In this document: one piece after another, positions 1 to 26,097 of the stretch
How the letters are laid out: every line of letters begins with the position of its first letter
Position numbering within the stretch: position 1 is the stretch's first letter
Sequence record: NC_074634.1
Strand: one strand, 5' to 3'
Length of the DNA stretch: 26,097 nt
The notes under the pieces: generated by a model
Databases searched by the model: none
What the model was told of the DNA's origin: nothing
Seen by the model: only the letters and a program-made list of their open reading frames with translations
Made by a program: the position numbers and the translations under genes

Positions 1-34
1 TGAGAAATGAGAAGTATAAGATGGGGAAAGAAAA

Positions 35-271
35 ATGGTAGGAGGAGAAAAAGTTTCAAATTTTGAAGAATGCCTTTCTTTTTTTAATATTCCAGAGTTC
101 TCTTTCGAAATGTTAAGTTATTCGGAACAGAAGCTTTTTAGAATTTGTGTTAAATTTTTTAGTATTAGAGATTTTGACCTTGGAAACCTAGATTTAACTG
201 GTTTGGATAAAAATAATCAACGGAAAGTTACAGAATTAATATTGCAAATTTTGGGCAGTTCCAAAATGTAG
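35..271 (+). CDS. Hypothetical protein (78 aa), left-terminal accessory gene
   Basis: Intact ORF with a purine-rich leader, ending 12 nt before the probable start of the RHH gene. No motif recognised. Confidence 0.6.
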   Translation: MVGGEKVSNFEECLSFFNIPEFSFEMLSYSEQKLFRICVKFFSIRDFDLGNLDLTGLDKNNQRKVTELILQILGSSKM

Positions 272-283
272 AGAGTGAGAAAG

Positions 284-460
284 ATGAAAGTTGTGACGTT
301 CAAAATAGATGAAGACTTGTTAGAACTACTAGATGCATACGCTATAAAAAATAGGCTCCATAGATCTGAAGCCATACGTAAAGCCATAGAAAAAATGGTA
401 AGAGATGAGTTATCAAAGGAGAGAGTCCCAGTGGCAAGAGTTGAAAAGATCAGGCTTTAA
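284..460 (+). CDS. Ribbon-helix-helix transcription factor, aCcr1-like (58 aa)
   Basis: [43 protein letters not shown] is a classic RHH (beta strand VVTFKI, then RSEAIRKAI). The C-terminal [10 protein letters not shown] tail resembles the Sulfolobales cell-cycle regulator aCcr1 as recalled. Start moved from GTG 275 to ATG 284, which follows GAGTGA. Confidence 0.85.
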
Positions 461-510
461 GTTATATCTTTTTTTATGGATAATTTTTCTCACTTTTCAG
501 ATAATAATTG
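458..510 (+). repeat. Cassette-boundary repeat R1 (oligo-T, terminator-like)
   Basis: TAAGTTATATCTTTTTTTATGGATAATTTTTCTCACTTTTCAGATAATAATTG begins at the RHH stop codon. It differs from 2228-2269 by one indel and one mismatch over about 41 nt. Confidence 0.85.
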
Positions 511-520
511 TTTATTTTTA

Positions 521-955
521 TTATTCATCTTGTTTTTGTTTAAATATATATTTTAATACTCTTTTTATTGTCTCGTCATCAAAATTTAAAATTTCAAAAT
601 GTAAATAATAGTATTTTTTAAATTTTTCCTGTATTTCTTTATAATCTATTTTTGTATTTGTTGCAATCAATCGATGAAAATGCAGTTTATGTTTTTTGCC
701 ACGCTCAATAACTGAAAATATTCCAGCGTTATACTTTTGCTTAATGTACTCTTTTGGCGGTAAGTATACCTCTCCATTTGTCGTTTCTGCTTTTCTTTTT
801 CTCTTTTTCCTGTATTTTTTTGTAGTTTCAGTCATTAAATAGAAATATTCATAATTTTTAGCTTTATTTAAGAAGTTTTTCAATTTCTCTATAGTCGCCT
901 CTGAGATATTGTATTTTAACGAAATTTCGGCGACAATAATATCTATGTCTGCCAC
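521..955 (-). CDS. rep: HUH-superfamily Rep endonuclease (SIRV ORF119-like)
   Basis: Motif 1 YFYLMT, motif 2 KLHFHRLI (HUH) and motif 3 VLKYIFK (YxxK). GTG start; exact start uncertain. Confidence 0.88.
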   Translation of the reverse strand: MADIDIIVAEISLKYNISEATIEKLKNFLNKAKNYEYFYLMTETTKKYRKKRKRKAETTNGEVYLPPKEYIKQKYNAGIFSVIERGKKHKLHFHRLIATNTKIDYKEIQEKFKKYYYLHFEILNFDDETIKRVLKYIFKQKQDE

Positions 956-991
956 AAGGAAAAGATGGGTGAAAACAAAAAAAAGATTTCT

Positions 992-1174
992 TTATTTATT
1001 TGTTTCATCCGTGGCTTTGCCACCCATTTCGTCTTCAGATTTTGGCAGTTCTTCTATAAATTTTCTAATTAGGTCATTAATTGTTGTGTCGTGATCAATA
1101 CAGTATTTCTTTAATTTCTTATGTTGCTCTTTTGTAAGTCTTACCGTTATAAGGACCTTTTTCTCTTCCTCCAT
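992..1174 (-). CDS. CopG-like RHH DNA-binding protein
   Basis: KKVLITVRLTKEQHKKLKKYCIDHDTTINDLIRKFIEE fits the RHH pattern. Start set at MEEEKK (1174); 1207 is the alternative. Confidence 0.8.
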   Translation of the reverse strand: MEEEKKVLITVRLTKEQHKKLKKYCIDHDTTINDLIRKFIEELPKSEDEMGGKATDETNK

Positions 1175-1251
1175 AGCTTTATCACTTCTTGTAATACGTG
1201 GATACATTTAAAAGTAATAAAGATTTGGATAATACTTTCTATATCGATTTT

Positions 1252-1276
1252 AAGATTTAAAAATGTTGTCATCAAG
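1252..1276 (+). promoter_or_regulatory. Conserved promoter (BRE/TATA followed by GTC)
   Basis: AAGATTTAAAAATGTTGTCATCAAG. The TATA lies about 23 nt before ATG 1284. The same 25-mer occurs on the - strand at 23620-23644. Confidence 0.8.
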
Positions 1277-1283
1277 ATTTTAA

Positions 1284-1580
1284 ATGAGGCGTGGGCGTAT
1301 GAAAAACCCAAGCCGAATGGTTTCGGTTAGGGTATCTAAGTCACAATATGAATTTTTTTTAATGTATAAAGAAGAGTTAAAGGAAAAGTTATTGGAAAAG
1401 CTGAATGAAATGCAAAATATAAATATTAAATTAAAGCCAACAAAGGACAAAGAAATATATGACAATTTAATATCTTTTAGGATACCTTATCAATATTTCC
1501 AGAAAATTGAAGAGATAGCAGAGAAAAATCAAGCCAAAATAAGCGACATAGTGAGAAATATTCTATTTAACGGTGAGTAA
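1284..1580 (+). CDS. Tandem (double) RHH transcription regulator, AvtR-like
   Basis: Two RHH-like units: RMVSVRVSKSQYEFF and NLISFRIPYQYFQKIEEIAEKNQAKISDIVRNIL. Alternative start at 1299. Confidence 0.72.
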   Translation: MRRGRMKNPSRMVSVRVSKSQYEFFLMYKEELKEKLLEKLNEMQNINIKLKPTKDKEIYDNLISFRIPYQYFQKIEEIAEKNQAKISDIVRNILFNGE

Positions 1581-1581
1581 A

Positions 1582-1962
1582 ATGGCAACACTAGAAGAAA
1601 TATTTGCGGAACTAAGGGACAAAGCAAAAGAAAGCGGAAAACCAGCGACAAGAGTTCTAAAAATCAAAGGTCTGAAGAGACTTGTTGTCCAATTGAACGC
1701 TGTGCCTAGTGGGAATAATGTAAGATTTAGCATGACTGTCCATAGTTCTAGGAATTACAAGAAACAAATTGGAATTGTTGCAAATGATGCTAATGATTTT
1801 GAAATTATTTCTAAATTCTTACAGAAACATAAGGATTTACTAGATAAATATGTAAAATTTTCAGCAAGAAGAGAAGAAAATGAAGTTGAAGTTGATATTG
1901 GGGAAGATACTGAAGAGCCAAAGAAAGAGAAGAAGAAAAGGAATGTTGAGGAGGAGTTCTAA
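1582..1962 (+). CDS. Rudiviral ssDNA-binding protein (SIRV2 gp17/ORF131-like)
   Basis: KIKGLKRLVVQLNAVP...KQIGI core and an acidic tail ending VEEEF match the recalled gp17 sequence. RBS GGTGA at 1572-1576. Confidence 0.9.
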   Translation: MATLEEIFAELRDKAKESGKPATRVLKIKGLKRLVVQLNAVPSGNNVRFSMTVHSSRNYKKQIGIVANDANDFEIISKFLQKHKDLLDKYVKFSARREENEVEVDIGEDTEEPKKEKKKRNVEEEF

Positions 1963-2235
1963 ATGCCATACTATGACGAAAATCCAGATATGGAAGCAAT
2001 AAAAAATGCAATAGAGAACCTATTTTGGAGACACCAGACATCAAGGCTTGATATCATCCTACTGCCAATTAGCGAGGGCTTAGGAATATTTTATGTGATT
2101 TATACTGTCGAATATACCTACATTACCAATATTGGATCCATTGGACTTGAAAAAGGCATTTATTATTATGACAAAGAAAATAAAATTATCAAAATCCAAA
2201 TTGGAAAATTCGAAAAAATGGTACCCTTAAGTTAA
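1963..2235 (+). CDS. Hypothetical protein (90 aa), Tyr/Ile-rich, probably beta-rich
   Basis: ATG directly abuts the SSB stop codon, and the ORF ends within repeat R2. Confidence 0.7.
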   Translation: MPYYDENPDMEAIKNAIENLFWRHQTSRLDIILLPISEGLGIFYVIYTVEYTYITNIGSIGLEKGIYYYDKENKIIKIQIGKFEKMVPLS

Positions 2236-2284
2236 TATCTTTTTTTATGCATAATTTTTCTCACTTTTGTAATAATATTTCTAC
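2228..2284 (+). repeat. Cassette-boundary repeat R2
   Basis: TAAGTTAATATCTTTTTTTATGCATAATTTTTCTCACTTTTGTAATAATATTTCTAC. Positions 2246-2283 match the reverse complement of 25658-25695 at 36/38 nt. Confidence 0.85.
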
Positions 2285-2305
2285 TTCTCAATTTGCAGTT
2301 GTCAT

Positions 2306-2329
2306 ATTCATAATATTTGATATATGAAT
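2306..2329. promoter_or_regulatory. Palindromic operator-like site ATTCATA-N10-TATGAAT (copy A)
   Basis: Perfect 7-bp arms with a 10-bp spacer, 50 nt upstream of the ATPase start. Confidence 0.7.
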
Positions 2330-2378
2330 TTTGCATGCAAGCGACAAGTTAAAAGATGTTTTCATTCAATAATTTATT

Positions 2379-3686
2379 GTGGCATCCCTAGAAGAATTTA
2401 AAAAACTCTTTGAAGAAAATTCTTTTATATTTAATCCAAGGGATGAAAATCGAATATTGTACTACATATTTAGGAATACCAATATCCCTGAAGAAAAGAA
2501 GGCTAATGCATTAAAGGCATGGAGACTTGGTAATGACAATCAGTACTTTGAAATGTATAAAGCGTTTACTGACGAAATAAAATTCATATCTAAAATCGTA
2601 AAATTTAAAGAGAAAGGCGGTGAAATTGTCGCTTACTTTCAAAATGGCTTTACTGGGCGTTTCGATCCAAGGATGTTGGCAGACAATCCGGATGACGCTT
2701 ACAATTTGATGCAATCCTACTTACTAGTTAAAATCAAAAAATCAACAGACAGTTGGGAAATTTACGACATTATCCCAGTTGAGCCTGCAAAAAATGTAGA
2801 TATTGCCAAGCAATTATTACAATTTGTTGAGGCTGAGCATGTAACATATTCAATTTTACTATATGCTTTTGGCTATGACGTTGAGAAGATGGATGCCAGT
2901 GATGTTTTCTATACAATCCCGAGATTTTTCCCACTTTTTGTTTCTCCATATTCAAAAAGGCGTTATAACGTTATCGAAATTTCAAACCCTGGGACTGGAA
3001 AAACTTCAGTTTTTACAATTTTACAAGAAGTTTTTAATTTTCGATATTATACTGAACCGCCAACTTATGCCAATTTGGTGTATGATGCAAGAAATAATGT
3101 ATTCGGTGCGGTTTATTTGGCAAAAGGGCTAATCTTTGATGAAATTCAAACTTGGAAAAATAGCACAAATCAGAAAAATATGGAAGCTATAAATTCAACA
3201 TTATCGACAGGAATTGAAAATTGCATTTGGACAAGGGGTGCAGGAACAGAAAGTAAATCTGCAGTCCTTCATAGATGCCTTCCAATAATATATGCGGGAA
3301 ATCCATTATTTTTGACATTAGATAGATTTGCATCCCCTGATGTTGAGGATTATTTGCAGAAGTACGAAATTTTTACTCCTGCAATATTGGATAGGATTCA
3401 TATCATCCAAGTTGGAATAAAGAAAACCTATGATCAAATTGGCAGTAGAAGAGTGCTTTATCCTTCGGTTTTAAAAGCTCTTATCGATATTTTGCAAGAA
3501 AAACTAAATCAACAATCCCATTTTGTTGATTGTCAAATTTTCACGTCAAGACGATATGAACAGGCTGTCGACATCCAATTGATGCTAAGGACTCTAGATC
3601 TCCAAAATGATGAAATTGAAAAGAACCAAGATGAATTTTGTGCAAAATTACAGCAATATATGCGATTTATGGGCCTTGGCGGGTGA
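2379..3686 (+). CDS. AAA+ ATPase (SIRV2 gp18/ORF436-like; MCM/BrxL-type ATPase domain)
   Basis: Walker A SNPGTGKTS, Walker B LIFDEIQ, downstream TRG and LDR (arginine-finger-like) motifs. Lies between the SSB and Cas4 genes. GTG start. Confidence 0.88.
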   Translation: MASLEEFKKLFEENSFIFNPRDENRILYYIFRNTNIPEEKKANALKAWRLGNDNQYFEMYKAFTDEIKFISKIVKFKEKGGEIVAYFQNGFTGRFDPRMLADNPDDAYNLMQSYLLVKIKKSTDSWEIYDIIPVEPAKNVDIAKQLLQFVEAEHVTYSILLYAFGYDVEKMDASDVFYTIPRFFPLFVSPYSKRRYNVIEISNPGTGKTSVFTILQEVFNFRYYTEPPTYANLVYDARNNVFGAVYLAKGLIFDEIQTWKNSTNQKNMEAINSTLSTGIENCIWTRGAGTESKSAVLHRCLPIIYAGNPLFLTLDRFASPDVEDYLQKYEIFTPAILDRIHIIQVGIKKTYDQIGSRRVLYPSVLKALIDILQEKLNQQSHFVDCQIFTSRRYEQAVDIQLMLRTLDLQNDEIEKNQDEFCAKLQQYMRFMGLGG

Positions 3687-3691
3687 GAAAA

Positions 3692-4318
3692 ATGGTTTAT
3701 GAAAATAAAATTAAAGAAAGCTTTAAGAAACTTTATCCAGAAAATATCCTTTATCCATCTGAAATTGCGTACTGCTTAAGAAAAACAATTTTGGCAAGAA
3801 GAATTCAACATATAAAAAATATTGGAAGTGAGGTCGCCGATTATGGGCTGGCAATCCATAATGATGTTGAGGCTTATTTTAAGGAGAAACTTGGTTGCGA
3901 AACTGAGAAAGCAATTGAATATGAGATTGAAGGTGTAAAAATTTCAGCAAGAGTAGATTTATTATGCGGAAGTGATCTACTTGAGTTAAAAACGGTTTCA
4001 CATTTTATCCGCCAGCCTTACCAAAATCACATTGTTCAAGTTTCGCTTTATTATCATATATTATCACAACTGAATTATAAAATTGATAATGTCTATCTTG
4101 TTTATATTAATAGACAAAATTATGATGTCCAAGAATTTAAAATTCAAAAAGATCAACTTGACCAGGGATTAAAAAGCGCAATTGAGTTTATAAGGAATTA
4201 CAAAAAATACAAAGATGAACAAAACATATTCAAAATTCCAATTGGGGATACAACATTTTGTAGGAGTTGCGAATTTAGGAATATTTGCTATGGGACAATA
4301 ACAAATTTCCTTAAATGA
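3692..4318 (+). CDS. Cas4-like RecB-family nuclease with predicted 4Fe-4S cluster (SIRV2 gp19-like)
   Basis: YPSEIAYCLRK (Cys1), RVDLL..ELKT (D..ExK), QVSLY and CRSCEFRNIC (three Cys). Start moved to ATG 3692 after GGTGA. Confidence 0.92.
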   Translation: MVYENKIKESFKKLYPENILYPSEIAYCLRKTILARRIQHIKNIGSEVADYGLAIHNDVEAYFKEKLGCETEKAIEYEIEGVKISARVDLLCGSDLLELKTVSHFIRQPYQNHIVQVSLYYHILSQLNYKIDNVYLVYINRQNYDVQEFKIQKDQLDQGLKSAIEFIRNYKKYKDEQNIFKIPIGDTTFCRSCEFRNICYGTITNFLK

Positions 4319-4674
4319 TTGCGCTATGCTTTTAAACCAATTATCGCAAAAAAATACCAGAGGTAGCCAACAGTATCGATAATTTATTTATTATTATTAA
4401 AAAAAATAAATAAAAAGTTATGAAATAAATACTTATGCATATTATATATTTTAAATTTGCATAACATATAGTTTATATTTTATATCTTAAACTATGCATG
4501 CTCATTTTAAGATAATTAGTTTAAGATTTACATTTTAAAATGATGCGATCCCACTTGGTATATATTTTTCTTTTCGTATTACTGTGATAAAATTGGATGC
4601 GTATTAGTGTATGATTCTCTGGATCACTCTAGATATGCTATGCTTTTAATCTGGTCATTATTAAGTATATTATT
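4319..4674. other. Long AT-rich non-coding region containing inverted repeats
   Basis: No ORF of 60 aa or more. TTTATTTATT (4383-4392) pairs with AATAAATAAA (4405-4414), and CATTTTAAAATG (4531-4542) is a perfect palindrome. Confidence 0.55.
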
Positions 4675-5001
4675 ATGAAAGGTAAATTTGACGATTGGAA
4701 TAAATATAGATCTGACGTTAATAAAATAATACTTGAGTATTTTAACAAAGTCGGTATAATGGCGACAACAAGAGCTTTATACTTCTCATTTGCGCAAAAA
4801 ATATTGGCAATTGTTAGAAAACATCAAGATGAAAGCCTTATCAACAAATTAATTGAGGGAAATATCCAATATTTCGTAACAGCGTTTGATGCAAACGAAA
4901 AAGTATTGCGTGATATTGTAAAAATTATAATTTTAGCTAAAATCGTTAAAATGAACCCAGATGATATACTGAAAGAAGTGCTAACGCAAAAATCCAACTA
5001 A
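4675..5001 (+). CDS. Major capsid protein paralogue (SIRV2 fold, N-terminally shortened)
   Basis: Aligns without gaps to the MCP C-terminal bundle: GIMATTRALYFSFAQKI vs GVTGPSRAIYQGYGLKV, and GNIQYFVTAFDANEKVL vs GLKAYYVSAYGANPEIL. Confidence 0.85.
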   Translation: MKGKFDDWNKYRSDVNKIILEYFNKVGIMATTRALYFSFAQKILAIVRKHQDESLINKLIEGNIQYFVTAFDANEKVLRDIVKIIILAKIVKMNPDDILKEVLTQKSN

Positions 5002-5005
5002 CCAT

Positions 5006-5029
5006 ATACAAAATATTATGTATATGGAT
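5006..5029. promoter_or_regulatory. Degenerate ATTCATA-N10-TATGAAT site upstream of the MCP gene (copy G)
   Basis: ATACAAA-ATATTATGTA-TATGGAT, followed by a TATA-like TTTTTATAA at about 5043-5051 and ATG at 5083. Confidence 0.45.
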
Positions 5030-5082
5030 TTTTTGCATTCAATTTTTATAAGCTATTAATTCTAATATTTAATTGACGAAAA

Positions 5083-5487
5083 ATGGCGAAAGGAAGAACA
5101 CCAAGAAGTTTTTCACAAAGGTATGGTAAATGGAACGCCAAATTTACTGCATTTAGCAATCCGACTGTTGCCAGCACAATATTGACTAATGTTGCCCCAA
5201 TTGCGCAAGGAAACTTCCAAACTAACGTACCTAAATTTACATCAGTTAACGAACAAGTTTCGGCGGTATTGACTCAGTACGGAGTTACCGGTCCTTCTAG
5301 AGCAATATACCAAGGCTACGGTTTGAAAGTCGCAAGAGCTTTAAATAGAATCGGCGCTGGTCCCGCCTTAACAAATATGGTTGCTGGTCTCAAAGCTTAT
5401 TACGTCAGTGCATATGGCGCTAACCCAGAAATACTTGACGCTGTGACTAACATAATCCTAGGATCTCCAACTGGATATGTAAGTTAA
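5083..5487 (+). CDS. mcp: Major capsid protein (134 aa, SIRV2 P134 family)
   Basis: MAKGRTPRSFSQRYGKWNAKF...ILGSPTGYVS is nearly collinear with the SIRV2 MCP sequence as recalled. Confidence 0.99.
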   Translation: MAKGRTPRSFSQRYGKWNAKFTAFSNPTVASTILTNVAPIAQGNFQTNVPKFTSVNEQVSAVLTQYGVTGPSRAIYQGYGLKVARALNRIGAGPALTNMVAGLKAYYVSAYGANPEILDAVTNIILGSPTGYVS

Positions 5488-5500
5488 ATTTTAAAGTCAA

Positions 5501-5526
5501 TTTTCTATTTTTTTCCCTTTCTTTTG
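5501..5526 (+). terminator. Oligo-T terminator after mcp
   Basis: Long pyrimidine/T tract beginning 14 nt after the stop codon. Confidence 0.6.
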
Positions 5527-5567
5527 CAATTGTTTTCTTTAAAAATGTAAACTTTTAACGTTTAATC

Positions 5568-5792
5568 ATGTTTGAGGAATATTTAAAGGAAAAAGGTTTT
5601 GAACCCCATCATATTTCAATTCTTAAAGATTTCTTGATTGAAATAAAAGAAGCATTAAGCATAAATGCTAGGAATTATGAATTAGACGAAATTATAAATT
5701 CTATTGTTGAATATTTTGCAATAACGTATGGATTGAAAAAAGAAGATCTTTATCGATTAATAAATGAGGCAATCCAGGACGGTGTTGTCTAA
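5568..5792 (+). CDS. 74-aa acidic protein; probable third, minimal MCP-fold paralogue
   Basis: Gapless 67-residue alignment to the MCP bundle with 12 identities and a conserved hydrophobic pattern (IVEYFAITYGLKKEDL vs LKAYYVSAYGANPEIL). Confidence 0.65.
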   Translation: MFEEYLKEKGFEPHHISILKDFLIEIKEALSINARNYELDEIINSIVEYFAITYGLKKEDLYRLINEAIQDGVV

Positions 5793-6812
5793 ATGGCAAA
5801 AACACTCATTTTGACTATGGGATATTCTTCAATTAAAAATGTCGCTGAAGATATTGCATCAGTCGTCGGTAATGCAGTGATTGATGTCGAACCAACTTTA
5901 TACGTAAATAACGTCAACAAATTCGATAGACTTATTGTATTTGTCCCATTTACTCCGCCTTTACTGAATAACTACTTGTTAGTTTACAATTATTTTCAGG
6001 GTGAGAAGTATTTCTATACGACAGTTGACGGAAAACCAGTTTTACAAGCCACAAATGAGTATATTGCAAGAAATATAAAGTATATACCAAATTCTCAGTT
6101 TTCAGCTGAAAATCTAAAATCTGCTAATCTTGGTGTTGATATTCCAGTTTTCCATGGGGTAAATTTCGACATAGTGAAAAAAGCAGAACAATTAGTTCCA
6201 AAATTGAGACAGAAACTAGATTTAGACTTTCCAGATAGCATAAAAATTGGAATTGTTACGGGGATGACAAAAAGGAAGAATATCGATTTGTTTGTCGAAA
6301 CAACTCGTTACTTAAATGAAAAAATGCCAGATGTTGCTAAAAATGTTCACTTCTTTGTAATTTCTCATGCAGATTTCCAAAAACTTGAAGTTCCGCAAAA
6401 CGTTCACTTTGTTGCACAGTTTGGTTACCAAAGCAGAGAAAAAGTATTTGCATTTTACGGTTCTATGGATTATGTATTTGTCCCATCTGGATGTGAAGGT
6501 TTTGGTCTCCCAGTCCTTGAGGCAATGGCTATGGGCACGCCGGTTATACACATGGCTATTCCACCGTTCACTGAATTTACATCATGGCAGTGGAACTTTT
6601 TGTTTAAAGATGACGACGTCATAGAATATTACGATAAAGACCGTGGTCAAATATGGAAAATTCATAGATTTAAACCAGAAACTGGGGCATTAGCGATAGC
6701 GACTGCTGTCATGGCAAGTGATAGAGAAGAAAGAAGTCGTCATCTTAAAGATTTAGCTAAAAAATATGATATTAAGTTTTTGTATAAAAGATTTTTAGAG
6801 GGTTTCGAATAA
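5793..6812 (+). CDS. Glycosyltransferase, GT-B fold (GT4-like; SIRV ORF335-like)
   Basis: FVPSGCEGFGLPVLEAMAMGTPVI signature and KRKN nucleotide-sugar-binding motif. Confidence 0.93.
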   Translation: MAKTLILTMGYSSIKNVAEDIASVVGNAVIDVEPTLYVNNVNKFDRLIVFVPFTPPLLNNYLLVYNYFQGEKYFYTTVDGKPVLQATNEYIARNIKYIPNSQFSAENLKSANLGVDIPVFHGVNFDIVKKAEQLVPKLRQKLDLDFPDSIKIGIVTGMTKRKNIDLFVETTRYLNEKMPDVAKNVHFFVISHADFQKLEVPQNVHFVAQFGYQSREKVFAFYGSMDYVFVPSGCEGFGLPVLEAMAMGTPVIHMAIPPFTEFTSWQWNFLFKDDDVIEYYDKDRGQIWKIHRFKPETGALAIATAVMASDREERSRHLKDLAKKYDIKFLYKRFLEGFE

Positions 6813-7739
6813 TGCATAAACAGTGCAGGGTCCAGTTGCCCAGGCATAGACATTTGATGGATTGTTGACTGAAAATTCTAAAATATCCCCTGGTAAAATT
6901 GGGAAATTGTTATATAGTTGATTTCCAATGTAAACAATATAATTTGATAAGTTTTGTAATATAATTTTTACAGTTTCTATCGCTGGACCAGCATAAATTG
7001 GCTGTGGAGTTGTTGAAATTGACAGTTGCAAACCCTGGATTGCGGGCGGAGACATGTAAAGCGTTAATTTGTTTATTGCGTTTGTTAAGGAGTTCATGGC
7101 TAAATAAACGTAAGCAAGTGCATAAAGCAGGGCGTCAGCAACTGAATAAATTGCATTTGATAATCCTATAACTATCTGATTTGTTAATTTTGCGCTAACC
7201 AAATAGATATTTTCGTAAACATTTTGTATTAATTGTGGTAAATATAAGACTGGAGAAATTACAGTTTTTAATTGATTATCAACTCCAATTACAACTTGAT
7301 ATAGGGTTTGATAAACATTTGCAATTTCTTGTTGTAATGCGCTCTGTGTCTGTGTAACTGTCCCCGCAGTTAATTTGGATATTGCGCTATAAACGTCATA
7401 AGGCATTTGTACAATTGCTTCATATAATTGCAATTGACTGTTCAAAATTGCTTGAATTTGTTGTATTGCAGAACCTACAAATCCTGCGATATAGATGGGG
7501 TCCTCCTCCGTTATAACGGGTTGTCCTGCGACATACACTGCTTCTGAAAAATTCCCAACTTGCGCAGTAATATTGTTTGGAACGTAAAGATTGCCATTTT
7601 GAAATAATTGTCTATCGATCAATGATCCGCCAAAATAAATTTCCGATAATGTTAGGACTGCGGTATTCCACATAGCGGATGTTAAGCGCTGGAATGGACT
7701 TGCTAAAAGGCTACTGATGGAGGCATATTGAATGCTCAT
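6795..7739 (-). CDS. Putative minor virion/fibre protein (314 aa), paralogue of the N-terminal half of ORF595
   Basis: N-terminal LTSAMWNTAVLTL...QNGNL, a central amphipathic helical segment and a C-terminal beta domain (ILQNLSNY..PILPGDILEFSVNNPSNV), all alignable with ORF595. Confidence 0.7.
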   Translation of the reverse strand: MSIQYASISSLLASPFQRLTSAMWNTAVLTLSEIYFGGSLIDRQLFQNGNLYVPNNITAQVGNFSEAVYVAGQPVITEEDPIYIAGFVGSAIQQIQAILNSQLQLYEAIVQMPYDVYSAISKLTAGTVTQTQSALQQEIANVYQTLYQVVIGVDNQLKTVISPVLYLPQLIQNVYENIYLVSAKLTNQIVIGLSNAIYSVADALLYALAYVYLAMNSLTNAINKLTLYMSPPAIQGLQLSISTTPQPIYAGPAIETVKIILQNLSNYIVYIGNQLYNNFPILPGDILEFSVNNPSNVYAWATGPCTVYALFETL

Positions 7740-7785
7740 GATTTAAATTTATATGCTTATAAGCTTAAAAATGATACATTTAATT

Positions 7786-8124
7786 ATGAGTCTTGACAAT
7801 ATTTTTGGACCAGTTAGACTCATTGTCGATAAATTAAAAGAATTGGAAATGAGAGGGGAGGCTTATGGATTTTCTCAATATTTGCCACAATCAATAATTT
7901 TACACAGAGTGACAGAAAATGGGGCATTATATCAGATATTTATACCGTCATTCCCTTACTATTTTGAATTTCTTGTCGAAAAAGACCCAAAAACTATGAT
8001 GTTGCAAATTTCAGACTATAGAATTGTTTATCCAGCACCAGTAAAAATTTCAGATTCACAAATTATGAAAGAACTAATCCAAGACTATCTTACTATGCAA
8101 CTTGGAGGTGGTGAAAATGAGTGA
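7786..8124 (+). CDS. Hypothetical protein (about 112 aa)
   Basis: Divergent from ORF314 and overlaps the start of the next gene. Start set at MSLDNIFG (7786); 7753 is the alternative. Confidence 0.7.
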   Translation: MSLDNIFGPVRLIVDKLKELEMRGEAYGFSQYLPQSIILHRVTENGALYQIFIPSFPYYFEFLVEKDPKTMMLQISDYRIVYPAPVKISDSQIMKELIQDYLTMQLGGGENE

Positions 8125-8365
8125 AGCCACTTTAATTCTTACTACAATTTCCACAAGTACAACTATAATATTATCAATTCTTACTCTTTACTATAAAATA
8201 AAACAAATGTTTCGTGAGGCAGTGAAAGAAATTGTAAAACAGGAATTGGATAATTTAGTGAGAGAGATTGCAAAAATAAAAGAAAAACAAGATGAACAAC
8301 AAAAAGATATTGAATACTTAAAACAAGAAATTGAAGAAATAAAAAAGAAAATTGAAAAATTATAA
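8117..8365 (+). CDS. Membrane-anchored coiled-coil protein (82 aa)
   Basis: Hydrophobic N-terminus (TLILTTISTSTTIILSILTLYY) followed by a heptad-rich charged tail. RBS GGTGA before ATG 8117. Confidence 0.75.
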   Translation: MSEATLILTTISTSTTIILSILTLYYKIKQMFREAVKEIVKQELDNLVREIAKIKEKQDEQQKDIEYLKQEIEEIKKKIEKL

Positions 8366-8572
8366 TCACTTGACGGTTTTCTCTCTTACTTCCTTCAGAA
8401 TTTTGATAACTTCTTGTGCTTTTTTGTATAGCTCAGATTTTCTAATATTTTCATCCTCAACTGTTGCTAATTCCAACGCCAAGTTGTCTAAGGCGACAAA
8501 CAGCTTAGCGGAAAATTCTTTATCTTGTTTTATCTTTGGTTTTATTTCTTCTATTGTTTCTTTTTCACTCAT
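8366..8572 (-). CDS. Hypothetical helical protein (68 aa)
   Basis: Overlaps the GNAT stop codon, has a GGTGA RBS upstream, and is the last gene of the - strand run starting at ORF482. Confidence 0.7.
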   Translation of the reverse strand: MSEKETIEEIKPKIKQDKEFSAKLFVALDNLALELATVEDENIRKSELYKKAQEVIKILKEVREKTVK

Positions 8573-9062
8573 CTTTTTTCACCTCGTTTTTCGTTTTTTT
8601 GTCTTTTTCGCTTGCATTTAAATATTTTACGAAAACTGGGGTATTTGTTCTTGGTGTATTCCCCACATATTCAAACCCTGCATTCTTGTACAGTGCGTTA
8701 GAATGATTTGGAAAACCTAAAGTCCAAAGCACTTCAATTCCATAAGATTTCAGCAAATCTGCAAGTTTTTCTAAAAATTCGACTAGGTAATCTCCAGGCG
8801 CAGTTTTAGTCACTCTTCTAATGAAATAAGATCTGTCAATTGGAATTTTGTATTTTTCTGCGACAAAACGAAATGGTATCGAATCGTTGATCCATACGAT
8901 AGCCACTATGAAATTATCGCATTCGTATGCAAAATATTTCTGGATCTTTGAAGCCCCTCCGCCATGTGGTATACCCTGGGCATGATATTTCGCAATTAGC
9001 AATCTTGCTAATTCAATATCTTTCTTGTCTTCTAATTCAATTACTTTACATTCTTCTGGCAT
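8565..9062 (-). CDS. GNAT-fold acetyltransferase, Mom-like
   Basis: LIAKYH near the N-terminus, YFIRRV, and LWTLGFPNHSNALYKNAGFEYVG (GNAT motif B, LYxxxGF). Confidence 0.75.
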   Translation of the reverse strand: MPEECKVIELEDKKDIELARLLIAKYHAQGIPHGGGASKIQKYFAYECDNFIVAIVWINDSIPFRFVAEKYKIPIDRSYFIRRVTKTAPGDYLVEFLEKLADLLKSYGIEVLWTLGFPNHSNALYKNAGFEYVGNTPRTNTPVFVKYLNASEKDKKTKNEVKKDE

Positions 9063-9113
9063 TTCAAATATTATTATTCAACATATGCTTTATAAGCAAA
9101 TTGGTATCCAGTT

Positions 9114-9461
9114 TTAGGCATTTATGATGACTTCATCATCTTTACCTACAATTTTAAATTTCCATTTTTTAGTTTTTTTGAAATAAACCAGCACTGCAGG
9201 TTTACAATTACAAAAATTAAACATTTCACAGAAATTAAATAGTTTATCAATTTGGAATTTATCAATCTTTTTCGAAAGTTTTGAAGTTGACTTAACTTCA
9301 ATTGCAAAAATTACGCCATCTTTAGTCGCTATAATGTCGGGTAATGGTTGCTTACCAGAACCAGAAACCGGAATTCTTGCGACTTTGTAACCTTCATTTT
9401 TTAACAAATCCAGTGCTTTATATTCATAATATTTCCCAGAATTATGGATGTTTATCTTCAT
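9114..9461 (-). CDS. hjc: Holliday junction resolvase (Hjc family)
   Basis: GKYYEYKALDLLKNEGYKVARIPVSG..PDIIA..AIEVKST is the PD-(D/E)xK Hjc signature. Confidence 0.95.
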   Translation of the reverse strand: MKINIHNSGKYYEYKALDLLKNEGYKVARIPVSGSGKQPLPDIIATKDGVIFAIEVKSTSKLSKKIDKFQIDKLFNFCEMFNFCNCKPAVLVYFKKTKKWKFKIVGKDDEVIINA

Positions 9462-9469
9462 ATTTTTTA

Positions 9470-10885
9470 TTATCTGTTTGCTATGTTTTTAAAACCTTTA
9501 TTGTAAAATATAGGTTTATAATTTTGCAAGTACACTTTTTTCTGATCTAATTTTCTTTGTGTTTGTATCCTGCCGAGACCTTGTAGTTGTTCCCCGATTT
9601 GTTGTGCAAACTGAAGATCTGCGTCAGAAAGACCGTATAATTTCCATTTTTGTTTCCAATATTGCAAAAATTGATCATACGGTAGTGTCCTGGGACCAGC
9701 GGTATACGATAAGTTACCCTGGTATGTATATCTTGCGACTTGCAGTATTGCAGATGCCACCATTTTTGCATACCAGATGTTGTTATATTTCTTATTTACA
9801 ATTTTTTGTATTCTTTCGTATAATTCATAATTTGAAATATATGTTTCTGCATATTGAGAATTTGAAATATTTGTCGCGCCAGGTCCTAATTCTTGTAAAT
9901 GTTGTCCAAATATTTGACCGAAAACTGAAATTATTGCCCTCTCTGTCGATAAAATTGCAGATAATTGAATGTCGTTTAAGTTCTGATCTGTAGGAAAGTC
10001 TGGCATCAAAACGTTAAAGTCTAGAGGCGTAAGATCTAGGATTATACCAAGTGCATGTGAAAAGTTTTGAATTTTTATGTTGTCGGCAAGAAGTTGATAG
10101 TCATTTTCTCTTTCTGAAAAAGCGGACCGGTCAAACCAAGAGACGTCAAGTGCAACTCCGCTATCAATTATATTGTTTATCAGCGACAAAAATGCTAACA
10201 AATATTTTGCTAAGTCTGGTAAAGAATTGAAATATTGTTGTGGAGTTGTGTTTTTCTGTTGAGCCAATTTTGATAGTGCGTCAGCCACTCCAGTTTTTTC
10301 AACAAGTGAGTAGAGATAATTGTCAACCGCAGGAATTTGTGTTTTTCCAACTCCAAGATTTTCAAATGTTGTAACAGTTACTGTTGTCGGCGGATTAGCA
10401 AAATACGATTCTAATTTTTTACATGCCTGATTATTGAAAATTACTCCAGGGGCAGGGGCGTAAACTGAGGCATCAAAACTTGTTTCATCAAATATTGCAA
10501 TTTGGTACAGTACTGAACAATTTTCGACATATTGATCATAAAGTGAAGTAAAACTGTTGAGGGCGTCAAGTGCTGAAGTTGACGATAATGTCGCTAAATT
10601 GAAAATATTTGATTGCGCAGTGTTTGGTATGAAATTATTCAACACTGATGCTGAAAAATTGTTTATTGCATTTAGGAAATTAATTATGATTTGTGCGAAA
10701 GCAATTCCGTAATTGACATTCATATACGCTGGGACTACAACATTTTCAAGTGAAGTCGGTAAAGTGCTTTCAATTCCTGCTGACAACATTGCCTTGAAGG
10801 CAGGGTAAACATTTTGATTAAATATCTTATTGTAGAGATGATATTTCATTTGTGCAACTGATCTTGAACCTTTTTTCTTTGGCAT
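9470..10885 (-). CDS. Minor virion protein (SIRV2 ORF488-like)
   Basis: Size, N/Q/S-rich composition and position beside hjc. Start set at MPKKKGSRS (10885); 10918 is the alternative. Confidence 0.7.
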   Translation of the reverse strand: MPKKKGSRSVAQMKYHLYNKIFNQNVYPAFKAMLSAGIESTLPTSLENVVVPAYMNVNYGIAFAQIIINFLNAINNFSASVLNNFIPNTAQSNIFNLATLSSTSALDALNSFTSLYDQYVENCSVLYQIAIFDETSFDASVYAPAPGVIFNNQACKKLESYFANPPTTVTVTTFENLGVGKTQIPAVDNYLYSLVEKTGVADALSKLAQQKNTTPQQYFNSLPDLAKYLLAFLSLINNIIDSGVALDVSWFDRSAFSERENDYQLLADNIKIQNFSHALGIILDLTPLDFNVLMPDFPTDQNLNDIQLSAILSTERAIISVFGQIFGQHLQELGPGATNISNSQYAETYISNYELYERIQKIVNKKYNNIWYAKMVASAILQVARYTYQGNLSYTAGPRTLPYDQFLQYWKQKWKLYGLSDADLQFAQQIGEQLQGLGRIQTQRKLDQKKVYLQNYKPIFYNKGFKNIANR

Positions 10886-10926
10886 TTCACATCTGTTTAT
10901 TTTTTCTTTTCTTTTCATTTTTATTG

Positions 10927-10960
10927 CTCAATATCCAACAGTCATATTCATAATATTAAT
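10927..10960 (+). repeat. 34-bp inverted repeat, left arm (overlaps palindrome copy B, 10946-10969)
   Basis: CTCAATATCCAACAGTCATATTCATAATATTAAT matches the reverse complement of 13190-13223 at 33/34 nt. Confidence 0.9.
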
Positions 10961-11023
10961 TATATGCATGTTGCGCATTGAATTTATTTTAACTTGTTGC
11001 GACAAAATAAATAGTGATAAAAA

Positions 11024-11320
11024 ATGAGCCTAACTGGTTTAGAACAAATAGTATTAATTGGATTTTTAGCAGTTGTCGGGGCATTAGTTATTGGATTTGT
11101 AATCTCAGAGATTGCATATATTTTCAATAATAGGCAGGCAACTGAGGCATTTACAAATGCTATGCAACAAATGTCACAAACTACTGTCGTGGCAGTTGAG
11201 AGCGTAAAGGAGACGACAATTACTGCTATCAATTCGATAGCCGGTATGGCGGGATTGAATGACGTAAACTCATTAGCGCATGAAAAAGTGAAACAAAATA
11301 GCCAGTCTCAACAAAAATAA
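11024..11320 (+). CDS. Virus-associated pyramid protein (PVAP, SIRV2 P98 homologue)
   Basis: 98 aa with an N-terminal TM helix, then QMSQTTVVAVESVKETTITAIN and DVNSLAHEK, matching the recalled P98 segments QMSKSTVTAIESIKDTT and DVNSLAREK. Confidence 0.93.
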   Translation: MSLTGLEQIVLIGFLAVVGALVIGFVISEIAYIFNNRQATEAFTNAMQQMSQTTVVAVESVKETTITAINSIAGMAGLNDVNSLAHEKVKQNSQSQQK

Positions 11321-11350
11321 TTATTTTTTTAACCTCTTTTTCCGAATATA

Positions 11351-13138
11351 ATGATCATGAGTAATTTACCCTATCCTTTAAAATACAAATTGCCACTTCA
11401 GTATTTGTCGGTTGAAGATTGGAATAATTTTGTAAATGATCTTCTTCTAGTTTATAATTCACCAACTGGAATTTTAGCACAATATTATAATAATGGAAAT
11501 TTGCAAAATTTAAATGAAGTTTTTGCAAAAACTCTAAACGTTTTGCAACTTTATATTAATGGATATCAGGCATTATACAATCTCAAGAAAGTACTTGCGT
11601 ATACTTTCGGAAATGTTTTCTCATACTATACAACTTACCCGCCAATTAATTTTTCAAATGTTGAGCAGTTAACAAAACTGCCAAGTTTTTATGTGCAAAA
11701 ATACAATATACCTGTTGCAAAAGTCCAACAGATTTTCCAGATATATAATTTCATATTTGAAAAACATTTACCGCAAATTACAAAAACTATGCAAGTGCTA
11801 ATTCCAAAACTTTCATATCGTTATTTACCTTCAATAATTTCCGGCGGGATGGCGACAATTTCAGGATCGCAAACATTATCCCAAATTTTACAAAATGAGT
11901 TTGGAATTTCAAATTTTTCAACATGGAAAGGAGTAACAATTGAAAATTTAAGCAGTAACAACTTGTTTATCAATAATGCAATTGTGCTAATGCCGAAACA
12001 ATGTTTAAAAATTTCTGCCTCTTCACCGTCAGAAGTTACAATTACTGCTCAACAACCATCATTAATTTCAACATTATTAGAATTTGGGGCAATACCTGTT
12101 ACCGCCTATGCGATAACGGTAACGAATAGCCAATCTGATCCTACGTCTTCAAATTTTCAACAATTGCTAACGCTTAATCTATCTGGTATAATTTCTTCAC
12201 CTTCACAATTACTAAATTTGAAATTCTGTCAAGATGTAAACTGCAATACACAATTGTATGCATGGATTGAATATTATACCAGTGATTTATCCACAGTCTA
12301 CATCTGGGTTTTGTTACCCGGTGGAATACCGGCAAATTCTTCAATAACGATATACATGTTTGTAACAAATACAAATCAATATCCTTACACTGGGGTAAAT
12401 TCATATTATAACACGCAATATGATAACGGAATGTATGTTTTTGACGCCTACATGAACTTCATGGGAACTAGCCCAATACCGTCAAACTATAACGCATATA
12501 CAAATATTTCTGGTTTTCCACAATTTGTCGCTGAAAGCGGAACAACTCCAGGGTATTTATATACATTCAATAATGCCAGTGGTAGTTATGATACCGTTTA
12601 TATATCAGCCCCAAATTCTGCAAGAACCCCAGAAATATTTGAAGGCATGGCATATTACAACGGCAGTGCAGACCAACAAGGTATTATGTTTTTCGGGGAA
12701 CTATCGTCAGGGTGGTGTGGGGTTAGCAATCCTGGAAATGCATACTATCTCTGCGACAGTTGGACGACTGATTGGGATCCATACGATGGGGCTGCTTATA
12801 TTTGGCAGGGGTCAACACAAGAAAATTCGTATGGCGAAAGTCTCTTTACGTCAGACGGTTACAATTTCTATCAAGTCATTGCAACGTCAAGTGAAATAAT
12901 TTTCAATGGTGCGACAACAAATAATCCGACCACACCGTATGCACAACTCAACATTCAAAATGTTTTCACTTACAGTGGATCAATTACAGTTTATGGTGAT
13001 GTAGTAGGAACAATTGATGGTTCTGGAGGTGCAACTCACTACGGTTATTGGTACTATGTCAGGGCAAGGGCTTATCCGCCTAATGGAGTAATGCCGACTA
13101 ATTCGCAACCGCAGAAAATTATCGCATATATTACATGA
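11351..13138 (+). CDS. Putative fibre/adhesin with C-terminal DUF2341-like lectin/beta-sandwich region (595 aa)
   Basis: FQQLLTLN...LKF...LYAWIE...IWVLLP..IPANSSITIYM is the DUF2341 pattern. Ends in a Tyr/Gly/Thr-rich tail with YVRARAYPPNGVMP. Confidence 0.75.
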   Translation: MIMSNLPYPLKYKLPLQYLSVEDWNNFVNDLLLVYNSPTGILAQYYNNGNLQNLNEVFAKTLNVLQLYINGYQALYNLKKVLAYTFGNVFSYYTTYPPINFSNVEQLTKLPSFYVQKYNIPVAKVQQIFQIYNFIFEKHLPQITKTMQVLIPKLSYRYLPSIISGGMATISGSQTLSQILQNEFGISNFSTWKGVTIENLSSNNLFINNAIVLMPKQCLKISASSPSEVTITAQQPSLISTLLEFGAIPVTAYAITVTNSQSDPTSSNFQQLLTLNLSGIISSPSQLLNLKFCQDVNCNTQLYAWIEYYTSDLSTVYIWVLLPGGIPANSSITIYMFVTNTNQYPYTGVNSYYNTQYDNGMYVFDAYMNFMGTSPIPSNYNAYTNISGFPQFVAESGTTPGYLYTFNNASGSYDTVYISAPNSARTPEIFEGMAYYNGSADQQGIMFFGELSSGWCGVSNPGNAYYLCDSWTTDWDPYDGAAYIWQGSTQENSYGESLFTSDGYNFYQVIATSSEIIFNGATTNNPTTPYAQLNIQNVFTYSGSITVYGDVVGTIDGSGGATHYGYWYYVRARAYPPNGVMPTNSQPQKIIAYIT

Positions 13139-13189
13139 TTTGATTATTTTTTCCTTAAATGCAATAAATCAAACGACATAATTCTTATG

Positions 13190-13223
13190 ATTAATATTAT
13201 GAATATGACTGTTGAATATTGAG
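13190..13223 (-). repeat. 34-bp inverted repeat, right arm (overlaps palindrome copy C, 13181-13204)
   Basis: Reverse complement reads CTCAATATTCAACAGTCATATTCATAATATTAAT. Confidence 0.9.
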
Positions 13224-13270
13224 TAACAAAAACTATAATAAATATGTTTGTGCATTTTATTTAGATAGAA

Positions 13271-16200
13271 ATGAGTTTTATACTTTCTGGACTTGAAAGC
13301 CTCGAAACATTCTTTTCAGATGAACTTACTGCCCTGGAAAATTTTACAAATTTTTTGGCAAGTGACGTTGTTTCATTTTTCCAAACTGTTTCAACAGATT
13401 TACAAAATTTCATTTCATTTTTAGCAACTGCAATTAGCGATATTCCGACATTTATACAACAGGGTATATCATATTTTGTACAAGTTTTACAAAATGTATT
13501 TTCTAACGTTGCATCTGCAGTATCTGGATTTGTGCAATATGTTGCTAACGCATTACAAGGATTTTTCCAAGATGTCGCAAATCTAATGCAAGGATTTTTA
13601 AATGCAATATATGGATTTTTCTCAAATATTGCAAACGACCTTGCTAATTTTGTAAGTGGTGCAGTTTCCAATTTTGTACAAGGATTTGGTGCAGTGGGAA
13701 CATACATAGGCTCTGCCATACCGCAAATTATAAATCAGGTCACGCCAATTGTCGCCCCATACCTTTTGGCTAGAATTTTGCCAAATGCAATTGATAGATT
13801 GGCAGAAATTTTACCTGGGATTGAAATCGATTTAGCCCCAGTCGGTTTAGGTGGAAAATTTAACATTAAATTTGGAGAAATTGCAAAAATGATAGGTGAG
13901 CCAACCGCTGATTTGATGAAAGAGATCACAGACGAAATGATGTCGTCATTCAAAGAATTTTTGAAAGAACCGTTTATTTCCGATTTCAAGATCACCACAA
14001 GACAAATTTTCAATAGCATTGGACTTGGCGACTTGCCATTTGCTGATCCATCATACCGCGAAATCACATCTTGGGTAGGCGCAAGGTCATTTCAAGAATT
14101 GAAAGATCATTTAAGGGAGACTTTGTTGCTCACGGGATATCCTGCATGGTTCACTGACGCATTTTTAGAACCGCCTGCCGACGATTACATACCCAGAAAC
14201 CCACTTTTCAGACCAGTTTCAATTCGTGACGTGATTATCGCAACTGAATACGGCTTACTACCTTCATCAGCAGTTGAACAATATGCAGAAAATAACTTAA
14301 TAACGAAAAAAACTGCAAAATTAATGTATCAAAATCAGAATTTGAGATTATTCCAGCGTGTAGTCGAACAAGGAGTCCGATCTTTTGTCGTCCAGCCGGA
14401 TAAAGCTTACGACTTAATGTTGTCTAGTATTTCGTTATCAGGTAAAGATCTATTTACAAAATATTTCGAAATTGAATATCAATTTGCAACGCAGAGGTTT
14501 GCGAAACAAGTCCTCAGATCCCTATTGTCAAGAGCACTATCCAATTTTGGTAGACCTTATATAGATATAAAGTATTTATCTAAAACAGTTGATGAAATTT
14601 ATAAGCAACTAAATCTGCCAAAGGAAATCTCACTCCTGTTTGAACAATTAATTACAGAATCTCAATTAATACAGTACAACGAGTTAATTTTCAGATTTTT
14701 ACAATCAAAAGCTGAAAAAGGAATATTTGATCAAAAAGATGAAGAGAAATTGTTAAAAGATTATAATTTTAACGTTAGTGAATCGCTTTTCATTTTACAA
14801 AATTATGTAGATTTACTTATAACAACTGAAGAAATCCAATTAATTCAACAAAAACTGCAGAATTTCTTTATATCTGACAAAGATGCAGAAAAAGAATTGA
14901 AAAAATTAAAAGTAGATAATAGATATGCAAAACTTTTGATTGAGAGATATTACAATTTGACGTTAATGAAAGAGAAAGCAAACGTATATCTTTCACTGTT
15001 GAAAAAAGGATATTACAACAAACATGAAGCAAAAACCATATTTAAAGCACTAGGTTATACTACAACTGTAATTGATGAACTGTTGGATTTATATTCGCAA
15101 GAAATTGCGACAGAATTACAGATTAAGGTAATCCAACAAAAAGCGCAAATGCTTTTATTAGATGCACAAGAGATTGAAACTGAGCTGAAAAAATTACATG
15201 TATCAGATGCTCTTATCCACGGAATTATAACTGAATATCTGCAAATTCCACTTTTGAAGCAACAAATTGCAATTTATGAATCAATGATCAAGAAGGGATA
15301 CGTAAACGCACAAGAAGCGAAAAAAATATTTTCTGCACTTGGATTTAAACAAACTGCAATTGAACATCTGATCCCACTTTACATGAAAGAAATCGAAATT
15401 GAAGCAATAATTTCGAAATATAAAGCACTCCTTCAACACTTCTTGATTGACGAAAAGACCGCTGAACAAGAATTAAGGAAATTGAATATATCTGATGCTC
15501 TAATTGCCGAACTGTTGGCAGAATATTATCAAGTCCCGTTAGCCGAAAAGGTATTCAATATTTACCTCTCTCTTTTAGAGAAAGGTTATACGACAGTGGA
15601 TACAATTAAGAAAATTCTAGGTTCAAAAAATGTTAATGCAACTGCACTTGCAGAAATTTCAAACGCCTACAATTTCGCAATCGAAATTGAAAACTCTATC
15701 AAATATATACAGTCATTACTGAAAAATTTACTAATTGACGATAAAACTGCGGAACAAGAATTGAGAAAATTAGGCGTTTCTGATACACTGATAAAAGCAA
15801 TAATTGCAGAATACACTCCAATTTTGATAAATATAAAAAGTGTCGCACAAACAATAATTGAAGGGGCAATTTACCACATAAGTAAAGTTCCAATTTCTGT
15901 TGCTCACGTTATACCAGAATTGAAAAAATTAAACATTCCAGATAATCAAATTAATGCGCTAATTAATGAAATTGAATCACAAGTTGCGTTAGAAATTTGG
16001 AGGAAATACTTACCAACACTTTCAGATATTAAAACCGCATTGACTTATAATTACCCTGTCGACAAATTATTGCAATTATCTCTCATACCTGCTGAATTAT
16101 TCAATCTACATGCGGACTTAACTAGATATGAAATTGTTGCAAAAGAAGTACAAAATTTAAAGTCGTATTACTCAAAATTATTAACTTACAACATTACAAA

Positions 16201-16618
16201 TCCACAATTAGAACAAATACTGAGACAATACGGGGTTAGTGATCAATTATTGCAAGTTTTACAATTACATGCACAACTAGAAAAAATTCTGACTGCATAT
16301 CAGGAGTTATACTTAACGCCGTCAAAAGTATTGTCAATCGCTGAATATGTTTCAAACCCAGATCAATTAATTCAAAAAGTATTTAGAGAGTATAACGTAC
16401 CGGCTGACTTACAGAGTATCTATCTGGAATACGCAAGAAATAGAAGACTAAGAAAATACATTAGTGAAATAATATCAACAATTTCTCTACTATTTGAAAA
16501 GCATAAGATATCTTTAGACCAGGCAGTCCAGTATTTGTTGCAATTCAAAAAATACGGGCTAACTGACGAAGAAATTGAGTTGATCAAATTAAATTGGCAA
16601 TTAAGGAGTGCGTACTAA
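13271..16618 (+). CDS. Large terminal-fibre/minor virion protein (SIRV2 P1070-like, 1115 aa)
   Basis: Largest ORF. N-terminal amphipathic repeats with 11/7-residue Phe spacing, and C-terminal 96-aa helical repeats. Confidence 0.8.
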   Translation: MSFILSGLESLETFFSDELTALENFTNFLASDVVSFFQTVSTDLQNFISFLATAISDIPTFIQQGISYFVQVLQNVFSNVASAVSGFVQYVANALQGFFQDVANLMQGFLNAIYGFFSNIANDLANFVSGAVSNFVQGFGAVGTYIGSAIPQIINQVTPIVAPYLLARILPNAIDRLAEILPGIEIDLAPVGLGGKFNIKFGEIAKMIGEPTADLMKEITDEMMSSFKEFLKEPFISDFKITTRQIFNSIGLGDLPFADPSYREITSWVGARSFQELKDHLRETLLLTGYPAWFTDAFLEPPADDYIPRNPLFRPVSIRDVIIATEYGLLPSSAVEQYAENNLITKKTAKLMYQNQNLRLFQRVVEQGVRSFVVQPDKAYDLMLSSISLSGKDLFTKYFEIEYQFATQRFAKQVLRSLLSRALSNFGRPYIDIKYLSKTVDEIYKQLNLPKEISLLFEQLITESQLIQYNELIFRFLQSKAEKGIFDQKDEEKLLKDYNFNVSESLFILQNYVDLLITTEEIQLIQQKLQNFFISDKDAEKELKKLKVDNRYAKLLIERYYNLTLMKEKANVYLSLLKKGYYNKHEAKTIFKALGYTTTVIDELLDLYSQEIATELQIKVIQQKAQMLLLDAQEIETELKKLHVSDALIHGIITEYLQIPLLKQQIAIYESMIKKGYVNAQEAKKIFSALGFKQTAIEHLIPLYMKEIEIEAIISKYKALLQHFLIDEKTAEQELRKLNISDALIAELLAEYYQVPLAEKVFNIYLSLLEKGYTTVDTIKKILGSKNVNATALAEISNAYNFAIEIENSIKYIQSLLKNLLIDDKTAEQELRKLGVSDTLIKAIIAEYTPILINIKSVAQTIIEGAIYHISKVPISVAHVIPELKKLNIPDNQINALINEIESQVALEIWRKYLPTLSDIKTALTYNYPVDKLLQLSLIPAELFNLHADLTRYEIVAKEVQNLKSYYSKLLTYNITNPQLEQILRQYGVSDQLLQVLQLHAQLEKILTAYQELYLTPSKVLSIAEYVSNPDQLIQKVFREYNVPADLQSIYLEYARNRRLRKYISEIISTISLLFEKHKISLDQAVQYLLQFKKYGLTDEEIELIKLNWQLRSAY
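14894..15830 (+). repeat. Four EL[KR]KL repeat units at an exact 288-bp (96-aa) period
   Basis: EL[KR]KL codons start at 14894, 15182, 15470 and 15758. The first three are followed by Y-x-S-x-x-x-K-G-Y half-units. Confidence 0.85.
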
Positions 16619-16619
16619 A

Positions 16620-17819
16620 ATGTCCTACGTAAGCAAATATTCCATAATTAGATCAGCAGATTGGAATCAAATTGTACAAACTTTACAATTAATTAATAGT
16701 ATGTGGCAACAAACATTAAGTGCGATACAACAACTTACAAATATAAATGCACAAGTAAACTATCCAAATTATCAAACACAAGAACAAAATGCAATAAATA
16801 TAATACAAAATCTTTTTAATTATTTGCAAAATCCAACAATAACAACTCCAACCCCAAATATTCCAACTGCAAGTCCCGGAATGATTTTAACTGCAAGCAT
16901 GATGAATTCTTTGACAAATGCAGTGCAAAAATTGTACAATTCAATAATGCCAACGCCTTTAACAGAAATTTCAGAGGTTTCAGGTGAAGATATCGTAACT
17001 TCAGATCATTGGAATAAAATCGTTAAAGCAATAAATGAATTAAAAAATGCATTTAGCGTAATAAATGTACCGTCACAAGGGGGTCAATTTTACCTAACGT
17101 CACCGTATGTATTTATAGACCCTGGAGTGGCAGGACTTGTAATCACTGCAGAAGTTCTTGTTAAAAATCATATTTTATACATATTTGTATATACCCCACA
17201 AGCAAAATCAAATATATGGTATGAATTTGTTGGATTAGAAAAAATAGATAATATTTTCGCCGGCGGGAATAATGCAAACTTTAACATTACAGAATCCATA
17301 AAAATACGAAATATGTATCTGTATGGGGATTCTGGCTTTATAAAACAATACGATAATTCAATAACTGAAAATATAATGACTGTTGGTTCCCAAAACTATG
17401 TTGAAACAATTAATAATTCAATTGCAAAAAGTGTATTAATGATTGGGGATAAAGGAAATATACAATCATTCGACTATTCAATAATTGAAAATATAATAAT
17501 GGTTGGATATTCAACTGATATTGAGCCATGTAATAATTCAATAATAAAAAGAATATTAATGATTGGGAATTCCGGCACTATAAGACCAATTGATTATTCA
17601 ATAATTGAAAATGCAATAATTGATGGAAATAACAATTCTGTAAATACATATGATTCCTCAGTAATCCAAAATCTTTTCATATGTGGCGAACAAAATTCAA
17701 TCTCAGGATCTGGTATTGTAAATCTCTATTTATGTAATCCAAACAATAATGTCGGTAGTGGAGTACAAAATATAATAACAGGTTCTCCATTATGCCAGAT
17801 TATCTGTGGTTCAAGTTGA
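16620..17819 (+). CDS. Putative fibre/spike protein with C-terminal beta-solenoid (399 aa)
   Basis: Three WN/MN modules in the N-terminal region and 20-aa tandem repeats at the C-terminus. ATG 16620 lies just after the ORF1115 stop. Confidence 0.75.
   Translation: MSYVSKYSIIRSADWNQIVQTLQLINSMWQQTLSAIQQLTNINAQVNYPNYQTQEQNAINIIQNLFNYLQNPTITTPTPNIPTASPGMILTASMMNSLTNAVQKLYNSIMPTPLTEISEVSGEDIVTSDHWNKIVKAINELKNAFSVINVPSQGGQFYLTSPYVFIDPGVAGLVITAEVLVKNHILYIFVYTPQAKSNIWYEFVGLEKIDNIFAGGNNANFNITESIKIRNMYLYGDSGFIKQYDNSITENIMTVGSQNYVETINNSIAKSVLMIGDKGNIQSFDYSIIENIIMVGYSTDIEPCNNSIIKRILMIGNSGTIRPIDYSIIENAIIDGNNNSVNTYDSSVIQNLFICGEQNSISGSGIVNLYLCNPNNNVGSGVQNIITGSPLCQIICGSS
17295..17714 (+). repeat. Seven 60-bp (20-aa) coding tandem repeats
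   Basis: Units start at 17295, 17355, 17415, 17475, 17535, 17595 and 17655, with consensus [NY]SIIxNIxMxG. Confidence 0.85.
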
Positions 17820-17825
17820 TCAAAT

Positions 17826-17849
17826 ATTCATATAATCAATATTATGAAT
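17826..17849. promoter_or_regulatory. Palindrome ATTCATA-N10-TATGAAT (copy D)
   Basis: Perfect arms, 50 nt upstream of the methyltransferase ATG, with TATA-like CTTTTAAAA between them. Confidence 0.7.
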
Positions 17850-17898
17850 ATGCAAATTGATTGTTTGCTTTTAAAACGTCCACACTAGGAATTAAAAT

Positions 17899-18369
17899 AT
17901 GCTGGATAAATACTTCCACGACTTGGAATGCGACTATTGGAGAGAATATCCAAATGCATATGGACTTTTAAATCCTTACAACAAAACGATACAAATTGTA
18001 GGGGCAGACTGTGGTTCTTCAGCTTTGTATTTTTTGCTTAGAGGCGCAAAATATGTAATTCAATATGAAAAAGAGCAACATTTAAGAGAAAAATGGAAAG
18101 AAGTATGCGCTAAATTTTCAATTTGTAACAAAGCAGAAATGAGATCAGAATGGAATGGGCAATATGACAACGTAGACATTTTCATTATTGATTGCGAAGG
18201 ATGTGAAGAAATCCTAGATGTTTCTCAGCTTAGAAAATATGAGCAATATTGTATTGCCATTCACGACTGGACAAAAAATCGTATTGATCTGTTGCGGAAA
18301 CTTCAAGGTCTGACGTTTGCATATGTGACTGATGACGGTAGAGAAATTGTATTATGCAAAACTAGGTGA
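17899..18369 (+). CDS. SAM-dependent methyltransferase (FkbM-like; SIRV ORF158-like)
   Basis: IVGADCGSSALYF (motif I), VIQYEK (motif II) and IIDCEGCE. Confidence 0.85.
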   Translation: MLDKYFHDLECDYWREYPNAYGLLNPYNKTIQIVGADCGSSALYFLLRGAKYVIQYEKEQHLREKWKEVCAKFSICNKAEMRSEWNGQYDNVDIFIIDCEGCEEILDVSQLRKYEQYCIAIHDWTKNRIDLLRKLQGLTFAYVTDDGREIVLCKTR

Positions 18370-18375
18370 GACAAA

Positions 18376-18966
18376 ATGAAAATCTTTACATTTTGCGGGA
18401 ATTGTAAATATTTAGATGAATTGGATTTTGACTACGTGATCGTAGATAAAACATACAACGACATTACGCCAGAACAGGTAGAGAAATATAAAGATAAGAT
18501 AATTTGGAATGAAACAAATTCTAACGACAGACAAACAAGAATTGCGAAAAATATACTAAAGGCATTAGAAATTGCAAAAAATTTAAATGACGATAAATTT
18601 GCAATTTTAGACAGTGATATTATTATGCCTAGAGTTAGACAAATACTAGCAATTTCGCTAATCCTTACTCCATGTTATCCGCTTTATTATGATTGGGCTG
18701 ACGAAATTAGGCCATTTTGCTCAGGTACGAATTACATATTTTCAAAACAACACATTAACATATTAGAAAATGTATTTTTACAGTTTATCAACAACAGAGA
18801 TAAAATTACTGAAAAAGTTGATATATTTGTTCACGACAGGATACCGCATCTTAACGCCTTTATTCCGCCGGTTTCTCATTATATAAAAGGAGAGAAAGTA
18901 ACATATACAATTGGCAATTTGAACCTTATCAGAAAACATATTCCAGAACTTGTCTTGGTGTTTTGA
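18376..18966 (+). CDS. Putative GT-A fold glycosyltransferase
   Basis: FAILDSDII DxD motif; lies between the methyltransferase and a GT-B gene. Confidence 0.65.
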   Translation: MKIFTFCGNCKYLDELDFDYVIVDKTYNDITPEQVEKYKDKIIWNETNSNDRQTRIAKNILKALEIAKNLNDDKFAILDSDIIMPRVRQILAISLILTPCYPLYYDWADEIRPFCSGTNYIFSKQHINILENVFLQFINNRDKITEKVDIFVHDRIPHLNAFIPPVSHYIKGEKVTYTIGNLNLIRKHIPELVLVF

Positions 18967-18967
18967 C

Positions 18968-20023
18968 TTGATAATTTACTACGTTTATCCAATGCACCAT
19001 GACGTTAGCTTCAAATTTGTTGCACAAGAACATATCAAAATGCTAAAATCAAAATATACTGTCTACGATATCCCAGAATTGAATTTTTATCAATTTACGC
19101 CATACGGGAAACCGCTGACTTTCATCCACCCTTTTTTCTATGGAATGTTGAATTGGTCTGACATACAATGGTCATTTTTCAAAATGTATAGATCAAAAGT
19201 ATCAAAAGTCATTGGTGTTGAAGTTGCCGACAGTGATAGGATAGCAGAAAAGTACATTGGCATTGCAAATTCCTGGGCTGACACATTAGTTGTAAATTCC
19301 AAATGGTCTTATGACGCTTACATAAATTCATGCTTAAAAATTCCAATTTATATAGTCCCGCACAATTACGATCCAAAACTTGAAGTTGACGATAAGCAAC
19401 TTAAAGTTTCGCCAGAGATCAAAAAAATCGAAGAGATAAAAAACGAAAAAAAGATAAAGATCATCTTATTCTTCTCCTGGCATAGTGCTTACAGAAAGGG
19501 AGACGATTTATTTCAAAAGATAGCAAGACAAATACAAAAAGAAAGAAATGACGTTTACTTTATTGTAAAAAGTGCAACCCCAAGACAAGATTTAATGGAT
19601 TTGAGGCTTTTTAATATAACTGGGGTAATCCCATTTGACGATATCGTCAAACTGTATAGAGTTGCGGATCTTTTGCTTTTGCCGTCAAGAGGCGGATCAT
19701 TTGAGCTTAACGGTCTTGAGGCTTTAGTCTCCGGCATTCCAGTTATTGCGTCAGATGAAGGACCATGGGTTGAATATTTCCCACCGTCACTGAGACATTT
19801 CCTAGCTAAAACTGTAAATCATCCAATCGTTTTACCTAATAATCCAATTCATATTGGCAAAGGTGTAGAAATTTCAGTAGAAGATGCGGTAGAGAAAGCG
19901 CTTAGGATTTTGGACAATATAGAAGAAGAAAAAGCAAAAGTGAGAAATGAAATTGAGTTTTTTCGTAAAAATTATAGTTTTGAAGCAGTAAAAAGAAAAT
20001 TACTTAATGTAGTCGAAAATTGA
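18968..20023 (+). CDS. Glycosyltransferase, GT-B fold (SIRV ORF356-like)
   Basis: YYVYPMHHDVSF N-terminus, RKG, and LPSRGGSFELNGLEALVSGIPVI. Probable TTG start at 18968, 8 nt after GGTG. Confidence 0.92.
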   Translation: MIIYYVYPMHHDVSFKFVAQEHIKMLKSKYTVYDIPELNFYQFTPYGKPLTFIHPFFYGMLNWSDIQWSFFKMYRSKVSKVIGVEVADSDRIAEKYIGIANSWADTLVVNSKWSYDAYINSCLKIPIYIVPHNYDPKLEVDDKQLKVSPEIKKIEEIKNEKKIKIILFFSWHSAYRKGDDLFQKIARQIQKERNDVYFIVKSATPRQDLMDLRLFNITGVIPFDDIVKLYRVADLLLLPSRGGSFELNGLEALVSGIPVIASDEGPWVEYFPPSLRHFLAKTVNHPIVLPNNPIHIGKGVEISVEDAVEKALRILDNIEEEKAKVRNEIEFFRKNYSFEAVKRKLLNVVEN

Positions 20024-20632
20024 TTTATTTTTTTGCATCAAATATTTGTAAATTTCATCAAACATTTTCCTAACTTTATCAGGGTCGTAGAAATATCTGC
20101 GCTTTTCCATGAAATAACCGCCGACATCCAGTGCGGGAAATTGGTATCTTACTACAACTTTGAGATCATTCCAATTTGAAGCCCCCAAATACCATGCTTT
20201 GTCTGGTTCAACTCTCCTAAAAAATTCGGGAAGACTGTAATCGTGAAGTCCAGGTGTTGCTGAGTAACCATAAAAATATTTGAATCCATGCTCTTTCAAT
20301 TGGTCTACAATTTCCAAATCGGGGTCTAATGAATGAATTGGTACAATAAAAATTATCCTACGGAGGACATCCAAATTTGCAATTTTTTCAACTTTTGGTA
20401 AAGGAGTATAATCGGGATATAGCGCAATCTTAATCTCTCTAATTTTTTTAATTAAAAGTTTAACATATTGGACATAAGCATATTGTCCGCCATGAATTAA
20501 AAATTCTTTATCGTCAAAAAATTCTGGATAAATGTACATATTTGGATAGCGAATATTATATTTTCTCATAGTATTAATATGTGGACCTTTCGCCACCCCA
20601 ACTATTGGATAAGTTTGAGACATACCACACAT
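20000..20632 (-). CDS. TIM-barrel protein, TGT/DpdA-like (DUF6610-like)
   Basis: Ordered motifs FFDD, IALYPDY, IFIVPIH, YGYS, WYLGAS and ALDVGG follow the strand-end pattern of TGT-fold proteins. Recognised by eye only. Confidence 0.55.
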   Translation of the reverse strand: MCGMSQTYPIVGVAKGPHINTMRKYNIRYPNMYIYPEFFDDKEFLIHGGQYAYVQYVKLLIKKIREIKIALYPDYTPLPKVEKIANLDVLRRIIFIVPIHSLDPDLEIVDQLKEHGFKYFYGYSATPGLHDYSLPEFFRRVEPDKAWYLGASNWNDLKVVVRYQFPALDVGGYFMEKRRYFYDPDKVRKMFDEIYKYLMQKNKSIFDYIK

Positions 20633-21886
20633 TCACTCTGGCGGTATTTCTTTAAATATTTCATCAAGTTGCACACCTTGCATTTTTCTAATGACGTATG
20701 TCAGTATTCCAACAATTGGCGGTATAAATATCGTTGCAATATCAAAATATAGATTTCCAGTAAACATTTCTGACCTAAATTGTAAATTTGTAAATGAAGA
20801 ATATAAAACCATAGTTGCACTAAAGACCAACACGATTGCAGACAATACCGCAGTCGGCAAAATTCTTCTATCTTCCTTTACAAATTTCAAACTTGCAAAT
20901 GCAACAATTAGATAATTCCAAAATATAAACCATAGGTCATCAACAATCAAACTAACGTGAAAGCCCAGATAATTTTCTACAAAGTTGAAAATTTCTGCAA
21001 TTCCAAAACTAAGTAAAATTGAATTTGTTGGCGTTCCGCCTTTAACATTTGCTAAGAAAGCGGGCAAGACTCTATCAAACGATAGCGCAAACATGACTCT
21101 AGTTGTCGCCCCTGCATTTATCATAGCATATAGCAAATACCATGTTAATGCAGATAATGCAACAATTTCTAATTCTAGATTTACGCCGACTATAACTATT
21201 AAAATTGCAAATATCGCAGTAACGGTATATGCAATAAAATATCCTGCAAGTAAGCTTTTGCCAATTTTTTGCATTTCTCCCGCAAAATATGATGGGGAAT
21301 TTATAAATGCGTAAAGCATCATTACAAAAAGCGCAGTCATAGTGAGAGTATTTGTATTTATCTCAAGTTGTGTAGGTAAAACTGCATGATTTAAATTAGT
21401 CACAATCATAATTATAATACCAAGAATCTGAAATGCCACTAATGCGACAACTGCTTTCGCATAATATTTCACTTTTGACGCTAACAAATAGATTATTCCA
21501 ATATAAACTGTCGTAATTAAGAAAAGATCTAAATTTGACAAATTAAATCGCATAAATTCTAAAGACGCTAGGACTGGCATAGACAACCAAAATGATGTTA
21601 GGACCGCCATACCGCTAATTGTCCCTACAATTCCTCCAAAAGCTCTTGCAACATAAACATAATCTCCAGTAGACCTTGGGATTATTCTGTTCAACAAATA
21701 GTAGTTTAGCATTAGTGGAATACCTAAAATTGTCGCTAAAAGAATTGATAAAAACGCGTTAGCGTGAATGAGAAATAAAACGTAGGAAACTGCCCCCGCA
21801 GGTCCTAAAAAAGCGAAATTTAAGGAAAAAACATCTATTGGCTTAAATTCCTTTATTAACCCAGTTGACTGCCTTAAGAATTTCAT
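20633..21886 (-). CDS. APC-superfamily amino acid/polyamine permease (about 11-12 TM)
   Basis: FLRQSTGLIKEF..FSLNFAFLGP, PRSTGDYVYVARAFG and RVMFALSFDRVLPAFLANV are APC signatures; multiple hydrophobic segments. Confidence 0.9.
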   Translation of the reverse strand: MKFLRQSTGLIKEFKPIDVFSLNFAFLGPAGAVSYVLFLIHANAFLSILLATILGIPLMLNYYLLNRIIPRSTGDYVYVARAFGGIVGTISGMAVLTSFWLSMPVLASLEFMRFNLSNLDLFLITTVYIGIIYLLASKVKYYAKAVVALVAFQILGIIIMIVTNLNHAVLPTQLEINTNTLTMTALFVMMLYAFINSPSYFAGEMQKIGKSLLAGYFIAYTVTAIFAILIVIVGVNLELEIVALSALTWYLLYAMINAGATTRVMFALSFDRVLPAFLANVKGGTPTNSILLSFGIAEIFNFVENYLGFHVSLIVDDLWFIFWNYLIVAFASLKFVKEDRRILPTAVLSAIVLVFSATMVLYSSFTNLQFRSEMFTGNLYFDIATIFIPPIVGILTYVIRKMQGVQLDEIFKEIPPE

Positions 21887-21904
21887 ACCAATTTAACCAA
21901 CCGC

Positions 21905-21921
21905 TGACTACATTTTTAAAT
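21905..21921 (-). promoter_or_regulatory. Conserved TATA-GTC promoter for the permease operon, overlapping the tfb stop codon
   Basis: - strand reads ATTTAAAAATGTAGTCA, about 30 nt upstream of ATG 21886. Confidence 0.65.
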
Positions 21922-22720
21922 TTAAAATTTTTGCATTTTTCCTAAGCCCCGCCCCAGTGACCCCGCATTTTTCTTCAATCATTGGCTGGGTTATAAGGTA
22001 TCCACTTTGTTTAGCTAAATAATATAAAATTGTACATGCAACAGTTTTTGGATTTTTACCCTGGGCTTCAATTTCTTTTGCAATATTAAGCGCTTTTTCA
22101 ATTATCTCAATTGGCAATTCCAGCCTCACTCCACATTCTTTTATATAATCTTCAATTATAAATCGTGGTATTTTTTCATCAAATTCTTTTAATATCCTAA
22201 AATACATACTAACAAATTCCTTTTTTGGGATTCCGAATAATTCATCAACTTTTTTATAATATTCATCAAATGGCATTATAATTTTCAATTTCCTATAAGC
22301 TAAATAAATAGAAACCAAAACAATAATTTCATATCCTAGATATCTTAAATGTTTATTTTTCCATAGCTTTTGTAAAATTCTACCTGCCTCTTGTTTTATT
22401 GCATCATTAGCATTCAATTTTTCAACTGTAGATGATAAAAATCTTAAAGCATGCACTAAAATTCTCTTATTATTTGAATAAATTGCACATTTTTTCATCT
22501 TTTTTGGTTTAATTGCAGTCGTTGGTAGGAAACCTGAATTAACGAAATTGTTTGGGTTTATTGCTTTAGCTCTTGCCCTATCTTCAAACTGCTCAACATT
22601 ATAAGCCCTCCAATCAATACCTTCATCTACAACTCTATCTTCTAGAACTTCTCCAGTTTCAGTGCAAATATATTCGCCTCTCTCTGCATCAAATATGATC
22701 TTATCAGGAGGACAGCTCAT
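21908..22720 (-). CDS. tfb: Transcription initiation factor B homologue
   Basis: N-terminal CPPDKIIFDAERGEYICTETGEVLED..DWRAY closely matches the Sulfolobales TFB1 ribbon/B-reader as recalled; two degenerate cyclin repeats follow. Confidence 0.92.
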   Translation of the reverse strand: MSCPPDKIIFDAERGEYICTETGEVLEDRVVDEGIDWRAYNVEQFEDRARAKAINPNNFVNSGFLPTTAIKPKKMKKCAIYSNNKRILVHALRFLSSTVEKLNANDAIKQEAGRILQKLWKNKHLRYLGYEIIVLVSIYLAYRKLKIIMPFDEYYKKVDELFGIPKKEFVSMYFRILKEFDEKIPRFIIEDYIKECGVRLELPIEIIEKALNIAKEIEAQGKNPKTVACTILYYLAKQSGYLITQPMIEEKCGVTGAGLRKNAKILNLKM

Positions 22721-22782
22721 GAGAAGATCTCAAACCGCCTACATTTTTATTTCTTGCCAAGAACTACAATTTCAAACTTCAT

Positions 22783-22806
22783 ATTCATAATATTATAAAT
22801 ATGCAT
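22783..22806. promoter_or_regulatory. Palindrome copy E upstream of tfb
   Basis: ATTCATA-ATATTATAAA-TATGCAT, 63 nt upstream of the tfb start. Confidence 0.65.
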
Positions 22807-22828
22807 TGTTTGTTCAAATTAAGACAAT

Positions 22829-22883
22829 GTAGAAATAGTATATCAAATGTGAGAAAAATTAACCATAAAAAAAGAGAATTAAC
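22829..22883 (-). repeat. Cassette-boundary repeat R3
   Basis: - strand reads GTTAATTCTCTTTTTTTATGGTTAATTTTTCTCACATTTGATATACTATTTCTAC, starting at the stop codon of the 74-aa ORF. Confidence 0.8.
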
Positions 22884-23103
22884 CGACAATTTGACCCAAA
22901 ATTGGCTCAAGCCATGGTGGAAAGAATAAATGGCAACTGCCATCACTGCACGAATGGCAAGTATCAACATCAATAACGATAATTATTGGCAAAACTCCTG
23001 GATATTTTCTTGAAAATCTCTCAGCCTTTTCTTGGACATAACCGCTTTGAGATTTCAACCATTCTTTGTATTCTTTTTCATCTTTAAATTTTAGAACTTT
23101 CAT
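22879..23103 (-). CDS. Hypothetical protein (74 aa) with a CxxCxxxxCH cluster
   Basis: TCHSCSDGSCH may bind metal. RBS GGTGA upstream. Confidence 0.7.
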   Translation of the reverse strand: MKVLKFKDEKEYKEWLKSQSGYVQEKAERFSRKYPGVLPIIIVIDVDTCHSCSDGSCHLFFPPWLEPILGQIVG

Positions 23104-23112
23104 ACCTTAGCA

Positions 23113-23256
23113 TCACCCATATACGGCTTCTAGGTACCAAAGTAAAGCCTCACATTCATCTTCTGGCAAACTTGCCTCCTCCAAAGCGACAATAGTGTCT
23201 GGGCTATATCCCTCCAAGCCATATCCCTTTTGCTTTAAAAGCTCTAGGCAGTTCAT
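23113..23256 (-). CDS. Small acidic protein (47 aa), absent from the ORF track
   Basis: Reads MNCLELLKQKGYGLEGYSPDTIVALEEASLPEDECEALLWYLEAVYG*. GGTGAG lies 6 nt upstream, its own TGA forms the GGTGA RBS of the next gene, and it fills the gap almost exactly. Confidence 0.75.
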   Translation of the reverse strand: MNCLELLKQKGYGLEGYSPDTIVALEEASLPEDECEALLWYLEAVYG

Positions 23257-23263
23257 TGACAAC

Positions 23264-23599
23264 TCACCTTATTCTTAAGATGTAATAAAGATCATAACCA
23301 ATTTTATTCAACTCTTCTTCAGTTTGGATTACTTGTCCTTCCTCTAACCTTCTCTTCAATACAAATGCAATTGCGTTATCTCCAGGTTTGAAATAAATTG
23401 CAATCCTGCTTGTCTGAACTGGAATTCCCAATAAATTCGATAAAATGTTAGCAGTCGCACTGTGACCGATAGCACTTACAATATTTCCGGCATTATTTAC
23501 GATATCTCTTGCCTCCTTAAAATTTATCTTTTTTATTTGAAATTCTGCTTCCTGCCCTTCAAACGGGACAATTAGGCTATTTAGGAGATACAAGACCAT
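23264..23599 (-). CDS. acrIII-1: AcrIII-1 ring nuclease (DUF1874; cA4-degrading anti-CRISPR)
   Basis: LYLLNSLIVP, SAIGHSATA (catalytic His), SRI and KRRLEEGQV match the DUF1874 / SIRV1 gp29 / STIV B116 family. RBS GGTGAG before ATG 23599. Confidence 0.95.
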   Translation of the reverse strand: MVLYLLNSLIVPFEGQEAEFQIKKINFKEARDIVNNAGNIVSAIGHSATANILSNLLGIPVQTSRIAIYFKPGDNAIAFVLKRRLEEGQVIQTEEELNKIGYDLYYILRIR

Positions 23600-23619
23600 T
23601 CGACTCACCTTAAAATGAA

Positions 23620-23644
23620 CTTGATGACAACATTTTTAAATCTT
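23620..23644 (-). promoter_or_regulatory. acrIII-1 promoter, identical to 1252-1276
   Basis: 25/25 match AAGATTTAAAAATGTTGTCATCAAG. Confidence 0.85.
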
Positions 23645-23648
23645 TAAA

Positions 23649-24491
23649 TCATATAACTCTACAAAATTGCTTTTTCTTACATTCTTCAATTATATCTTCA
23701 AATTTAATATTATCTATTTCATTCGTAAATCCATAATCTTGTAAAATTACTTTATACATATTATCTCCAACAACAAATTCGGAAACTTTATAGAACCATG
23801 CCTTATGCCTGTCAGCATCTAGTTCTAATGCCAACCACCCAATATTTGCCTCCCTCCTACCGTACCAGTAAACTTCTTGCCTACCTCTTGGAATAAATAC
23901 TGCCTTCTCTTTAAGCTTATTGTATAAATCCAAATCTTGATATTCAAAAATGTAAAGACCATGACCTAGAATTCTCCAGTAAATTTCCCATAACGCAAAA
24001 TGATCAATTATATCTGGTAATGACAATATGTTGAAATTACCAATATTGACGACATAAGGATGTGCAATTCCAAATTTTTCAGCAGGAGTTAACTTAGTTG
24101 CTAAATCATTTGCAAAGACTTTATTTAATCTTGTAGTATCCACAGTGTAATAATTATAAAGTATAAGATTATTATTGGAAATTATACCATGAATTGCTAA
24201 TTTATCAAATTTCCATAAAATGTACTCTGTCGCAATCATATCTTGAATTGATGGGGCATCTGGACCTCTTGGGTGGGTATGCAAAATGGCGTGAACAGTT
24301 TCTGGCATGTACTTTTGCAAAGGACTGAGATCTGCACTGCCTTTGTCACCCTGATAATAATCGCTAAACCACTCGCCTAAAACAATTAAATATTCTCTAT
24401 CTGTGGTTTTTGACTTTTGATAAACATCTTTCAAAAAATCTAGGTTTTTAAAAATAGTAAGAACATTATTTCTAACTTTCGATCTGGACAT
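23649..24491 (-). CDS. JAB/MPN+ (JAMM) domain protein with an unknown C-terminal domain (280 aa)
   Basis: Upstream Glu (REY) followed by HTHPRGPDAPSIQD, an exact H-x-H-x7-S-x2-D motif (nt 24240-24281). Confidence 0.8.
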   Translation of the reverse strand: MSRSKVRNNVLTIFKNLDFLKDVYQKSKTTDREYLIVLGEWFSDYYQGDKGSADLSPLQKYMPETVHAILHTHPRGPDAPSIQDMIATEYILWKFDKLAIHGIISNNNLILYNYYTVDTTRLNKVFANDLATKLTPAEKFGIAHPYVVNIGNFNILSLPDIIDHFALWEIYWRILGHGLYIFEYQDLDLYNKLKEKAVFIPRGRQEVYWYGRREANIGWLALELDADRHKAWFYKVSEFVVGDNMYKVILQDYGFTNEIDNIKFEDIIEECKKKQFCRVI

Positions 24492-24556
24492 ATAGCATCA
24501 ATATATTAAGAAGTGATAACATTTATCAAGATTTCACAGAAAATAAGGAGTAGTTG

Positions 24557-24600
24557 TAATAATATCTGGAAAGTGAAAAAAATCAACCAAAAAAATAGAT
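24557..24600 (-). repeat. Degenerate cassette-boundary repeat R5
   Basis: - strand ATCTATTTTTTTGGTTGATTTTTTTCACTTTCCAGATATTATTA aligns with R1, including the CAGATA segment. Confidence 0.6.
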
Positions 24601-24663
24601 AGAGACAAAAGTTGAAAATTAAAAATTAGGAAATTGGAGAAAAGGAAAAAAAGATTAACTTAA

Positions 24664-25188
24664 TCAATAATGTGTGTAATAAATAAGTGCATCAAGAGCA
24701 ATAATGTCCTTACCGTCTAAAATGTCCTTCAACATTTTCTGCAACCCCTGCGGTATGCTAAACTCAACATGTTCCCCGTTCCTCAAATACTGGATTTTAG
24801 CAATCCCATTGTTATATGTTACCTCAACATTTTCAATCTGGATATAATCGATAACTTCTCCGCCAGGTATGTCAGTGTATTCTGGAACAGCACAAATTGC
24901 AATGTTATCGTTCCTTGTTTTTAAGAGAGCTATTTTCCCAACGATTGCAATTCTACCAAGTTTACTCACTGCAACAGAATAGTAGAAACCCCCTAGCTTA
25001 TATAGTACATATGACGGCACCATTGTATCTTCAAAGCCTGGCACCAAAAACTTTATGTAAACCAATTTTTTGAACTGAACTTGTTGCTCTTCTACTTGAG
25101 TTTGAATTTGACCTTGGCTTAACTCTTGATTTTCCATTTGGTTTGACTCTTGAGTTTTAACTTGATTTATCTCTTCTTCTTCGCTCAT
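24664..25188 (-). CDS. Hypothetical protein (174 aa) with a Q/E-rich disordered N-terminus
   Basis: RBS GGTGA and an upstream AGAAAGATTTAAATA BRE/TATA. Confidence 0.8.
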   Translation of the reverse strand: MSEEEEINQVKTQESNQMENQELSQGQIQTQVEEQQVQFKKLVYIKFLVPGFEDTMVPSYVLYKLGGFYYSVAVSKLGRIAIVGKIALLKTRNDNIAICAVPEYTDIPGGEVIDYIQIENVEVTYNNGIAKIQYLRNGEHVEFSIPQGLQKMLKDILDGKDIIALDALIYYTHY

Positions 25189-25268
25189 CCTTTTTCACCA
25201 ATATATACTTCTCAATACAAATATTTAAATCTTTCTATCATGAAATCACTTAGATTTACGTTTCCATT

Positions 25269-25292
25269 ATTCATATTATCCATATTATGTTT
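25269..25292. promoter_or_regulatory. Degenerate palindrome copy F
   Basis: ATTCATA-TTATCCATAT-TATGTTT, 81 nt upstream of ORF174. Confidence 0.45.
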
Positions 25293-25330
25293 ATGTATTG
25301 CAAATTGAAAATTTGGAATTGTTAGGATAA

Positions 25331-25582
25331 TTAATCGCCCCAAATTAACAAACCTAAAATTGATGCAGGATATTTTTCCAATTCAGCAAACGACTGCGCA
25401 TATAAAAAATTACTAAGCGTTGCATATTTTGAATATGCATAGATATCTTGATTAAAAATATCAATCCTTATTAAATTTTCTGTTTCTGGATATATTTCTG
25501 CATATTGGTCAATTTCGTTTTTATCATTATATTTATAGATCTTTATCTTACAGTTTCCAATTTCTTTCTCATACCTTGCCAT
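25331..25582 (-). CDS. Hypothetical protein (83 aa)
   Basis: RBS GGGGGTGA and its own promoter at 25611-25631. Confidence 0.8.
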   Translation of the reverse strand: MARYEKEIGNCKIKIYKYNDKNEIDQYAEIYPETENLIRIDIFNQDIYAYSKYATLSNFLYAQSFAELEKYPASILGLLIWGD

Positions 25583-25610
25583 CCTATATCACCCCCGCTA
25601 AAACCGTACA

Positions 25611-25631
25611 ATGACTACATTTTTATATCTT
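25611..25631 (-). promoter_or_regulatory. Conserved TATA-GTC promoter
   Basis: AAGATATAAAAATGTAGTCAT matches the acrIII-1 promoter at 19/21 nt. Confidence 0.75.
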
Positions 25632-25657
25632 CCTAAAACTAGGAAATGCAAAAACAT

Positions 25658-25695
25658 TAGAAATATTATTATAAAAGTGAGAAAAATTAGGCATA
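25658..25695 (-). repeat. Cassette-boundary repeat R4
   Basis: - strand TATGCCTAATTTTTCTCACTTTTATAATAATATTTCTA matches R2 at 36/38 nt. Confidence 0.85.
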
Positions 25696-25786
25696 GAATT
25701 AGCTAAAGAATAAGGTTAAAAAATAAAAATAAAAATAGAAACGCAAAAAATTAGAAGGAATAGAAAATAAAAACAGGAAAAAATGA

Positions 25787-26077
25787 TTAAATTAAACTTT
25801 GATAAATTTCTTTTGCAACTTCTTCTCCTTCATGCGTCAATTGGGCATAATGCCTAAATCTCTTTGTTGAAGAACAAAATATAGGAAAAATTTTTACCAA
25901 ACCGGCTCGCTCTAAACGCAATAGACATCTTAAATCCCAGAAAACACGATATAATTCATTTAGCCAAACTGCATCTTCTCCATACCTTAGTTTAGAATCA
26001 AGAAGATATAGTAGGATTAATTTCTCACAATATGTTAATTTTGGTTTAATTTGTGTTTCCATTCCACCTTCCACCAT
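25787..26077 (-). CDS. Winged helix-turn-helix (MarR-like) DNA-binding protein
   Basis: LTYCEKLILLYL, LLRLERAGLV and YAQLTHEGEEVAKEI follow the wHTH pattern. Start may be 26062. Confidence 0.75.
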   Translation of the reverse strand: MVEGGMETQIKPKLTYCEKLILLYLLDSKLRYGEDAVWLNELYRVFWDLRCLLRLERAGLVKIFPIFCSSTKRFRHYAQLTHEGEEVAKEIYQSLI

Positions 26078-26097
26078 TTTATACTTTAAACTTTAAG

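Follow-up and report, generated by a model that had tools for sequence, protein, structure and literature searches.

A conserved intergenic repeat between accessory gene units in the arms of SSRV1 and other Sulfolobales viruses

The repeat in SSRV1

The window considered here is the entire 26,097-nucleotide stretch of record NC_074634.1 (SSRV1, a rod-shaped archaeal rudivirus). Five copies of an intergenic repeat of roughly 55 bp, R1 to R5 (Table 1), all lie near the genome ends, and the central 20 kb are free of it. The initial annotation had described five inward-pointing copies distributed over both ends and a central core lacking the repeat; direct reading of the sequence places all five at the claimed sites, and a profile finds none between positions 2285 and 22828. 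Three copies had been said to begin at a stop codon, and the stops of gp02 (458–460), gp07 (2233–2235) and gp31 (22881–22879) indeed lie inside the 5' ends of R1, R2 and R3, respectively. The repeat is also conserved past its oligo-T stretch as had been noted, R2 and R5 being identical at 36 of 38 positions over TATGC..TTTCTA. The further statement that the copies point along transcription stands only in part: all point inward, but at R1, with its convergent neighbours, this is true of the upstream gene only.

R1 follows the gene of an aCcr1-clade RHH protein (gp02). Its orthologues are found in ARV2 (2381–2427) and ARV3 (2494–2543); at the same position in MRV1 the core is deleted and a T6 run is kept. 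R4 is orthologous to ARV2 26228–26279, its best match being ARV2 992 (0.89). R5 is SIRV-like in its 5' part (TTAGCTAATTCTATG) and 0.82 identical to the SIRV2 copies. On the right arm, the proposed partition into gp37, gp36–gp35, gp34–gp31, and gp30 (TFB) onward agrees with annotation and Pfam, which identifies gp33 as DUF1874/AcrIII-1; the assignment of gp34 as a JAB protein has a sub-threshold Pfam match only. As the SSRV1 record contains no terminal inverted repeats, R copies further out may be missing from it.

Table 1. Copies of R and neighbouring elements in the window.
Feature	Coordinates	Strand	Description
R1	458..511	+	compact; starts at gp02 TAA; between convergent gp02 (+) and gp03 (-)
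R2	2228..2284	+	compact; overlaps gp07 stop; 94 nt upstream of gp08 (ATPase)
Palindrome-like operator	2302..2325		between R2 and gp08; separate dispersed motif, outside R
AAGAAATAAAAATG, BRE/TATA-like	22742..22755	-	about 25 nt before gp30 ATG
24-bp palindrome CATATTCATAATATTATAAATATG	22780..22803		between R3 and TFB promoter; 1 mismatch to perfect
R3	22829..22883	-	compact; overlaps gp31 stop; 108 nt upstream of gp30 (TFB homologue)
GAAATCTTGATAAATGTTATCAC	24513..24535	-	downstream of R4; TATA, then GT(T/G)xC element; conserved in ARV2
R4	24553..24606	-	degenerate, extended; 61 nt past gp35 stop, 61 nt before gp34 start
T/C-rich filler	24607..24663	-	after gp35 stop; starts TTAAGTTAATC-T7; T7 at +11, T5 at +38
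AGGAAGATATAAAAATG, BRE/TATA-like	25618..25634	-	downstream of R5
R5	25658..25710	-	extended; 78 nt past gp37 stop, 75 nt before gp36 start
T-rich filler	25711..25786	-	after gp37 stop; six T5–T6 runs

The filler after gp35 is probably the primary terminator of this gene, and it begins with the TTAAGTTAATC-T7 segment that, in R1–R3, stands next to the stop and is joined directly to the core. The filler after gp37 probably is a primary terminator region as well. Downstream of the copies, AGGAAGATATAAAAATG represents a putative strong promoter of gp36, of the same type as the core of early promoters in PMC11065993, and GAAATCTTGATAAATGTTATCAC a putative promoter of the gp34–gp31 unit. The sequence AAGAAATAAAAATG, which is invariant in SSRV1, ARV2, ARV3 and MRV1, would be the core promoter of gp30.

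R in SSRV1 is real and far beyond chance. The 17-nt core TAATTTTTCTCACTTTT is matched with up to three mismatches seven times, as compared with 0.89 matches expected, and none of 100 shuffles reaches seven; five of these matches are the claimed copies, and the remaining two, at 2922 (+) and 11284 (-), are three-mismatch matches without profile support. Two profiles, the first made from the five SSRV1 copies and the second from 40 copies of 11 viruses, both find exactly the five copies in the window. Block-wise dinucleotide shuffles of SSRV1, ARV2 and SIRV2 yielded no profile hit in 20 trials, versus 30 hits in the real sequences.

Conservation and distribution

In the consensus of the 40 copies, TAT[G/C], ATTTTTYTCA and ATAnTAnTTCTA are kept; ATTTTTYT, the centre of R, is invariant throughout. 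Conservation runs past the T-runs, with ATTTTTYTCA followed by ATAnTATTTCTA, and it extends to distant relatives, given that TAT[G/C], TCA and ATAnTAnTTCTA are preserved across three virus families. Within the spacer between gp07 and gp08, R2 is the most conserved block across SSRV1, ARV2, MRV1, ARV3 and ARV1, and only R is still invariant out to ARV1. Self-similarity of the core peaks at an offset of 21 bp (0.56 versus 0.27–0.46 elsewhere), which is modest for such AT-rich DNA; ATAATTTTTCT and ATAnTATTTCT in the core are located at this distance from each other, and might be paired half-sites of a tandem RHH/wHTH operator, which would be spaced by whole helical turns.

RNA folds of R score no better than shuffles (z-scores 0.03 to 1.21), and Rfam has no match in the window. 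A structured RNA of an Rfam family was rejected on these grounds, and a signal at the DNA level or a linear signal is favoured. Neither internal nor terminal inverted repeats were found in R. A MITE or other small transposable element was dismissed, because R lacks terminal inverted repeats and is flanked by gene ends and promoters that show no target-site duplication.

The profile search extends R to the whole family, with 59 copies in nine rudiviruses, all of which point inward (+ in the left arm, - in the right arm). SSRV1 has 5, ARV2 11 and SIRV2 14 copies, all in the arms, and R–R tandems with no gene in between occur in SIRV1/2/3. R is also present in lipothrixviruses (AFV2 and a 41-kb AFV-like contig) and in bicaudaviruses (ATV, STSV1). 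In IMG/VR, a strict R pattern matches viruses of Sulfolobales only. Among 185,579 species genomes, the same pattern matched no Sulfolobales genome; three of its matches are rudivirus contamination, and nine are single chance matches. In many Sulfolobales viruses, the small units of accessory genes, which largely serve anti-defence, are separated by R as a conserved marker. The initial annotation missed this family-wide and cross-family spread, and also the position of R upstream of early and anti-defence promoters that had already been described.

Gene context

Context was counted in the 7 genomes that have typed annotation, which together contain 56 copies. Every one of these is intergenic, and 55 are located -6 to +78 nt past a co-oriented stop; one copy, at a distance of 511 nt, has an unannotated ORF before it. 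The SIRV2 copy at 5441 has no co-oriented upstream gene. A co-oriented start lies 33–146 nt downstream of 52 copies, the other four being located at convergent junctions, where no downstream gene exists on that strand. The 3' end of R is hence partly inside and partly outside the 100-bp stretch that precedes the start codon.

Strong BRE/TATA boxes of the AAGATTTAAATA type are found 20–92 nt downstream of R (20, 27, 30, 39, 44, 48, 56, 63 and 92 nt), and R itself has no BRE/TATA core (TTTAWATA). R also precedes non-early promoters, namely those of gp08 and TFB. The SIRV2 genes aca8 and acrIIIB1, both early, have no R upstream. In each terminal spacer, R accounts for a quarter to a half of the sequence.

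Possible functions of the repeat

Based on this dataset, we hypothesize that R is a unit-boundary module in which oligo-T/TTTTTYT termination is combined with a probable protein-binding core, an explanation that we would give about an even chance. R would probably end one transcription unit and help to control the next, and would thereby bound the independently transcribed accessory gene units (early and largely anti-defence) that fill the rudivirus arms. Its stop-proximal T-rich part (TAAGTTAAT..T7, or the longer T/C-rich filler) may act as oligo-T terminator of the incoming unit. The second part, the core TAT[G/C]nnnATTTTTYTCA-(8 nt)-ATAnTAnTTCTA, which holds another TTTTTYT stop signal, may be the binding site of a small virus-encoded DNA-binding protein. 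Once bound, this protein could insulate the next promoter from read-through, or nucleate regulation of the strong promoter 20–90 bp downstream. A stop signal alone would not explain how well the core is conserved from genus to genus and from family to family.

The variable distance from R to the TATA box makes an activator or repressor site of the stereospecific kind less likely. For a bound protein as such, SvtR provides a precedent, with RHH sites of high affinity located distally, about 80 nt before TATA (PMC5569661). The SvtR site of SIRV1 gp30 (PMC5569661) resembles the putative binding site in R in being located tens of bp upstream of BRE/TATA, and it tolerates variable distance through spreading, the R-to-TATA distance being likewise varied. 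Several RHH proteins, including gp02 and gp04, are encoded in the SSRV1 arms, which, together with the weak 21-bp repetition of the core, invites comparison with distal RHH operators. However, the core does not match the published operator consensus of SvtR, AvtR or F55, whose sequences differ from it; it loosely resembles C68 (TATG(C/GG)TTTTC) and the aCcr1 box AGTATTA. A boundary module is further at odds with the four copies at convergent junctions, which have no promoter to control, with MRV1, a viable isolate without the R1 core, and with aca8 and acrIIIB1 of SIRV2.

Alternatively, R could be a plain duplicated terminator, in which nothing but the T-runs is important, the other positions being kept through recent common descent of the copies. 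Directly past the stops of gp02, gp07 and gp31 stand T7 (+4 to +8) and TTTTTCT (+19 to +23), TTTTTYT being known as termination motif of Sulfolobus and SSV1 (Reiter et al. 1988, as cited in PMC9608457), and the T6 run without core in MRV1 fits this picture. The oligo-T terminators of SSV1 and Sulfolobus share the ATTTTTYT centre with R, to which compact copies add T7 right after the stop; these terminators need no more sequence, whereas R keeps about 25 further positions and is confined to the arms. Moreover, TAT[G/C], TCA, ATAnTA and CTA are among the best-conserved columns of the 40 copies from three virus families, SIRV-type copies are wholly without the T7 run, and the copies are old, being common to genera whose other intergenic DNA is unalignable. 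The conserved core is not simply a terminator, because many SSRV1 genes end at plain T6–T8 runs without R, core genes using plain T-runs, and because T-runs precede the core by 40–78 nt at gp35, gp37 and in all SIRV2 copies; in these extended copies the share of the core in termination may be small. We consider a mere duplicated terminator improbable. The same upstream T-runs should stop most transcripts before the core, which speaks against a role at the RNA level, with R as a 3' UTR stability or processing signal of the upstream mRNA, or as an antisense promoter. In the latter version, the reverse strand (TAGAAAT-AnTAT..) would provide a weak BRE/TATA, and antisense RNA would shut off the early gene. 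The BRE consensus is RNWAAW, with which AGAAAT on the reverse strand, followed by an AT-rich octamer, is in agreement, and the co-orientation of 55 of 56 copies with the upstream gene, including the four convergent junctions without a downstream promoter, would suit either version. R has no RNA secondary structure (z 0 to +1.2), though, and the reverse-strand TATA is poor, so that both versions taken together appear highly improbable.

The initial annotation had proposed that R serves as a homology anchor, kept because it offers repeated homology at which cassettes can be deleted, duplicated or swapped by homologous recombination and without an integrase, be it along one arm, from one arm to the other, or among viruses that infect the same cell. 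This proposal is supported in part. Relatives often differ by genes whose gain or loss starts or stops beside R, and several cassette indels, the relocation of a module from arm to arm and the edges of inverted terminal repeats (ITRs) abut R or R plus promoter. ARV3 carries R2039-promoter-gp05-R2494 where SSRV1 and ARV2 hold a single R, and R1 of SSRV1 looks like a fusion of the 5' flank of the first ARV3 copy with the second copy's 3' half. ARV2 has lost gp31 in a deletion that stops at the T-tract of R3, the gp36 unit starts no more than 10 nt after R5, and the right arms of SSRV1 and ARV2 differ in cassette order, with R at the joints. AcrIII-1/ORF47/ORF74 with R occurs in ATV as well as in SSRV1 and ARV1, where it occupies the right and the left arm, respectively. 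The arm breakpoints of SIRV1/2/3 are concentrated 0–25 nt from R or about 71 nt past it, where the promoter block ends; the inner ITR edges of these viruses (2118, 1602 and 1563) lie just past the R-plus-promoter block, and the gene-less R–R tandems point the same way. Gene-content breakpoints had been expected to fall on R; of the three Hoswirudivirus arm indels, however, one has R on both sides and two on one side only, and large indels of the core region arise without it. Breakpoints would adjoin any conserved intergenic block, and those between genes are near R by default, because it fills so much of the terminal spacers. There is also no concerted evolution: identity is 0.82 between orthologues, 0.738 between paralogues within a genome and 0.732 between non-orthologues of different genomes, and homology alone does not need about 73% identity of the same 45 nt across genera and families. 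Selection of R as an anchor appears doubtful. Under a boundary module, cassette gain, loss and arm-to-arm exchange would be a consequence and not the selected function, seen at R because the block is directly repeated within an arm and inverted between arms.

In a wider version, which we hold to be a rather remote prospect, different viruses would share the R-plus-promoter block as a site where cassettes from a pan-viral stock of anti-defence genes are exchanged without an integrase. Co-infecting rudi-, lipothrix- and bicaudaviruses of Sulfolobales would keep the same junction sequence of about 50 bp, and promoter–ORF units would be moved between arms and families, possibly by the viral ssDNA-binding protein, annealing ATPase, Cas4-like nuclease and Holliday-junction resolvase.

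Comparison with known systems

Integron attC sites resemble R in that there is one repeat in a single orientation at the 3' end of each cassette (an ORF with or without its promoter), with content and order varying between relatives. An attC site consists of inverted repeats that match imperfectly, and it takes on a folded form as single-stranded DNA; R has neither property. A cognate tyrosine integrase was not found among the 37 annotated SSRV1 genes or the Pfam matches of arm proteins. In contrast to attC arrays, cassettes at R carry their own promoters, and R flanks both sides of an indel in some cases only. As an exchange site R would be functionally similar to attC, but would work by homology. 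Poxviruses likewise have linear genomes, whose arms hold accessory and host-interaction genes, each transcribed singly as an early unit that runs inward or outward. Their early termination signal T5NT is of the TTTTTNT type and needs viral factors acting on RNA. We regard the likeness of these variable termini to the arms carrying R (linear genome, accessory genes in the arms, TTTTTNT-type stop) as a lead only, the two groups of viruses being unrelated.

Conserved regulatory sequences at strong promoters of terminal early and anti-defence genes have been described for SIRV2, ARV2 and ARV3 (Bhoobalan-Chitty et al. 2024, PMC11065993), in an analysis set that excludes SSRV1 and MRV1; termination and recombination are not discussed there. 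Like R, these elements are dispersed, very similar intergenic sequences before small unrelated single genes at both rudivirus termini, and are also found in lipothrixviruses and bicaudaviruses. They are located within 100 bp before the start and centred on a strong BRE/TATA; R has no BRE/TATA of its own, and much of it lies outside these 100 bp. The flanks of their core promoters are stated to differ from virus to virus, in contrast to R, the conservation of which spans genera and families. Unlike these elements, R is found before gp08 and TFB and at convergent junctions, and is absent before aca8 and acrIIIB1. The element of PMC11065993 may in part overlap the 3' half of R. It is exactly the BRE/TATA cores of that study that R precedes at 20–92 nt, and ARV3 gp05, which is bracketed by two R copies, is ADG.51 of the same study.

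The boundary repeat R in the SSRV1 genome

R is a dispersed repeat of ~55 bp in the rudivirus SSRV1, and direct reading of all five sites bears out the five inward-pointing copies of the initial annotation (R1-R5, see table). Profiles built from these 5 copies, and later from 40 copies, recovered exactly R1-R5 in the window. As had been proposed, the central genome is free of the repeat, with 0 matches of either profile between 2285 and 22828. With up to 3 mismatches allowed, the 17-nt core matches the window 7 times (0.89 expected), and block-wise dinucleotide shuffling of three genomes yielded 0 matches in 20 trials versus 30 in the real sequences. The stop codons of gp02, gp07 and gp31 lie within the first bases of R1, R2 and R3, in line with three copies starting at a stop codon, while R4 and R5 begin 61 nt and 78 nt past the stops of gp35 and gp37. 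R2 and R5 agree at 36/38 positions, as claimed. The statement that all copies follow the direction of transcription fails for R1, which sits between convergent genes, so that there is no transcription downstream of R1 on its strand. The observation is thus confirmed, and is stronger than was recognized at first; its interpretation is partly supported (see below).

The close relatives of SSRV1 are the rudiviruses ARV2 (83% identity), MRV1 and ARV3. The deposited SSRV1 genome is described as nearly complete and lacks terminal inverted repeats; therefore, copies of terminal elements could be missing. A conserved promoter-like sequence, AAGATTTAAAAT, lies 72-84 nt downstream of R1, inside gp03 on the opposite strand, with equivalents in ARV2 and ARV3. 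Coding constraint or an antisense promoter could account for it.

Coordinates of R copies and other features (positions in SSRV1 unless another virus is named)
Feature	Position	Strand	Remark
R1	458-511	+	
R2	2228-2284	+	
R3	22829-22883	-	
R4	24553-24606	-	degenerate
R5	25658-25710	-	
AAGATTTAAAAT, promoter-like	~575-595	+	antisense in gp03
CATATTCATAATATTATGAATATG-like palindrome	2302-2325, 5003-5026, 10943-10966, ~13186-13216, ~17826-17852, 22780-22803		24 bp
Inverted pair GATTTTAAGATTTAAAAATGTTGTCATCAAG	1246-1276; 23620-23650	+; -	31 nt, 97% identical
Non-coding insert	4322-4602		280 nt, gp09 (Cas4-like)/gp10 spacer
Tandem repeats, 3 x 120 nt	17324-17683		within gp24; 72% and 62% identical to first
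Syntenic anti-defence unit	22879-24491; ATV 2083-4059; ARV1 3384-4106		
Unannotated gp37-like ORF	ARV2 26916-27185	-	52% identity over 90 aa
Terminal inverted repeat	MRV1 1-80 and 20189-20269		80 bp

Anatomy and gene context

The consensus of 40 copies reads tt..ttatTa.cTatTTTTATg.ataATTTTTcTCA..TTtga.ATA.TAtTTCTA, with TAT[G/C], ATTTTTYTCA and ATAnTAnTTCTA as the most conserved columns; SIRV-type copies and R5 have TTAGCTAATTCTATC in place of the T7 run of the SSRV1 copies. Two layouts occur. The compact form (R1-R3) joins a stop-proximal TAAGTTAAT..T7 segment directly to the core, and the extended form (R4, R5 and all SIRV2 copies) places 40-70 nt of T/C-rich filler between the stop-proximal T-rich segment and the core. 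Self-similarity of the core peaks at a 21-bp offset by a modest margin. When the gp07-gp08 spacers of five viruses from two genera are aligned, no block other than R stays invariant out to ARV1.

A structured RNA is ruled out, as no Rfam family matched and no fold was better than those of shuffled sequences. The idea of a short conserved reading frame that opens with the ATG of R is likewise rejected: the frames stop after 7-26 codons and vary among copies, and SIRV-type copies have no ATG. An annotated ORF59 of the rudivirus SRV overlies the SRV copy of R and looks spurious. A MITE or attC site is dismissed for lack of inverted repeats, target-site duplications and an integrase.

According to the annotation of seven genomes, all 56 copies of R are intergenic, and 55 follow the end of a co-oriented gene at a distance of -6 to +78 nt. 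The single outlier, in ARV2, is preceded by an unannotated homologue of SSRV1 gp37 (52% identity over 90 aa); this ORF is located between two R copies and explains a seemingly gene-less R-R interval. A co-oriented gene starts 33-146 nt downstream of 52 of the 56 copies; 4 copies are at convergent junctions and 1 is at a divergent junction. Most copies are followed by a strong BRE/TATA (e.g. AAGATTTAAATA or TTTAAAATTGTCAT) after a variable gap of 20-92 nt; no constant R-to-TATA spacing was seen. Downstream of R2 and R3, the next element is a separate dispersed motif, the 24-bp palindrome, followed by a promoter.

Distribution across viruses and hosts

A distant BLAST search with R2 matched other Sulfolobales viruses. 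By profile, there are 11 copies in ARV2, 5 in ARV3, 2 in ARV1, 1 each in MRV1 and SRV, and 14, 9 and 11 in SIRV2, SIRV1 and SIRV3; without exception, left-arm copies are on the + strand and right-arm copies on the - strand. Beyond Rudiviridae, copies are present in the bicaudaviruses ATV and STSV1, the lipothrixvirus AFV2 and a 41-kb lipothrixvirus contig.

A strict 30-nt pattern of R was scanned over IMG/VR and over one genome for each of 185,579 prokaryotic species. The former gave 12 stretches, mostly from rudi- and lipothrixviruses; the latter also gave 12, namely 3 SIRV-like contaminants of bacterial assemblies and 9 isolated chance matches, with none in any of the Sulfolobales among these species representatives. 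A host element is thereby ruled out; given the matches in Sulfolobales viruses, R is a virus element and not a host signal. A search of IMG/VR for viruses closer to SSRV1, with which junctions could be compared, yielded just ARV2, ARV1, SRV and SIRV-like contigs.

The three low-GC (~28%) contigs in bacterial assemblies (NZ_JBHSPB010000048.1, NZ_BAAAUT010000071.1 and NZ_BAAADE010000050.1, labelled Streptomyces gamaensis, Planomonospora alba and Paenochrobactrum glaciei) carry R, are 81-92% identical to SIRV2, and are almost certainly rudivirus contamination.

Relation to published control sequences

Highly similar regulatory sequences have been described around the strong BRE/TATA of small early genes at the SIRV2 termini, with comparable sequences, defined virus by virus, in ARV2, ARV3, lipothrixviruses and bicaudaviruses (Bhoobalan-Chitty et al., 2024; PMC11065993). 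Anti-defence genes were predicted from these sequences, searched within 100 bp ahead of the start codon; SSRV1, terminators and recombination are not mentioned there. R falls within the class of conserved early/anti-defence control regions already known from archaeal viruses, and may overlap the published element in part. However, R is located immediately ahead of those promoters and partly beyond the 100-bp window, is conserved between viruses whereas the published core-promoter flanks vary, and is also present without an early promoter downstream. Hence, R adjoins the known element and is not identical to it. The TTTTTYT at the centre of R is the motif classically associated with termination in Sulfolobus/SSV1 (Reiter et al., 1988, as cited in PMC9608457).

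Should R be a discrete boundary element, it would offer a simple sequence handle to delimit accessory and anti-defence units of Sulfolobales viruses. Such a handle would reach units that promoter-based discovery misses because their promoters have diverged too far, as well as SSRV1 and MRV1.

Possible function of R

Termination alone does not account for R: plain T6-T8 runs end gp04, gp10, gp11, gp21 and gp22 without R, several T-runs precede the core in extended copies, and MRV1 has deleted the core at the R1 position and kept the T-run. A promoter element of fixed geometry is unlikely, because the spacing to TATA varies and four copies serve no promoter; the SIRV2 early genes aca8 and acrIIIB1 have no R upstream. 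Non-orthologous copies are ~73% identical over the same 45 nt, across genera too, and an ARV3 copy matches that of the lipothrixvirus contig at 40/44 positions. This conservation points to sequence-specific recognition, with a virus-encoded protein as the most likely reader. The presence of R in three virus families but not in hosts points to a candidate shared factor, be it a terminator, insulator or operator protein, which would be a new node of archaeal virus gene regulation.

Insufficient termination, unfixed promoter geometry and the conserved core together lead us to read R as a unit-boundary module combining termination and protein binding, a reading that we regard as evenly balanced. 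Its terminator part would end the incoming transcription unit, and its core, when bound, would insulate or regulate the next promoter; distal nucleation sites of the SvtR type tolerate variable spacing (reviewed in PMC5569661). Candidate binders are small arm-encoded RHH/HTH proteins, among them gp02, an RHH protein of the aCcr1 clade common to these virus families. The operators of SvtR, AvtR and F55 did not match R, and a known operator is rejected; the pSSVx C68 site resembles R no more than loosely. The aCcr1 box AGTATTA is resembled in a minority of copies, with one exact match (ARV3 2039), and R is not simply an aCcr1 box. A link with Aca8 is ruled out: ARV2, ARV3 and SSRV1 have abundant R but no Aca8, and SRV encodes Aca8 but has almost no R.

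The initial annotation had proposed that R serves as a homology anchor for deletion, duplication and exchange of cassettes. Cassette boundaries and breakpoints do often abut R. In ARV3, an additional [R-promoter-gp05] unit separates the RHH gene from gp06, at the place of the single R of SSRV1 and ARV2 (ARV3 gp05 is the published ADG.51, also present in ATV2). In ARV2, gp31 is missing with the T-tract of R3 as deletion edge; relative to ARV2, SSRV1 carries the gp36 unit as an insertion no more than 10 nt from the 3' edge of R5, and the right-arm cassettes are ordered differently. The block AcrIII-1/ORF47/ORF74 with R behind it precedes the TFB gene in SSRV1 (right arm) and the helicase gene in ARV1 (left arm), and occurs in ATV too. 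Among SIRV1, SIRV2 and SIRV3, breakpoints in the arms are concentrated at R or where the adjoining promoter block ends, and the inverted terminal repeats have their inner edges there as well. However, concerted evolution or gene conversion between copies was looked for and not seen, R flanks both sides of only 1 of the 3 Hoswirudivirus arm indels, core-region indels happen without R, and any conserved intergenic block would mark the ends of alignable sequence. Exchange at R-plus-promoter blocks thus probably happens and shapes the arms, but nothing in the data indicates that exchange is what R is kept for, and its retention as an anchor seems rather doubtful to us. If true, recombination at R would explain the fast turnover of arms in these linear genomes and the same anti-CRISPR modules in different arms and families.

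Other dispersed elements and shared units

The CATATTCATAATATTATGAATATG-like palindromes lie upstream of gp08, gp11 (capsid), gp20/gp21, gp23, gp25 and gp30 (TFB) and are conserved in ARV2 and MRV1. The motif looks like an operator at which a dimeric protein would regulate core (middle/late) genes. The GATTTTAAGATTTAAAAATGTTGTCATCAAG pair, a TATA box followed by a GTC element, is located directly upstream of gp05 and gp33 (DUF1874/AcrIII-1), with copies in ARV2 and MRV1; thus, one promoter is common to two unrelated units of opposite arms.

The insert between gp09 and gp10 is specific to SSRV1: it is absent from ARV2, ARV3 and MRV1, contains no ORF of at least 30 aa and had no match in the phage collection. 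The length of the gp24 tandem-repeat region varies among ARV2, ARV3 and MRV1. The right arm of MRV1 has neither accessory units nor R. The terminal repeat of MRV1 is made up of the 5' end of gp01 (RHH), of which an inverted copy lies past the TFB gene.

The unit gp34 (JAB-like)-gp33 (AcrIII-1)-gp32-gp31 is syntenic with ATV ORF209 / ORF117-ORF48-(ORF59a)-ORF79 and with ARV1 ORF108-ORF54-ORF74a. Rudiviridae and Bicaudaviridae therefore have an entire anti-defence module in common.

Follow-up and report, generated by a model that had tools for sequence, protein, structure and literature searches.

Which signal might co-ordinate the core genes of a rudivirus, and is a palindrome that recurs upstream of several such genes a candidate for it? 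The window analysed here (26,097 nucleotides; sequence record NC_074634.1) covers the whole genome of Saccharolobus solfataricus rod-shaped virus 1 (SSRV1, Rudiviridae). A sequence-only reading of it had described a palindrome, ATTCATA-N10-TATGMAT, upstream of seven transcription units and had proposed that it binds a dimeric activator of mainly middle and late genes. In a 2024 Nat Commun study an early promoter class of archaeal viruses was defined and core-gene promoters were left as 'data not shown' (PMC11065993). Our literature search with the literal motif strings returned unrelated papers only, and no description of the palindrome as a family-wide motif for a core gene set was found in the literature searched.

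Results

A palindrome upstream of core transcription units of SSRV1

The palindrome was readily recovered, with exact matches at four positions (n = 4 versus 0.01 expected) and between one and three mismatches at the other three sites (Table 1). A PWM was trained with sites of MRV1, ARV2 and ARV3 only and then used to score SSRV1 windows. The six best windows were, in this order, 10946, 13181, 22783, 17826, 2306 and 5006, and all six are intergenic in a genome of which intergenic DNA makes up 8%; site 25269 ranked eighth in the genome with 11.5 bits. Windows of at least 12 bits numbered 6 versus 0.024 expected, a count reached in none of 2000 dinucleotide shuffles of SSRV1 intergenic DNA (23.5% GC), and the motif is therefore not equally frequent in ORFs or in AT-matched shuffled sequence. 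The most informative PWM positions are a conserved C and a conserved G (2.35 bits). In a de novo dyad search the palindrome came first in SSRV1 and ARV3, and in SIRV2 and SIRV8 an 18-bp short form was one of the highest-ranked dyads.

The target genes named in the sequence-only reading match the GenBank annotation. Distances to start codons, which had been given as 50-81 nt throughout, amount to 50, 54, 55, 67, 50, 63 and 81 nt, but ORF482 as annotated starts only 28 nt away; with the start that is used in the sister viruses, this distance becomes 61 nt. As had been claimed, the sites lie upstream of TATA-like boxes, with 13-39 bp in SSRV1 between the proximal edge of the palindrome and the start of the box, where boxes and transcription starts are those predicted from the sequence. 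A search of sequencing runs for the virus turned up no RNA run.

Table 1. Positions of the palindromes and associated features in the SSRV1 genome.
Feature	Position	Strand	Mismatches to ATTCATA-N10-TATGMAT (24-bp frame)	TATA-like box	Start codon	Remarks
Palindrome, gp08 (ATPase)/gp09 (Cas4) unit	2306..2329	.	0	2349-2358	2379	PWM 20.0 bits
Nested 26-bp palindrome, MCP gene gp11	5002..5027	.	3 (site 5006)	5043-5052	5083	core 5006-5023 = 18-bp short form; TTCAAT box 5035-5043
Palindrome, divergent gp20 (ORF482, -)/gp21 (pyramid protein, +)	10946..10969	.	0	10916-10925 (minus), 10983-10992 (plus)		PWM 28.5 bits, best of the genome
Palindrome, gp23 (ORF1115, tail-fibre protein)	13181..13204	.	1		13271	PWM 27.1 bits
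Palindrome, gp25-gp27 methyltransferase/glycosyltransferase cluster	17826..17849	.	0	17869-17878	17899	exact on both strands
Palindrome, gp30 (viral TFB, minus)	22783..22806	.	0	22742-22752	22720	
Weak copy between gp35 (ORF174, minus) and 3' end of gp36	25269..25292	.	2		25188 (gp35)	
Flank CTCAAT-N8-GTCAT adjoining palindrome	2287..2305; 10927-10945; 13205-13223	+; plus; minus				pattern matches
Box GCATTGAAT between palindrome and gp21 TATA-like box	10975..10983	+				counterpart at 5035-5043 (MCP)
gp05, single-chain tandem ribbon-helix-helix (RHH) protein	1299..1580	+				own promoter 1255-1276, TATA/GTC type without palindrome

Architecture of the element

Two structural points of the earlier description had to be revised. 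Site 5006 is not a degenerate 24-mer, as had been thought, and instead presents the 18-bp short form inside a longer palindrome. Nor is the 10-bp spacer free, since the dyad continues into it (AATATT...) and the centre is nearly as conserved as the arms: at orthologous promoters the mean pairwise identity was 0.83 for the arms, 0.79 for the centre and 0.43 for the remaining intergenic columns, gap columns being scored as mismatches in the latter. We read the element as a single half-site (AT-W-C-A-T-W-A-T-A-T) that is used in two registers: the distance from the conserved C to the conserved G is 17 bp in the 24-bp form and 11 bp in the 18-bp form.

The upstream extension CTCAAT-N8-GTCAT noted before was confirmed (3 matches versus 0.01 expected), and each such flank includes a TTGAAT-like third half-site at 7-8 nt from the palindrome edge. 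The flank of SSRV1 ORF1115 copies that of ORF482, and exchange between promoters accounts for part of the similarity within the genome. In the MTase promoter of ARV3 a GCATTGAAT-type box stays beside the palindrome although the TATA-like box is further off.

Distribution among rudiviruses and host genomes

The element is conserved over five rudivirus genera. Palindromes are found at orthologous promoters in MRV1, ARV2 and ARV3, and part of the conservation among SSRV1, MRV1 and ARV2 follows from their overall identity of roughly 84%. The 2306 site has an orthologous copy in all three relatives. The 17826 site has an ortholog in four of four viruses, with many substitutions and the AT.C.T...A.G.AT frame retained. 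The 22783 site has one in ARV2 and none in ARV3, and the MRV1 record stops short of the region; the 25269 site has its sole counterpart where the ARV2 record ends. In ARV3 the sites turn over and are duplicated inside promoters.

Outside this group, a relaxed pattern (AT.C.T-W6/12-A.G.AT), which produces about one chance match per genome, was used for presence or absence only and not for statistics. The 24-bp and 18-bp forms both occur in SIRV1/2, SIRV8, SRV and SBRV1, where the common half-site precedes the MCP gene and further core genes. The 18-bp form also precedes the MCP genes of SIRV1, SIRV2 and ARV3, and the SIRV8 MCP gene has a near-perfect 18-bp copy upstream and an exact copy slightly further upstream. 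ARV1 has a single weak copy, and neither form was found in SMRV1. The strongest dyads of SMRV1 were considered as the same element and rejected, as they are CTTAAG-based and mostly situated in terminal repeats.

The palindrome is not enriched in the genomes of the host order (156 genomes; hosts were located via gp02 homologues). Five Sulfolobales genomes contained no copy with the 10-bp spacing; in 151 further genomes of the order the counts resembled those of a reversed-pattern control, as judged by eye from the table and not from sums, and the AT-only centre of the viral sites occurred in none among the matches listed. The enrichment in hosts that would mark a host regulon site borrowed by the virus was thus not found.

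The palindrome as a candidate regulatory site

The units marked by the palindrome are those of ATPase/Cas4, MCP, ORF482, the pyramid protein, the tail fibre, the MTase-GT cluster and the viral TFB. Strong promoters of the TATA/GTC type (1255-1276, 23620-23641 and 25611-25625) carry no palindrome. It is also missing from the core promoters of gp10, gp12, gp14, gp15, gp18 and gp22 and is therefore not a general mark of late genes. We consider the palindrome, with a probability of roughly 0.8, to be a cis-regulatory protein-binding site at promoters of core units that lack a strong TATA/GTC core; protein binding and an effect on transcription initiation are both what we infer from the sequence. 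Very probably, it would be a docking site for a paired regulator that co-ordinates replication, capsid, tail-fibre, egress and modification genes. Of the dimeric activator proposed at the outset, the dimeric part agrees with the data, as a factor that is dimeric or paired would suit the symmetry of the dyad. The sites are also promoter-proximal and mark core replication, structural and modification units. The activating part is less distinctive, since the data are equally compatible with a repressor that nucleates distally, a mode proposed for SvtR.

It is very improbable that the palindromes act outside transcription initiation, as hairpin terminators, as junctions at which gene modules recombine, or as signals for replication or packaging. 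A co-directional gene does lie upstream of six of the seven sites, as in a terminator, a conserved T-rich module precedes two of them, and homology in metagenome variants breaks right at the palindrome edge, the points at which similarity resumes in contigs of relatives being 13181 and, in a second variant, 13186. However, folding predictions gave RNA hairpins of low stability for viruses whose hosts grow near 78°C: energies at 37°C ranged from -2.9 to -10.4 kcal/mol, two of the four hairpins did no better than shuffles, and the predicted stems are A/U-only instead of the stable stem with a T run of a terminator. Archaeal termination proceeds via T tracts, which are supplied separately from the palindromes. 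Also, the palindrome at 10946, which lies between divergent genes in four of four hoswirudiviruses, has no gene ending upstream, the positions of the palindromes track TATA-like boxes, and ARV3 has duplicated sites inside promoters.

Candidate binding proteins

From the candidates listed in the sequence-only reading, the double RHH protein gp05 and the host factor Sta1 were kept as possible binders. The virus might have evolved optimal sites for Sta1, a winged-helix protein of the Lrs14 family, or for a paralogue of it, which would stimulate TBP/TFB recruitment as it does in vitro for SIRV1, a reading that we regard as possible but doubtful. SIRV1 promoter DNA pulled down Sta1, and Sta1 activated P134 and P399 in vitro (PMC1635249). 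Reg2 is the core-promoter Sta1 footprint, and a second site was published about 30 bp upstream (PMC1635249). Measured from centre to centre, the SIRV1 18-bp palindrome (11074-11091) and the Reg2 oligonucleotide (11102-11131) are 34 bp apart with the palindrome upstream, in agreement with that second site, and the upstream P134 footprint coincides with it by geometry, as derived from the published text and coordinates. The upstream Sta1 region of the SIRV1 ORF134 (MCP) promoter is an imperfect inverted repeat and, by coordinates, this short form; the published 16-bp Sta1 consensus, derived from two promoters, omits the C/G pair and the 18- and 24-bp dyads (Kessler et al. 2006, PMC1635249). Two of the three Sta1-responsive SIRV1 fragments contain the palindrome, the stretch from the conserved C to the conserved G includes the Sta1 consensus ATNT-N8-WNAT at six of the seven SSRV1 sites, and Sta1-type proteins throughout the Sulfolobales would explain one half-site for viruses of four host genera. 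However, this consensus carries hardly any information, with 25 matches in 2063 nt of intergenic DNA, and leaves the conserved C and G (2.35 bits) unexplained, and Sta1 binding is AT-driven and not sequence-specific according to a later review, with a Kd on Reg2 of about 10 micromolar. The lack of palindrome enrichment in host-order genomes also speaks against Sta1, as does ARV1, whose host is an Acidianus as for ARV3 and which, one weak copy aside, is nevertheless without the element.

Among the viral DNA-binding proteins examined, only gp02 and gp05 occur in every palindrome-bearing virus sampled. A viral factor other than gp05, namely the aCcr1-like RHH protein gp02, the RHH protein gp04, the wHTH protein gp37, or the viral TFB with a partner, is an unlikely binder. 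Nearly all rudiviruses have gp02, whose DNA-reading strand hardly varies among them, and its SIRV2 orthologue (gp21 of that virus) binds some middle and late viral promoters; yet none of the six matches to the gp21/aCcr1 motif AGTATTA in the window overlaps a palindrome, and full-length host homologues of gp02 (66-83% identical) occur in Sulfolobales genomes, hosts that show no palindrome enrichment. gp04 is confined to Italian viruses, whereas the palindrome is far wider in distribution. The wHTH and TFB proposals do not hold against the distribution of the motif, common to five genera: relatives of gp37 were found in ARV2 only, and although the TFB gene carries the palindrome in SSRV1 and ARV2, TFB exists in hoswirudiviruses only and the palindrome also in the TFB-less SIRV1/2, SIRV8, SRV and SBRV1.

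We infer gp05 to be the leading virus-encoded candidate. Two gp05 monomers might bind head to head on the half-sites and switch core units on or off, although we hold this only tentatively. An AlphaFold2 model (mean pLDDT 81) contains beta-alpha-alpha twice, as expected for a single-chain tandem RHH protein. In a fold comparison the best matches were chains of the F-plasmid relaxosome, which we take to be TraY (probability 0.8-0.99, TM 0.58-0.72), and single-chain Arc, VirC2 and AvtR appeared at lower ranks, AvtR at rank 43; the second half of gp05 resembles CopG/Arc-like families. Sequence and profile searches of gp05 against solved structures gave nothing significant. Homologues were found in every palindrome-bearing rudivirus examined, including unannotated frames in SIRV1 and SIRV2, always beside the SSB gene, and also in rudivirus contigs retrieved from IMG/VR by the palindrome itself. 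SMRV1 possesses neither a gp05-type protein nor the palindrome, and ARV1, with its single weak palindrome, encodes only a 56-residue single-RHH relative. RHH proteins (Arc, MetJ, CopG) tolerate 7-11 bp packing, and such tolerance could explain the two spacings. Over 22 nt, the promoters of gp05 and of gp33, a DUF1874 protein of the acrIII-1 family (PMC11065993), have the same sequence, and that of gp05 contains no palindrome.

Several observations weaken the case for gp05. Its co-occurrence with the palindrome involves two independent absences only, and the acetyltransferase gp18 shows an identical pattern. The residues of its DNA-facing strand diverge strongly between genera, whereas the half-site hardly varies, and its own promoter lacks the palindrome although autoregulation is usual for RHH regulators. 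Also counted against gp05 is the absence of the published AvtR and SvtR consensus sites at the palindromes: the SvtR operator consensus ATnnTTCAAnAnnnnnAAAATG has no match in the whole window, and the AvtR operator consensus ATnnTnnTAnnACnTT has two, both in coding DNA.

Discussion

In the mechanism that we envisage, two copies of a sequence-specific factor, either as a dimer or as pseudo-dimeric monomers placed head to head, would occupy the palindrome, often with a third TTGAAT-like half-site 7-8 bp after it. From there, 13-39 bp upstream of the TATA-like box, the factor could help or hinder the assembly of TBP and TFB, and the palindrome-bearing units would thereby join one common programme, separate from that of the palindrome-free strong promoters. 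Were gp05 this factor, its own synthesis would start at a promoter that is strong, free of the palindrome and presumably early.

Precedents resemble this arrangement in part. The operators of SvtR (SIRV1) and AvtR (AFV6) resemble the palindrome as imperfect inverted repeats that belong to viral promoters and may lie far upstream of TATA; the protein presumably spreads from them, and AvtR is a single-chain tandem RHH protein as is gp05. SvtR targets its own gene and that of ORF1070, whereas the SIRV2 ORF1070 promoter has no palindrome. The upstream activating sites of Ptr2 in M. jannaschii are likewise palindromic, immediately upstream of BRE/TATA, off the core promoter and sometimes doubled; they act via TBP recruitment, activation being a feature of Ptr2, and the palindrome differs in organism, protein family and sequence. 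The conserved early (anti-defence) promoter motif of archaeal viruses is, as the palindrome, virus-specific and tied to one gene set in rudiviruses; its set forms one temporal class, and, unlike the palindrome, it surrounds the strong TATA/BRE core of terminal accessory genes (PMC11065993).

For the timing of core gene expression in rudiviruses, the best-studied archaeal viruses, a high-information dyad over five genera offers a concrete handle. The 24-bp palindrome can be used as a probe in pull-down or footprint experiments and defines point mutations for reporter assays; it yields a short list of candidates, the tandem RHH protein gp05 and host Sta1, allows a new reading of the old Sta1 footprint, and brings to attention an unannotated conserved gp05-type gene in SIRV1/2. 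The palindrome might even be the operator of a family-wide gp05-type viral master switch for core replication, structural and egress genes, a proposal that we consider rather less probable than its alternatives taken together. If true, archaeal viruses would possess a dedicated viral regulator of the temporal cascade, with 18- and 24-bp geometries that may permit graded responses.

Occurrence of the palindrome in SSRV1

The 26,097 bases of the window are 100% identical to MN876841, the complete genome of Saccharolobus solfataricus rod-shaped virus 1 (SSRV1; Rudiviridae, Hoswirudivirus), and the target genes named in the sequence-only reading agree with the GenBank annotation. A pattern search of the window revealed four exact copies of ATTCATA-N10-TATGMAT, compared to 0.01 expected. 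In order to avoid circularity, a weight matrix was trained exclusively on sites from MRV1, ARV2 and ARV3 before SSRV1 was scanned. The six top-scoring windows genome-wide were all intergenic, with intergenic DNA amounting to 8.3% of the genome. When AT-rich SSRV1 intergenic DNA (23.5% GC) was subjected to dinucleotide-preserving shuffling (n = 2000), six windows of at least 12 bits stood against 0.024 expected, a number matched by 0 of 2000 shuffles. The palindrome was also the top dyad in both SSRV1 and ARV3 in an unsupervised dyad search. The original observation is confirmed, and the suggested comparison with shuffled intergenic DNA demonstrated enrichment. Three copies of the CTCAAT-N8-GTCAT extension were likewise confirmed in the window. 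A further matrix match, of 12.2 bits, falls within the coding sequence of ORF482 and recurs in MRV1 and ARV2; either coding constraint has preserved a chance similarity here, or the match may be an internal site.

Features of SSRV1 and related viruses; TATA-like boxes, and hence gaps (bp) from palindrome to box, are predictions from sequence reading
Genome	Feature	Position	Mismatches	Matrix rank	Gene(s)	Gap
SSRV1	palindrome	2306	0	5	ATPase/Cas4	19-20 (ATPase)
SSRV1	18-bp form	5006-5023		6	MCP gp11	13
SSRV1	26-bp palindrome	5002-5027			MCP gp11	
SSRV1	palindrome	10946	0	1	ORF482 gp20; pyramid protein gp21	19-20; 13
SSRV1	palindrome	13181	1	2	ORF1115 gp23	19 or 29 (two candidate boxes)
SSRV1	palindrome	17826	0	4	MTase-GT cluster gp25-gp27	19-20 (MTase)
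SSRV1	palindrome	22783	0	3	TFB gp30	30
SSRV1	palindrome	25269	2	8	ORF174 gp35	39
SSRV1	12.2-bit match	9823-9846			within ORF482	
SSRV1	gp20 start region	10883-10918			gp20	
SSRV1	TATA-like box	10916-10925			gp20	
SSRV1	T-rich module	467-495 (+); 2238-2266 (+); 22847-22875 (-)				
SSRV1	TATA/GTC core	1255-1276			gp05	
SSRV1	TATA/GTC core	23620-23641 (-)			gp33	
SSRV1	related core	25611-25625			gp36	
SSRV1	similar flanks	10927-10945; 13205-13223			ORF482; ORF1115	
SSRV1	segment replaced in metagenome contigs	13113-13186			ORF1115	
ARV3	palindrome pairs	6881/6941; 13217/13277; 20085/20157			MCP; pyramid protein; MTase	
SIRV1	18-bp form	11074-11091			MCP	
SIRV1	Reg2	11102-11131			MCP	
SIRV1	gp05-homologous frame	6051-6320			between Rep and SSB	
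SIRV2	gp05-homologous frame	9468-9737			between Rep and SSB	
SMRV1	CTTAAG-based dyads	816-880; 26563-26630				

Architecture of the element

In the weight matrix, the informative positions of the 24-bp palindrome are A1, T2, C4, T6 and their mirror images, with C4 and G21 contributing 2.35 bits each. The 10-bp centre is not a free spacer; the dyad runs on through it (AATATT...). Between viruses, mean pairwise identity was 0.83 for the arms and 0.79 for the centre, compared to 0.43 for the remaining intergenic columns, where gap columns count as mismatches. The site upstream of the MCP gene had been regarded as a degenerate 24-mer; instead, it is an 18-bp version built from the same half-site, in which the two halves lie 6 bp nearer each other, nested in a 26-bp palindrome. 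Usually, a third half-site (TTGAAT- or TTCAAT-like) is found 7-8 bp past the palindrome on the gene-proximal side and is followed by the TATA-like box. ARV3 frequently carries two palindromes per promoter and favours CCT/AGG in one arm; the pairs listed are 60-72 bp apart, and ATTCAT is often paired with AT(T/A)CCT.

The annotated start codon of gp20 falls within its TATA-like box, and an in-frame ATG at 10885 is equivalent to the annotated starts in MRV1, ARV2 and ARV3. Judging from this alignment of starts, the gp20 protein is probably 471 residues long.

Conservation among rudiviruses and lack of enrichment in host-order genomes

SSRV1 was compared with MRV1, ARV2, ARV3, ARV1, SIRV1, SIRV2, SIRV8, SRV, SBRV1 and SMRV1, the first three being its closest relatives (core nucleotide identity about 80-84%). 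All four hoswirudiviruses carry the element at orthologous promoters, namely those of ATPase, MCP, ORF482/pyramid protein, ORF1115 and MTase, where the frame AT.C.T...A.G.AT is kept through many substitutions. In SSRV1 and ARV2, a copy also precedes the TFB gene. In SIRV1 and SIRV2, the 18-bp form is found 5' of the MCP gene, and the SIRV8 MCP gene has a near-perfect 18-bp copy upstream and an exact one slightly farther upstream. Further core genes of SIRV1, SIRV2, SIRV8, SRV and SBRV1 are likewise preceded by the 18- and 24-bp forms. ARV1 has a single weak copy, and the element was not found on scanning the SMRV1 genome, in which CTTAAG-based dyads are strongly over-represented, mostly in the terminal repeats. 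A scan of IMG/VR with the short form returned known rudiviruses and several multi-copy hot-spring contigs, which also carry gp05-family genes.

Sulfolobales genomes were reached via host homologues of gp02. In five of them (about 11 Mb), no copy of the 10-bp-spaced palindrome was found, and across 151 genomes of this order the half-site pair, at any spacing of 2-16, looked no commoner than a reversed-pattern control when the tabulated counts were judged by eye. The viral AT-only centre was absent among the matches listed for the 151 genomes, 384 further matches lying beyond these. This lack of enrichment in host-order genomes argues that the element is a viral invention and not a host regulon site that was taken over.

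Within SSRV1, the stretch between palindrome and TATA-like box of the ORF1115 promoter is nearly a copy of the ORF482 flank, and MRV1 and ARV2 have other sequence at this position, which suggests that promoter modules were exchanged within the genome. In hot-spring metagenome contigs of relatives, the sequence 5' of the ORF1115 palindrome is replaced; one variant regains SSRV1 sequence at 13181, another at 13186.

Predicted function of the palindrome

The palindrome is predicted to be a transcription-factor site, because it lies directly upstream of TATA-like boxes without overlapping them, because a copy is placed between divergent genes in four of four hoswirudiviruses, and because it is duplicated within ARV3 promoters. 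The sequence-only reading, in which a dimeric regulator of the core genes would bind there, is well supported, although activation and repression would fit the sequence alike. For SvtR, nucleation at a distal site followed by spreading has been proposed in the literature; by analogy, such spreading from a distal palindrome would mean repression. RNA hairpins predicted at the palindromes have little stability, with energies of -2.9 to -10.4 kcal/mol at 37 °C; shuffled sequence does as well as two of the four, and termination seems to be the job of a separate T-rich module. This 29-nt module, probably a shared terminator, occurs three times (0 expected), each copy coming, as transcription runs, straight after the stop codon of gp02, gp07 or gp31, and in two of three cases a palindrome follows about 40 nt farther on.

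The palindrome-bearing units comprise core replication, structural, egress and modification genes. In contrast, gp05, gp33 (DUF1874) and gp36 possess strong TATA/GTC promoters without palindrome; the 22-nt core (TATA box plus GTC element) is identical for gp05 and gp33, and a related core serves gp36. These promoters are probably an early class. The DUF1874 family of gp33 corresponds to acrIII-1 according to a 2024 study of early promoters (PMC11065993), which states, without description, that core rudiviral genes have distinct non-early promoters.

Candidate binding proteins

Four binders had been put forward, and two drop out by their distribution: relatives of the wHTH protein gp37 occur in ARV2 only, and the viral TFB is confined to hoswirudiviruses. 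The distribution of gp04, found in Italian viruses only, is also too narrow. The universal gp02 is the orthologue of SIRV2 gp21/aCcr1, but the motif determined for the latter (AGTATTA) overlaps no palindrome, and Sulfolobales hosts encode homologues 66-83% identical over the full length. The two remaining proteins, gp05 and host Sta1, were rated about equal, each a tentative candidate that is individually rather unlikely. For gp05, the case is suggestive but thin. Its predicted fold is a single-chain tandem RHH (pLDDT 81), best matched by F-plasmid relaxosome chains, presumably TraY; AvtR is also among the matches. All the palindrome-bearing viruses examined have a gp05-family gene adjoining that for SSB, in SIRV1 and SIRV2 as a conserved frame that is unannotated, and the family is absent from SMRV1, with only a 56-residue single RHH in ARV1. 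However, this co-occurrence relies on just two independent absences, the acetyltransferase gp18 has the same phyletic pattern, the DNA-facing residues of gp05 differ from genus to genus, and its own promoter has no autoregulatory palindrome. The SIRV1 and SIRV2 frames, about 89 codons long and annotated in neither record, have their conserved first strand upstream of any ATG, GTG or TTG, which suggests a non-canonical start.

As for Sta1, the Reg2 oligonucleotide (protected region 2 of the SIRV1 MCP promoter) maps to the core promoter, and a second footprint was reported about 30 bp upstream (PMC1635249); the SIRV1 18-bp palindrome is 34 bp from Reg2, centre to centre. The palindrome is present in two of three Sta1-responsive SIRV1 fragments, and six of seven SSRV1 sites contain the published Sta1 consensus. 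This consensus, however, has 25 matches within 2 kb of intergenic DNA and leaves out the C/G pair of the palindrome. Furthermore, the Kd of Sta1 on Reg2 is about 10 µM (PMC1635249), and a recent review describes Lrs14-type proteins as AT-driven, non-specific DNA binders.

A shared rudiviral promoter motif of this sequence was not found described in the literature accessible to search, the nearest precedent being an inverted repeat inside the SIRV1 P134 Sta1 footprint (PMC1635249). The palindrome is a well-known type of element with high experimental tractability, and what is new beyond the original observation are its two spacing classes, the lack of enrichment in host-order genomes and its family-wide distribution.

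What the first reader, a model, noticed from the sequence alone, without database searches (positions are those of the whole stretch)
6795..17043. A shared N-terminal WN module on three fibre-like proteins with different C-terminal domains
Seen: ORF314 QRLTSAMWNTAVLTL, ORF595 QYLSVEDWNNFVNDL, and three copies in ORF399 (SIIRSADWNQIVQTL, MILTASMMNSLTNAV, DIVTSDHWNKIVKAI). ORF314 and ORF595 also share Q...NGNL and an internal beta domain (QNLS..YIGN..ILPG.LEFS...PSNV vs ENLS..FINN..LMPK.LKIS...PSEV). ORF595 is therefore an ORF314-like scaffold plus a DUF2341-like head, while ORF399 ends in a beta-solenoid. Inference: a modular receptor-binding kit in which a common docking or trimerisation module attaches alternative adhesins to the virion ends, like branched phage fibres.
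Basis: partly seen in the sequence, partly recalled or inferred. Interest (0 to 1): 0.6.

Follow-up and report, generated by a model that had tools for sequence, protein, structure and literature searches.

The report
Shared WN module on rudivirus fibre proteins
Three proteins of the archaeal rod-shaped virus SSRV1 share a conserved motif at the start of a helix; two of them share a whole fibre-like scaffold, and together they are probably the kit at the virion tips that recognises the host, but no experiment has shown this.

Summary
The window is the complete genome of the rudivirus SSRV1. Among 725 ORFs from 11 rudivirus loci they occur almost only in these three families.

- **gp14 (ORF314) and gp22 (ORF595):** all of gp14 is homologous to gp22 residues 15-244 (hhalign E 7.5e-7). 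gp22 adds a DUF2341 head.
- **gp14 fold:** as three copies it models as a parallel coiled-coil assembly, with the WN module in the interface (ipSAE 0.46; best control 0.00).
- **gp24 (ORF399):** this is a different protein, a four-helix bundle followed by a tailspike-like beta-helix. It shares only the 16-25-residue motif, in three copies, each at the start of a helix (E 7e-6 and 8e-5 against a broadened motif profile). In three other genera this region is internal, not N-terminal.
- **Distribution:** uncultured viruses carry the same N-module on other C-terminal domains, next to homologues of the P1070-type fibre protein.
- **Divergence:** gp24's beta-helix is the fastest-diverging conserved part among the host-switching relatives.

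The modular-adhesin reading is plausible and partly supported. Presence of gp14 and gp24 in virions, and docking of the module, are untested. I found no prior description.

The parts
6795..7739 (-). gp14 / ORF314: N-module, coiled-coil stalk and small C-terminal beta domain. A core rudiviral protein of unknown function (PHROG 7221).
   Evidence: Orthologues are present in all 42 rudivirus records and in 141 database proteins. The three-copy model passes.
7485..7739 (-). gp14 N-module (residues 1-85): MS.xY start, P15, L19-T20, W24-N25, Y35, N48-G-N-L51, A59, V-x-V-x-G72.
   Evidence: Alignment A4 has Y5, L11, P15, L19, W24, N25 and L31 invariant across the ORF314 and ORF595 families. hhalign of the N-termini alone gives E 3.9e-5. 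Residues 11-79 lie in the modelled subunit interface.
7635..7697 (-). gp14 WN motif proper (residues 15-35, PFQRLTSAMWNTAVLTLSEIY).
7053..7499 (-). gp14 central helical stalk (residues about 81-229), variable in length and sequence between genera.
   Evidence: AF2 secondary structure. Profile hits only to designed or trimeric coiled coils. Interface positions 189-222 are spaced 3 or 4 residues apart. Identity between genera is 25-37%.
6798..7049 (-). gp14 C-terminal beta domain (residues 231-314), highly conserved and homologous to gp22 residues about 195-244.
   Evidence: pLDDT about 70; 67-93% identity.
11351..13138 (+). gp22 / ORF595: orthologue of SIRV2 ORF564 and SRV ORF581, which are annotated structural proteins.
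11351..12082 (+). gp22 ORF314-like scaffold (residues 1-244); the N-module is residues 1-85 and the WN motif is residues 15-35 (11393-11455).
   Evidence: hhalign Prob 91.8, E 7.5e-7; alignment A4.
12086..13135 (+). gp22 head (residues 246-595) containing DUF2341 (Pfam match at residues 294-343, bases 12230-12379). The head is shared with bicaudavirus SMV1 and with Los Azufres archaeal virus 1.
   Evidence: SMV1 35.6% identity over residues 247-489, E 2e-15.
16620..17819 (+). gp24 / ORF399: helical bundle plus right-handed beta-helix plus a Cys-containing C-terminal cap.
   Evidence: AF2 pLDDT 90, pTM 0.88. Relatives are present in all genera.
16620..17048 (+). gp24 four-helix region (residues 1-143; helices 12-45, 48-70, 92-109, 128-142). 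Motif copies: R1 (residues 10-26, bases 16647-16697), R2 (residues 86-106, bases 16875-16937), R3 (residues 122-142, bases 16983-17045). Each copy starts a helix.
   Evidence: R1 against R3 gives E 4e-4. R1 and R2 against the broadened motif profile give E 7.3e-6 and 8e-5.
17052..17780 (+). gp24 beta-helix (residues 145-387): the fastest-diverging conserved region, with repeat-number variation between viruses.
   Evidence: Z 15-20 to TibA, Ag43, K5A lyase, phi29 gp12 and tailspikes. (51/36/25% identity to ARV2/MRV1/ARV3). (MRV1 lacks about 54 residues).
13271..16618 (+). Context: gp23 / ORF1115, the P1070-type minor structural protein, lying between gp22 and gp24.
   Evidence: PMC9319562 says the orthologue SIRV1 gp30 forms the terminal filaments.

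Best explanation
gp14, gp22 and gp24 are most likely parts of the terminal host-recognition apparatus of the rod-shaped virion.

**What is shown.** gp14 and gp22 are paralogues. They share an N-module of about 80 residues (a WN helix, then an NGNL...A...VxVxG stretch), a coiled-coil stalk and a small beta domain. gp22 carries an extra DUF2341 head. gp24 is a separate protein with a four-helix bundle and a tailspike-like beta-helix; it carries three copies of the WN motif alone, each at the start of a helix.

**What is modelled.** The N-module and stalk of gp14 assemble as a parallel three-chain coiled coil, with W24, N25, V28, L31, I34 and Y35 in the interface.

**What is inferred.**
- The WN helix is an oligomerisation or docking element that holds these proteins on the terminal complex built around the P1070-type protein gp23.
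- The distal domains (the gp22 head and the gp24 beta-helix) bind the glycosylated type IV pilus of the host.
- gp24's rapidly diverging beta-helix is the main candidate for the host-range determinant in the host-switching Hoswirudivirus group.
For: **gp14-gp22 homology**
- hhalign Prob 91.8, E 7.5e-7 over the whole of gp14.
- N-termini alone give E 3.9e-5.
- Seven columns are invariant across both families.

**The motif in gp24**
- It is conserved in all genera.
- A profile trained on gp14 and gp22 only, run over 1039 ORFs, gave 12 of its top 14 other hits in the gp24 family.
- A broadened 41-sequence motif profile against the gp24 family gave E 7.3e-6 (R1) and 8e-5 (R2).
- In a pLDDT-90 model each copy starts a helix.

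**Oligomer**
- ESMFold2 with three copies of gp14: ipSAE 0.46 (runs 0.50, 0.46, 0.41); best of 3 controls 0.00.
- In the tool's calibration the mark was reached by 20 of 30 solved homo-pairs and 1 of 23 single chains.
- The runs share at least 52% of contacts; partner pLDDT is at least 58.
- The interface covers residues 11-79, positions 189-222 spaced 3 or 4 residues apart, and 255-312.

**Modularity**
- The big profile search found the N-module on other C-termini in uncultured viruses: P0136, P0137, P0141, P0146, P0147.
- By tblastn, P0136 and P0147 match rudiviruses only over their N-terminal 28-40%.

**Link to the virion end**
- The gp22 family is annotated as structural in the SRV, SMRV1 and SIRV3 records.
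- The genes cluster with the P1070-type gene: SRV has 1059-533-581-286 contiguous, and SIRV2 has 1070-564-309-(158a)-269.
- The same pairing is seen in distant contigs L022 and L024, where a WN protein sits beside an 1856- or 1890-residue gp23 homologue (phmmer 2e-29 and 1.9e-18).
- SIRV1 gp30 (ORF1070) is said to form the terminal filaments (PMC9319562).

**Receptor logic**
- SSRV1 binds heavily glycosylated S. solfataricus type IV pili by its terminal fibres, probably through glycans (PMC7347861).
- gp24 has a tailspike/adhesin-type beta-helix (Z 15-20).

**Divergence**
- gp24 is the most divergent large conserved gene among SSRV1, ARV2, MRV1 and ARV3 (64/53/38% identity, against 76-94% for the flanking virion-module genes).
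- Its helical region is conserved (81/64/51%) and its beta-helix is variable (51/36/25%).
- These four viruses infect different host genera (bioRxiv 10.1101/2020.01.16.907410).
Against: - No experiment places gp14 or gp24 in virions. The SRV and SMRV1 records mark only the 134, 464/470, 581/608 and 1059/1106 proteins as structural, not the gp14 or gp24 orthologues.
- The gp24 link rests on 16-25 columns. The first hhalign runs with rudiviral sequences alone were weak (E 0.0024-0.24).
- The first half of the motif (hydrophobic, S/T, x3, aromatic) is the generic hydrophobic-staple/capping-box pattern found at helix starts (my knowledge), so it could arise by convergence.
- The gp24-type bundle is internal in three genera.
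- gp24 folds confidently as a monomer (pTM 0.88), and its oligomeric state was not tested.
- The gp14 monomer model is poor (pLDDT 47).
- The complex tool was calibrated on two copies, not three, and with other alignments.
- gp14's C-terminal domain is conserved, not variable.
- No partner for docking was tested.
Confidence: 0.55

Rival explanations
1. Only gp14 and gp22 are related. The WN motif of gp24 is a convergent helix-start (capping) pattern with no shared origin or shared partner, and gp24 is an independent beta-helix protein.
For: - hhalign of the rudiviral family profiles gave only motif-length, weak matches (E 0.0024-0.24; Prob 0.3-12%).
- gp24 lacks the NGNL...VxVxG half of the module.
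- In other genera the W of copies R2 and R3 is replaced by F, Y, M or I.
- The bundle is internal in Usarudivirus, Japarudivirus and Azorudivirus.
- The pattern hydrophobic-S/T-x3-aromatic is a generic helix N-cap pattern (my knowledge).
Against: - The conserved positions extend beyond the cap: N at 0, V/I at +3, L at +6, Y at +10, and P at -10 in R2.
- A profile trained without gp24 ranks gp24-family proteins first among 1039 ORFs.
- The broadened profile gives E 7.3e-6 and 8e-5.
- Divergent N-module proteins such as P0136 (RSSDWNALV) bridge the gp14 form and the gp24 R1 form (RSADWNQIV).
- The genes are syntenic with the same fibre gene.
Confidence: 0.25
2. gp14 is not a virion adhesin. It is an intracellular assembly factor or scaffold, for example a chaperone that templates trimerisation of its paralogue gp22 or forms mixed trimers with it, or else a purely structural terminal-plug protein. 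The module then serves assembly rather than docking of alternative adhesins.
For: - gp14 orthologues are not marked as structural in the SRV or SMRV1 records.
- Both ends of gp14 are strongly conserved and only the stalk varies, unlike a receptor-binding protein.
- gp14 equals the gp22 scaffold without a head.
- In SSRV1 it is encoded on the opposite strand, 3.6 kb from gp22-gp24.
Against: - gp14 is kept in every rudivirus and, as a short form, in distant uncultured viruses beside the P1070-type gene.
- It models as a stable fibre-like coiled-coil assembly of three chains by itself.
- In SRV it is contiguous with the three other genes on one strand.
- Minor low-copy terminal proteins are easily missed by gel-based proteomics (inference).
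Confidence: 0.2
3. The resemblance is chance or a composition effect of AT-rich, N/I/L/Q-rich proteins.
For: The genome has 32% G+C. The proteins are rich in N, I, L and Q. The motif is short. The pattern was defined after the fact.
Against: - The strict pattern occurs 3 times against 0.011 expected.
- The motif is invariant across seven genera whose flanking sequence shares only 25-60% identity.
- It is also present in viruses with 41% G+C and quite different amino-acid composition.
- hhalign E 7.5e-7 for gp14 against gp22.
Confidence: 0.02

Closest known systems
Modular receptor-binding proteins of tailed phages with a conserved N-terminal anchor and exchangeable C-terminal domains, including branched tailspike sets (my knowledge of the field, not tested here)
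   Same: - Paralogous proteins in one genome share an N-terminal region and differ distally.
- The distal domains are a beta-helix and a DUF2341 domain.
- The N-terminal part is conserved and the distal part diverges with the host.
   Different: - The host viruses are non-enveloped helical rods of Adnaviria, with no tail or baseplate.
- The N-module has no Pfam, NCBIfam or PDB match.
- gp24 shares only a short motif, not the whole anchor.
- No adaptor is known and docking is untested.
SIRV2 ORF564 / SRV ORF581 minor structural proteins of Rudiviridae
   Same: gp22 is their orthologue: 39-49% identity over 96-97% of its length, with DUF2341 throughout. They are annotated as structural proteins.
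   Different: In six literature searches I found no description of their N-terminal 244 residues as a paralogue of the ORF269/ORF314 family, or of a shared motif with the ORF309/ORF399 family.
Right-handed parallel beta-helix adhesins and tailspikes (TibA 4q1q, Ag43 7koh, K5A lyase 2x3h, phi29 gp12 3gq7, CBA120 tailspikes)
   Same: gp24 residues 145-390 superpose with Z 15-20, rmsd 3-5 A, over 220-275 aligned residues.
   Different: Sequence identity is 7-14%. This is a generic fold match with many tied rows. No catalytic residues were identified and the oligomeric state is unknown. The N-terminal WN four-helix bundle has no counterpart outside rudiviruses.
Trimeric coiled-coil fibre stalks (for example trimeric autotransporter adhesin stalks)
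   Same: The gp14 centre matches only coiled-coil chains, and its interface positions are spaced 3 or 4 residues apart in the three-copy model.
   Different: The matches are compositional (E 1e-4 to 0.4). No homology is claimed.
Bacterial giant surface proteins with tandem NGYLSSADWNTFNNKL repeats (P0135, P0138, P0143, P0148; unnamed)
   Same: They share 9 of 14 positions with the gp22 motif YLSVEDWNNFVNDL, and they match profile positions 18-38 three to twelve times per protein.
   Different: Only the motif matches. The summed E-values of repeat proteins are unreliable, because WD40 and LysM proteins also scored. They have no Pfam, NCBIfam or PDB annotation. The relationship is unproven.

Membership tests
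Pfam DUF2341 (PF10102), for the gp22 head | Score at or above the curated gathering cut-off of 23.4 bits | tested here: met
   25.7 bits, E 1.6e-5, residues 294-343. Of 8 relatives, 7 score 23.7-36.4 bits and one scores 20.3.
Rudiviral ORF564/ORF581 minor structural protein family (PHROG 7548) | Full-length homology to the family | tested here: met
   PHROG 7548 E 1.8e-239 over residues 5-594. tblastn finds all rudiviruses over 96-100% of the length.
Rudiviral ORF564/ORF581 minor structural protein family (PHROG 7548) | Presence in purified virions | not testable with these tools
   Only depositors' annotations are available: 'structural protein' in the SRV, SMRV1 and SIRV3 records. The primary paper (PMC2566220) is not held.
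Right-handed parallel beta-helix tailspike/adhesin fold, for gp24 | A beta-helix of stacked three-strand coils covering the domain | tested here: met
   AF2 pLDDT 90 with regular strands over residues 145-387. Z 15-20 to TibA, Ag43, K5A lyase, phi29 gp12 and many tailspikes.
Right-handed parallel beta-helix tailspike/adhesin fold, for gp24 | Homotrimer with glycan binding or cleavage, as in phage tailspikes | not tested
   Folding jobs were exhausted. No catalytic motif was sought. Foldseek E-values were all above 0.1.
Phage-style modular receptor-binding proteins with a shared N-terminal anchor | Paralogues in one genome share a homologous N-terminal domain | tested here: met
   Met for gp14 and gp22: E 3.9e-5 for the N-termini and 7.5e-7 for the full length. 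For gp24 only a 16-25-residue motif is shared, so it is met for two of the three proteins.
Phage-style modular receptor-binding proteins with a shared N-terminal anchor | The same anchor is found on different distal domains | tested here: met
   The anchor occurs with the gp14 beta domain, with the gp22 DUF2341 head, and with unrelated C-termini in P0137, P0141, P0146 and P0147.
Phage-style modular receptor-binding proteins with a shared N-terminal anchor | The anchor docks on a common virion adaptor | not testable with these tools
The only indirect evidence is synteny with the P1070-type gene.
Phage-style modular receptor-binding proteins with a shared N-terminal anchor | The distal domain varies with host while the anchor is conserved | tested here: inconclusive
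   - gp24 fits: 81/64/51% in the helical region against 51/36/25% in the beta-helix.
- gp22 shows only mild differences.
- gp14 does not fit, because its C-terminus is conserved.
- Only four viruses with different hosts are available.
Parallel coiled-coil fibre (three chains), for gp14 | Self-association in a parallel register through the stalk | tested here: met
   Prediction only. ipSAE 0.46 against 0.00 for the best control; 20 of 30 solved pairs and 1 of 23 single chains reach the mark; the runs share at least 52% of contacts; partner pLDDT is at least 58. The stoichiometry was imposed, not determined.

The most novel reading that the evidence does not exclude
The WN N-module is a general coupling device of rod-shaped archaeal viruses, in Rudiviridae and in still unclassified relatives. 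Through it, interchangeable host-binding proteins are hung on a terminal scaffold of the P1070 type, and swapping or diverging the distal domains drives host switching. The near-identical motif repeated in bacterial giant surface proteins would then point to an old fibre-assembly element shared across domains.
Probability: 0.2. Interest if true: 0.75.

Novelty: new variant of a known kind. Interest (0 to 1): 0.55.

Why it matters
Which rudivirus proteins recognise the host is an open question. The discoverers of SSRV1 note that close relatives infect three host genera and that the 'host recognition module' is undefined. SSRV1 is known to bind glycosylated type IV pili by its terminal fibres.

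This analysis names three concrete candidates and says which parts of each are conserved and which vary. It shows that gp14 is a headless paralogue of a known virion protein. It identifies gp24's beta-helix as the fastest-evolving conserved part. It also shows that the N-module occurs on other domains in uncultured viruses, next to the same giant fibre gene.

That makes host-range determination in Adnaviria directly testable by virion proteomics, pilus-binding assays and domain exchange.

Tried and rejected
- **Word search with ORF399** found nothing, not even the protein itself. Scans of IMG/VR and of metagenome contigs with the ORF399 family alignment added only ARV1 and ARV2.
- **Internal gp14 stretch.** AMNSLTNAINKL resembles gp24 R2. 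I rejected it as a fourth motif copy or a gene conversion. It is specific to Hoswirudivirus (other genera have ATVGLANTINKL), and the DNA identity is only 25 of 48 bases.
- **Fold searches with the gp24 model.** Foldseek against PDB gave only E > 0.1. The Atlas shape search gave nothing specific. BFVD gave only rudiviral relatives.
- **gp14 monomer model.** It was too poor (pLDDT 47) for a fold search. The Atlas feature search for gp14 found only its own clusters.
- **PDB sequence searches** with gp22, the gp14 family, the N-module profile and the bacterial repeat gave nothing relevant.
- **False positives in the big search.** P0142 (WD40) and P0144 (LysM) are repeat artefacts. I therefore do not treat the bacterial WN-repeat proteins as shown homologues.
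- **tblastn of the bacterial repeat** against phages gave one unannotated jumbo-phage hit.
- **Earlier notes of this scan** had nothing on this locus.
- **The primary SRV proteomics paper** is not held.


Full report
ORF595 is gp22 (11351-13138; 'putative viral structural protein'). ORF399 is gp24 (16620-17819; hypothetical). Between gp22 and gp24 lies gp23 (ORF1115), the P1070-type minor structural protein.

**Check of the observation.**
- All quoted peptides are present.
- I fetched ten further rudivirus records covering all seven genera and listed 725 ORFs of 50 residues or more. The pattern WN..[VLIT]..[LIVA] hits almost only three protein families, in every genus:
  - the gp14 family (FQRLTSxMWNT..., residue 24);
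  - the gp22 family (L.YLS..DWNNFV..L, residues 21-26);
  - the gp24 family (..ISS..WN.IV).
- There were only four or five stray hits.
- In the SSRV1 proteome the strict pattern occurs three times against 0.011 expected after shuffling. The pattern was defined after the fact, so this is only indicative.

**gp14 and gp22 are paralogues.**
- BLASTP gives two collinear segments, E 0.006 and 0.046.
- hhalign of the family alignments (17 and 15 sequences) gives Prob 91.8, E 7.5e-7. It aligns gp14 residues 15-312 with gp22 residues 15-244.
- The first 61 columns alone give E 3.9e-5.
- A joint alignment of the first 85 residues (A4) has Y5, L11, P15, L19, W24, N25 and L31 invariant, and N50, A59 and G72 nearly so. 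Both families begin with M-S-(I/L/V)-x-Y.
- gp22 is therefore a gp14-like scaffold (N-module, helical stalk, small beta domain) with an added head. The head contains Pfam DUF2341 (25.7 bits against a 23.4 cut-off; 7 of 8 relatives pass).
- The head alone is shared with bicaudavirus SMV1 and with Los Azufres archaeal virus 1.

**gp14 as a fibre.**
- The monomer model is poor (pLDDT 47). It shows long helices at residues 81-229 and a beta domain at 236-313 with pLDDT about 70.
- The family profile matches only coiled-coil chains in the PDB.
- Folded as three copies, the model supports self-association. The ipSAE score is 0.46 (runs 0.50, 0.46, 0.41) and the best of three controls is 0.00.
- In the tool's calibration the mark was reached by 20 of 30 proteins solved as homo-pairs and by 1 of 23 solved as single chains. 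The runs share at least 52% of contacts, and the partner pLDDT is at least 58.
- The tool was calibrated on two copies and on other alignments, so this is support, not proof. The stoichiometry was imposed.
- The confident interface comprises three parts: the N-module (residues 11-79, including W24, N25, V28, L31, I34, Y35 and the NGNL stretch); positions 189, 193, 197, 201, 204, 208, 211, 215, 218 and 222; and the C-terminal beta domain.

**gp24 is a different protein that shares only the motif.**
- AF2 with nine sequences gives pLDDT 90 and pTM 0.88. The model has helices at 12-45, 48-70, 92-109 and 128-142, a regular beta-helix over residues 145-387, and a short C-terminal helix.
- Each of the three motif copies (W15-N16, M95-N96, W131-N132) sits at the start of a helix, with the S/T just before it.
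- VIA-align against 48,161 PDB chains gives Z 15-20 (rmsd 3-5 A, 220-275 aligned residues). The matches are right-handed beta-helix adhesins and tailspikes: TibA, Ag43, K5A lyase, phi29 gp12 and CBA120 tailspikes. This is a generic fold match with many tied rows.
- Foldseek against PDB gave nothing below E 0.1.
- BFVD found only rudiviral relatives, including SRV ORF533, SBRV1 ORF523 and SIRV8 ORF45. Profile searches agree, so the family is present in all genera.
- In Usarudivirus, Japarudivirus and Azorudivirus the helical WN region is preceded by a 200-250-residue extension. It is therefore not generally N-terminal.

**Is the gp24 motif related to the gp14/gp22 module?**
- With rudiviral profiles alone the hhalign matches are motif-length and weak: E 0.0024 over 17 columns, and E 0.04 over 23 columns. 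The internal R1-R3 match gives E 4e-4.
- Two further tests strengthen the link.
  - An HMM trained only on the gp14 and gp22 motifs was run over 1039 ORFs. Outside its training families, 12 of its top 14 hits were gp24-family proteins. Members of one family are not independent events.
  - After the big search added divergent N-module proteins, a 41-sequence motif profile matched the gp24 family at R1 (Prob 84, E 7.3e-6) and at R2 (Prob 61, E 8e-5).
- The shared positions are P(-10), L/I(-6), S/T(-5), W/M(-1), N(0), V/I/T(+3), L(+6) and Y(+10).
- The first half of this is the generic hydrophobic-staple/capping-box pattern of helix starts (my knowledge). Convergence therefore remains a real rival; I give it 0.25.
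- gp24 lacks the NGNL...VxVxG half of the module altogether.

**Distribution beyond Rudiviridae.**
- The word search with gp14 found 141 proteins, all close orthologues.
- The full HMM search of 1.84 billion representatives with A4 found 27 proteins at E <= 1e-3.
- Besides gp14 and gp22 orthologues, there are short proteins whose N-module is followed by other C-termini: P0136 (213 aa), P0137 (309 aa), P0141 (239 aa), P0146 (196 aa) and P0147 (305 aa).
- By tblastn, P0136 and P0147 match only rudiviruses, and only over their first 28-40%.
- A member of the P0136 cluster lies on a 26-kb contig (L022, 41% G+C) with a rudivirus-type capsid protein (Sulf_coat_C), glycosyltransferases and an 1856-residue gp23 homologue (phmmer 2e-29). 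The next gene carries another motif copy.
- P0141 lies 260 bases downstream of an 1890-residue gp23 homologue on L024 (E 1.9e-18). Both phmmer scores carry a large composition bias.
- The search also returned bacterial giant repeat proteins with 3-12 copies of NGYLSSADWNTFNNKL, which shares 9 of 14 positions with the gp22 motif. WD40 and LysM repeat proteins scored as well. I therefore record the bacterial repeat as a lead only.

**Link to the virion ends and to the host.**
- The gp22 family is annotated as structural in the SRV, SMRV1 and SIRV3 records. The gp14 and gp24 orthologues are not.
- The genes cluster with the P1070-type gene: SRV has ORF1059-533-581-286 contiguous on one strand, SIRV2 has ORF1070-564-309-(158a)-269, and in SMRV1 orf11 and orf12 are adjacent.
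[quoted passage not shown] By gene order SIRV1 gp30 is ORF1070, since gp34 is ORF268.
- SSRV1 binds S. solfataricus type IV pili by its terminal fibres, probably through their glycans (PMC7347861).
- Close relatives of SSRV1 infect different genera, and their host-recognition module is undefined (bioRxiv 10.1101/2020.01.16.907410).
- Among SSRV1, ARV2, MRV1 and ARV3, gp24 is the most divergent large conserved gene (64/53/38% identity, against 76-94% for the flanking virion-module genes).
- Within gp24, the helical region is conserved (81/64/51%) and the beta-helix diverges (51/36/25%), with repeat-number changes.
- Across genera, gp22's N-terminal 80 residues are its most conserved part. gp14 keeps both ends and varies in the stalk.

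**Conclusion.**
There is a shared, portable N-module on gp14 and gp22, and on other proteins in uncultured relatives. It probably drives parallel oligomerisation. gp24 is a tailspike-like protein sharing only the helix-start motif.
- That the three form a modular host-recognition kit at the virion ends is the best-supported reading (0.55). It rests on synteny, fold, divergence pattern and one annotated virion protein, not on direct evidence.
- Six literature searches found no prior description.
- Conserved-anchor, variable-head receptor-binding proteins are well known in tailed phages. I therefore class this as a new variant of a known kind.

Noticed in passing
P0135, P0138, P0139, P0140, P0143, P0145, P0148 (database proteins): Bacterial-looking giant proteins (594-2753 aa, with a signal peptide; one lies on a 334-kb contig) carry 3-12 tandem units of about 57 residues, each ending in NGYLSSADWNTFNNKL. 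This is nearly the gp22 WN motif. They have no Pfam, NCBIfam or PDB match.
   Followed up: partly
window 13271-16618 (gp23, residues about 530-920): The P1070-type protein has four tandem 96-residue repeats, each with (L/F)(I/L)(D/S)..(K/Q)..E.EL(K/R)KL, starting near residues 540, 636, 732 and 828. Its N-terminal 230 residues match phage tape-measure PHROGs (E down to 2.4e-12) and Baculo_PEP_C.
   Followed up: partly
L022 (ENA ERZ27246786 k141_24876, 26.7 kb) and L023 (a second metagenome contig carrying the same protein): An uncultured filamentous-virus-like contig (41% G+C) has a Sulf_coat_C capsid protein, glycosyltransferases, an 1856-residue gp23 homologue and two adjacent WN-motif proteins (213 and 206 aa). 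It matches known viruses only weakly.
   Followed up: partly
P0005: A protein 88% identical to gp14 is filed at NCBI under Sulfuracidifex metallicus, on a 2.2-kb contig. It is probably rudivirus DNA in a host assembly, which would hint at another host of this virus group.
   Followed up: no
window 12086-13135 (gp22 head): The DUF2341 head, but not the scaffold, is shared with bicaudavirus SMV1 (35.6% identity, E 2e-15) and with Los Azufres archaeal virus 1 (54.8% identity, E 1e-28). This suggests exchange of head domains between archaeal virus families.
   Followed up: no
window 17052-17819 (gp24 C-terminal part): The number of beta-helix coils varies between relatives: MRV1 lacks about 54 residues and ARV1 about 20. 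Six cysteines are invariant across the five Italian rudiviruses aligned (C355, C372, C392, C396 in the C-terminal cap region).
   Followed up: no
L009 (SIRV8 ORF45), L015, L016, L018, L007 (SRV ORF533): In Usarudivirus and SRV the gp24-type protein has an extra N-terminal region of about 250 residues. It weakly resembles the protein's own C-terminal beta-helix, so the WN bundle may sit between two solenoid parts.
   Followed up: partly
The word-indexed protein search returned no hit for gp24, not even the protein itself, although gp14 found itself. This is possibly a composition-filter effect, so that blank carries no weight.
   Followed up: no

Follow-up and report, generated by a model that had tools for sequence, protein, structure and literature searches.

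An APC-type permease gene and a small barrel gene in the position of dpdA form a candidate 7-deazaguanine modification cassette in the rod-shaped virus SSRV1

Modification of DNA with 7-deazaguanine bases is a known anti-restriction strategy of phages, and its reach in the Crenarchaeota has barely been charted. DpdA is a DNA guanine transglycosylase. The window analysed here (26,097 nt, NC_074634.1) is the complete genome of Saccharolobus solfataricus rod-shaped virus 1 (SSRV1, MN876841), and it carries a permease gene, ORF29, followed on the same strand by a small gene, ORF28 (Table 1). The locus raises the question of whether the two proteins supply and use a precursor for such a modification. 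A sequence-only reading of the window had proposed that the virus imports a precursor and uses it to modify its DNA or the tRNA of the host. This main idea survived every refutation test that we ran, and its interpretation is partly supported.

Table 1. Features of the ORF29-ORF28 locus in SSRV1 (positions in the window)
Feature	Position	Strand	Remarks
Promoter-like motif TTTAAAAATGTAGTC, TATA-like box then GTC	21906..21920	-	predicted from sequence
ORF29, 417-aa APC-superfamily permease	20633..21886	-	orthologue of SIRV2 ORF399 and SRV ORF419
Gene junction	20623..20635	-	permease TGA 20635-20633; first ATG 20632-20630; conserved ATG 20625-20623
ORF28 ('ORF210'), small TIM-barrel of an unnamed family, candidate DpdA-like guanine transglycosylase	20000..20632	-	ends at 20000
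T-rich tract TTTTCTTTTT	19990..19999	-	directly past the ORF28 stop codon

The stop codon of the permease gene had been described as directly abutting the start of the barrel gene. An ATG does follow the TGA immediately, and translation from this codon gives a protein of 210 residues, compared with 207 residues from the start in the GenBank entry at position 20623. In ARV2 the junction consists of TAA, nine nucleotides and ATG, and the abutting ATG is not kept in frame. The true start of ORF28 is therefore probably at 20623, nine nucleotides past the permease stop, as judged from this comparison of the two viruses. Whichever start holds, the two genes are tightly coupled on one strand. Both are under purifying selection between SSRV1 and ARV2 (dN/dS of 0.12 for ORF29 and 0.08 for ORF28). 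When the window was searched by phmmer with FolE, QueC, QueD, QueE, QueF, ArcS-core, PP-loop and DpdA queries, there was no match at E <= 1, which agrees with the earlier statement that genes for preQ0 synthesis are absent. As SSRV1 does not have these synthesis genes, the base would have to be imported or drawn from the archaeosine pathway of the host.

Concerning the permease, ORF29 itself gave no direct Pfam match. Its orthologues from SIRV2 and SRV matched PF13520 (AA_permease_2) just under the cut-off, and ORF29 is 45% identical, at 100% coverage, to cellular permeases of Acidianus that carry this domain. It also matches phrog_8289 (E 3e-148), displays 32-34% identity to other rudiviral permeases, and groups in the tree with the SIRV clade (support 80/92). 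The likeness to the APC permeases of A. hospitalis W1 and A. infernus (487-489 aa) runs from end to end and includes a C-terminal IFKEIPPE motif; a twelve-helix LeuT-type core is presumed, a hydropathy count of the helices being crude and unreliable. Two loop segments of the cellular proteins (about 25 and 40 alignment columns) are missing from the viral ones, and these two deletions, the only ones in the alignment, are common to ORF29 and the other rudiviral permeases. ORF29 is probably a secondary transporter that derives from a captured APC permease of the Acidianus type and has since lost the two loops. In A. hospitalis W1, neither a DpdA-like nor an ORF28-like gene adjoins the cellular permease gene.

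We found orthologues of ORF29 in SIRV1-11, SRV and SBRV1, that is, in most rudiviruses. At all 25 informative loci in IMG/VR and RefSeq, the permease gene immediately adjoins a DpdA-like gene, which lies downstream on the same strand, overlapping or abutting, at 24 of them and is convergent in the other (SRV). These loci span five rudivirus genera in which gene order elsewhere differs, and the rudiviral proteins beside the permease are listed as DpdA in the supplement of Hutinet et al. 2019 (PMC6884629). The slot downstream of the permease is occupied by ORF28 instead of DpdA only in SSRV1 and ARV2. Two relatives of these viruses, ARV3 and MRV1, have neither the permease nor ORF28; in both, the glycosyltransferase gene converges directly on the TFB gene. 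No single virus record of the phage collection contained both DpdA and a member of the ORF28 family. The expectation that the two genes of SSRV1 would co-occur in relatives is borne out for the permease with DpdA, whereas the pair of permease and ORF28 is confined to SSRV1 and ARV2. The permease-DpdA pair is strictly conserved in rudiviruses and has apparently gone undiscussed, as the literature searched contained nothing relevant on a rudiviral permease or TGT.

An adjacency that is unbroken across 25 loci and five genera, mostly with overlapping or abutting reading frames, argues against the explanation that the permease is an auxiliary metabolic gene for the uptake of amino acids or polyamines, placed beside the enzyme gene by the shared history of a variable region and not by function. 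Permease and enzyme gene are also gained or lost together, and their pairing has outlived the replacement of the enzyme by a non-orthologous gene. On the other hand, ORF29 is most closely related to cellular APC permeases whose annotation is that of amino-acid permeases, and STSV1/2, ATV and plasmids possess DpdA or ORF28 without this permease. In addition, Sulfolobi carry the archaeosine pathway and the hosts make preQ0 (PMC6884629), just as the sequence-only reading had assumed for the Sulfolobales. Since Sulfolobus hosts already make preQ0, import of the base is not obviously needed. Weighing these points, we consider amino-acid or polyamine uptake rather unlikely.

If ORF29 instead carries a 7-deazapurine, it would represent a new type of transporter for that substrate. 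It lies outside the known 7-deazapurine transporter families YhhQ/QPTR (COG1738) and QrtT/QueT and belongs to the APC family (PF13520), no member of which has been shown to carry 7-deazapurines. The coupling of a transporter gene to a guanine transglycosylase gene is shared with the salvage of queuosine precursors in bacteria, where TGT genes cluster with YhhQ/QPTR, QrtT/QueT and validated members of the UPS, MFS and HlyIII families. From such clustering, three preQ0/preQ1 transporters of unrelated families were predicted and then validated, and many transporter families can be recruited for this salvage (PMC11130926). SSRV1 departs from the bacterial systems in its APC-type transporter, in being a virus of archaea and in its likely target, DNA.

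The structure of ORF28 was predicted with AlphaFold2 (pLDDT 90.7, pTM 0.87). The model consists of alternating beta/alpha elements, seven units by DSSP, and was matched by Foldseek to TIM barrels with a probability of 1.0, so that the earlier assignment of a TIM barrel agrees with a confident prediction. The barrel type is generic and not TGT-specific. The top neighbours were the phosphate-binding barrels KDPG aldolase, ThiE and TrpA (TM 0.40-0.51), along with RPE, and the top 50 of the PDB or BFVD included no TGT or DpdA; a DpdA4 homologue appeared at rank 43 only. As a control, the DpdA of SIRV2 was modelled from a 10-sequence alignment. The model reached a pLDDT of 54 and its Foldseek search was also devoid of TGTs; the fold test may therefore be unable to recognise minimal viral DpdAs.

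The primary structures of the ORF28 family were then compared. Asp40, Asp74, His100 and Gly122 are invariant, Gly150 and Asp169 are found in at least 90% of members, and in the model Asp40, Asp74, His100 and Asp169 are placed at the C-terminal ends of successive strands. The catalytic or substrate-binding aspartates of the Z. mobilis TGT are D102, D156 and D280. The canonical DSGG motif of TGT/DpdA is absent from ORF28, in which D40 sits in the sequence FFDDK. The family has no conserved cysteine, and the zinc-binding CxCxxC...H subdomain of tRNA TGTs is missing. SIRV2 DpdA contains zero cysteines and DUF6610 none that are conserved, indicating that the zinc subdomain is not a defining feature of viral DpdAs.

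With HMMER, phmmer and a family profile, ORF28 and 27 relatives gave no match in Pfam, NCBIfam or the PDB. The best sub-threshold match was that of one member to DUF6610 (PF20314, E 0.072), and the PHROG match of ORF28 was to a family of unknown function only. The accepted rudiviral DpdA was likewise without a Pfam match at E <= 0.1 and its profile found no TGT in the PDB, so that the test with curated models is insensitive at such distances. BLASTP revealed no similarity between ORF28 and SIRV2 ORF310 or SRV ORF294. When the ORF28 family was aligned with archaeal-virus DpdA by hhalign, scores of 28-32.5 were obtained (E 3e-3 to 6e-4, 78-86 columns, HH probability 10-17%) over the C-terminal half only; the N-terminal half of ORF28 aligns poorly with DpdA. 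Column shuffles gave a mean of 14 (sd 2.7, maximum 24.8), with 0 of 80 reaching the observed score. Among 13 rudiviral families, DpdA alone rose above background, the other 12 scoring 11.6-18.1, and DpdA4/DUF6610 scored 23.5-27 against DpdA under the same conditions, below the ORF28 family. The alignment pairs WYLG of ORF28 with LHVLG of DpdA, and D169 (DVT) with D181 (DTS). Six positions are collinear with similar spacing, D40/D74/H100/G122/G150/D169 in ORF28 and D40/D74/H108/G132/G164/D181 in DpdA; the aspartate order D40/D74/D169 is near the D40/D74/D181 spacing of the rudiviral enzyme, and hhalign itself aligns D169 only. As to the proposed likeness of ORF210 to TGTs, what stood was the predicted barrel, the invariant or nearly invariant aspartates at strand ends and the match to the DpdA profile, whereas HMMER and Foldseek lent it no support and the DSGG motif is missing.

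Among known systems, ORF28 can be compared with the rudiviral and bicaudaviral DpdAs (SIRV2 ORF310, also gp13; SRV ORF294; STSV2_15) of the viruses classed as 'DpdA only' (Hutinet et al. 2019). It resembles the rudiviral proteins in its slot after an orthologous permease, its small size, the lack of a zinc-binding cysteine cluster and the collinear pattern D..D..P.H..G..LG..D[TV][ST]. It differs from them in having no detectable pairwise or HMMER similarity and FFDDK in place of VDSGGFQ, and is about 100 aa shorter, without their helical C-terminal extension. DpdA4/DUF6610 (PF20314; HVTV-1 gp69), an archaeal-virus DpdA subfamily (Cui, Hutinet et al. 2023), has like ORF28 a domain of about 200 residues without DSGG, and its N-terminal F-x-D-x-D motif resembles FFDDK. 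The two are collinear in hhalign over 106 columns, with a score of 20.8, only marginally higher than the 18.1 that unrelated families reach at most. Unlike ORF28, DpdA4 is found in haloviruses beside full preQ1 synthesis clusters.

Members of the ORF28 family are also present on Sulfolobales conjugative plasmids, in bicaudaviruses (ATV, SMV3) and other archaeal viruses, and on uncultivated crenarchaeal elements. They are labelled 'hypothetical', and appear as phrog_17844, ATV ORF192 and a conserved gene of pNOB8-type conjugative plasmids. A QueF-like, ArcS-core or PP-loop gene neighbours the homologue in 9 of 32 informative lineages. QueF-like genes were found three times, directly 3' of the homologue at three loci, an ArcS-core gene once and PP-loop (PAPS_reduct/QueC-like) genes six times; among 149 neighbours, PAPS_reduct is the commonest Pfam family and QueF is tied second. 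In an uncultivated virus-like contig, genes for a PP-loop ATPase, an ArcS-core protein (DUF5591) and an ORF28 homologue follow one another with overlapping reading frames, and the ArcS-core protein is 35% identical to ArcS2 of STSV2 (E 1e-37). In STSV2, ArcS2 follows DpdA and the virion DNA contains dCDG; the likeness to this pair lies in the uncultivated contig and not in SSRV1. SSRV1 does not have an ArcS-core gene, and the only gene linked to ORF28 there is the DpdA-associated permease. Family members stand alone, amid regulators and hypothetical genes, in ATV and on 13 conjugative plasmids. Three reading frames downstream of plasmid homologues were mutually unrelated, revealing no conserved partner there. 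A 508-aa relative (P0055) was considered as a possible informative fusion and dropped, since its only domain signals were PLDc and DprA_WH fragments below threshold and no contig is recorded for it.

The metagenomic locus L080 has an ORF28 homologue and, at a distance of 1.2 kb, a second gene that is small and DpdA-like, and the ORF28 family and DpdA are thus not strictly alternatives. This second gene (L080:1337-2071) was picked out as DpdA-like by hhalign and presumably corresponds to the match with Pfam DpdA (PF23859); a comparison of two candidate neighbours with the PDB did not reveal the source of that match. The presence of both genes raises the possibility that ORF28 is not a transglycosylase but an accessory barrel of 7-deazaguanine metabolism, acting for example on an imported nucleoside or base before its use or on the base once inserted, with insertion carried out by the ArcTGT of the host or another protein. 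The absence of DSGG and a structural neighbourhood of phosphate-binding barrels with no specific TGT likeness would fit such a role. We nevertheless find it improbable, because SSRV1, ARV2, ATV and the 16-22 kb contigs with PP-loop, ArcS-core and ORF28 genes harbour no other DpdA or TGT gene, ORF28 fills the exact DpdA slot beside the permease, and its profile comparison rose above background only for DpdA, in the catalytic C-terminal half. Quite improbable is a maintenance enzyme of plasmids or viruses, such as a nuclease or phosphoesterase barrel, that would have reached its place next to the permease through a chance exchange with a conjugative plasmid or bicaudavirus by recombination: most members do lie on conjugative plasmids by HTH/pRN-type regulators, or in ATV by a ParB-like gene and a transposase, and no curated family matches ORF28, but the recurrent QueF-like, ArcS-core and PP-loop ATPase operon partners and the specific hhalign match to DpdA are hard to account for in this way.

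Taking into account the DpdA slot, the match to the DpdA profile and the operons of its family, ORF28 is a DpdA-like candidate, and most likely an undescribed enzyme of 7-deazaguanine modification. We lean towards the explanation that the permease and ORF28 together constitute 7-deazaguanine nucleic-acid modification machinery of archaeal mobile elements. ORF29 and ORF28 would be co-transcribed from a viral TATA/GTC-type promoter. ORF28, as a minimal (beta/alpha) barrel enzyme, would be a very distant homologue or a functional replacement of rudiviral DpdA, and its most likely reaction would be the replacement of guanine by a 7-deazaguanine base, with viral DNA as a likelier substrate than tRNA. 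ORF29 would be functionally tied to the transglycosylase step, most likely bringing a 7-deazapurine base or its precursor into the infected cell.

The base source of 'DpdA-only' archaeal viruses such as STSV2 has been left open by published work. Tentatively, and as something we would call possible but short of probable, the ORF28 family may be a further DpdA-type subfamily, serving as the DNA guanine transglycosylase of Sulfolobales conjugative plasmids and numerous uncultivated crenarchaeal elements as well as of ATV, SMV3 and two rudiviruses. The rudiviral permease would on this view supply 'DpdA-only' viruses with their base, and would be the first 7-deazapurine importer from archaea and the first of the APC type. 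If so, the family (phrog_17844, ATV ORF192) would become a marker of modified DNA in mobile elements of the Sulfolobales, and the rudiviral permease-DpdA pair would point to a candidate archaeal 7-deazapurine transporter that lends itself to testing. SSRV1/ARV2, SIRV2 and ARV3/MRV1 would then provide a natural series of replacement and deletion in cultivable virus-host systems.

The sequences flanking the gene pair were also inspected. A conserved promoter had been predicted ahead of both genes, and the 15-mer TTTAAAAATGTAGTC is indeed present 20-34 nt upstream of the permease ATG, where it overlaps the final codons of the TFB gene, the stop included, with its core TTTAAAAATGTA conserved in ARV2. 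With at most one mismatch, the motif also occurs 29-45 nt upstream of the starts of ORF05, ORF33 and ORF36 on the correct strand; with up to 3 mismatches its count is not above that of shuffles (8 vs 4.7). It is a putative viral TATA/GTC-type promoter of the permease gene and ORF28. At the other end of the pair, the tract TTTTCTTTTT falls within the 3' end of the convergent glycosyltransferase gene, and is possibly an archaeal terminator of the two-gene unit.

The complete SSRV1 genome (MN876841 / NC_074634; Rudiviridae, Hoswirudivirus) was identical to the 26,097-bp window. Neither its permease gene ORF29 nor the downstream ORF28 is treated in the SSRV1 description (Baquero et al., bioRxiv 10.1101/2020.01.16.907410). 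Using tblastn on virus genomes, we identified ORF29 orthologues in SIRV1, SIRV2 (ORF399), the other sequenced SIRVs, SRV (ORF419) and SBRV1 (32–34% identity, about 96% coverage). The gene after the permease is ORF310 in SIRV2 and ORF52 in SIRV8, and in SRV, ORF294 is convergent with it; each of these carries the RefSeq annotation queuine tRNA-ribosyltransferase. These rudiviral proteins (e.g. NP_666547, YP_009094239) are listed as homologues of the DNA guanine transglycosylase DpdA in 'DpdA-only' viruses (Hutinet et al. 2019, PMC6884629 supplement). IMG/VR was then scanned with the viral permease alignment, and 27 loci were searched with HMMs. With ARV2, the closest relative of SSRV1, left out, the permease immediately adjoined a DpdA-like gene in 25 of 25 informative loci; in 24 of them that gene followed the permease on the same strand, most often with the two ORFs overlapping or abutting. 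In SBRV1, both genes are present and are not neighbours. In the co-occurrence check proposed in the sequence-only reading, the permease of relatives was accompanied by DpdA rather than by ORF28; only in SSRV1 and ARV2 did ORF28 occupy the slot after the permease. Since permease and ORF28 are jointly missing in ARV3 and MRV1, viruses of the same genus in which the glycosyltransferase gene meets the TFB gene tail to tail, the two genes behave as a cassette. The strict coupling, and the survival of the pair when the enzyme gene is replaced, argue that permease and enzyme share a function.

Features of the SSRV1 cassette region and of the operon of P0052, an ORF28-family relative
Feature	Position	Strand	Description
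ORF29	20633-21886	minus	417 aa; annotated 'putative amino acid transporter'
ORF28	20000-20623 (annotated)	minus	207 aa; 'hypothetical protein'
Glycosyltransferase gene	18992-20023	plus	convergent with ORF28
15-mer TTTAAAAATGTAGTC	21920-21906	minus	20-34 nt before permease ATG; overlaps TFB gene end
TFB homologue, virus-encoded	21908-22720	minus	Zn-ribbon and one TFIIB repeat; directly 5' of cassette
P0052 operon ORF 1			PP-loop ATPase; PAPS_reduct 25.6 bits, QueC 21.8 bits
P0052 operon ORF 2			DUF5591 protein; PF17884 E 1e-18; 35% identical to STSV2_16, E 1e-37
P0052 operon ORF 3			ORF28 homologue

The permease stop had been read as abutting the ORF28 start. In SSRV1 an ATG at 20632, which would give a 210-aa product, does directly follow the TGA (20635-20633), but the conserved start is likely 20623, because the ARV2 junction reads TAA, 9 nt and ATG, and the abutting ATG is out of frame there. 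The coupling is tight whichever start is used. Nucleotide identity between ARV2 and SSRV1 is 82% and the two proteins are 87–88% identical. The dN/dS values of permease (0.12) and ORF28 (0.08) are comparable with that of the neighbouring glycosyltransferase gene (0.07), indicating that both are working genes. The 3' ends of the glycosyltransferase gene and ORF28 overlap by 24 nt (20000-20023); in ARV3 and MRV1 the former overlaps the TFB gene instead, which shows precisely where the two-gene indel begins and ends.

ORF29 displayed 45% identity over its whole length to Acidianus permeases (487–489 aa, PF13520 AA_permease_2), and the cellular gene in A. hospitalis had no relevant neighbours. Relative to the cellular proteins, all viral permeases share two deletions (columns ~129-166 and ~315-365 of A3, our alignment of viral and cellular permeases; ORF29 residues ~112-116 and ~232-238). 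The absent segments are probably loops, and their loss may reflect a changed gating or substrate range. In a maximum-likelihood tree, the SSRV1/ARV2 permeases joined the SIRV clade (support 80/92), nested among Acidianus-type cellular sequences, and the SRV permease formed a long, unplaced branch. These data are most simply explained by one ancient capture of the gene by rudiviruses.

Concerning ORF28, no curated model matched, and its PHROG assignment is phrog_17844 (function label: unknown). When 1.8 billion representatives were searched exhaustively with phmmer, only 27 relatives were recovered; tblastn identified homologues in ARV2, ATV (ORF192), SMV3 and 13 Sulfolobales plasmids including pNOB8, 5 of them typed conjugative. 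F38, D40, L45, Y56, A70, P73, D74, H100 and G122 are invariant in the family alignment, and P36, F39, K42, P98, Y132, W147, G150 and D169 are at least 90% conserved. The AlphaFold2 model (pLDDT 90.7) consists of seven alternating strand-helix units, with conserved polar residues just past strands 2, 3, 4, 5, 6 and 7, a position that in the predicted structure corresponds to the catalytic side of a TIM-type barrel. Foldseek against the PDB returned generic small barrels (KDPG aldolase, thiamin-phosphate synthase, TrpA; TM 0.40–0.51). The TIM barrel seen in the sequence-only reading was thereby upheld; its TGT fold did not emerge from the structure search, with no TGT in the PDB top 50. The structural control, a SIRV2 DpdA model, also failed to match a TGT. 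Against BFVD, the only good matches were the ARV2 and ATV homologues, with a DpdA4 homologue of HCTV-1 at rank 43.

As the accepted rudiviral DpdA likewise had no Pfam match and found no TGT in the PDB, HMMER negatives for ORF28 carry little weight. In profile-profile comparison, the ORF28 family aligned with archaeal-virus DpdA with a score of 28–32.5 and E of 3e-3 to 6e-4 over 78–86 columns, hhalign statistics obtained from small alignments in one-off comparisons; the HH probability was low (10–17%), for which thin alignments are partly to blame. Shuffled DpdA alignments scored 14±2.7 (maximum 24.8), and 12 further families, obtained by blind clustering of proteins from the same rudiviral loci, 11.6–18.1. 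Paired in the alignment are strand 4, the GY/GG strand, WYLG with LHVLG, and D169 (DVT) with D181 (DTS); D181 marks the motif that in TGTs carries the nucleophilic aspartate. D40, D74, H100, G122, G150 and D169 of ORF28 follow the same order, at near-equal spacing, as D40, D74, H108, G132, G164 and D181 of rudiviral DpdA. DUF6610 (DpdA4; Cui et al. 2023), profiled from HVTV-1 gp69 and 45 relatives, scored 23.5–27 against DpdA, below ORF28; ORF28 against DUF6610 was marginal (20.8) and collinear also across the N-terminal motifs. However, ORF28 has FFDDK in place of VDSGGFQ of rudiviral DpdA, which counts against homology, as do the low HH probabilities. The comparisons provide moderate evidence, short of proof, for a very remote homology between ORF28 and DpdA.

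Of all lines of evidence, the neighbour genes of the ORF28 family were the most decisive. Three contigs, drawn from three data sources, carry the three overlapping ORFs of the P0052 operon. STSV2_16, which resembles the second ORF, was named ArcS2 by Cui et al. and comes after DpdA in STSV2. A metagenome scan added 42 ORF28-family loci, many on contigs too short for neighbours to show. Among these and the earlier loci, two (L061, L082) have a QueF-like gene directly 3' of the ORF28 homologue; a third (L058) has overlapping ORFs in the order ORF28 homologue, PP-loop ATPase, QueF-like gene. The QueF-like neighbours (103–112 aa) carry the catalytic Cys and an E..S.K.YL motif. Among 149 non-redundant neighbours within 1.6 kb, PAPS_reduct was the most frequent Pfam match (6), followed by QueF and RHH_1 (3 each), with one match each for DUF5591 and PF23859 (DpdA); 9 of 32 informative lineages had a 7-deazaguanine-type neighbour. 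The PF23859 match is probably, by indirect assignment, a 245-aa protein (L080:1337-2071; IDSGV, TMPDYP, IHVFGLK and DSFDS motifs) lying 1.2 kb away from an ORF28 homologue; members of both families can thus occur together. By hhalign, this protein is similar to rudiviral DpdA (E 3.6e-4) as well as to DUF6610 (E 2.8e-3), and it is a possible bridging mini-DpdA. In SBRV1, a PAPS-reductase-like protein (L015 1-419), of the class most common beside ORF28 homologues, lies about 2 kb from DpdA. Because two independent DpdA partners, permease and ArcS2, as well as QueF-like and QueC-like genes, adjoin ORF28-family genes with no DpdA nearby, we infer that the family takes part in 7-deazaguanine modification of nucleic acids. 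The transglycosylase would be the role left vacant in these operons.

Only 21 intergenic bases precede the permease gene. The claim of a dedicated conserved promoter held in part: the core of TTTAAAAATGTAGTC is kept in ARV2, and near-identical copies occur upstream of ORF05, ORF33 and ORF36 at similar distances, but the overall motif count in SSRV1 was not above chance. These copies support a recurring predicted viral promoter motif. With these included, similar copies at 1256-1270, 5538-5552, 22737-22751, 23626-23640 and 25613-25627 lie 16–45 nt upstream of ORF05, ORF12, TFB, ORF33 and ORF36, and the motif, a TATA box plus GTC, looks like a putative genome-wide signature. The TFB gene, with 63% amino acid identity between SSRV1 and ARV2 and a dN/dS of 0.23, is far more divergent than its neighbours. 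A TFIIB-domain gene (L046 536-1432) is also present on an uncultivated contig with a PP-loop/ArcS-core/ORF28 operon.

We propose that the ORF29-ORF28 cassette would be transcribed from the TATA/GTC motif, and that ORF28 would replace guanine of viral DNA with a 7-deazaguanine. The base would come from the host archaeosine pathway, or from outside via ORF29, because SSRV1 has no synthesis gene; a gene search of the window found none for preQ0, as previously stated. All functions given to ORF28 and ORF29 are ones we infer, and the substrate of ORF29 is the weakest link; no APC transporter is known to carry 7-deazapurines. Sulfolobi possess the archaeosine pathway (PMC6884629), and transporter-TGT gene clustering has earlier predicted preQ0/preQ1 transporters of unrelated families (PMC11130926). 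DpdA and its subfamilies (bDpdA, DpdA1-4), rudiviral DpdA (in a supplement listing), ArcS2 and viral QueF-like genes were already known. In the searchable literature we found no paper that describes the ORF28 family as DpdA-like or mentions a conserved permease-DpdA pair in Rudiviridae, and no APC-type candidate 7-deazapurine transporter.

The ORF28-family gene is conserved in pNOB8-type plasmids (L007 4998-5750), usually just 3' of small HTH/MarR-type regulators; provided that the family is analogous to DpdA, the plasmids might be modifying their own DNA. In ATV (L008), ORF192 (4992-5570) adjoins the ParB-like ORF326b (5590-6570). In Mycobacterium phages Knocker, Rinkes and Funsized, the DUF6610/DpdA4-like region belongs to gene 1, whose annotation is ParB-like nuclease domain protein. 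DpdB, the partner in bacteria, is ParB-like as well, and there may be a recurring DpdA-ParB link.

Follow-up and report, generated by a model that had tools for sequence, protein, structure and literature searches.

What use does a virus make of a general transcription initiation factor of its own? Archaeal viruses are not known to encode an RNA polymerase (RNAP), and they had been assumed to rely wholly on the TBP and TFB of their hosts. The window analyzed here, a whole stretch of DNA of 26,097 nucleotides, carries a gene for a TFB-like protein (hereafter vTFB), for which an earlier note had put forward, from the letters alone, a host-like ribbon joined to a BRE-recognition helix rewritten to a new specificity. 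In this work we add a domain-level dissection of vTFB, and we find no sign that BRE recognition has been re-targeted.

In a search with 25,000 of its bases, the window proved 100% identical to Saccharolobus solfataricus rod-shaped virus 1 (SSRV1; MN876841.1 / NC_074634.1), a member of the genus Hoswirudivirus of the Rudiviridae, whose linear, complete genome has the length of the window, 26,097 bp; the window is thus this whole genome. The vTFB gene, SSRV1_gp30, occupies positions 21908..22720 on the (-) strand as an intact open reading frame of 270 codons plus a stop codon, and the GenBank label "putative transcription initiation factor B" falls on exactly these coordinates. The protein was published together with its orthologues in Acidianus rod-shaped viruses 2 and 3 (ARV2, ARV3) and Metallosphaera rod-shaped virus 1 (MRV1), and a transcription initiation factor has been reported among the genes exclusive to Italian rudiviruses (Baquero et al. 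2020, bioRxiv 10.1101/2020.01.16.907410). Since the gene is annotated in GenBank and has been discussed in print (Baquero et al. 2020; PMC9501531), both the object and the hypothesis of the earlier note were already in the literature; a search of publications later than the 2022 review (PMC9501531) returned no functional study of vTFB.

Two Pfam families match the protein above their cut-offs, Zn_Ribbon_TF (PF08271) over residues 3-39 (37.1 bits, cut-off 29) and the TFIIB repeat (PF00382) over residues 191-264 (29 bits, cut-off 23.6). Together with the TFB fold described below and the GenBank annotation, these matches uphold its identification as a viral TFB, and gp30 is a paralogue, carried by a virus, of TFB, the general initiation factor of archaea. 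It lies outside the Sulfolobales TFB1 orthologue group, as indicated by an NCBIfam PRK00423 score (109.7 bits) far under the 384-bit cut-off and by its placement in a clade of its own on a long, fully supported branch.

The fold was predicted with AlphaFold2 from a 31-sequence alignment, yielding a mean pLDDT of 78.5 that rises to ~90 across both cyclin repeats (residues 83-265), with low values confined to residues 31-40 and 63-79. Foldseek matches this model to TFIIB/TFB with probability 1.0, and its best PDB matches are TFIIB chains in pre-initiation complexes (E = 1e-11); against P. woesei TFBc, the target TM for 1ais_B is 0.76 with an rmsd of 3.0 A, and the rmsd for 1ais_B and 1d3u_B spans 3.0-3.3 A. 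The first cyclin fold (22175..22474, (-); residues 83-182, with a 4-residue insertion in the YYKK region) is missed by Pfam and seen by both AlphaFold2 and Foldseek, and the second (21911..22174, (-); residues 183-270) is recovered by both of these methods and by PF00382 over residues 191-264. The model thus predicts a complete two-cyclin TFB core, and gp30 is a bona fide TFB paralogue that is structurally complete except for an absent B-linker helix.

The closest orthologues of vTFB are those of MRV1 (66% identity), ARV2 (64%), an uncultured relative (P0004, 54%), which constitutes a fifth vTFB on a 945-bp contig without gene context, and ARV3 (52%); identity falls to 29-35% against cellular TFBs. 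All four hoswirudiviruses (4/4), whose hosts belong to the three genera Saccharolobus, Metallosphaera and Acidianus, carry the gene intact and at the same genome position, on the (-) strand and convergent with a glycosyltransferase gene; in SSRV1 and ARV2, unlike ARV3 and MRV1, these two are separated by a pair of extra genes, for a permease and for a protein of 207 aa. The gene is absent from ARV1 and SIRV2. With identities of 64, 66 and 52% to its ARV2, MRV1 and ARV3 orthologues, vTFB is among the fastest-evolving genes that these viruses share, most of the central replication and structural genes standing at ~80-94%. A tblastn search of 50,697 phage and archaeal-virus records found TFB only in the four hoswirudiviruses and in the Yellowstone Sulfolobales viruses YNP1 and YNP2, six viruses in all, in agreement with the earlier statement that basal transcription factors are rare in crenarchaeal viruses. 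When 1.84 billion representative proteins were searched with a profile, only one full-length vTFB cluster and a 102-aa fragment (P0034) ranked ahead of ordinary TFBs. The nearest metagenomic TFBs were candidates for further viral copies; two of them (P0017 and P0014) were rejected, as they adjoin genes for SlaA, thermopsin and glycosyltransferases and are cellular paralogues.

In a quick maximum-likelihood tree the five viral TFBs form one fully supported clade with a stem of 5.85 changes per column, a length that prevents placement of the donor lineage. The YNP1 and YNP2 proteins resemble vTFB in being virus-encoded TFB homologues of crenarchaeal viruses, but they represent an independent lineage (25-30% identity) that has neither the first strand of the ribbon nor its two Cys, shows a near-canonical helix-turn-helix (HTH; TQKEIAE..NI.E.T.RNRYKE) and carries an additional C-terminal CxxC...CxxC zinc ribbon.

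To compare domains, we took 80 TFB1-type sequences of cellular origin, from genomes of Sulfolobales and Desulfurococcales, and scored each position at least 90% conserved among them as kept or changed in vTFB. The B-ribbon (22625..22714, (-); residues 3-32, CPPDKIIFDAERGEYICTETGEVLEDRVVD; PF08271, three predicted strands) keeps 15/15 of them, is identical to a Sulfolobus sp. TFB (P0023) at 27/30 residues, without any difference from C3 to D28, and has two of the four canonical zinc-ligand Cys, like the Sulfolobales host TFB1. Retention is far lower in the core (Fisher p = 4e-6): the first cyclin fold keeps 16/44 conserved positions and is identical to the Sulfolobus sp. TFB at 27/102 residues, and the second keeps 9/23 with 11/60 identical residues. 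The family invariants Y139, A141, R143, G221, Q245 and R260 are all retained. The pairing of a host-like ribbon with diverged cyclin repeats, as first proposed, is therefore borne out by 27/30 identity in the ribbon against 18-26% identity to a Sulfolobus TFB1-type protein in the cyclin repeats, and only the ribbon of vTFB stays held to host sequence. [quoted passage not shown]

Judging from the alignment, a near-invariant ribbon is a trait of the whole TFB family in this lineage rather than of vTFB alone: of the 15 conserved ribbon positions, 11-15 are kept in the cellular proteins tabulated for comparison (15 paralogues and divergent orthologues), and two ribbon-only proteins (P0032 and P0033) are 80-87% identical to the vTFB ribbon. 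Where vTFB and cellular genes encode identical residues, they use the same codon in only ~1/3 to 1/2 of cases (8-21 of 28-33). What is preserved in the ribbon is thus the protein sequence, and recent gene conversion from a host was rejected on the same counts. Among viral orthologues the ribbon has the lowest dN/dS of all domains (0.02-0.10), and the whole gene stands at 0.14-0.32, both being rough values because dS is saturated. The vTFB gene is under purifying selection, the two-cyclin core and the reader block described below included.

These observations bear on what the protein could do. The reading that we favor, and to which we assign about an even chance from its sequence, is that vTFB acts as an auxiliary initiation factor that would bind TBP-TATA and recruit host RNAP, opening promoters in an altered way and reading the BRE less strictly. 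It is favored by purifying selection over the whole architecture, the segment expected to enter the polymerase cleft included, and by conservation across three host genera, and it gains support from the cyclin folds modeled at pLDDT ~90 with TFIIB/TFB as best PDB matches, from the intact (15/15), slowest-evolving ribbon and from the retained family invariants listed above. With 28/44 and 14/23 conserved cyclin positions changed, binding to TBP is not assured.

The same evidence weighs on the suggestion that vTFB might serve as a TFB3-like co-activator, joining TFB1 complexes and stimulating RNAP recruitment without reading the promoter itself. Host TFB3 interacts with RNAP and stimulates transcription only when TFB1 is at the promoter (PMC6101591), a precedent for such accessory action, and the 80-87% identity of the ribbon-only proteins just mentioned to the vTFB ribbon is a second point in favor. 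TFB3, however, consists of a ribbon without B-finger, cyclin core or HTH (PMC6101591), whereas vTFB has a full core and an HTH and so does not belong with truncated activators of this type; it retains this complete two-cyclin core and HTH scaffold under purifying selection, along with B-reader residues that TFB3 lacks. We consider an accessory role of this kind very unlikely.

A first departure from cellular TFB1 lies between ribbon and core, in the B-reader and the remnant of the B-linker (22475..22624, (-); residues 33-82), where W37, R38, R50 and G63 are kept. With element boundaries taken from PMC13502027, the B-reader keeps 6/12 conserved positions, W37, R38 and R50 among them, in a region of low model confidence, and its loop reads RARAK where cellular TFB has RSRVG. 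The B-linker keeps just 2/14 conserved positions and shows a 20-residue gap after about residue 75; in all vTFBs, the stretch from a strand remnant (G63-F-L-P-T) to the first cyclin helix is 20 residues short. By the boundaries of P. furiosus TFB1, in which the B-linker helix spans residues 84-98 (PMC13502027), the segment lost is the B-linker helix. The AlphaFold model of a cellular Sulfolobus-type TFB has a helix at residues 94-111 ahead of the first cyclin helix, and the vTFB model has only coil, without any helix, at residues 61-82. What is left of the region is strongly conserved and contains a virus-specific block, NSGFLPT..IKPK, that is invariant in vTFBs, with 10 residues (N61, S62, G63, F64, L65, P66, T67, K71, P72 and K73) unchanged in all five; the orthologues of ARV2, ARV3 and MRV1 share with SSRV1 both the deletion and the NSGFLPT..KPK block. 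The deletion of the B-linker helix is not mentioned in the earlier note.

Deletions in the B-linker of archaeal TFB disrupt promoter opening (PMC13502027), and by analogy the loss of this helix means that vTFB could be inactive or inhibitory. The main rival of the reading as an initiation factor, and a plausible one, is accordingly a dominant-negative TFB for host shut-off, which would occupy TBP-TATA and/or the RNAP dock and cleft while being unable to open promoters. A protein of this kind would lock polymerase into complexes that lead nowhere or keep TFB1 out, and titration of RNAP away from host promoters, the second possibility raised in the earlier note, is a possible activity for a protein of this sequence. 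The 20-residue deletion takes out the helix of the element whose deletion impairs promoter opening in archaeal TFB (PMC13502027), and the perfectly kept ribbon (15/15) is also in line with this role. A viral precedent is RIP (ORF145) of Acidianus two-tailed virus (ATV), which inhibits RNAP by targeting its clamp and cleft, its helix-4 and tail mimicking the B-linker (PMC9501531); unlike vTFB, RIP is a paralogue of a capsid protein without TFB sequence or fold kinship, and it is a proven global inhibitor.

Several lines of evidence argue against a blocker. Viral BRE and TATA elements are the same as those of strong host promoters (PMC11065993), so that it would also hit viral genes. Purifying selection on the core and the reader block goes beyond the needs of a simple RNAP-sequestering decoy, and the conserved N61-K73 block points to a functional role for the segment expected in the RNAP cleft, for which a decoy acting through the ribbon only would have no need. 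Shortened linkers are also found in cellular TFB paralogues, with gaps of 5-14 residues. P. furiosus TFB2, with a divergent reader and linker, supports transcription with weaker promoter opening (PMC13502027) and is the best functional analogy to a linker-modified TFB; it is a precedent that favors the reading of vTFB as an initiation factor, even though it differs from vTFB in being cellular, euryarchaeal, heat-shock-induced and functionally assayed, and the two sequences are not closely related. On balance, we regard a dominant-negative role as somewhat unlikely.

The second departure concerns the reading of the BRE. The C-terminal HTH (21926..21991, (-); residues 244-265, TQPMIEEKCGVTGAGLRKNAKI) has predicted helices at residues 245-252 and 256-269 in its region, and the string quoted for it in the earlier note is exact (residues 244-263, TQPMIEEKCGVTGAGLRKNA). 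Against the cellular consensus derived here (TQK..A..AGVTEVTVRNRY), it keeps 6/17 conserved positions, T244, Q245, I248, G253, V254 and R260 being retained. The HTH is thus diverged, as had been claimed, but a rewriting of the HTH in particular is not supported, since it is no more diverged than the cyclin core (35% of positions kept, against 25/67 or 37% in the core, p = 1.0).

For residue equivalence, vTFB was aligned to human TFIIB, in which we take V283 and R286 to be BRE-contact residues. R260 aligns with R286 and is invariant across vTFBs, whereas A257 aligns with V283 at a position occupied by A, S, T, S, G and I in six vTFBs. The recognition helices of the six read GAGLRKNAK, ASALRMNTR, DTALRRNTG, ESALRKNTK, DGAIRKNKQ and VIGLREQIK; ARV2, ARV3 and MRV1 share with SSRV1 the HTH pattern x-x-[AG]-[LI]-R, and recognition-helix residues otherwise differ virus by virus. 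No domain has a higher dN/dS than the HTH when the four viral orthologues are compared (0.20-0.56, rough values given saturated dS). A recognition helix in which the Arg alone is kept and the other positions vary suggests that BRE reading by vTFB is probably relaxed, not re-targeted.

The alternative advanced in the earlier note was a promoter-class switch, in which vTFB, endowed with new DNA specificity, would drive a virus-specific class of promoters. In its favor, the HTH of vTFB keeps fewer consensus positions than that of most cellular paralogues (Mann-Whitney p = 0.004). A fixed new specificity is nonetheless hard to square with recognition-helix positions that vary and have the highest dN/dS. 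Terminal genes of SSRV1 and its relatives share a canonical core promoter of the form (G/A)AAGA-TTTAAA(A/T)A-TGT(T/A)GTCA, which is nearly matched by the core promoters of SIRV2 (AAGATATAAAAATGTCAT) and ARV1. The BRE profile, with A at -3/-4 and G at -2 and -6, is equal in the vTFB-encoding rudiviruses and in SIRV2 and ARV1, and this type of BRE matches the purine-rich form that is optimal for Sulfolobus TFB (PMC11065993). A distinct BRE was looked for in the promoters of vTFB-encoding viruses and not found, and across the four vTFB viruses no covariation of HTH variants with BREs was seen. The claim of a BRE helix rewritten to a new specificity is not supported, given the high dN/dS of the HTH, the variable equivalent of V283 and the unchanged viral BRE profile.

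A second sequence element might nevertheless mark a class of viral promoters. The core promoter of the vTFB gene (22744..22758, (-)) consists of a BRE-like GGCAAGA and a TATA-like AATAAAAA, followed by TGTAGG; the TATA-like element starts 31 nt ahead of the ATG, and the promoter sequence is identical in ARV2. Upstream of it lies a 24-bp near-palindrome, motif B (CATATTCATAATATTATAAATATG; 22780..22803, strand not assigned), self-complementary at 22/24 positions. Motif B (CATATTCATAATATTATGAATATG) is represented by five exact 15-mers in the genome, and 0/100 shuffles reach the observed total match count. It stands 16-28 nt upstream of the TATA element of gp11 (the MCP gene), gp20/21, gp23, gp25 and gp30, with a further upstream copy at gp08, so that the vTFB promoter has it in common with promoters of replication and structural genes, and this placement is repeated at the orthologous genes of the other three vTFB viruses.

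On the side of a promoter-class switch, the genes preceded by motif B (gp08, gp11, gp20/21, gp23, gp25 and gp30) have BREs that seem non-purine-rich by inspection, and the four vTFB viruses hold multiple copies of the motif, whereas ARV1 has none and SIRV2 stays close to background. The four viruses, however, belong to one genus, and the co-occurrence of motif B with vTFB is a single evolutionary event; moreover, a copy also precedes the MCP gene of SIRV2, a virus without vTFB. A palindrome located upstream of TATA has the geometry of a dimeric activator site, not of a BRE, and motif B fits the site consensus of the host activator Sta1 (ATNT-N8-(A/T)NAT). Motif B was also considered as a promoter element specific to vTFB and judged unlikely to be one, given its palindromic form, its position upstream of TATA and its presence at the SIRV2 MCP promoter. 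At the homologous SIRV1 MCP promoter, Sta1 binds at a distance of ~30 bp on the upstream side of the core promoter and aids transcription when TBP or TFB is limiting, and host TBP, TFB and RNAP transcribe the same promoter in vitro (PMC1635249), so that vTFB is not required for promoters of this type. SIRV1, SIRV2 and ARV1 manage without the gene, and both points also weigh against the reading of vTFB as an initiation factor. With this evidence, a switch of promoter class by new DNA specificity appears unlikely.

The upstream region also contains motif C (22817..22875, (-)), a terminator-like T-tract repeat of the family I2-I5 that ends the upstream gp34-gp31 unit, which makes the vTFB gene a separate transcription unit. 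Its own promoter after this repeat, together with the palindrome that it shares with replication and structural genes, lends support to the reading of vTFB as an initiation factor.

Read from its identity, fold, domain conservation, deletion, synteny and purifying selection, the binding and activity of such a factor might run as follows. vTFB was probably captured from a Sulfolobales- or Desulfurococcales-type host, and it is fixed in Hoswirudivirus. Its two cyclin folds, to judge by the fold and the conserved scaffold residues, would bind the host TBP-TATA complex, its conserved ribbon would dock on host RNA polymerase, and its reader region would enter the polymerase cleft. Promoter opening would then differ from that by TFB1, with a short conserved basic stretch in place of the deleted B-linker helix, and so would BRE reading, by a helix that keeps just its Arg. 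The net effect would probably be an extra supply, controlled by the virus, of initiation factor for AT-rich, easily melted viral promoters, a factor that may need TFE and upstream activator sites and that may escape host control of TFB1. If this is true, a general initiation factor encoded by an archaeal virus would correspond to the sigma factors of phages or to the TFIIB-like factors of eukaryotic viruses. The dissection places promoter opening, TFE dependence and competition with TFB1 ahead of BRE specificity as priorities for assay.

A bolder extension, which we deem decidedly improbable, is that vTFB, which lacks the B-linker helix, works only with motif B, the two forming a self-reinforcing, virus-specific program of middle/late transcription; such a program, if real, would be an archaeal parallel to the sigma-factor switches of phages.

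Two further features concern the 3' end of the gene. SSRV1 vTFB has a shorter C-terminal tail than its ARV2, ARV3 and MRV1 orthologues, and the final codons of the vTFB gene, with its stop codon, are overlapped by the canonical promoter of the downstream permease gene gp29 (TTTAAAAATGTAGTCA; 21905..21920, (-)).

Several promoters of the SSRV1 genome share an upstream 24-bp near-palindrome, motif B (CATATTCATAATATTATGAATATG; 5003-5026, 10943-10966, 13184-13207, 17829-17852 and 22780-22803), with a half site at 2303-2317. The TATA boxes of the major capsid protein (MCP, gp11), replication, structural and vTFB (virus-encoded TFB paralogue, gp30) genes lie 16-28 nt downstream of its end, and in the vTFB-encoding hoswirudiviruses ARV2, MRV1 and ARV3 the orthologous genes are preceded by the conserved motif as well. 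Among rudiviruses devoid of vTFB, ARV1 lacks it and SIRV2 has it at close to background level. Because motif B matches the site consensus of the host activator Sta1, it probably serves as a site for a dimeric activator. One copy bears on the annotation of gp20, whose annotated start lies just 39 nt from the motif (10918-10957) and is immediately preceded by a TATA-like box, AATAAAAA. The ARV2 (gp25) and ARV3 annotations place this start further downstream, and one of the later ATGs is probably the genuine gp20 start.

The gene downstream of vTFB, gp29 (20633-21886, minus strand), encodes a multi-pass membrane protein of 417 aa that carries the annotation of an amino-acid transporter, with 87% identity to ARV2 gp34, 34% identity to the SIRV2 permease and no match in Pfam. 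Its canonical promoter (TTTAAAAATGTAGTCA; 21905-21920) lies across the 3' end of the vTFB gene, over its last codons and stop codon; both gp29 and the adjoining gp28 are missing from MRV1 and ARV3.

A repeated element of 45-60 nt, beginning TCTTTTTTTATGNATAATTTTTCTCAC, starts immediately behind the stop codon in gp02, gp07 and gp31, and a fourth copy is located some 80 nt past gp37 (465-525 and 2236-2284, plus strand; 22817-22875 and 25658-25705, minus strand). It resembles a conserved T-tract terminator to which a further conserved tail is attached.

A second virus-encoded TFB lineage, independent of vTFB, is present in Sulfolobales viruses YNP2 (L090, 2998-4020) and YNP1 (L091, 2998-4002). 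These TFBs have a near-canonical HTH, a Cys-free ribbon that lacks its first strand, and an additional C-terminal zinc ribbon (CxxC...CxxC); a DNA methyltransferase gene follows. Among cellular sequences, the divergent paralogue P0017 of an uncultured Sulfolobales-like organism (ENA ERZ1684502 contig L083, 10001-10945) adjoins S-layer genes and retains only 6 of the 17 HTH consensus positions (at least 90% conserved in 80 cellular TFB1-type sequences). A second paralogue, P0014, resides on a separate contig of similar coverage, and the two sequences thus indicate that drifted HTHs and shortened linkers are not rare in cellular TFB paralogues.

Lastly, the 280-aa gp34 (23649-24491, minus strand) has an HxHx7SxxD motif (HTHPRGPDAPSIQD), as is typical of JAMM/MPN metalloproteases, and yields a weak Prok-JAB match, which agrees with the mention by Baquero et al. 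of a 'putative metal-dependent deubiquitinase'.

Follow-up and report, generated by a model that had tools for sequence, protein, structure and literature searches.

Characterised archaeal anti-CRISPR or anti-defence proteins are, to our knowledge, few. In bacteriophages, acr operons group a number of small acr genes under a single strong early promoter, frequently together with an aca regulator. Among the described systems closest to the locus treated here is the AcrIII-1 operon of SIRV1 and SIRV2, a short rudivirus operon that contains a viral ring-nuclease gene of the DUF1874 family. It lies in mid-genome, has middle/late expression, includes core genes such as that of the Holliday junction resolvase, and is without an anti-defence promoter (PMC11065993; bioRxiv 10.1101/2023.01.10.523387). 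From this native middle/late operon the SIRV2 DUF1874 protein does not act as an Acr but acts through a host lysine methyltransferase, and the DUF1874 gene of ARV1 has been judged to lie outside anti-defence islands (bioRxiv 10.1101/2023.01.10.523387). The native Acr role of AcrIII-1 is disputed. A relevant catalogue defined anti-defence genes (ADGs) by a virus-specific early regulatory sequence (Bhoobalan-Chitty et al. 2024, Nat Commun 15:3699, PMC11065993). Its main ADG sheet includes ADG.68 of SMV3 and the AcrIII-1 (DUF1874) gene of SMV4, both directly upstream of a 47-aa gene. The family of that 47-aa gene is itself listed as pADG.12 on a 'low-probability' sheet, with neither function nor type, and the 74-aa family described below is absent from the 2024 ADG lists.

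Here we describe a DUF1874 operon of a different build. The window, that is, the whole stretch of 26,097 nt that was analysed, is the complete genome of Saccharolobus solfataricus rod-shaped virus 1 (SSRV1; Rudiviridae, Hoswirudivirus), a virus from Pozzuoli, Italy, at 100% identity to MN876841.1 / NC_074634.1. In the variable right arm of this genome, where all genes lie on the minus strand, the ring-nuclease gene gp33 is followed by two small genes, gp32 and gp31. SSRV1 shares with SIRV1 and SIRV2 the presence of a viral ring-nuclease gene within a short operon. Unlike theirs, the operon of SSRV1 and of ARV2 sits in the variable right arm, opens with a promoter element of the ARV2 ADG type, and carries small accessory genes behind DUF1874: both of them in SSRV1, and the 47-aa gene without the 74-aa gene in ARV2. 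No homologue of gp32 or gp31 was found in SIRV records by tblastn. The discoverers of SSRV1 called the short hypothetical proteins common to Italian rudiviruses 'likely candidates for Acrs'. An earlier note on this DNA had described, in 22879-23256, acrIII-1 followed by a 47-aa ORF at 23113-23256 and a 74-aa ORF. This gene order and these coordinates are correct; the 74-aa ORF is at 22879-23103, and all three genes are on the minus strand. The note had also remarked that one gene was missing from its ORF track. This is the 47-aa gene, which GenBank annotates as SSRV1_gp32 (ORF32-47) and which was absent only from the ORF track used by that reader. The features of the locus, in the direction of transcription, are these:

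23649..24491, minus strand: gp34, divergent JAB/MPN-like 'protease/deubiquitinase' (phrog_19077, E 3.9e-90; weak Pfam Prok-JAB match, E 0.0095)
23620..23644, minus strand: putative promoter element P, consisting of AAGA, the TATA-like TTTAAAAA and TGTTGTCATCAAG (in full AAGATTTAAAAATGTTGTCATCAAG), inside the 49-nt gp34-gp33 spacer
23605..23609, minus strand: GGTGA before gp33, within AGGTGA, 5 nt ahead of the gp33 ATG
23264..23599, minus strand: gp33, 111 aa, DUF1874 / STIV B116-like viral ring nuclease of the AcrIII-1 family (Pfam PF08960, E 1.3e-30; GenBank ORF33-111)
23264..23268, minus strand: GGTGA before gp32, made up of AGG (the last gp33 codon) and the TGA stop, 7 nt ahead of the gp32 ATG
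23113..23256, minus strand: gp32, 47 aa, phrog_11751 (= pADG.12); GenBank ORF32-47, hypothetical protein
23113..23117, minus strand: GGTGA before gp31, made up of GGG (the last gp32 codon) and the TGA stop, 9 nt ahead of the gp31 ATG
22879..23103, minus strand: gp31, 74 aa, phrog_23125; GenBank ORF31-74, hypothetical protein
22849..22872, minus strand: repeat E1, 24-nt T-rich, terminator-like TTTTTTATGGnTAATTTTTCTCAC (= TTTTTTATGGTTAATTTTTCTCAC), starting 7 nt past the gp31 stop
22779..22806, no strand assigned: motif E2, palindrome-containing CATATTCATAATATT..., upstream of gp30 and outside the operon
21908..22720, minus strand: gp30, viral TFB, with a TFIIB zinc ribbon and a cyclin repeat in domain scans

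Judged by its signals, the unit is ordered as promoter P, a Shine-Dalgarno site and gp33, a second site and gp32, a third site and gp31, and the terminator-like E1. The genes are tightly packed, with 7 nt between gp33 and gp32 and 9 nt between gp32 and gp31, and the unit is set off from gp34 by the promoter-bearing 49-nt spacer. A gp34 homologue is the conserved upstream neighbour in ARV2 and ATV as well (tblastn). GGTGA is reportedly the core of the Shine-Dalgarno sequence in Sulfolobales, used mainly for internal cistrons. The claim that this motif is formed at the end of each preceding gene is borne out by the junctions themselves, AGG-TGA at the end of gp33 and GGG-TGA at the end of gp32. 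Across both strands of the SSRV1 genome GGTGA occurs 22 times, compared with about 25 expected from base composition, so the motif as such is not enriched. What stands out is its position: 10 copies lie 2-9 nt ahead of annotated starts (gp06, gp09, gp16, gp17, gp26, gp31, gp32, gp33, gp35 and gp36), where about 0.1 would be expected (8 positions ahead of each of 37 genes, among 52,194 strand positions). The placement of GGTGA ahead of SSRV1 starts is non-random.

ARV2 provides a natural control. Its operon is without the 74-aa gene, and its 47-aa gene ends in GGA TAA with no GGTGA and is followed directly on its 3' side by the terminator-like T-rich repeat E1. Across 19 homologous loci the 47-aa gene ends in GG(G/A)TGA only if a gene lies downstream and otherwise ends in TAA followed by a T-tract. 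At its start, in these loci, the 47-aa gene either has a GAGGTGA-like motif ahead of it, as in most of them, or overlaps the stop codon of the upstream gene in an ATGA junction.

The element at the head of the operon consists of a TATA-like box and a conserved downstream block and ends 20 nt ahead of the gp33 ATG; its sequence suggests a promoter. A second exact copy lies at 1256-1276 on the plus strand, 22 nt ahead of gp05, giving 2 matches in the SSRV1 genome as against 0.01 expected. Between SSRV1 and ARV2 the gp34-gp33 spacer is near-identical despite diverged coding sequence on its flanks. In ARV2 the element is found at three places, ahead of gp37 (DUF1874), gp09 (ADG.48) and gp42 (ADG.49), and P differs from the copies ahead of gp09 and gp42 by 1 mismatch each. 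ADG.48 and ADG.49 are predicted anti-defence genes (Bhoobalan-Chitty et al. 2024, PMC11065993). The gp33-gp32-gp31 operon therefore begins with a regulatory sequence of the sort by which that study defined anti-defence genes, with the caveat that gp32 and gp31 are internal cistrons and that the motif also marks regulators. Because putative transcription regulators (gp05/ADG.48) stand behind the same motif, P appears to mark a co-regulated, probably early, class of genes and not anti-defence as such.

At the other end, the unit closes at repeat E1, 7 nt past the gp31 stop, in agreement with the earlier note, whose 'R3' is very probably this element. E1 is present at 470-493 and 2241-2264 on the plus strand and at 22849-22872 on the minus strand (3 matches in the SSRV1 genome as against 0.01 expected; alignment A7). 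The two other copies follow gp02 and gp07, and a variant is present in the gp37-gp36 spacer. Its T-tracts suggest that E1 is an archaeal terminator. The left-end operon gp05-gp07 is bracketed by the same two elements, P and E1. An Rfam scan of both strands of 22600-23750 gave no match.

Both small genes belong to families that extend well beyond SSRV1. gp32 matches phrog_11751 over its full length (E 2.7e-24, residues 3-49 of a 49-aa ORF, 47/47 profile positions), and gp31 does the same for phrog_23125 (E 1.4e-29, residues 1-73), a family with no functional annotation. By tblastn, relatives of gp32 were found in ARV2, ARV1, ATV, ATSV, SMV3 and SMV4, and relatives of gp31 in ARV3 (gp33), ATV (ORF79) and ARV1 (ORF74a), these relatives of gp31 being 39-66% identical to it; contigs from IMG/VR, Logan, ENA and JGI contain further copies of the small genes. 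When 1.84 billion representative proteins were searched with a profile, gp32 was the top-scoring member of a 47-aa family of about 17 clusters, all of them stand-alone proteins of 45-69 aa, and among these clusters there was neither a fusion nor an evident cellular homologue. Word-based homologue searches returned almost nothing, and a genome-collection scan gave one spurious 14-residue match. Judging from the sequences gathered, both small families are found only in viruses, namely viruses of Sulfolobales. Relative to SSRV1, homologues of the small genes carry 0.21-0.41 non-synonymous differences per site, whereas synonymous change has reached saturation, at no less than 0.59 per site; wherever dN/dS could be calculated, it came to 0.22-0.29. 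This pattern indicates that gp32 and gp31 are real genes under purifying selection. An alternative TTG start of gp32 at 23262 was rejected, since all homologues begin with M-N-C at the ATG.

The gp32 protein is acidic, as the earlier note had stated, with a net charge of -8 and a pI of about 4, and 24 of 25 family members are acidic too. Exactly two Cys occur in 22 of these 25 members, and the aligned C3 and C35 are invariant in our alignment of 14 sequences of the family (A5). gp32 carries the family signature in full, as seen in A5 and in further representatives: C3 and C35, the loop Y-N-L-x-G-Y-S-P-D-T, E-C-E, and a C-terminal Y-G, with the loop and the Y-G near-invariant in A5. From the single gp32 sequence, AlphaFold2 predicts a three-helix bundle (helices 3-10, 19-27 and 32-46) at a mean pLDDT of 91.8. 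Since both Cys would lie at the N-terminal ends of the parallel helices 1 and 3 of this predicted bundle, a C3-C35 disulfide that staples them together is geometrically plausible. ATV carries a tandem paralogue of the 47-aa gene, ORF59a.

The gp31 protein is near-neutral in charge and is predicted to form a small alpha/beta domain, beta-alpha-alpha-beta-beta-alpha, at pLDDT 83, a prediction that was confident in 1 of 5 models only. Its CxxCxxxxCH motif, to which attention had been drawn before, is indeed present in SSRV1 as C49-H50-x-C52-x4-C57-H58 (CHxCxxxxCH), but it is not conserved in the family. In the alignments of the 7 members (A6/A10) there is no invariant Cys or His column. CxxC occurs in 4 of the 7, the ARV1 member has one Cys, and two metagenomic members are without any Cys in the loop, one of them without His as well. 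Thus the CHxCxxxxCH loop is lineage-specific.

Neither predicted structure resembles a described fold. The gp31 and gp32 models gave no match above noise in Foldseek searches of the PDB, in VIA-wide searches (best Z 4.0 and 3.5) or in the ESM Atlas, and the A5 and A6 profiles gave no match to PDB sequences. A row for AcrIC5 at Z 2.8 is not meaningful. In the gp32 fold search the best hits, at Z 3.5 or lower, were to unrelated proteins (phi29 p16.7 and the DdrO C-terminal domain). The JAB-like neighbour gp34 had suggested a UBA/CUE-like module for gp32, and this was rejected on finding no UBA/CUE protein in the Foldseek or VIA lists, a weak test at 47 residues. An Aca-type regulator (HTH/RHH) was rejected for both proteins: there is no Pfam domain in gp32 or gp31, no HTH appeared in the fold searches, and gp32 has a net charge of -8. 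By composition, gp32 is far too acidic for a DNA-binding regulator.

The genomic company kept by the two families was compared over 20 distinct loci with a 47-aa gene and 7 with a 74-aa gene, the kind of search for guilt by association that the earlier note had in mind. In 10 of the 20 loci the 47-aa gene has DUF1874 immediately upstream (SSRV1, ARV2, ATV, ARV1, SMV4, three contigs from IMG/VR and two from Logan), and in several of these the stop and start codons overlap. In a further 6 of the 20 the gene directly upstream belongs to phrog_31280, the family whose SMV3 member is ADG.68; in ATSV the phrog_31280 gene is one gene further off. An RHH gene is upstream in 1 of the 20, and 2 have no same-strand neighbour, one of these lying beside a C5-methyltransferase gene. 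Of the 7 loci with the 74-aa gene, 6 have it in one operon with DUF1874. The full triad is present in four of them: SSRV1, ATV, ARV1 and one Logan contig, in which the gene caller had skipped the 47-aa ORF. In two metagenomic contigs the 74-aa gene overlaps the stop of a longer DUF1874 gene, and in ARV3 it stands at the end of the genome as a monocistronic gene. Co-occurrence with DUF1874 is thus absent from 10 of the 20 loci of the 47-aa gene and from 1 of the 7 of the 74-aa gene, and neither family always accompanies DUF1874 as an obligate subunit would. Taken together, these loci suggest that the gp32 and gp31 families travel as a cassette with DUF1874 across Rudiviridae, Bicaudaviridae and uncultured hot-spring viruses. 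Four candidate relatives were rejected along the way. phrog_31280 could not be linked to DUF1874 as a divergent member (hhalign probability 0.3%; no PDB relative), and three others were dropped on testing: the Cys-rich C-terminal extension of metagenomic DUF1874 proteins as a fused 47-aa domain, a 79-aa protein after the 47-aa gene in one locus (L031) as a relative of the 74-aa protein, and a 118-aa protein in another (L033) as a DUF1874 or phrog_31280 member.

By its sequence signals and synteny, the anatomy is on firm ground: a tricistronic accessory operon coupled by Shine-Dalgarno sites, and a cassette passed among unrelated virus families of acidic hot springs. As to function, the reading that we favour, tentatively and at somewhat less than an even chance, is that gp32 and gp31 are effectors of host interference, probably of anti-defence, that act by binding. 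Transcription would start at a strong TATA-type promoter element that SSRV1 uses twice, translation would proceed from Shine-Dalgarno sites of the GGTGA type, two of which take in the stop codon of the gene before, and the operon would end at a repeated T-rich terminator element. The two small proteins would be expressed early and would bind stoichiometrically to a conserved host or defence protein, involving neither catalysis nor DNA binding. gp32 would do so as a very acidic bundle of three helices that displays the conserved loop and in which the two invariant Cys probably form a stapling disulfide, and gp31 as a small alpha/beta protein. Both would complement the ring nuclease without being obligate subunits of it, since each family also occurs without DUF1874.

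Several observations point in the direction of anti-defence. The operon begins with the ARV2-type ADG promoter, and the upstream partners of the 47-aa gene in SMV3 and SMV4 are themselves ADG-promoter genes. Both proteins are tiny, unlike enzymes, confined to viruses and encoded in the variable arm, and the acidity of gp32 argues against DNA binding. Other observations count against it. The promoter motif also drives putative regulators, and pADG.12 was rated low-probability by its own authors. Across virus families, identities of 50-70% are retained, which is unusually high for typical fast-evolving Acrs, and neither predicted model resembles a known Acr or any other fold. Guilt by association with acrIII-1 is in itself weak, because the SIRV2 homologue is no Acr at its native locus. 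The earlier suggestion that both proteins are new anti-CRISPR or anti-defence candidates therefore stands in part: the ADG-type promoter and the linkage to DUF1874 or ADG.68 across virus families support them as candidates, but the 47-aa protein, being pADG.12, is not new. Overall, the locus is best described as a well-defined accessory operon, judging by its sequence signals, with plausible and partly anticipated candidate anti-defence genes.

Other explanations must be weighed against this one. It is exceedingly improbable that one or both small ORFs arose by chance or misannotation and go untranslated. The ORFs are very short, and a gene caller passed over the 47-aa ORF in one public contig, but homologues in 20 and 7 loci combine saturated synonymous with low non-synonymous divergence, the Shine-Dalgarno motifs are conserved, each gene has its PHROG family, and the 47-aa protein gives a confident fold from a single sequence; at the comparative level this evidence refutes the artefact. 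It is very unlikely that gp31 binds zinc through its CxxC...CH residues, as a small zinc-ribbon regulator might. The Cys-His cluster of SSRV1 and the CxxC of 4 of the 7 members invite the idea, but four conserved metal ligands, as a conserved zinc site or zinc ribbon would have, are not found across the 7 members, Pfam gives no zinc-ribbon match, and the motif falls where the model is least confident. A more serious contender, and the main rival, is that gp32 and gp31 are accessory partners of DUF1874, or of ADG.68 as its functional analogue, and that by binding they regulate or stabilise that protein or direct it to another target, with translational coupling setting the stoichiometry. This we regard as unlikely overall. 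The position of the 47-aa gene next after DUF1874 in half of its loci, often with stop/start overlap, is what it predicts, as are the shared operon in 6 of 7 loci of the 74-aa gene and the direct stop overlap in two metagenomic contigs; high sequence conservation also suits a conserved viral partner. It accounts less well for the 47-aa genes that lie behind the unrelated ADG.68/phrog_31280, behind an RHH gene, or alone beside a C5-methyltransferase gene, for the solitary 74-aa gene of ARV3, and for the presence of the 47-aa without the 74-aa gene in ARV2. Nor did the profile search of 1.84 billion proteins find any fusion protein. DUF1874 is reportedly a self-sufficient homodimer, as seen in structures and enzymology, which also counts against a need for partners. 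A complex prediction for a DUF1874 dimer with the 47-aa protein scored 0.31, the mark being 0.32, and one control scored 0.49; it counts neither for nor against a partnership.

The small proteins could also be early factors of host takeover or regulation outside defence, acting for example, together with gp34 and gp30, on host transcription, the cell cycle or ubiquitin-like (Urm1) modification. The shared promoter does drive putative transcription regulators (gp05/ADG.48), in SSRV1 and ARV2 the cassette is flanked by a JAB/MPN-like gene on one side and a viral TFB gene on the other, SIRV2 DUF1874 works through a host lysine methyltransferase and not as an Acr, and gp32 is a small predicted three-helix module with an invariant C-terminal YG. 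Against this, the linkage to JAB and TFB is confined to the Italian viruses, the SMV-type and metagenomic loci being without both, the acidity of gp32 bars DNA binding, and the fold searches turned up neither a UBA/CUE domain nor an HTH; a takeover role is likewise unlikely. Within the anti-defence reading, a bolder and distinctly less likely version is that DUF1874 and the two small proteins make up a mobile cassette that attacks cyclic-oligoadenylate signalling in several ways at once. Here gp33 would destroy cA4, and the small proteins would bind and block conserved host components of this pathway (e.g., CARF-domain effectors or the Cas10 complex) or keep the nuclease attached to these components. 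Such a cassette would account for three genes that move together between unrelated virus families and are unusually conserved.

Compared with bacteriophage acr operons, the SSRV1 operon has a similar look: small, often acidic proteins clustered and presumably co-transcribed behind a strong promoter and adjacent to a known counter-defence gene. It differs from them in having no HTH/RHH Aca-like gene, in encoding candidate inhibitors only, and in a conservation across virus families far above that of typical Acrs. The 47-aa candidate is partly anticipated in print: the pADG.12 members listed there, ARV2 gp36, SMV3 gp70 and SMV4 gp62, are 57-72% identical to gp32, whereas SSRV1 is not mentioned in that study (PMC11065993). 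The 74-aa family is newly proposed as a candidate; gp31 is a full-length member of phrog_23125, whose linkage to DUF1874 is reported here. Also new are the anatomy of the SSRV1 operon, the promoter and terminator repeats that it shares with other loci, the rule of synteny with DUF1874/ADG.68 that covers both families, the recognition of ORF59a as a paralogue, the finding that CxxC is not conserved, and the predicted folds.

In SSRV1 and ARV2, unlike in SIRV2, the ring-nuclease gene lies behind a promoter of the early/anti-defence type and has conserved small companions. The operon thus offers a clean case for asking whether a natively early-expressed DUF1874 acts as an Acr and whether its companions are new inhibitors or cofactors, and it could help to settle the debate over AcrIII-1. 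The 47-aa family, with three predicted helices and one possible disulfide, is small enough for easy structural and biochemical work.

The downstream limit of the operon is marked by a further repeated element. Motif E2, which contains a palindrome, has copies ahead of gp08, gp21, gp23, gp25 and gp30. E2 is part of the gp30 promoter region and marks the boundary between the operon and the viral TFB gene.

The pair of repeats that frames the gp33-gp31 operon (AcrIII-1 ring nuclease, 47-aa gene, 74-aa gene) also bounds the gp05-gp06-gp07 operon at the left end of SSRV1 (1256-2264, plus strand). Because the inferred promoter element P and the T-rich, terminator-like repeat E1 enclose both operons, these form "twin" cassettes, one in each genome arm, which are probably co-regulated. 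The homologue of gp05 is ARV2 gp09 (ADG.48), a putative transcription regulator. Copies of the two elements were located as follows:

1256-1276, plus strand: element P of the left-end operon
2241-2264, plus strand: E1 of the left-end operon
470-493, plus strand: additional exact E1 copy, 3′ of gp02
about 25677-25700, minus strand: diverged E1 copy, TAATTTTTCTCAC part only, in the gp37-gp36 spacer

E1 could have a role beyond that of a terminator, for example as a protein-binding site. The SMV-type loci (L012, L013, L015-L018 and L020) share a conserved 3′ element, AAGCCAGCCCATTTTTTATG....AAACAGCTGTTT, just past the stop codon of the 47-aa gene, and its core, TTTTTTATG, is also the beginning of E1 in SSRV1 and ARV2.

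Other motifs recur between SSRV1 genes. A palindrome-containing motif, (T)CATATTCATAATATT..ATATGAAT, is conserved in five intergenic regions and is probably the operator or promoter of a second, perhaps middle or late, gene class. A variant promoter core, TAAAAATGTAGTCA, occurs twice, and a near-copy of it precedes the TFB gene of ARV3 (L005 443-458).

2302-2317: palindrome-containing motif, before gp08
10942-10958: same motif, before gp21
13192-13208: same motif, before gp23
17838-17850: same motif, before gp25
22779-22806: same motif, before gp30
21905-21918, minus strand: variant promoter core, before gp29
25612-25625, minus strand: variant promoter core, before gp36

The 47-aa family has further members. 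ATV ORF59a (L014 3144-3323), which matches phrog_11751 with an E value of 2.2e-24, is a tandem, more basic paralogue lying between ORF48 and ORF79. On a Logan contig of SRR22299283, public gene calls skip the 47-aa ORF between the DUF1874 and 74-aa genes (L028 456-596), so protein databases probably under-represent this family. A divergent, solitary 45-aa member with four cysteines (L030 3-1000) adjoins a DNA cytosine-5 methyltransferase gene in divergent orientation.

Two metagenomic DUF1874 proteins (L025 1961-2383; L026 400-819) carry a C-terminal extension of ∼35 aa with a SECEGxC motif. On both contigs the 47-aa gene is absent, and a Cys-free homologue of the 74-aa protein is encoded directly 3′ of the extended gene.

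The alternative gene immediately upstream of the 47-aa gene is phrog_31280 (about 150 aa; ADG.68 in Bhoobalan-Chitty et al. 2024, PMC11065993), found as SMV3 gp69 (L016 2533-2991), as ATSV gp02 (L008 979-1413) and on four IMG/VR contigs. No relative was detectable in Pfam or PDB. Its invariant motifs are R-H, G-E and a C-terminal Q-H, and the protein may be functionally analogous to the ring nuclease.

Follow-up and report, generated by a model that had tools for sequence, protein, structure and literature searches.

A very divergent candidate JAMM/MPN+ metalloenzyme encoded beside AcrIII-1 in a rod-shaped virus of Saccharolobus solfataricus

The viral deconjugases known to us are cysteine proteases, and we know of no antiviral system in Sulfolobales that is based on ubiquitin-like proteins (Ubls). 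A review of the deconjugases of eukaryotic viruses names JAMM only as a cellular deconjugase class, and mentions neither phages nor archaeal viruses (PMC7464072). Urm1 is reported to be the sole Ubl homolog of S. islandicus, in which 330 proteins carry it, including CdvA, CdvB1, CdvB2, and the proteasome, and K37-linked Urm1 chains appear to trigger proteasomal degradation (PMC12625751). Cell division is reported to be controlled through breakdown of CdvB by the proteasome (PMC13736083), and the cell cycle is a known target of Sulfolobales viruses (PMC9976892).

The window analyzed here covers, in its 26,097 bp, the whole genome of Saccharolobus solfataricus rod-shaped virus 1 (SSRV1, NC_074634.1). 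The minus strand at positions 23649-24491 holds gp34 (SSRV1_gp34, ORF34-280), an intact 280-residue ORF for a candidate metalloprotease of the JAMM/MPN+ type, which matches phrog_19077 ("protease") at 3.9e-90 and is labeled "hypothetical protein" in record MN876841. In the original description of SSRV1, the genes exclusive to Italian rudiviruses include a "putative metal-dependent deubiquitinase" (Baquero et al. 2020, bioRxiv 10.1101/2020.01.16.907410), which we take to be gp34 because this gene has the only JAMM motif of the genome. Homologs in ARV2 and the ATV lineage also carry database labels of this kind: "protease" for ARV2 gp38, and "putative metal-dependent protease" for the ATV2 protein. 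With these labels already in place, the novelty implied by a preliminary description of the locus is not supported. The JAMM domain annotation of gp34 is well supported but already published, and the Urm1 function discussed below is put forward as a hypothesis.

The motif H71-T-H73-P-x6-S81-x2-D84 (HTHPRGPDAPSIQD; codons 24240-24281, minus strand) supplies the candidate zinc ligands H71, H73, and D84, together with S81. The candidate catalytic (general base) Glu is E33 (codon 24393-24395, minus strand), positioned after a helix (residues 17-30) and at the start of a β-strand (residues 34-39). Across all six gp34 homologs, which are 38-82% identical to gp34, there is no variation at E33, H71, T72, H73, P74, S81, or D84; E40, the other candidate Glu, is not conserved. 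Translated in six frames, the whole SSRV1 genome contains the pattern H.H.{7}S..D a single time, compared with 0.075 occurrences per shuffled genome. The Glu-to-His spacing in gp34 is 38 residues. The strand following E33 reads EYLIVLG, where isopeptidases usually carry E-x-x-G-x-L-x-G, and the HxHP-x6-PS-x2-D form of the motif is as typical of RadC-like JABs as of isopeptidases.

Pfam Prok-JAB (PF14464) is matched by all six family members, with a best E value of 1.5e-5. The match of gp34 itself covers residues 64-92 only and scores 16.2 bits, under the curated cut-off of 25; all sequence matches of gp34 to JAB models fall under the curated cut-off and span the motif alone. The preliminary description had read an intact E...HTH-x7-S-x2-D motif in the N-terminal half, and each of its residues (E33, H71, H73, S81, and D84) is present and invariant. 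Its assignment of gp34 to the JAMM/JAB metalloenzymes also stands, as a candidate: the invariant motif, the sub-cut-off Prok-JAB matches in six of six members, and the JAMM deubiquitinase structures that are the best structural matches support gp34 as a very divergent putative metalloenzyme of the JAMM/MPN+ type.

The AF2 model of gp34 (pLDDT 75.9, pTM 0.79) comprises, in N-terminal residues 1-118 (24138-24491, minus strand), two helices within residues 3-30 and then a minimal MPN core, built from two strands (34-39 and 66-72), a helix (82-94), and a hairpin (100-113). Residues 43-61, the expected position of an MPN strand, have pLDDT values below 50, and the MPN fold could reach as far as residue ~177. 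Foldseek highlights Sst2, AMSH, AMSH-LP, and STAMBPL1 as the top PDB matches (probability 0.99, E 0.017, TM 0.41); the rmsd for AMSH-type structures is 6-7 Å at 10-16% identity, and no PDB match reaches E≤1e-3. Many JAMM structures are among the best PDB matches (probability 0.87-0.99), and the viral structural matches include small phage JAB proteins. A PDB sequence search with gp34 alone gave no match, and a search with the family profile gave only one irrelevant 55-residue chain (E 0.43). The predicted fold is thus MPN-like, at modest strength. Foldseek thus gave a resemblance to JAMM enzymes, with modest E and TM values; an assignment to a JAB subfamily and a confident match for the C-terminal region, which the preliminary description sought from HHpred or Foldseek, were not obtained. 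Alignment of the gp34 family by hhalign with YicR (probability 18%) and with phage lambda K (12%) covered only the 26-29 residue motif.

C-terminal residues 119-280 (23652-24137, minus strand) form an α/β region specific to the family, in which W168, Y171, W172, Y234, K235, and the pair C271/C277 are invariant. Residues ~120-280 have no significant Pfam or PDB-sequence match and no confident fold match, in agreement with the large domain of unknown type that had been described there. Weak Foldseek matches of the gp34 model were to AcrID1 (6exp_B, probability 0.41), SIFV ORF14 (2h36, 0.44), and the 95-residue SIRV1 protein Q5W338 (0.82). Classification of the C-terminal region with these proteins was rejected on the basis of the probabilities (0.4-0.8), TM scores of at most 0.41, and an unreported range of aligned gp34 residues.

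The gp34 family is small and was found only in viruses. An exhaustive profile search of 1.84 billion representatives identified four family clusters, every one from Sulfolobales viruses, and no cellular homolog. A word-index search with gp34 identified five proteins, a scan of viral contigs identified ARV2 only, and a scan of genome contigs identified no homolog. The lack of a cellular homolog in both the profile search and the genome scan argues that gp34 is not a recent capture of a host enzyme. Among cultured viruses, only SSRV1, ARV2, and the ATV lineage have a family member, with the ARV2 and ATV homologs being 82% and 39% identical to gp34, respectively; the gene is missing from most rudiviruses, ARV1 and ARV3 included. 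In ATV and ATV2, both of which are viable isolates, an IS605 OrfB/TnpB gene (ORF409) interrupts the JAB gene near residue 55, leaving ORF82 and ORF209 in ATV. Because of the position of this split, ORF209 alone lacks the catalytic Glu. With its JAB gene split, ATV can dispense with it. Intact copies are present in several divergent lineages, including P0006, an uninterrupted copy of the ATV type. Given its sparse spread among cultured viruses and the copies split by an insertion element, gp34, which is located on the variable right arm of the genome, is accessory and not a core replication or assembly gene.

Our best guess for the function of gp34 is deconjugation of Urm1. The protein would be an active zinc-dependent JAMM/MPN+ peptidase, belonging to a small family specific to Sulfolobales viruses, with zinc held by H71, H73, and D84, E33 serving as the general base, and S81 stabilizing the intermediate. 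The family-specific C-terminal region would probably choose the substrate. By cutting the (iso)peptide bond that follows the Gly-Gly at the Urm1 C terminus, gp34 would free viral or host proteins of Urm1 or its chains, and would thereby blunt Urm1-directed proteasomal degradation or rewire processes controlled by urmylation. We infer catalysis, the Urm1 substrate, and the benefit to the virus; taken as a whole, a predicted active JAMM/MPN+ peptidase with Urm1 deconjugation is the best explanation, held tentatively and at somewhat less than an even chance of being correct. No recognizable Ubl, E1, or E2 is encoded by SSRV1. The host encodes JAMM enzymes of its own.

Were gp34 to remove Urm1, archaeal viruses would manipulate the ubiquitin-like/proteasome system, as many eukaryotic viruses do, and the enzyme would be both a tool for, and a way into, studying what urmylation does in Sulfolobales, a poorly understood role in which cell-division and proteasome proteins are marked. 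A stronger form of this proposal, possible but rather doubtful in our view, is that gp34 would strip Urm1 or its chains and so shield viral proteins from the Urm1-proteasome route or stabilize urmylated CdvB1 and CdvB2. It would then be the first JAMM-type deconjugase known to be encoded by a virus and, among archaeal viruses, the first described deconjugase of whatever class. The cell would then be kept in a state favorable to the virus through stabilized ESCRT-III division proteins, and urmylation would be a virus-relevant, possibly antiviral, pathway in archaea.

Downstream of gp34, after a gap of 40 nt and on the same strand, lies gp33 (23264-23599, minus strand), assigned by Pfam and PADLOC to the DUF1874/AcrIII-1 family, a viral ring nuclease for cyclic tetra-adenylate. 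It matches Pfam STIV_B116-like/DUF1874 at 1.3e-30 over profile positions 1-100 of 101 and PADLOC Csx16 at 1.1e-18, and is 52% identical to ATV ORF117. These matches bear out the earlier placement of gp34 directly upstream of acrIII-1. The gp33 sequence has the GHS histidine, which is catalytic in SIRV1 gp29. Baquero et al. give gp33 the name AcrIII-1, that of a known anti-CRISPR. The next gene, gp32 (23113-23256, minus strand; phrog_11751), encodes a 47-residue acidic protein that accompanies DUF1874 in several virus families; tblastn matches are found in ARV2, ARV1, ATV, SMV3, SMV4, and ATSV, and in ARV1 and SMV4 the homolog comes after DUF1874. The final gene of the block, gp31 (22879-23103, minus strand), encodes a 74-residue protein with a conserved CxxC that is 57% identical to ATV ORF79, and has homologs also in ARV3 and ARV1.

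A 41-nt intergenic repeat, with the core TAATTTTTCTCACTT in gene direction, is found upstream of gp34 (24554-24594), between gp31 and the TFB gene gp30 (22830-22870), and in a third copy at 25658-25698. The 15-nt core occurs five times in the SSRV1 genome, always between genes and mirrored on both arms, and has four matches in ARV2 where 0.15 are expected; it therefore marks the boundaries of transcription units and not the ends of a mobile cassette. The repeat-bounded cassette of the preliminary description is consequently retained only in so far as the repeats do flank gp34-gp31, and its interpretation as a mobile element is rejected in view of the genome-wide intergenic distribution of the motif. 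Between gp34 and gp33 is a 21-nt A/T-rich repeat, AAGATTTAAAAATGTTGTCAT (23624-23644, minus strand). It belongs to repeat family D2, whose copies precede gp29, gp33, and gp36. This element is TATA-box-like and may give gp33 its own promoter, so that gp34 and gp33 need not be co-transcribed.

This gene neighborhood bears on an alternative in which gp34 would be a targeted anti-defense protease that cleaves one particular host protein or else a non-Ubl conjugate, is targeted by its C-terminal region, and works alongside AcrIII-1. CBASS Cap3, which cuts a conjugated cyclase tail, offers a model for such an activity. In five contexts and two virus families (SSRV1, ARV2, the short contigs L005 and L007, and the unrelated two-tailed virus ATV), a DUF1874 gene adjoins or is near the JAB gene, and the location of gp34 is the variable terminal region, in which anti-CRISPR candidates are expected according to Baquero et al. 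However, the JAB-AcrIII-1 block is collinear between genomes, and the contexts are therefore not independent and may trace to few transfer events. AcrIII-1 and the 47-residue companion also occur without the JAB gene in ARV1 and SMV4. For these two reasons, the adjacency of JAB and AcrIII-1 genes is weaker evidence than its appearance suggests, and with a TATA-like element of its own gp33 has no need of co-transcription. The resemblance to the Sulfolobales virus proteins AcrID1, SIFV ORF14, and Q5W338 would also fit, but with TM scores of 0.35-0.41 these matches are weak, and the part of gp34 that they align is unreported. Regulation by conjugation is not known for any type III CRISPR component, gp34 has no PADLOC match, and its neighbors (gp35, AcrIII-1, and two small proteins) include no E1, E2, Ubl, or cyclase gene. 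On balance we consider such a protease unlikely; were gp34 to cut a defense protein, it would represent a new enzymatic class of anti-defense protein in archaeal viruses.

Less probable still is a RadC-like JAB that would act on nucleic acid or nucleoprotein, for instance in anti-restriction or DNA processing, and not on Ubl conjugates. The gp34 motif HTHPRGPDAPSIQD resembles HNHPSGCAEPSKAD of E. coli YicR (RadC), with which hhalign aligns it, but the alignment covers ~26 residues of common motif at a probability of 18%. Likewise, matches to Pfam RadC (0.092, in one of six members, as against six of six for Prok-JAB) and to NCBIfam RadC (0.017-0.26) are weak, the latter scoring 10.9-14.8 bits against cut-offs of 133-180 bits. 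A RadC match over the whole JAB domain together with an N-terminal RadC region was not found in gp34 with Pfam, NCBIfam, or hhalign. While small phage JAB proteins do appear in the structural comparison, the 50 highest-ranking PDB matches are isopeptidases and include no RadC structure. Family members have pI values of 4.95-6.25 and are acidic in both halves, which suits action on protein more than on nucleic acid, and a Pfam search detected no DNA-binding domain in gp34.

Upstream of gp34, gp35 (24664-25188, minus strand) encodes a 174-residue protein that is 30% identical (E 1e-14) to a 163-residue ORF in contig L006, where it is the immediate upstream neighbor of P0005, the most divergent rudivirus-type JAB gene. 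No gp35 homolog was found other than that in L006. Its AF2 model has a pLDDT of 42 and is unusable. The protein was considered as a possible Ubl or gp34 substrate. The recurrence of gp35 just upstream of a JAB gene could be read as favoring a protease that acts on a viral protein, possibly gp35, in maturation or assembly, the kind of role suggested for the JAB domain in tail protein K of phage lambda. We regard this as very improbable: the JAB genes of ARV2 and ATV have no gp35 homolog upstream, the JAB gene is missing from most rudiviruses, including ARV1 and ARV3, and it is split in the viable isolates ATV and ATV2. That gp34 is an MPN scaffold lacking catalysis, or a decaying gene without any enzymatic role, as the tiny family and the disruption in the ATV lineage might suggest, is the least probable of all, given that the catalytic residues are all invariant, that intact copies persist in divergent lineages, and that gp34 is under strong purifying selection (dN/dS 0.13-0.17 vs. 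ARV2 and an S. metallicus contig), strongest in the catalytic half (0.09 for residues 1-118, 0.24 for residues 119-280).

Urm1 deconjugation by gp34, our preferred reading, can be set against the known systems as follows. The proteins of ARV2 (gp38), ATV (ORF82 and ORF209), and ATV2 (phrog_19077, phrog_24075) are true homologs that share with gp34 its JAMM residues, C-terminal region, and DUF1874 neighbor, although in ATV and ATV2 the gene is split by the IS605 ORF409. AMSH, AMSH-LP, Sst2, and STAMBPL1, the K63-specific eukaryotic JAMM deubiquitinases, share the E...HxH...S..D zinc site on an MPN core; in contrast to these, gp34 has a shorter Glu-to-His spacing, a poorly modeled segment at the position of the ubiquitin-binding insertions, and an unrelated C-terminal region. 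Prokaryotic JAB domains (PF14464), including those of CBASS Cap3, Bil-type, and other Ubl operons, are the best sequence-family match of gp34, at scores under the gathering cut-off, and share the compact core and the HxHP...PSxxD form with gp34, which differs in being a viral gene outside any defense operon, with no E1, E2, Ubl, or cyclase nearby and a negative PADLOC result. RadC-like JABs (E. coli YicR, with its paralogs in phages and plasmids) have the same motif form and are frequent in mobile elements, but gp34 is acidic and not basic, lacks the N-terminal RadC region, and aligns over 26 residues. The activity proposed for gp34 is that of the archaeal JAMM/Rpn11-type desampylases and Urm1-processing enzymes (HvJAMM1, CsRpn11 [PMC6043591], and the Sulfolobales JAMM), in which a minimal JAMM domain takes SAMP, Urm1, or ubiquitin off archaeal proteins, although a sequence relationship of gp34 to these enzymes is undetectable. 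With the deconjugases of eukaryotic viruses (PMC7464072), the proposal for gp34 has its concept in common, namely a viral enzyme that undoes the Ubl conjugation of its host.

Saccharolobus solfataricus rod-shaped virus 1 (SSRV1; Rudiviridae, Hoswirudivirus), from an Italian acidic hot spring, has a linear genome whose complete sequence, MN876841/NC_074634, is the same as the window from end to end. SSRV1_gp34 (ORF34-280; 23649..24491, minus strand) is annotated as 'hypothetical protein' and forms an intact ORF of 280 aa, with a start position common to its homologs. On the same strand, gp33 starts 40 nt 3' of gp34, which therefore lies directly upstream of acrIII-1, as the preliminary description had it. 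The gp33 product belongs to DUF1874 over its full length (Pfam STIV_B116-like, 1.3e-30; PADLOC Csx16, 1.1e-18), named AcrIII-1 in the SSRV1 description paper (Baquero et al., bioRxiv 10.1101/2020.01.16.907410).

gp34 carries HTHPRGPDAPSIQD (H71, H73, S81, D84), together with E33 further upstream. When the genome is translated in all six frames, the pattern H.H.{7}S..D appears a single time, compared with 0.075 times per shuffled genome. Across the family alignment (all six members, 38–82% identical to gp34), E33, Y34, L35, I36, H71, T72, H73, P74, G76, P77, P80, S81, and D84 are invariant, and the E...HTH-x7-S-x2-D motif of the preliminary description is intact. E33 is the catalytic candidate because E40 varies across the same six sequences. 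The dN/dS of gp34 is 0.13–0.17 (against the ARV2 and 'S. metallicus' copies), at 0.09 for residues 1–118 and 0.24 for the remainder, and the family is acidic (pI 4.95–6.25).

Assignment of gp34 to JAMM/MPN+ is sound at the superfamily level. Sequence models for JAB reach just the motif region: Pfam Prok-JAB matches residues 64–92 of gp34 at E 0.0095 (16.2 bits; cut-off 25) and is found in all six members (best 1.5e-5). In PHROGs, residues 55–280 correspond to phrog_19077 'protease' (3.9e-90) and residues 7–55 to phrog_24075, and PDB sequence searches with gp34 and with the family profile gave no relevant match. An AlphaFold2 model built from five input sequences (pLDDT 75.9, pTM 0.79; segment 43–61 poorly modeled) places helices at 3–30, a strand at 34–39 straight after E33, a strand at 66–72 ending in HTH, a helix at 82–94 starting from S81/D84, and a hairpin at 100–113, elements that follow one another as in a minimal MPN core. 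Foldseek comparison of this model to the PDB, suggested earlier as a guide to JAB subfamily and C-terminal domain, highlights the JAMM deubiquitinases Sst2, AMSH, AMSH-LP, and STAMBPL1 as best-ranked (probability 0.87–0.99, E from 0.017, none at E<=1e-3), followed by the Prp8 Jab1 domain and CSN5. Among viral models, the strong matches are ARV2 and ATV ORF209 only; weaker ones include small phage JAB proteins.

The preliminary description of a large unknown C-terminal domain holds: for residues ~120 to 280, searches of Pfam, the PDB, Foldseek, and 1.84 billion representative proteins returned neither a sequence relative nor a confident fold relative. The region is well modeled in places (pLDDT 80–90 for residues 101–200). 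Weak fold matches of gp34 (probability 0.4–0.8) to SIFV ORF14, AcrID1, and a SIRV1 95-aa protein are not assignable to a region of gp34, and this predicted likeness is only a lead. Invariant C-terminal residues comprise W168, Y171, W172, Y234, and the pair C271/C277, a Cys-x5-Cys (window 23661-23681, minus strand) at the extreme C-terminus of every member. Disulfides are common in proteins of hyperthermophilic viruses, and the pair may form a stabilizing disulfide or a partial metal site.

A profile search of the same 1.84 billion representatives resolves the family into four clusters: the SSRV1/ARV2 type, a 284-aa metagenomic protein, a 288-aa ATV-type protein, and an ATV ORF82 fragment. No relatives were found in cellular genomes of the GTDB species set. 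Cultured viruses with a homolog are SSRV1, ARV2, and the ATV lineage only, all Italian; ARV1 and ARV3 have none, though both are in the searched database. One contig of a Sulfuracidifex metallicus assembly (L005; GCA_026627365.1, JAPNVC010000109.1, 1911 bp) carries JAB, DUF1874, and 47-aa genes in rudiviral order, its JAB protein being 74% identical to gp34; the contig probably stems from a virus, through infection or carry-over, and not from the host genome.

The SSRV1 order gp34 (JAB)–gp33 (DUF1874)–gp32 (47 aa)–gp31 (74 aa) reappears as a collinear block in Acidianus two-tailed virus (ATV; ORF82/ORF209–ORF70–ORF117–ORF48–ORF59a–ORF79), the identities being 39% for JAB, 52% for ORF117 (DUF1874), 56% for ORF48, and 57% for ORF79; ORF70 is an F-112 winged helix. 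JAB also adjoins DUF1874 in ARV2, L005, and the short contig L007. Since the DUF1874–47 aa–74 aa trio of ARV1 (L010 2148-2870) and the DUF1874–47 aa pair of SMV4 (USA; L011 2145-2641) occur without JAB, the AcrIII-1 module is older and wider, and JAB, which viruses of one region exchange within a block, is an optional extra upstream of it. Association with AcrIII-1 is suggestive but does not count as independent evidence. gp35 (174 aa; window 24664-25188) shows a second, weaker association: its sole detectable homolog (30% identity, E 1e-14), on metagenomic contig L006 (672-1163), immediately precedes the most divergent JAB gene of the rudivirus type. The N-terminus of gp35 is acidic and rich in Gln, and its body is beta-rich; the structure prediction is unusable (pLDDT 42).

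Downstream of gp34, gp33, gp32, and gp31 occupy window 22879-23599. The acidic 47-aa gp32 follows DUF1874/AcrIII-1 in SSRV1, ARV2, ATV, ARV1, and SMV4, and the 74-aa CxxC protein gp31 follows in SSRV1, ATV, and ARV1; either could be an AcrIII-1 partner or regulator. SSRV1 and ARV2 also share two genes that are unusual in a rudivirus (window 20633-22720): gp29, for a multi-pass membrane protein of 417 aa whose annotation is amino-acid transporter (no Pfam match at E<=1), and gp30, for a TFIIB/TFB homolog (Zn ribbon 2.3e-09, TFIIB repeat 1.1e-06).

The 41-nt repeats at 24554-24594 and 22830-22870 do flank gp34–gp31, as described for a repeat-bounded cassette, and a third copy lies at 25658-25698. 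A 15-nt core, which reads TAATTTTTCTCACTT along the direction of the genes, has five copies with <=2 mismatches (window 481-495, 2252-2266, 22847-22861, 24571-24585, 25675-25689), always intergenic, ~65–130 nt ahead of the first start codon that follows in the motif's own orientation, and mirrored on both genome arms; ARV2 has four matches against 0.15 expected. Repeats as cassette ends were rejected given this genome-wide, intergenic core, kept in ARV2. The 41-nt repeats, and a 21-nt TATA-like repeat with copies ahead of gp29 and gp36 as well as in the gap from gp34 to gp33, are instead transcription-unit signals. The 15-nt motif is probably a regulator site or terminator/promoter element of hoswirudiviruses, and gp33 may have its own promoter.

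JAMM enzymes with a characterized activity cleave behind the C-terminal end of either a ubiquitin-like protein or a conjugated tail. Urm1 is the sole ubiquitin-like homolog reported for S. islandicus, where 330 proteins carry it (CdvA, CdvB1, CdvB2, and proteasome subunits among them) and its K37 chains appear to send proteins to the proteasome for degradation (PMC12625751); PMC13736083 describes division as driven by proteasomal CdvB degradation. The most economical reading, held tentatively at somewhat under an even chance, is that gp34 would take Urm1 off conjugated proteins. A targeted anti-defense protease, with which the AcrIII-1 neighborhood is consistent, is unlikely. A RadC-like enzyme is more doubtful still: Pfam RadC matches one of six members at 0.092, against six for Prok-JAB, and NCBIfam gives RadC matches below threshold and nothing else. 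The JAB gene is split near residue 55 by the IS605 OrfB/TnpB gene ORF409 in ATV (L002, NC_007409, 2437-4630), ATV2 (L008, 2429-4633), and an ATV variant. The N-terminal helices and the Glu fall to ORF82 and the remainder to ORF209, which is annotated 'protease'; metagenome run SRR12124855 contains an unsplit version of 288 aa (P0006). The split gene is thus dispensable for ATV growth under isolation conditions, which argues against a core maturation role; a viral maturation protease is very improbable. An inactive remnant has the slightest chance of all; the catalytic set is invariant and gp34 is under selection.

What is shown is narrower than Urm1 removal: gp34 is conserved, under selection, and acidic, it is a candidate JAMM-type enzyme whose C-terminal region is peculiar to its family, and the accessory block around it also carries an anti-CRISPR gene. 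The preliminary observation is confirmed and its interpretation partly supported. The domain annotation has a precedent: among genes exclusive to Italian rudiviruses, Baquero et al. (bioRxiv 10.1101/2020.01.16.907410) name a 'putative metal-dependent deubiquitinase' in passing, and in RefSeq/GenBank the homologs from ARV2 and ATV are entered as 'protease' or 'putative metal-dependent protease'. The literature yielded no functional study and no phage or archaeal-virus JAB described as a counter-defense deconjugase. New here are a catalytic set that never varies across the family, the evidence on the fold, how extremely narrow the family is, the four-gene collinear block common to SSRV1 and ATV, the IS-split state in ATV, and the rereading of the repeats.

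With gp34, the JAMM family gains a divergent new member. Among solved structures, the best likeness of its model is to AMSH, Sst2, AMSH-LP, and STAMBPL1, with a TM of 0.41 and identities of 10–16%. In hhalign comparisons with E. coli YicR (RadC) and with lambda K, the alignment of the gp34 family is confined to the motif.
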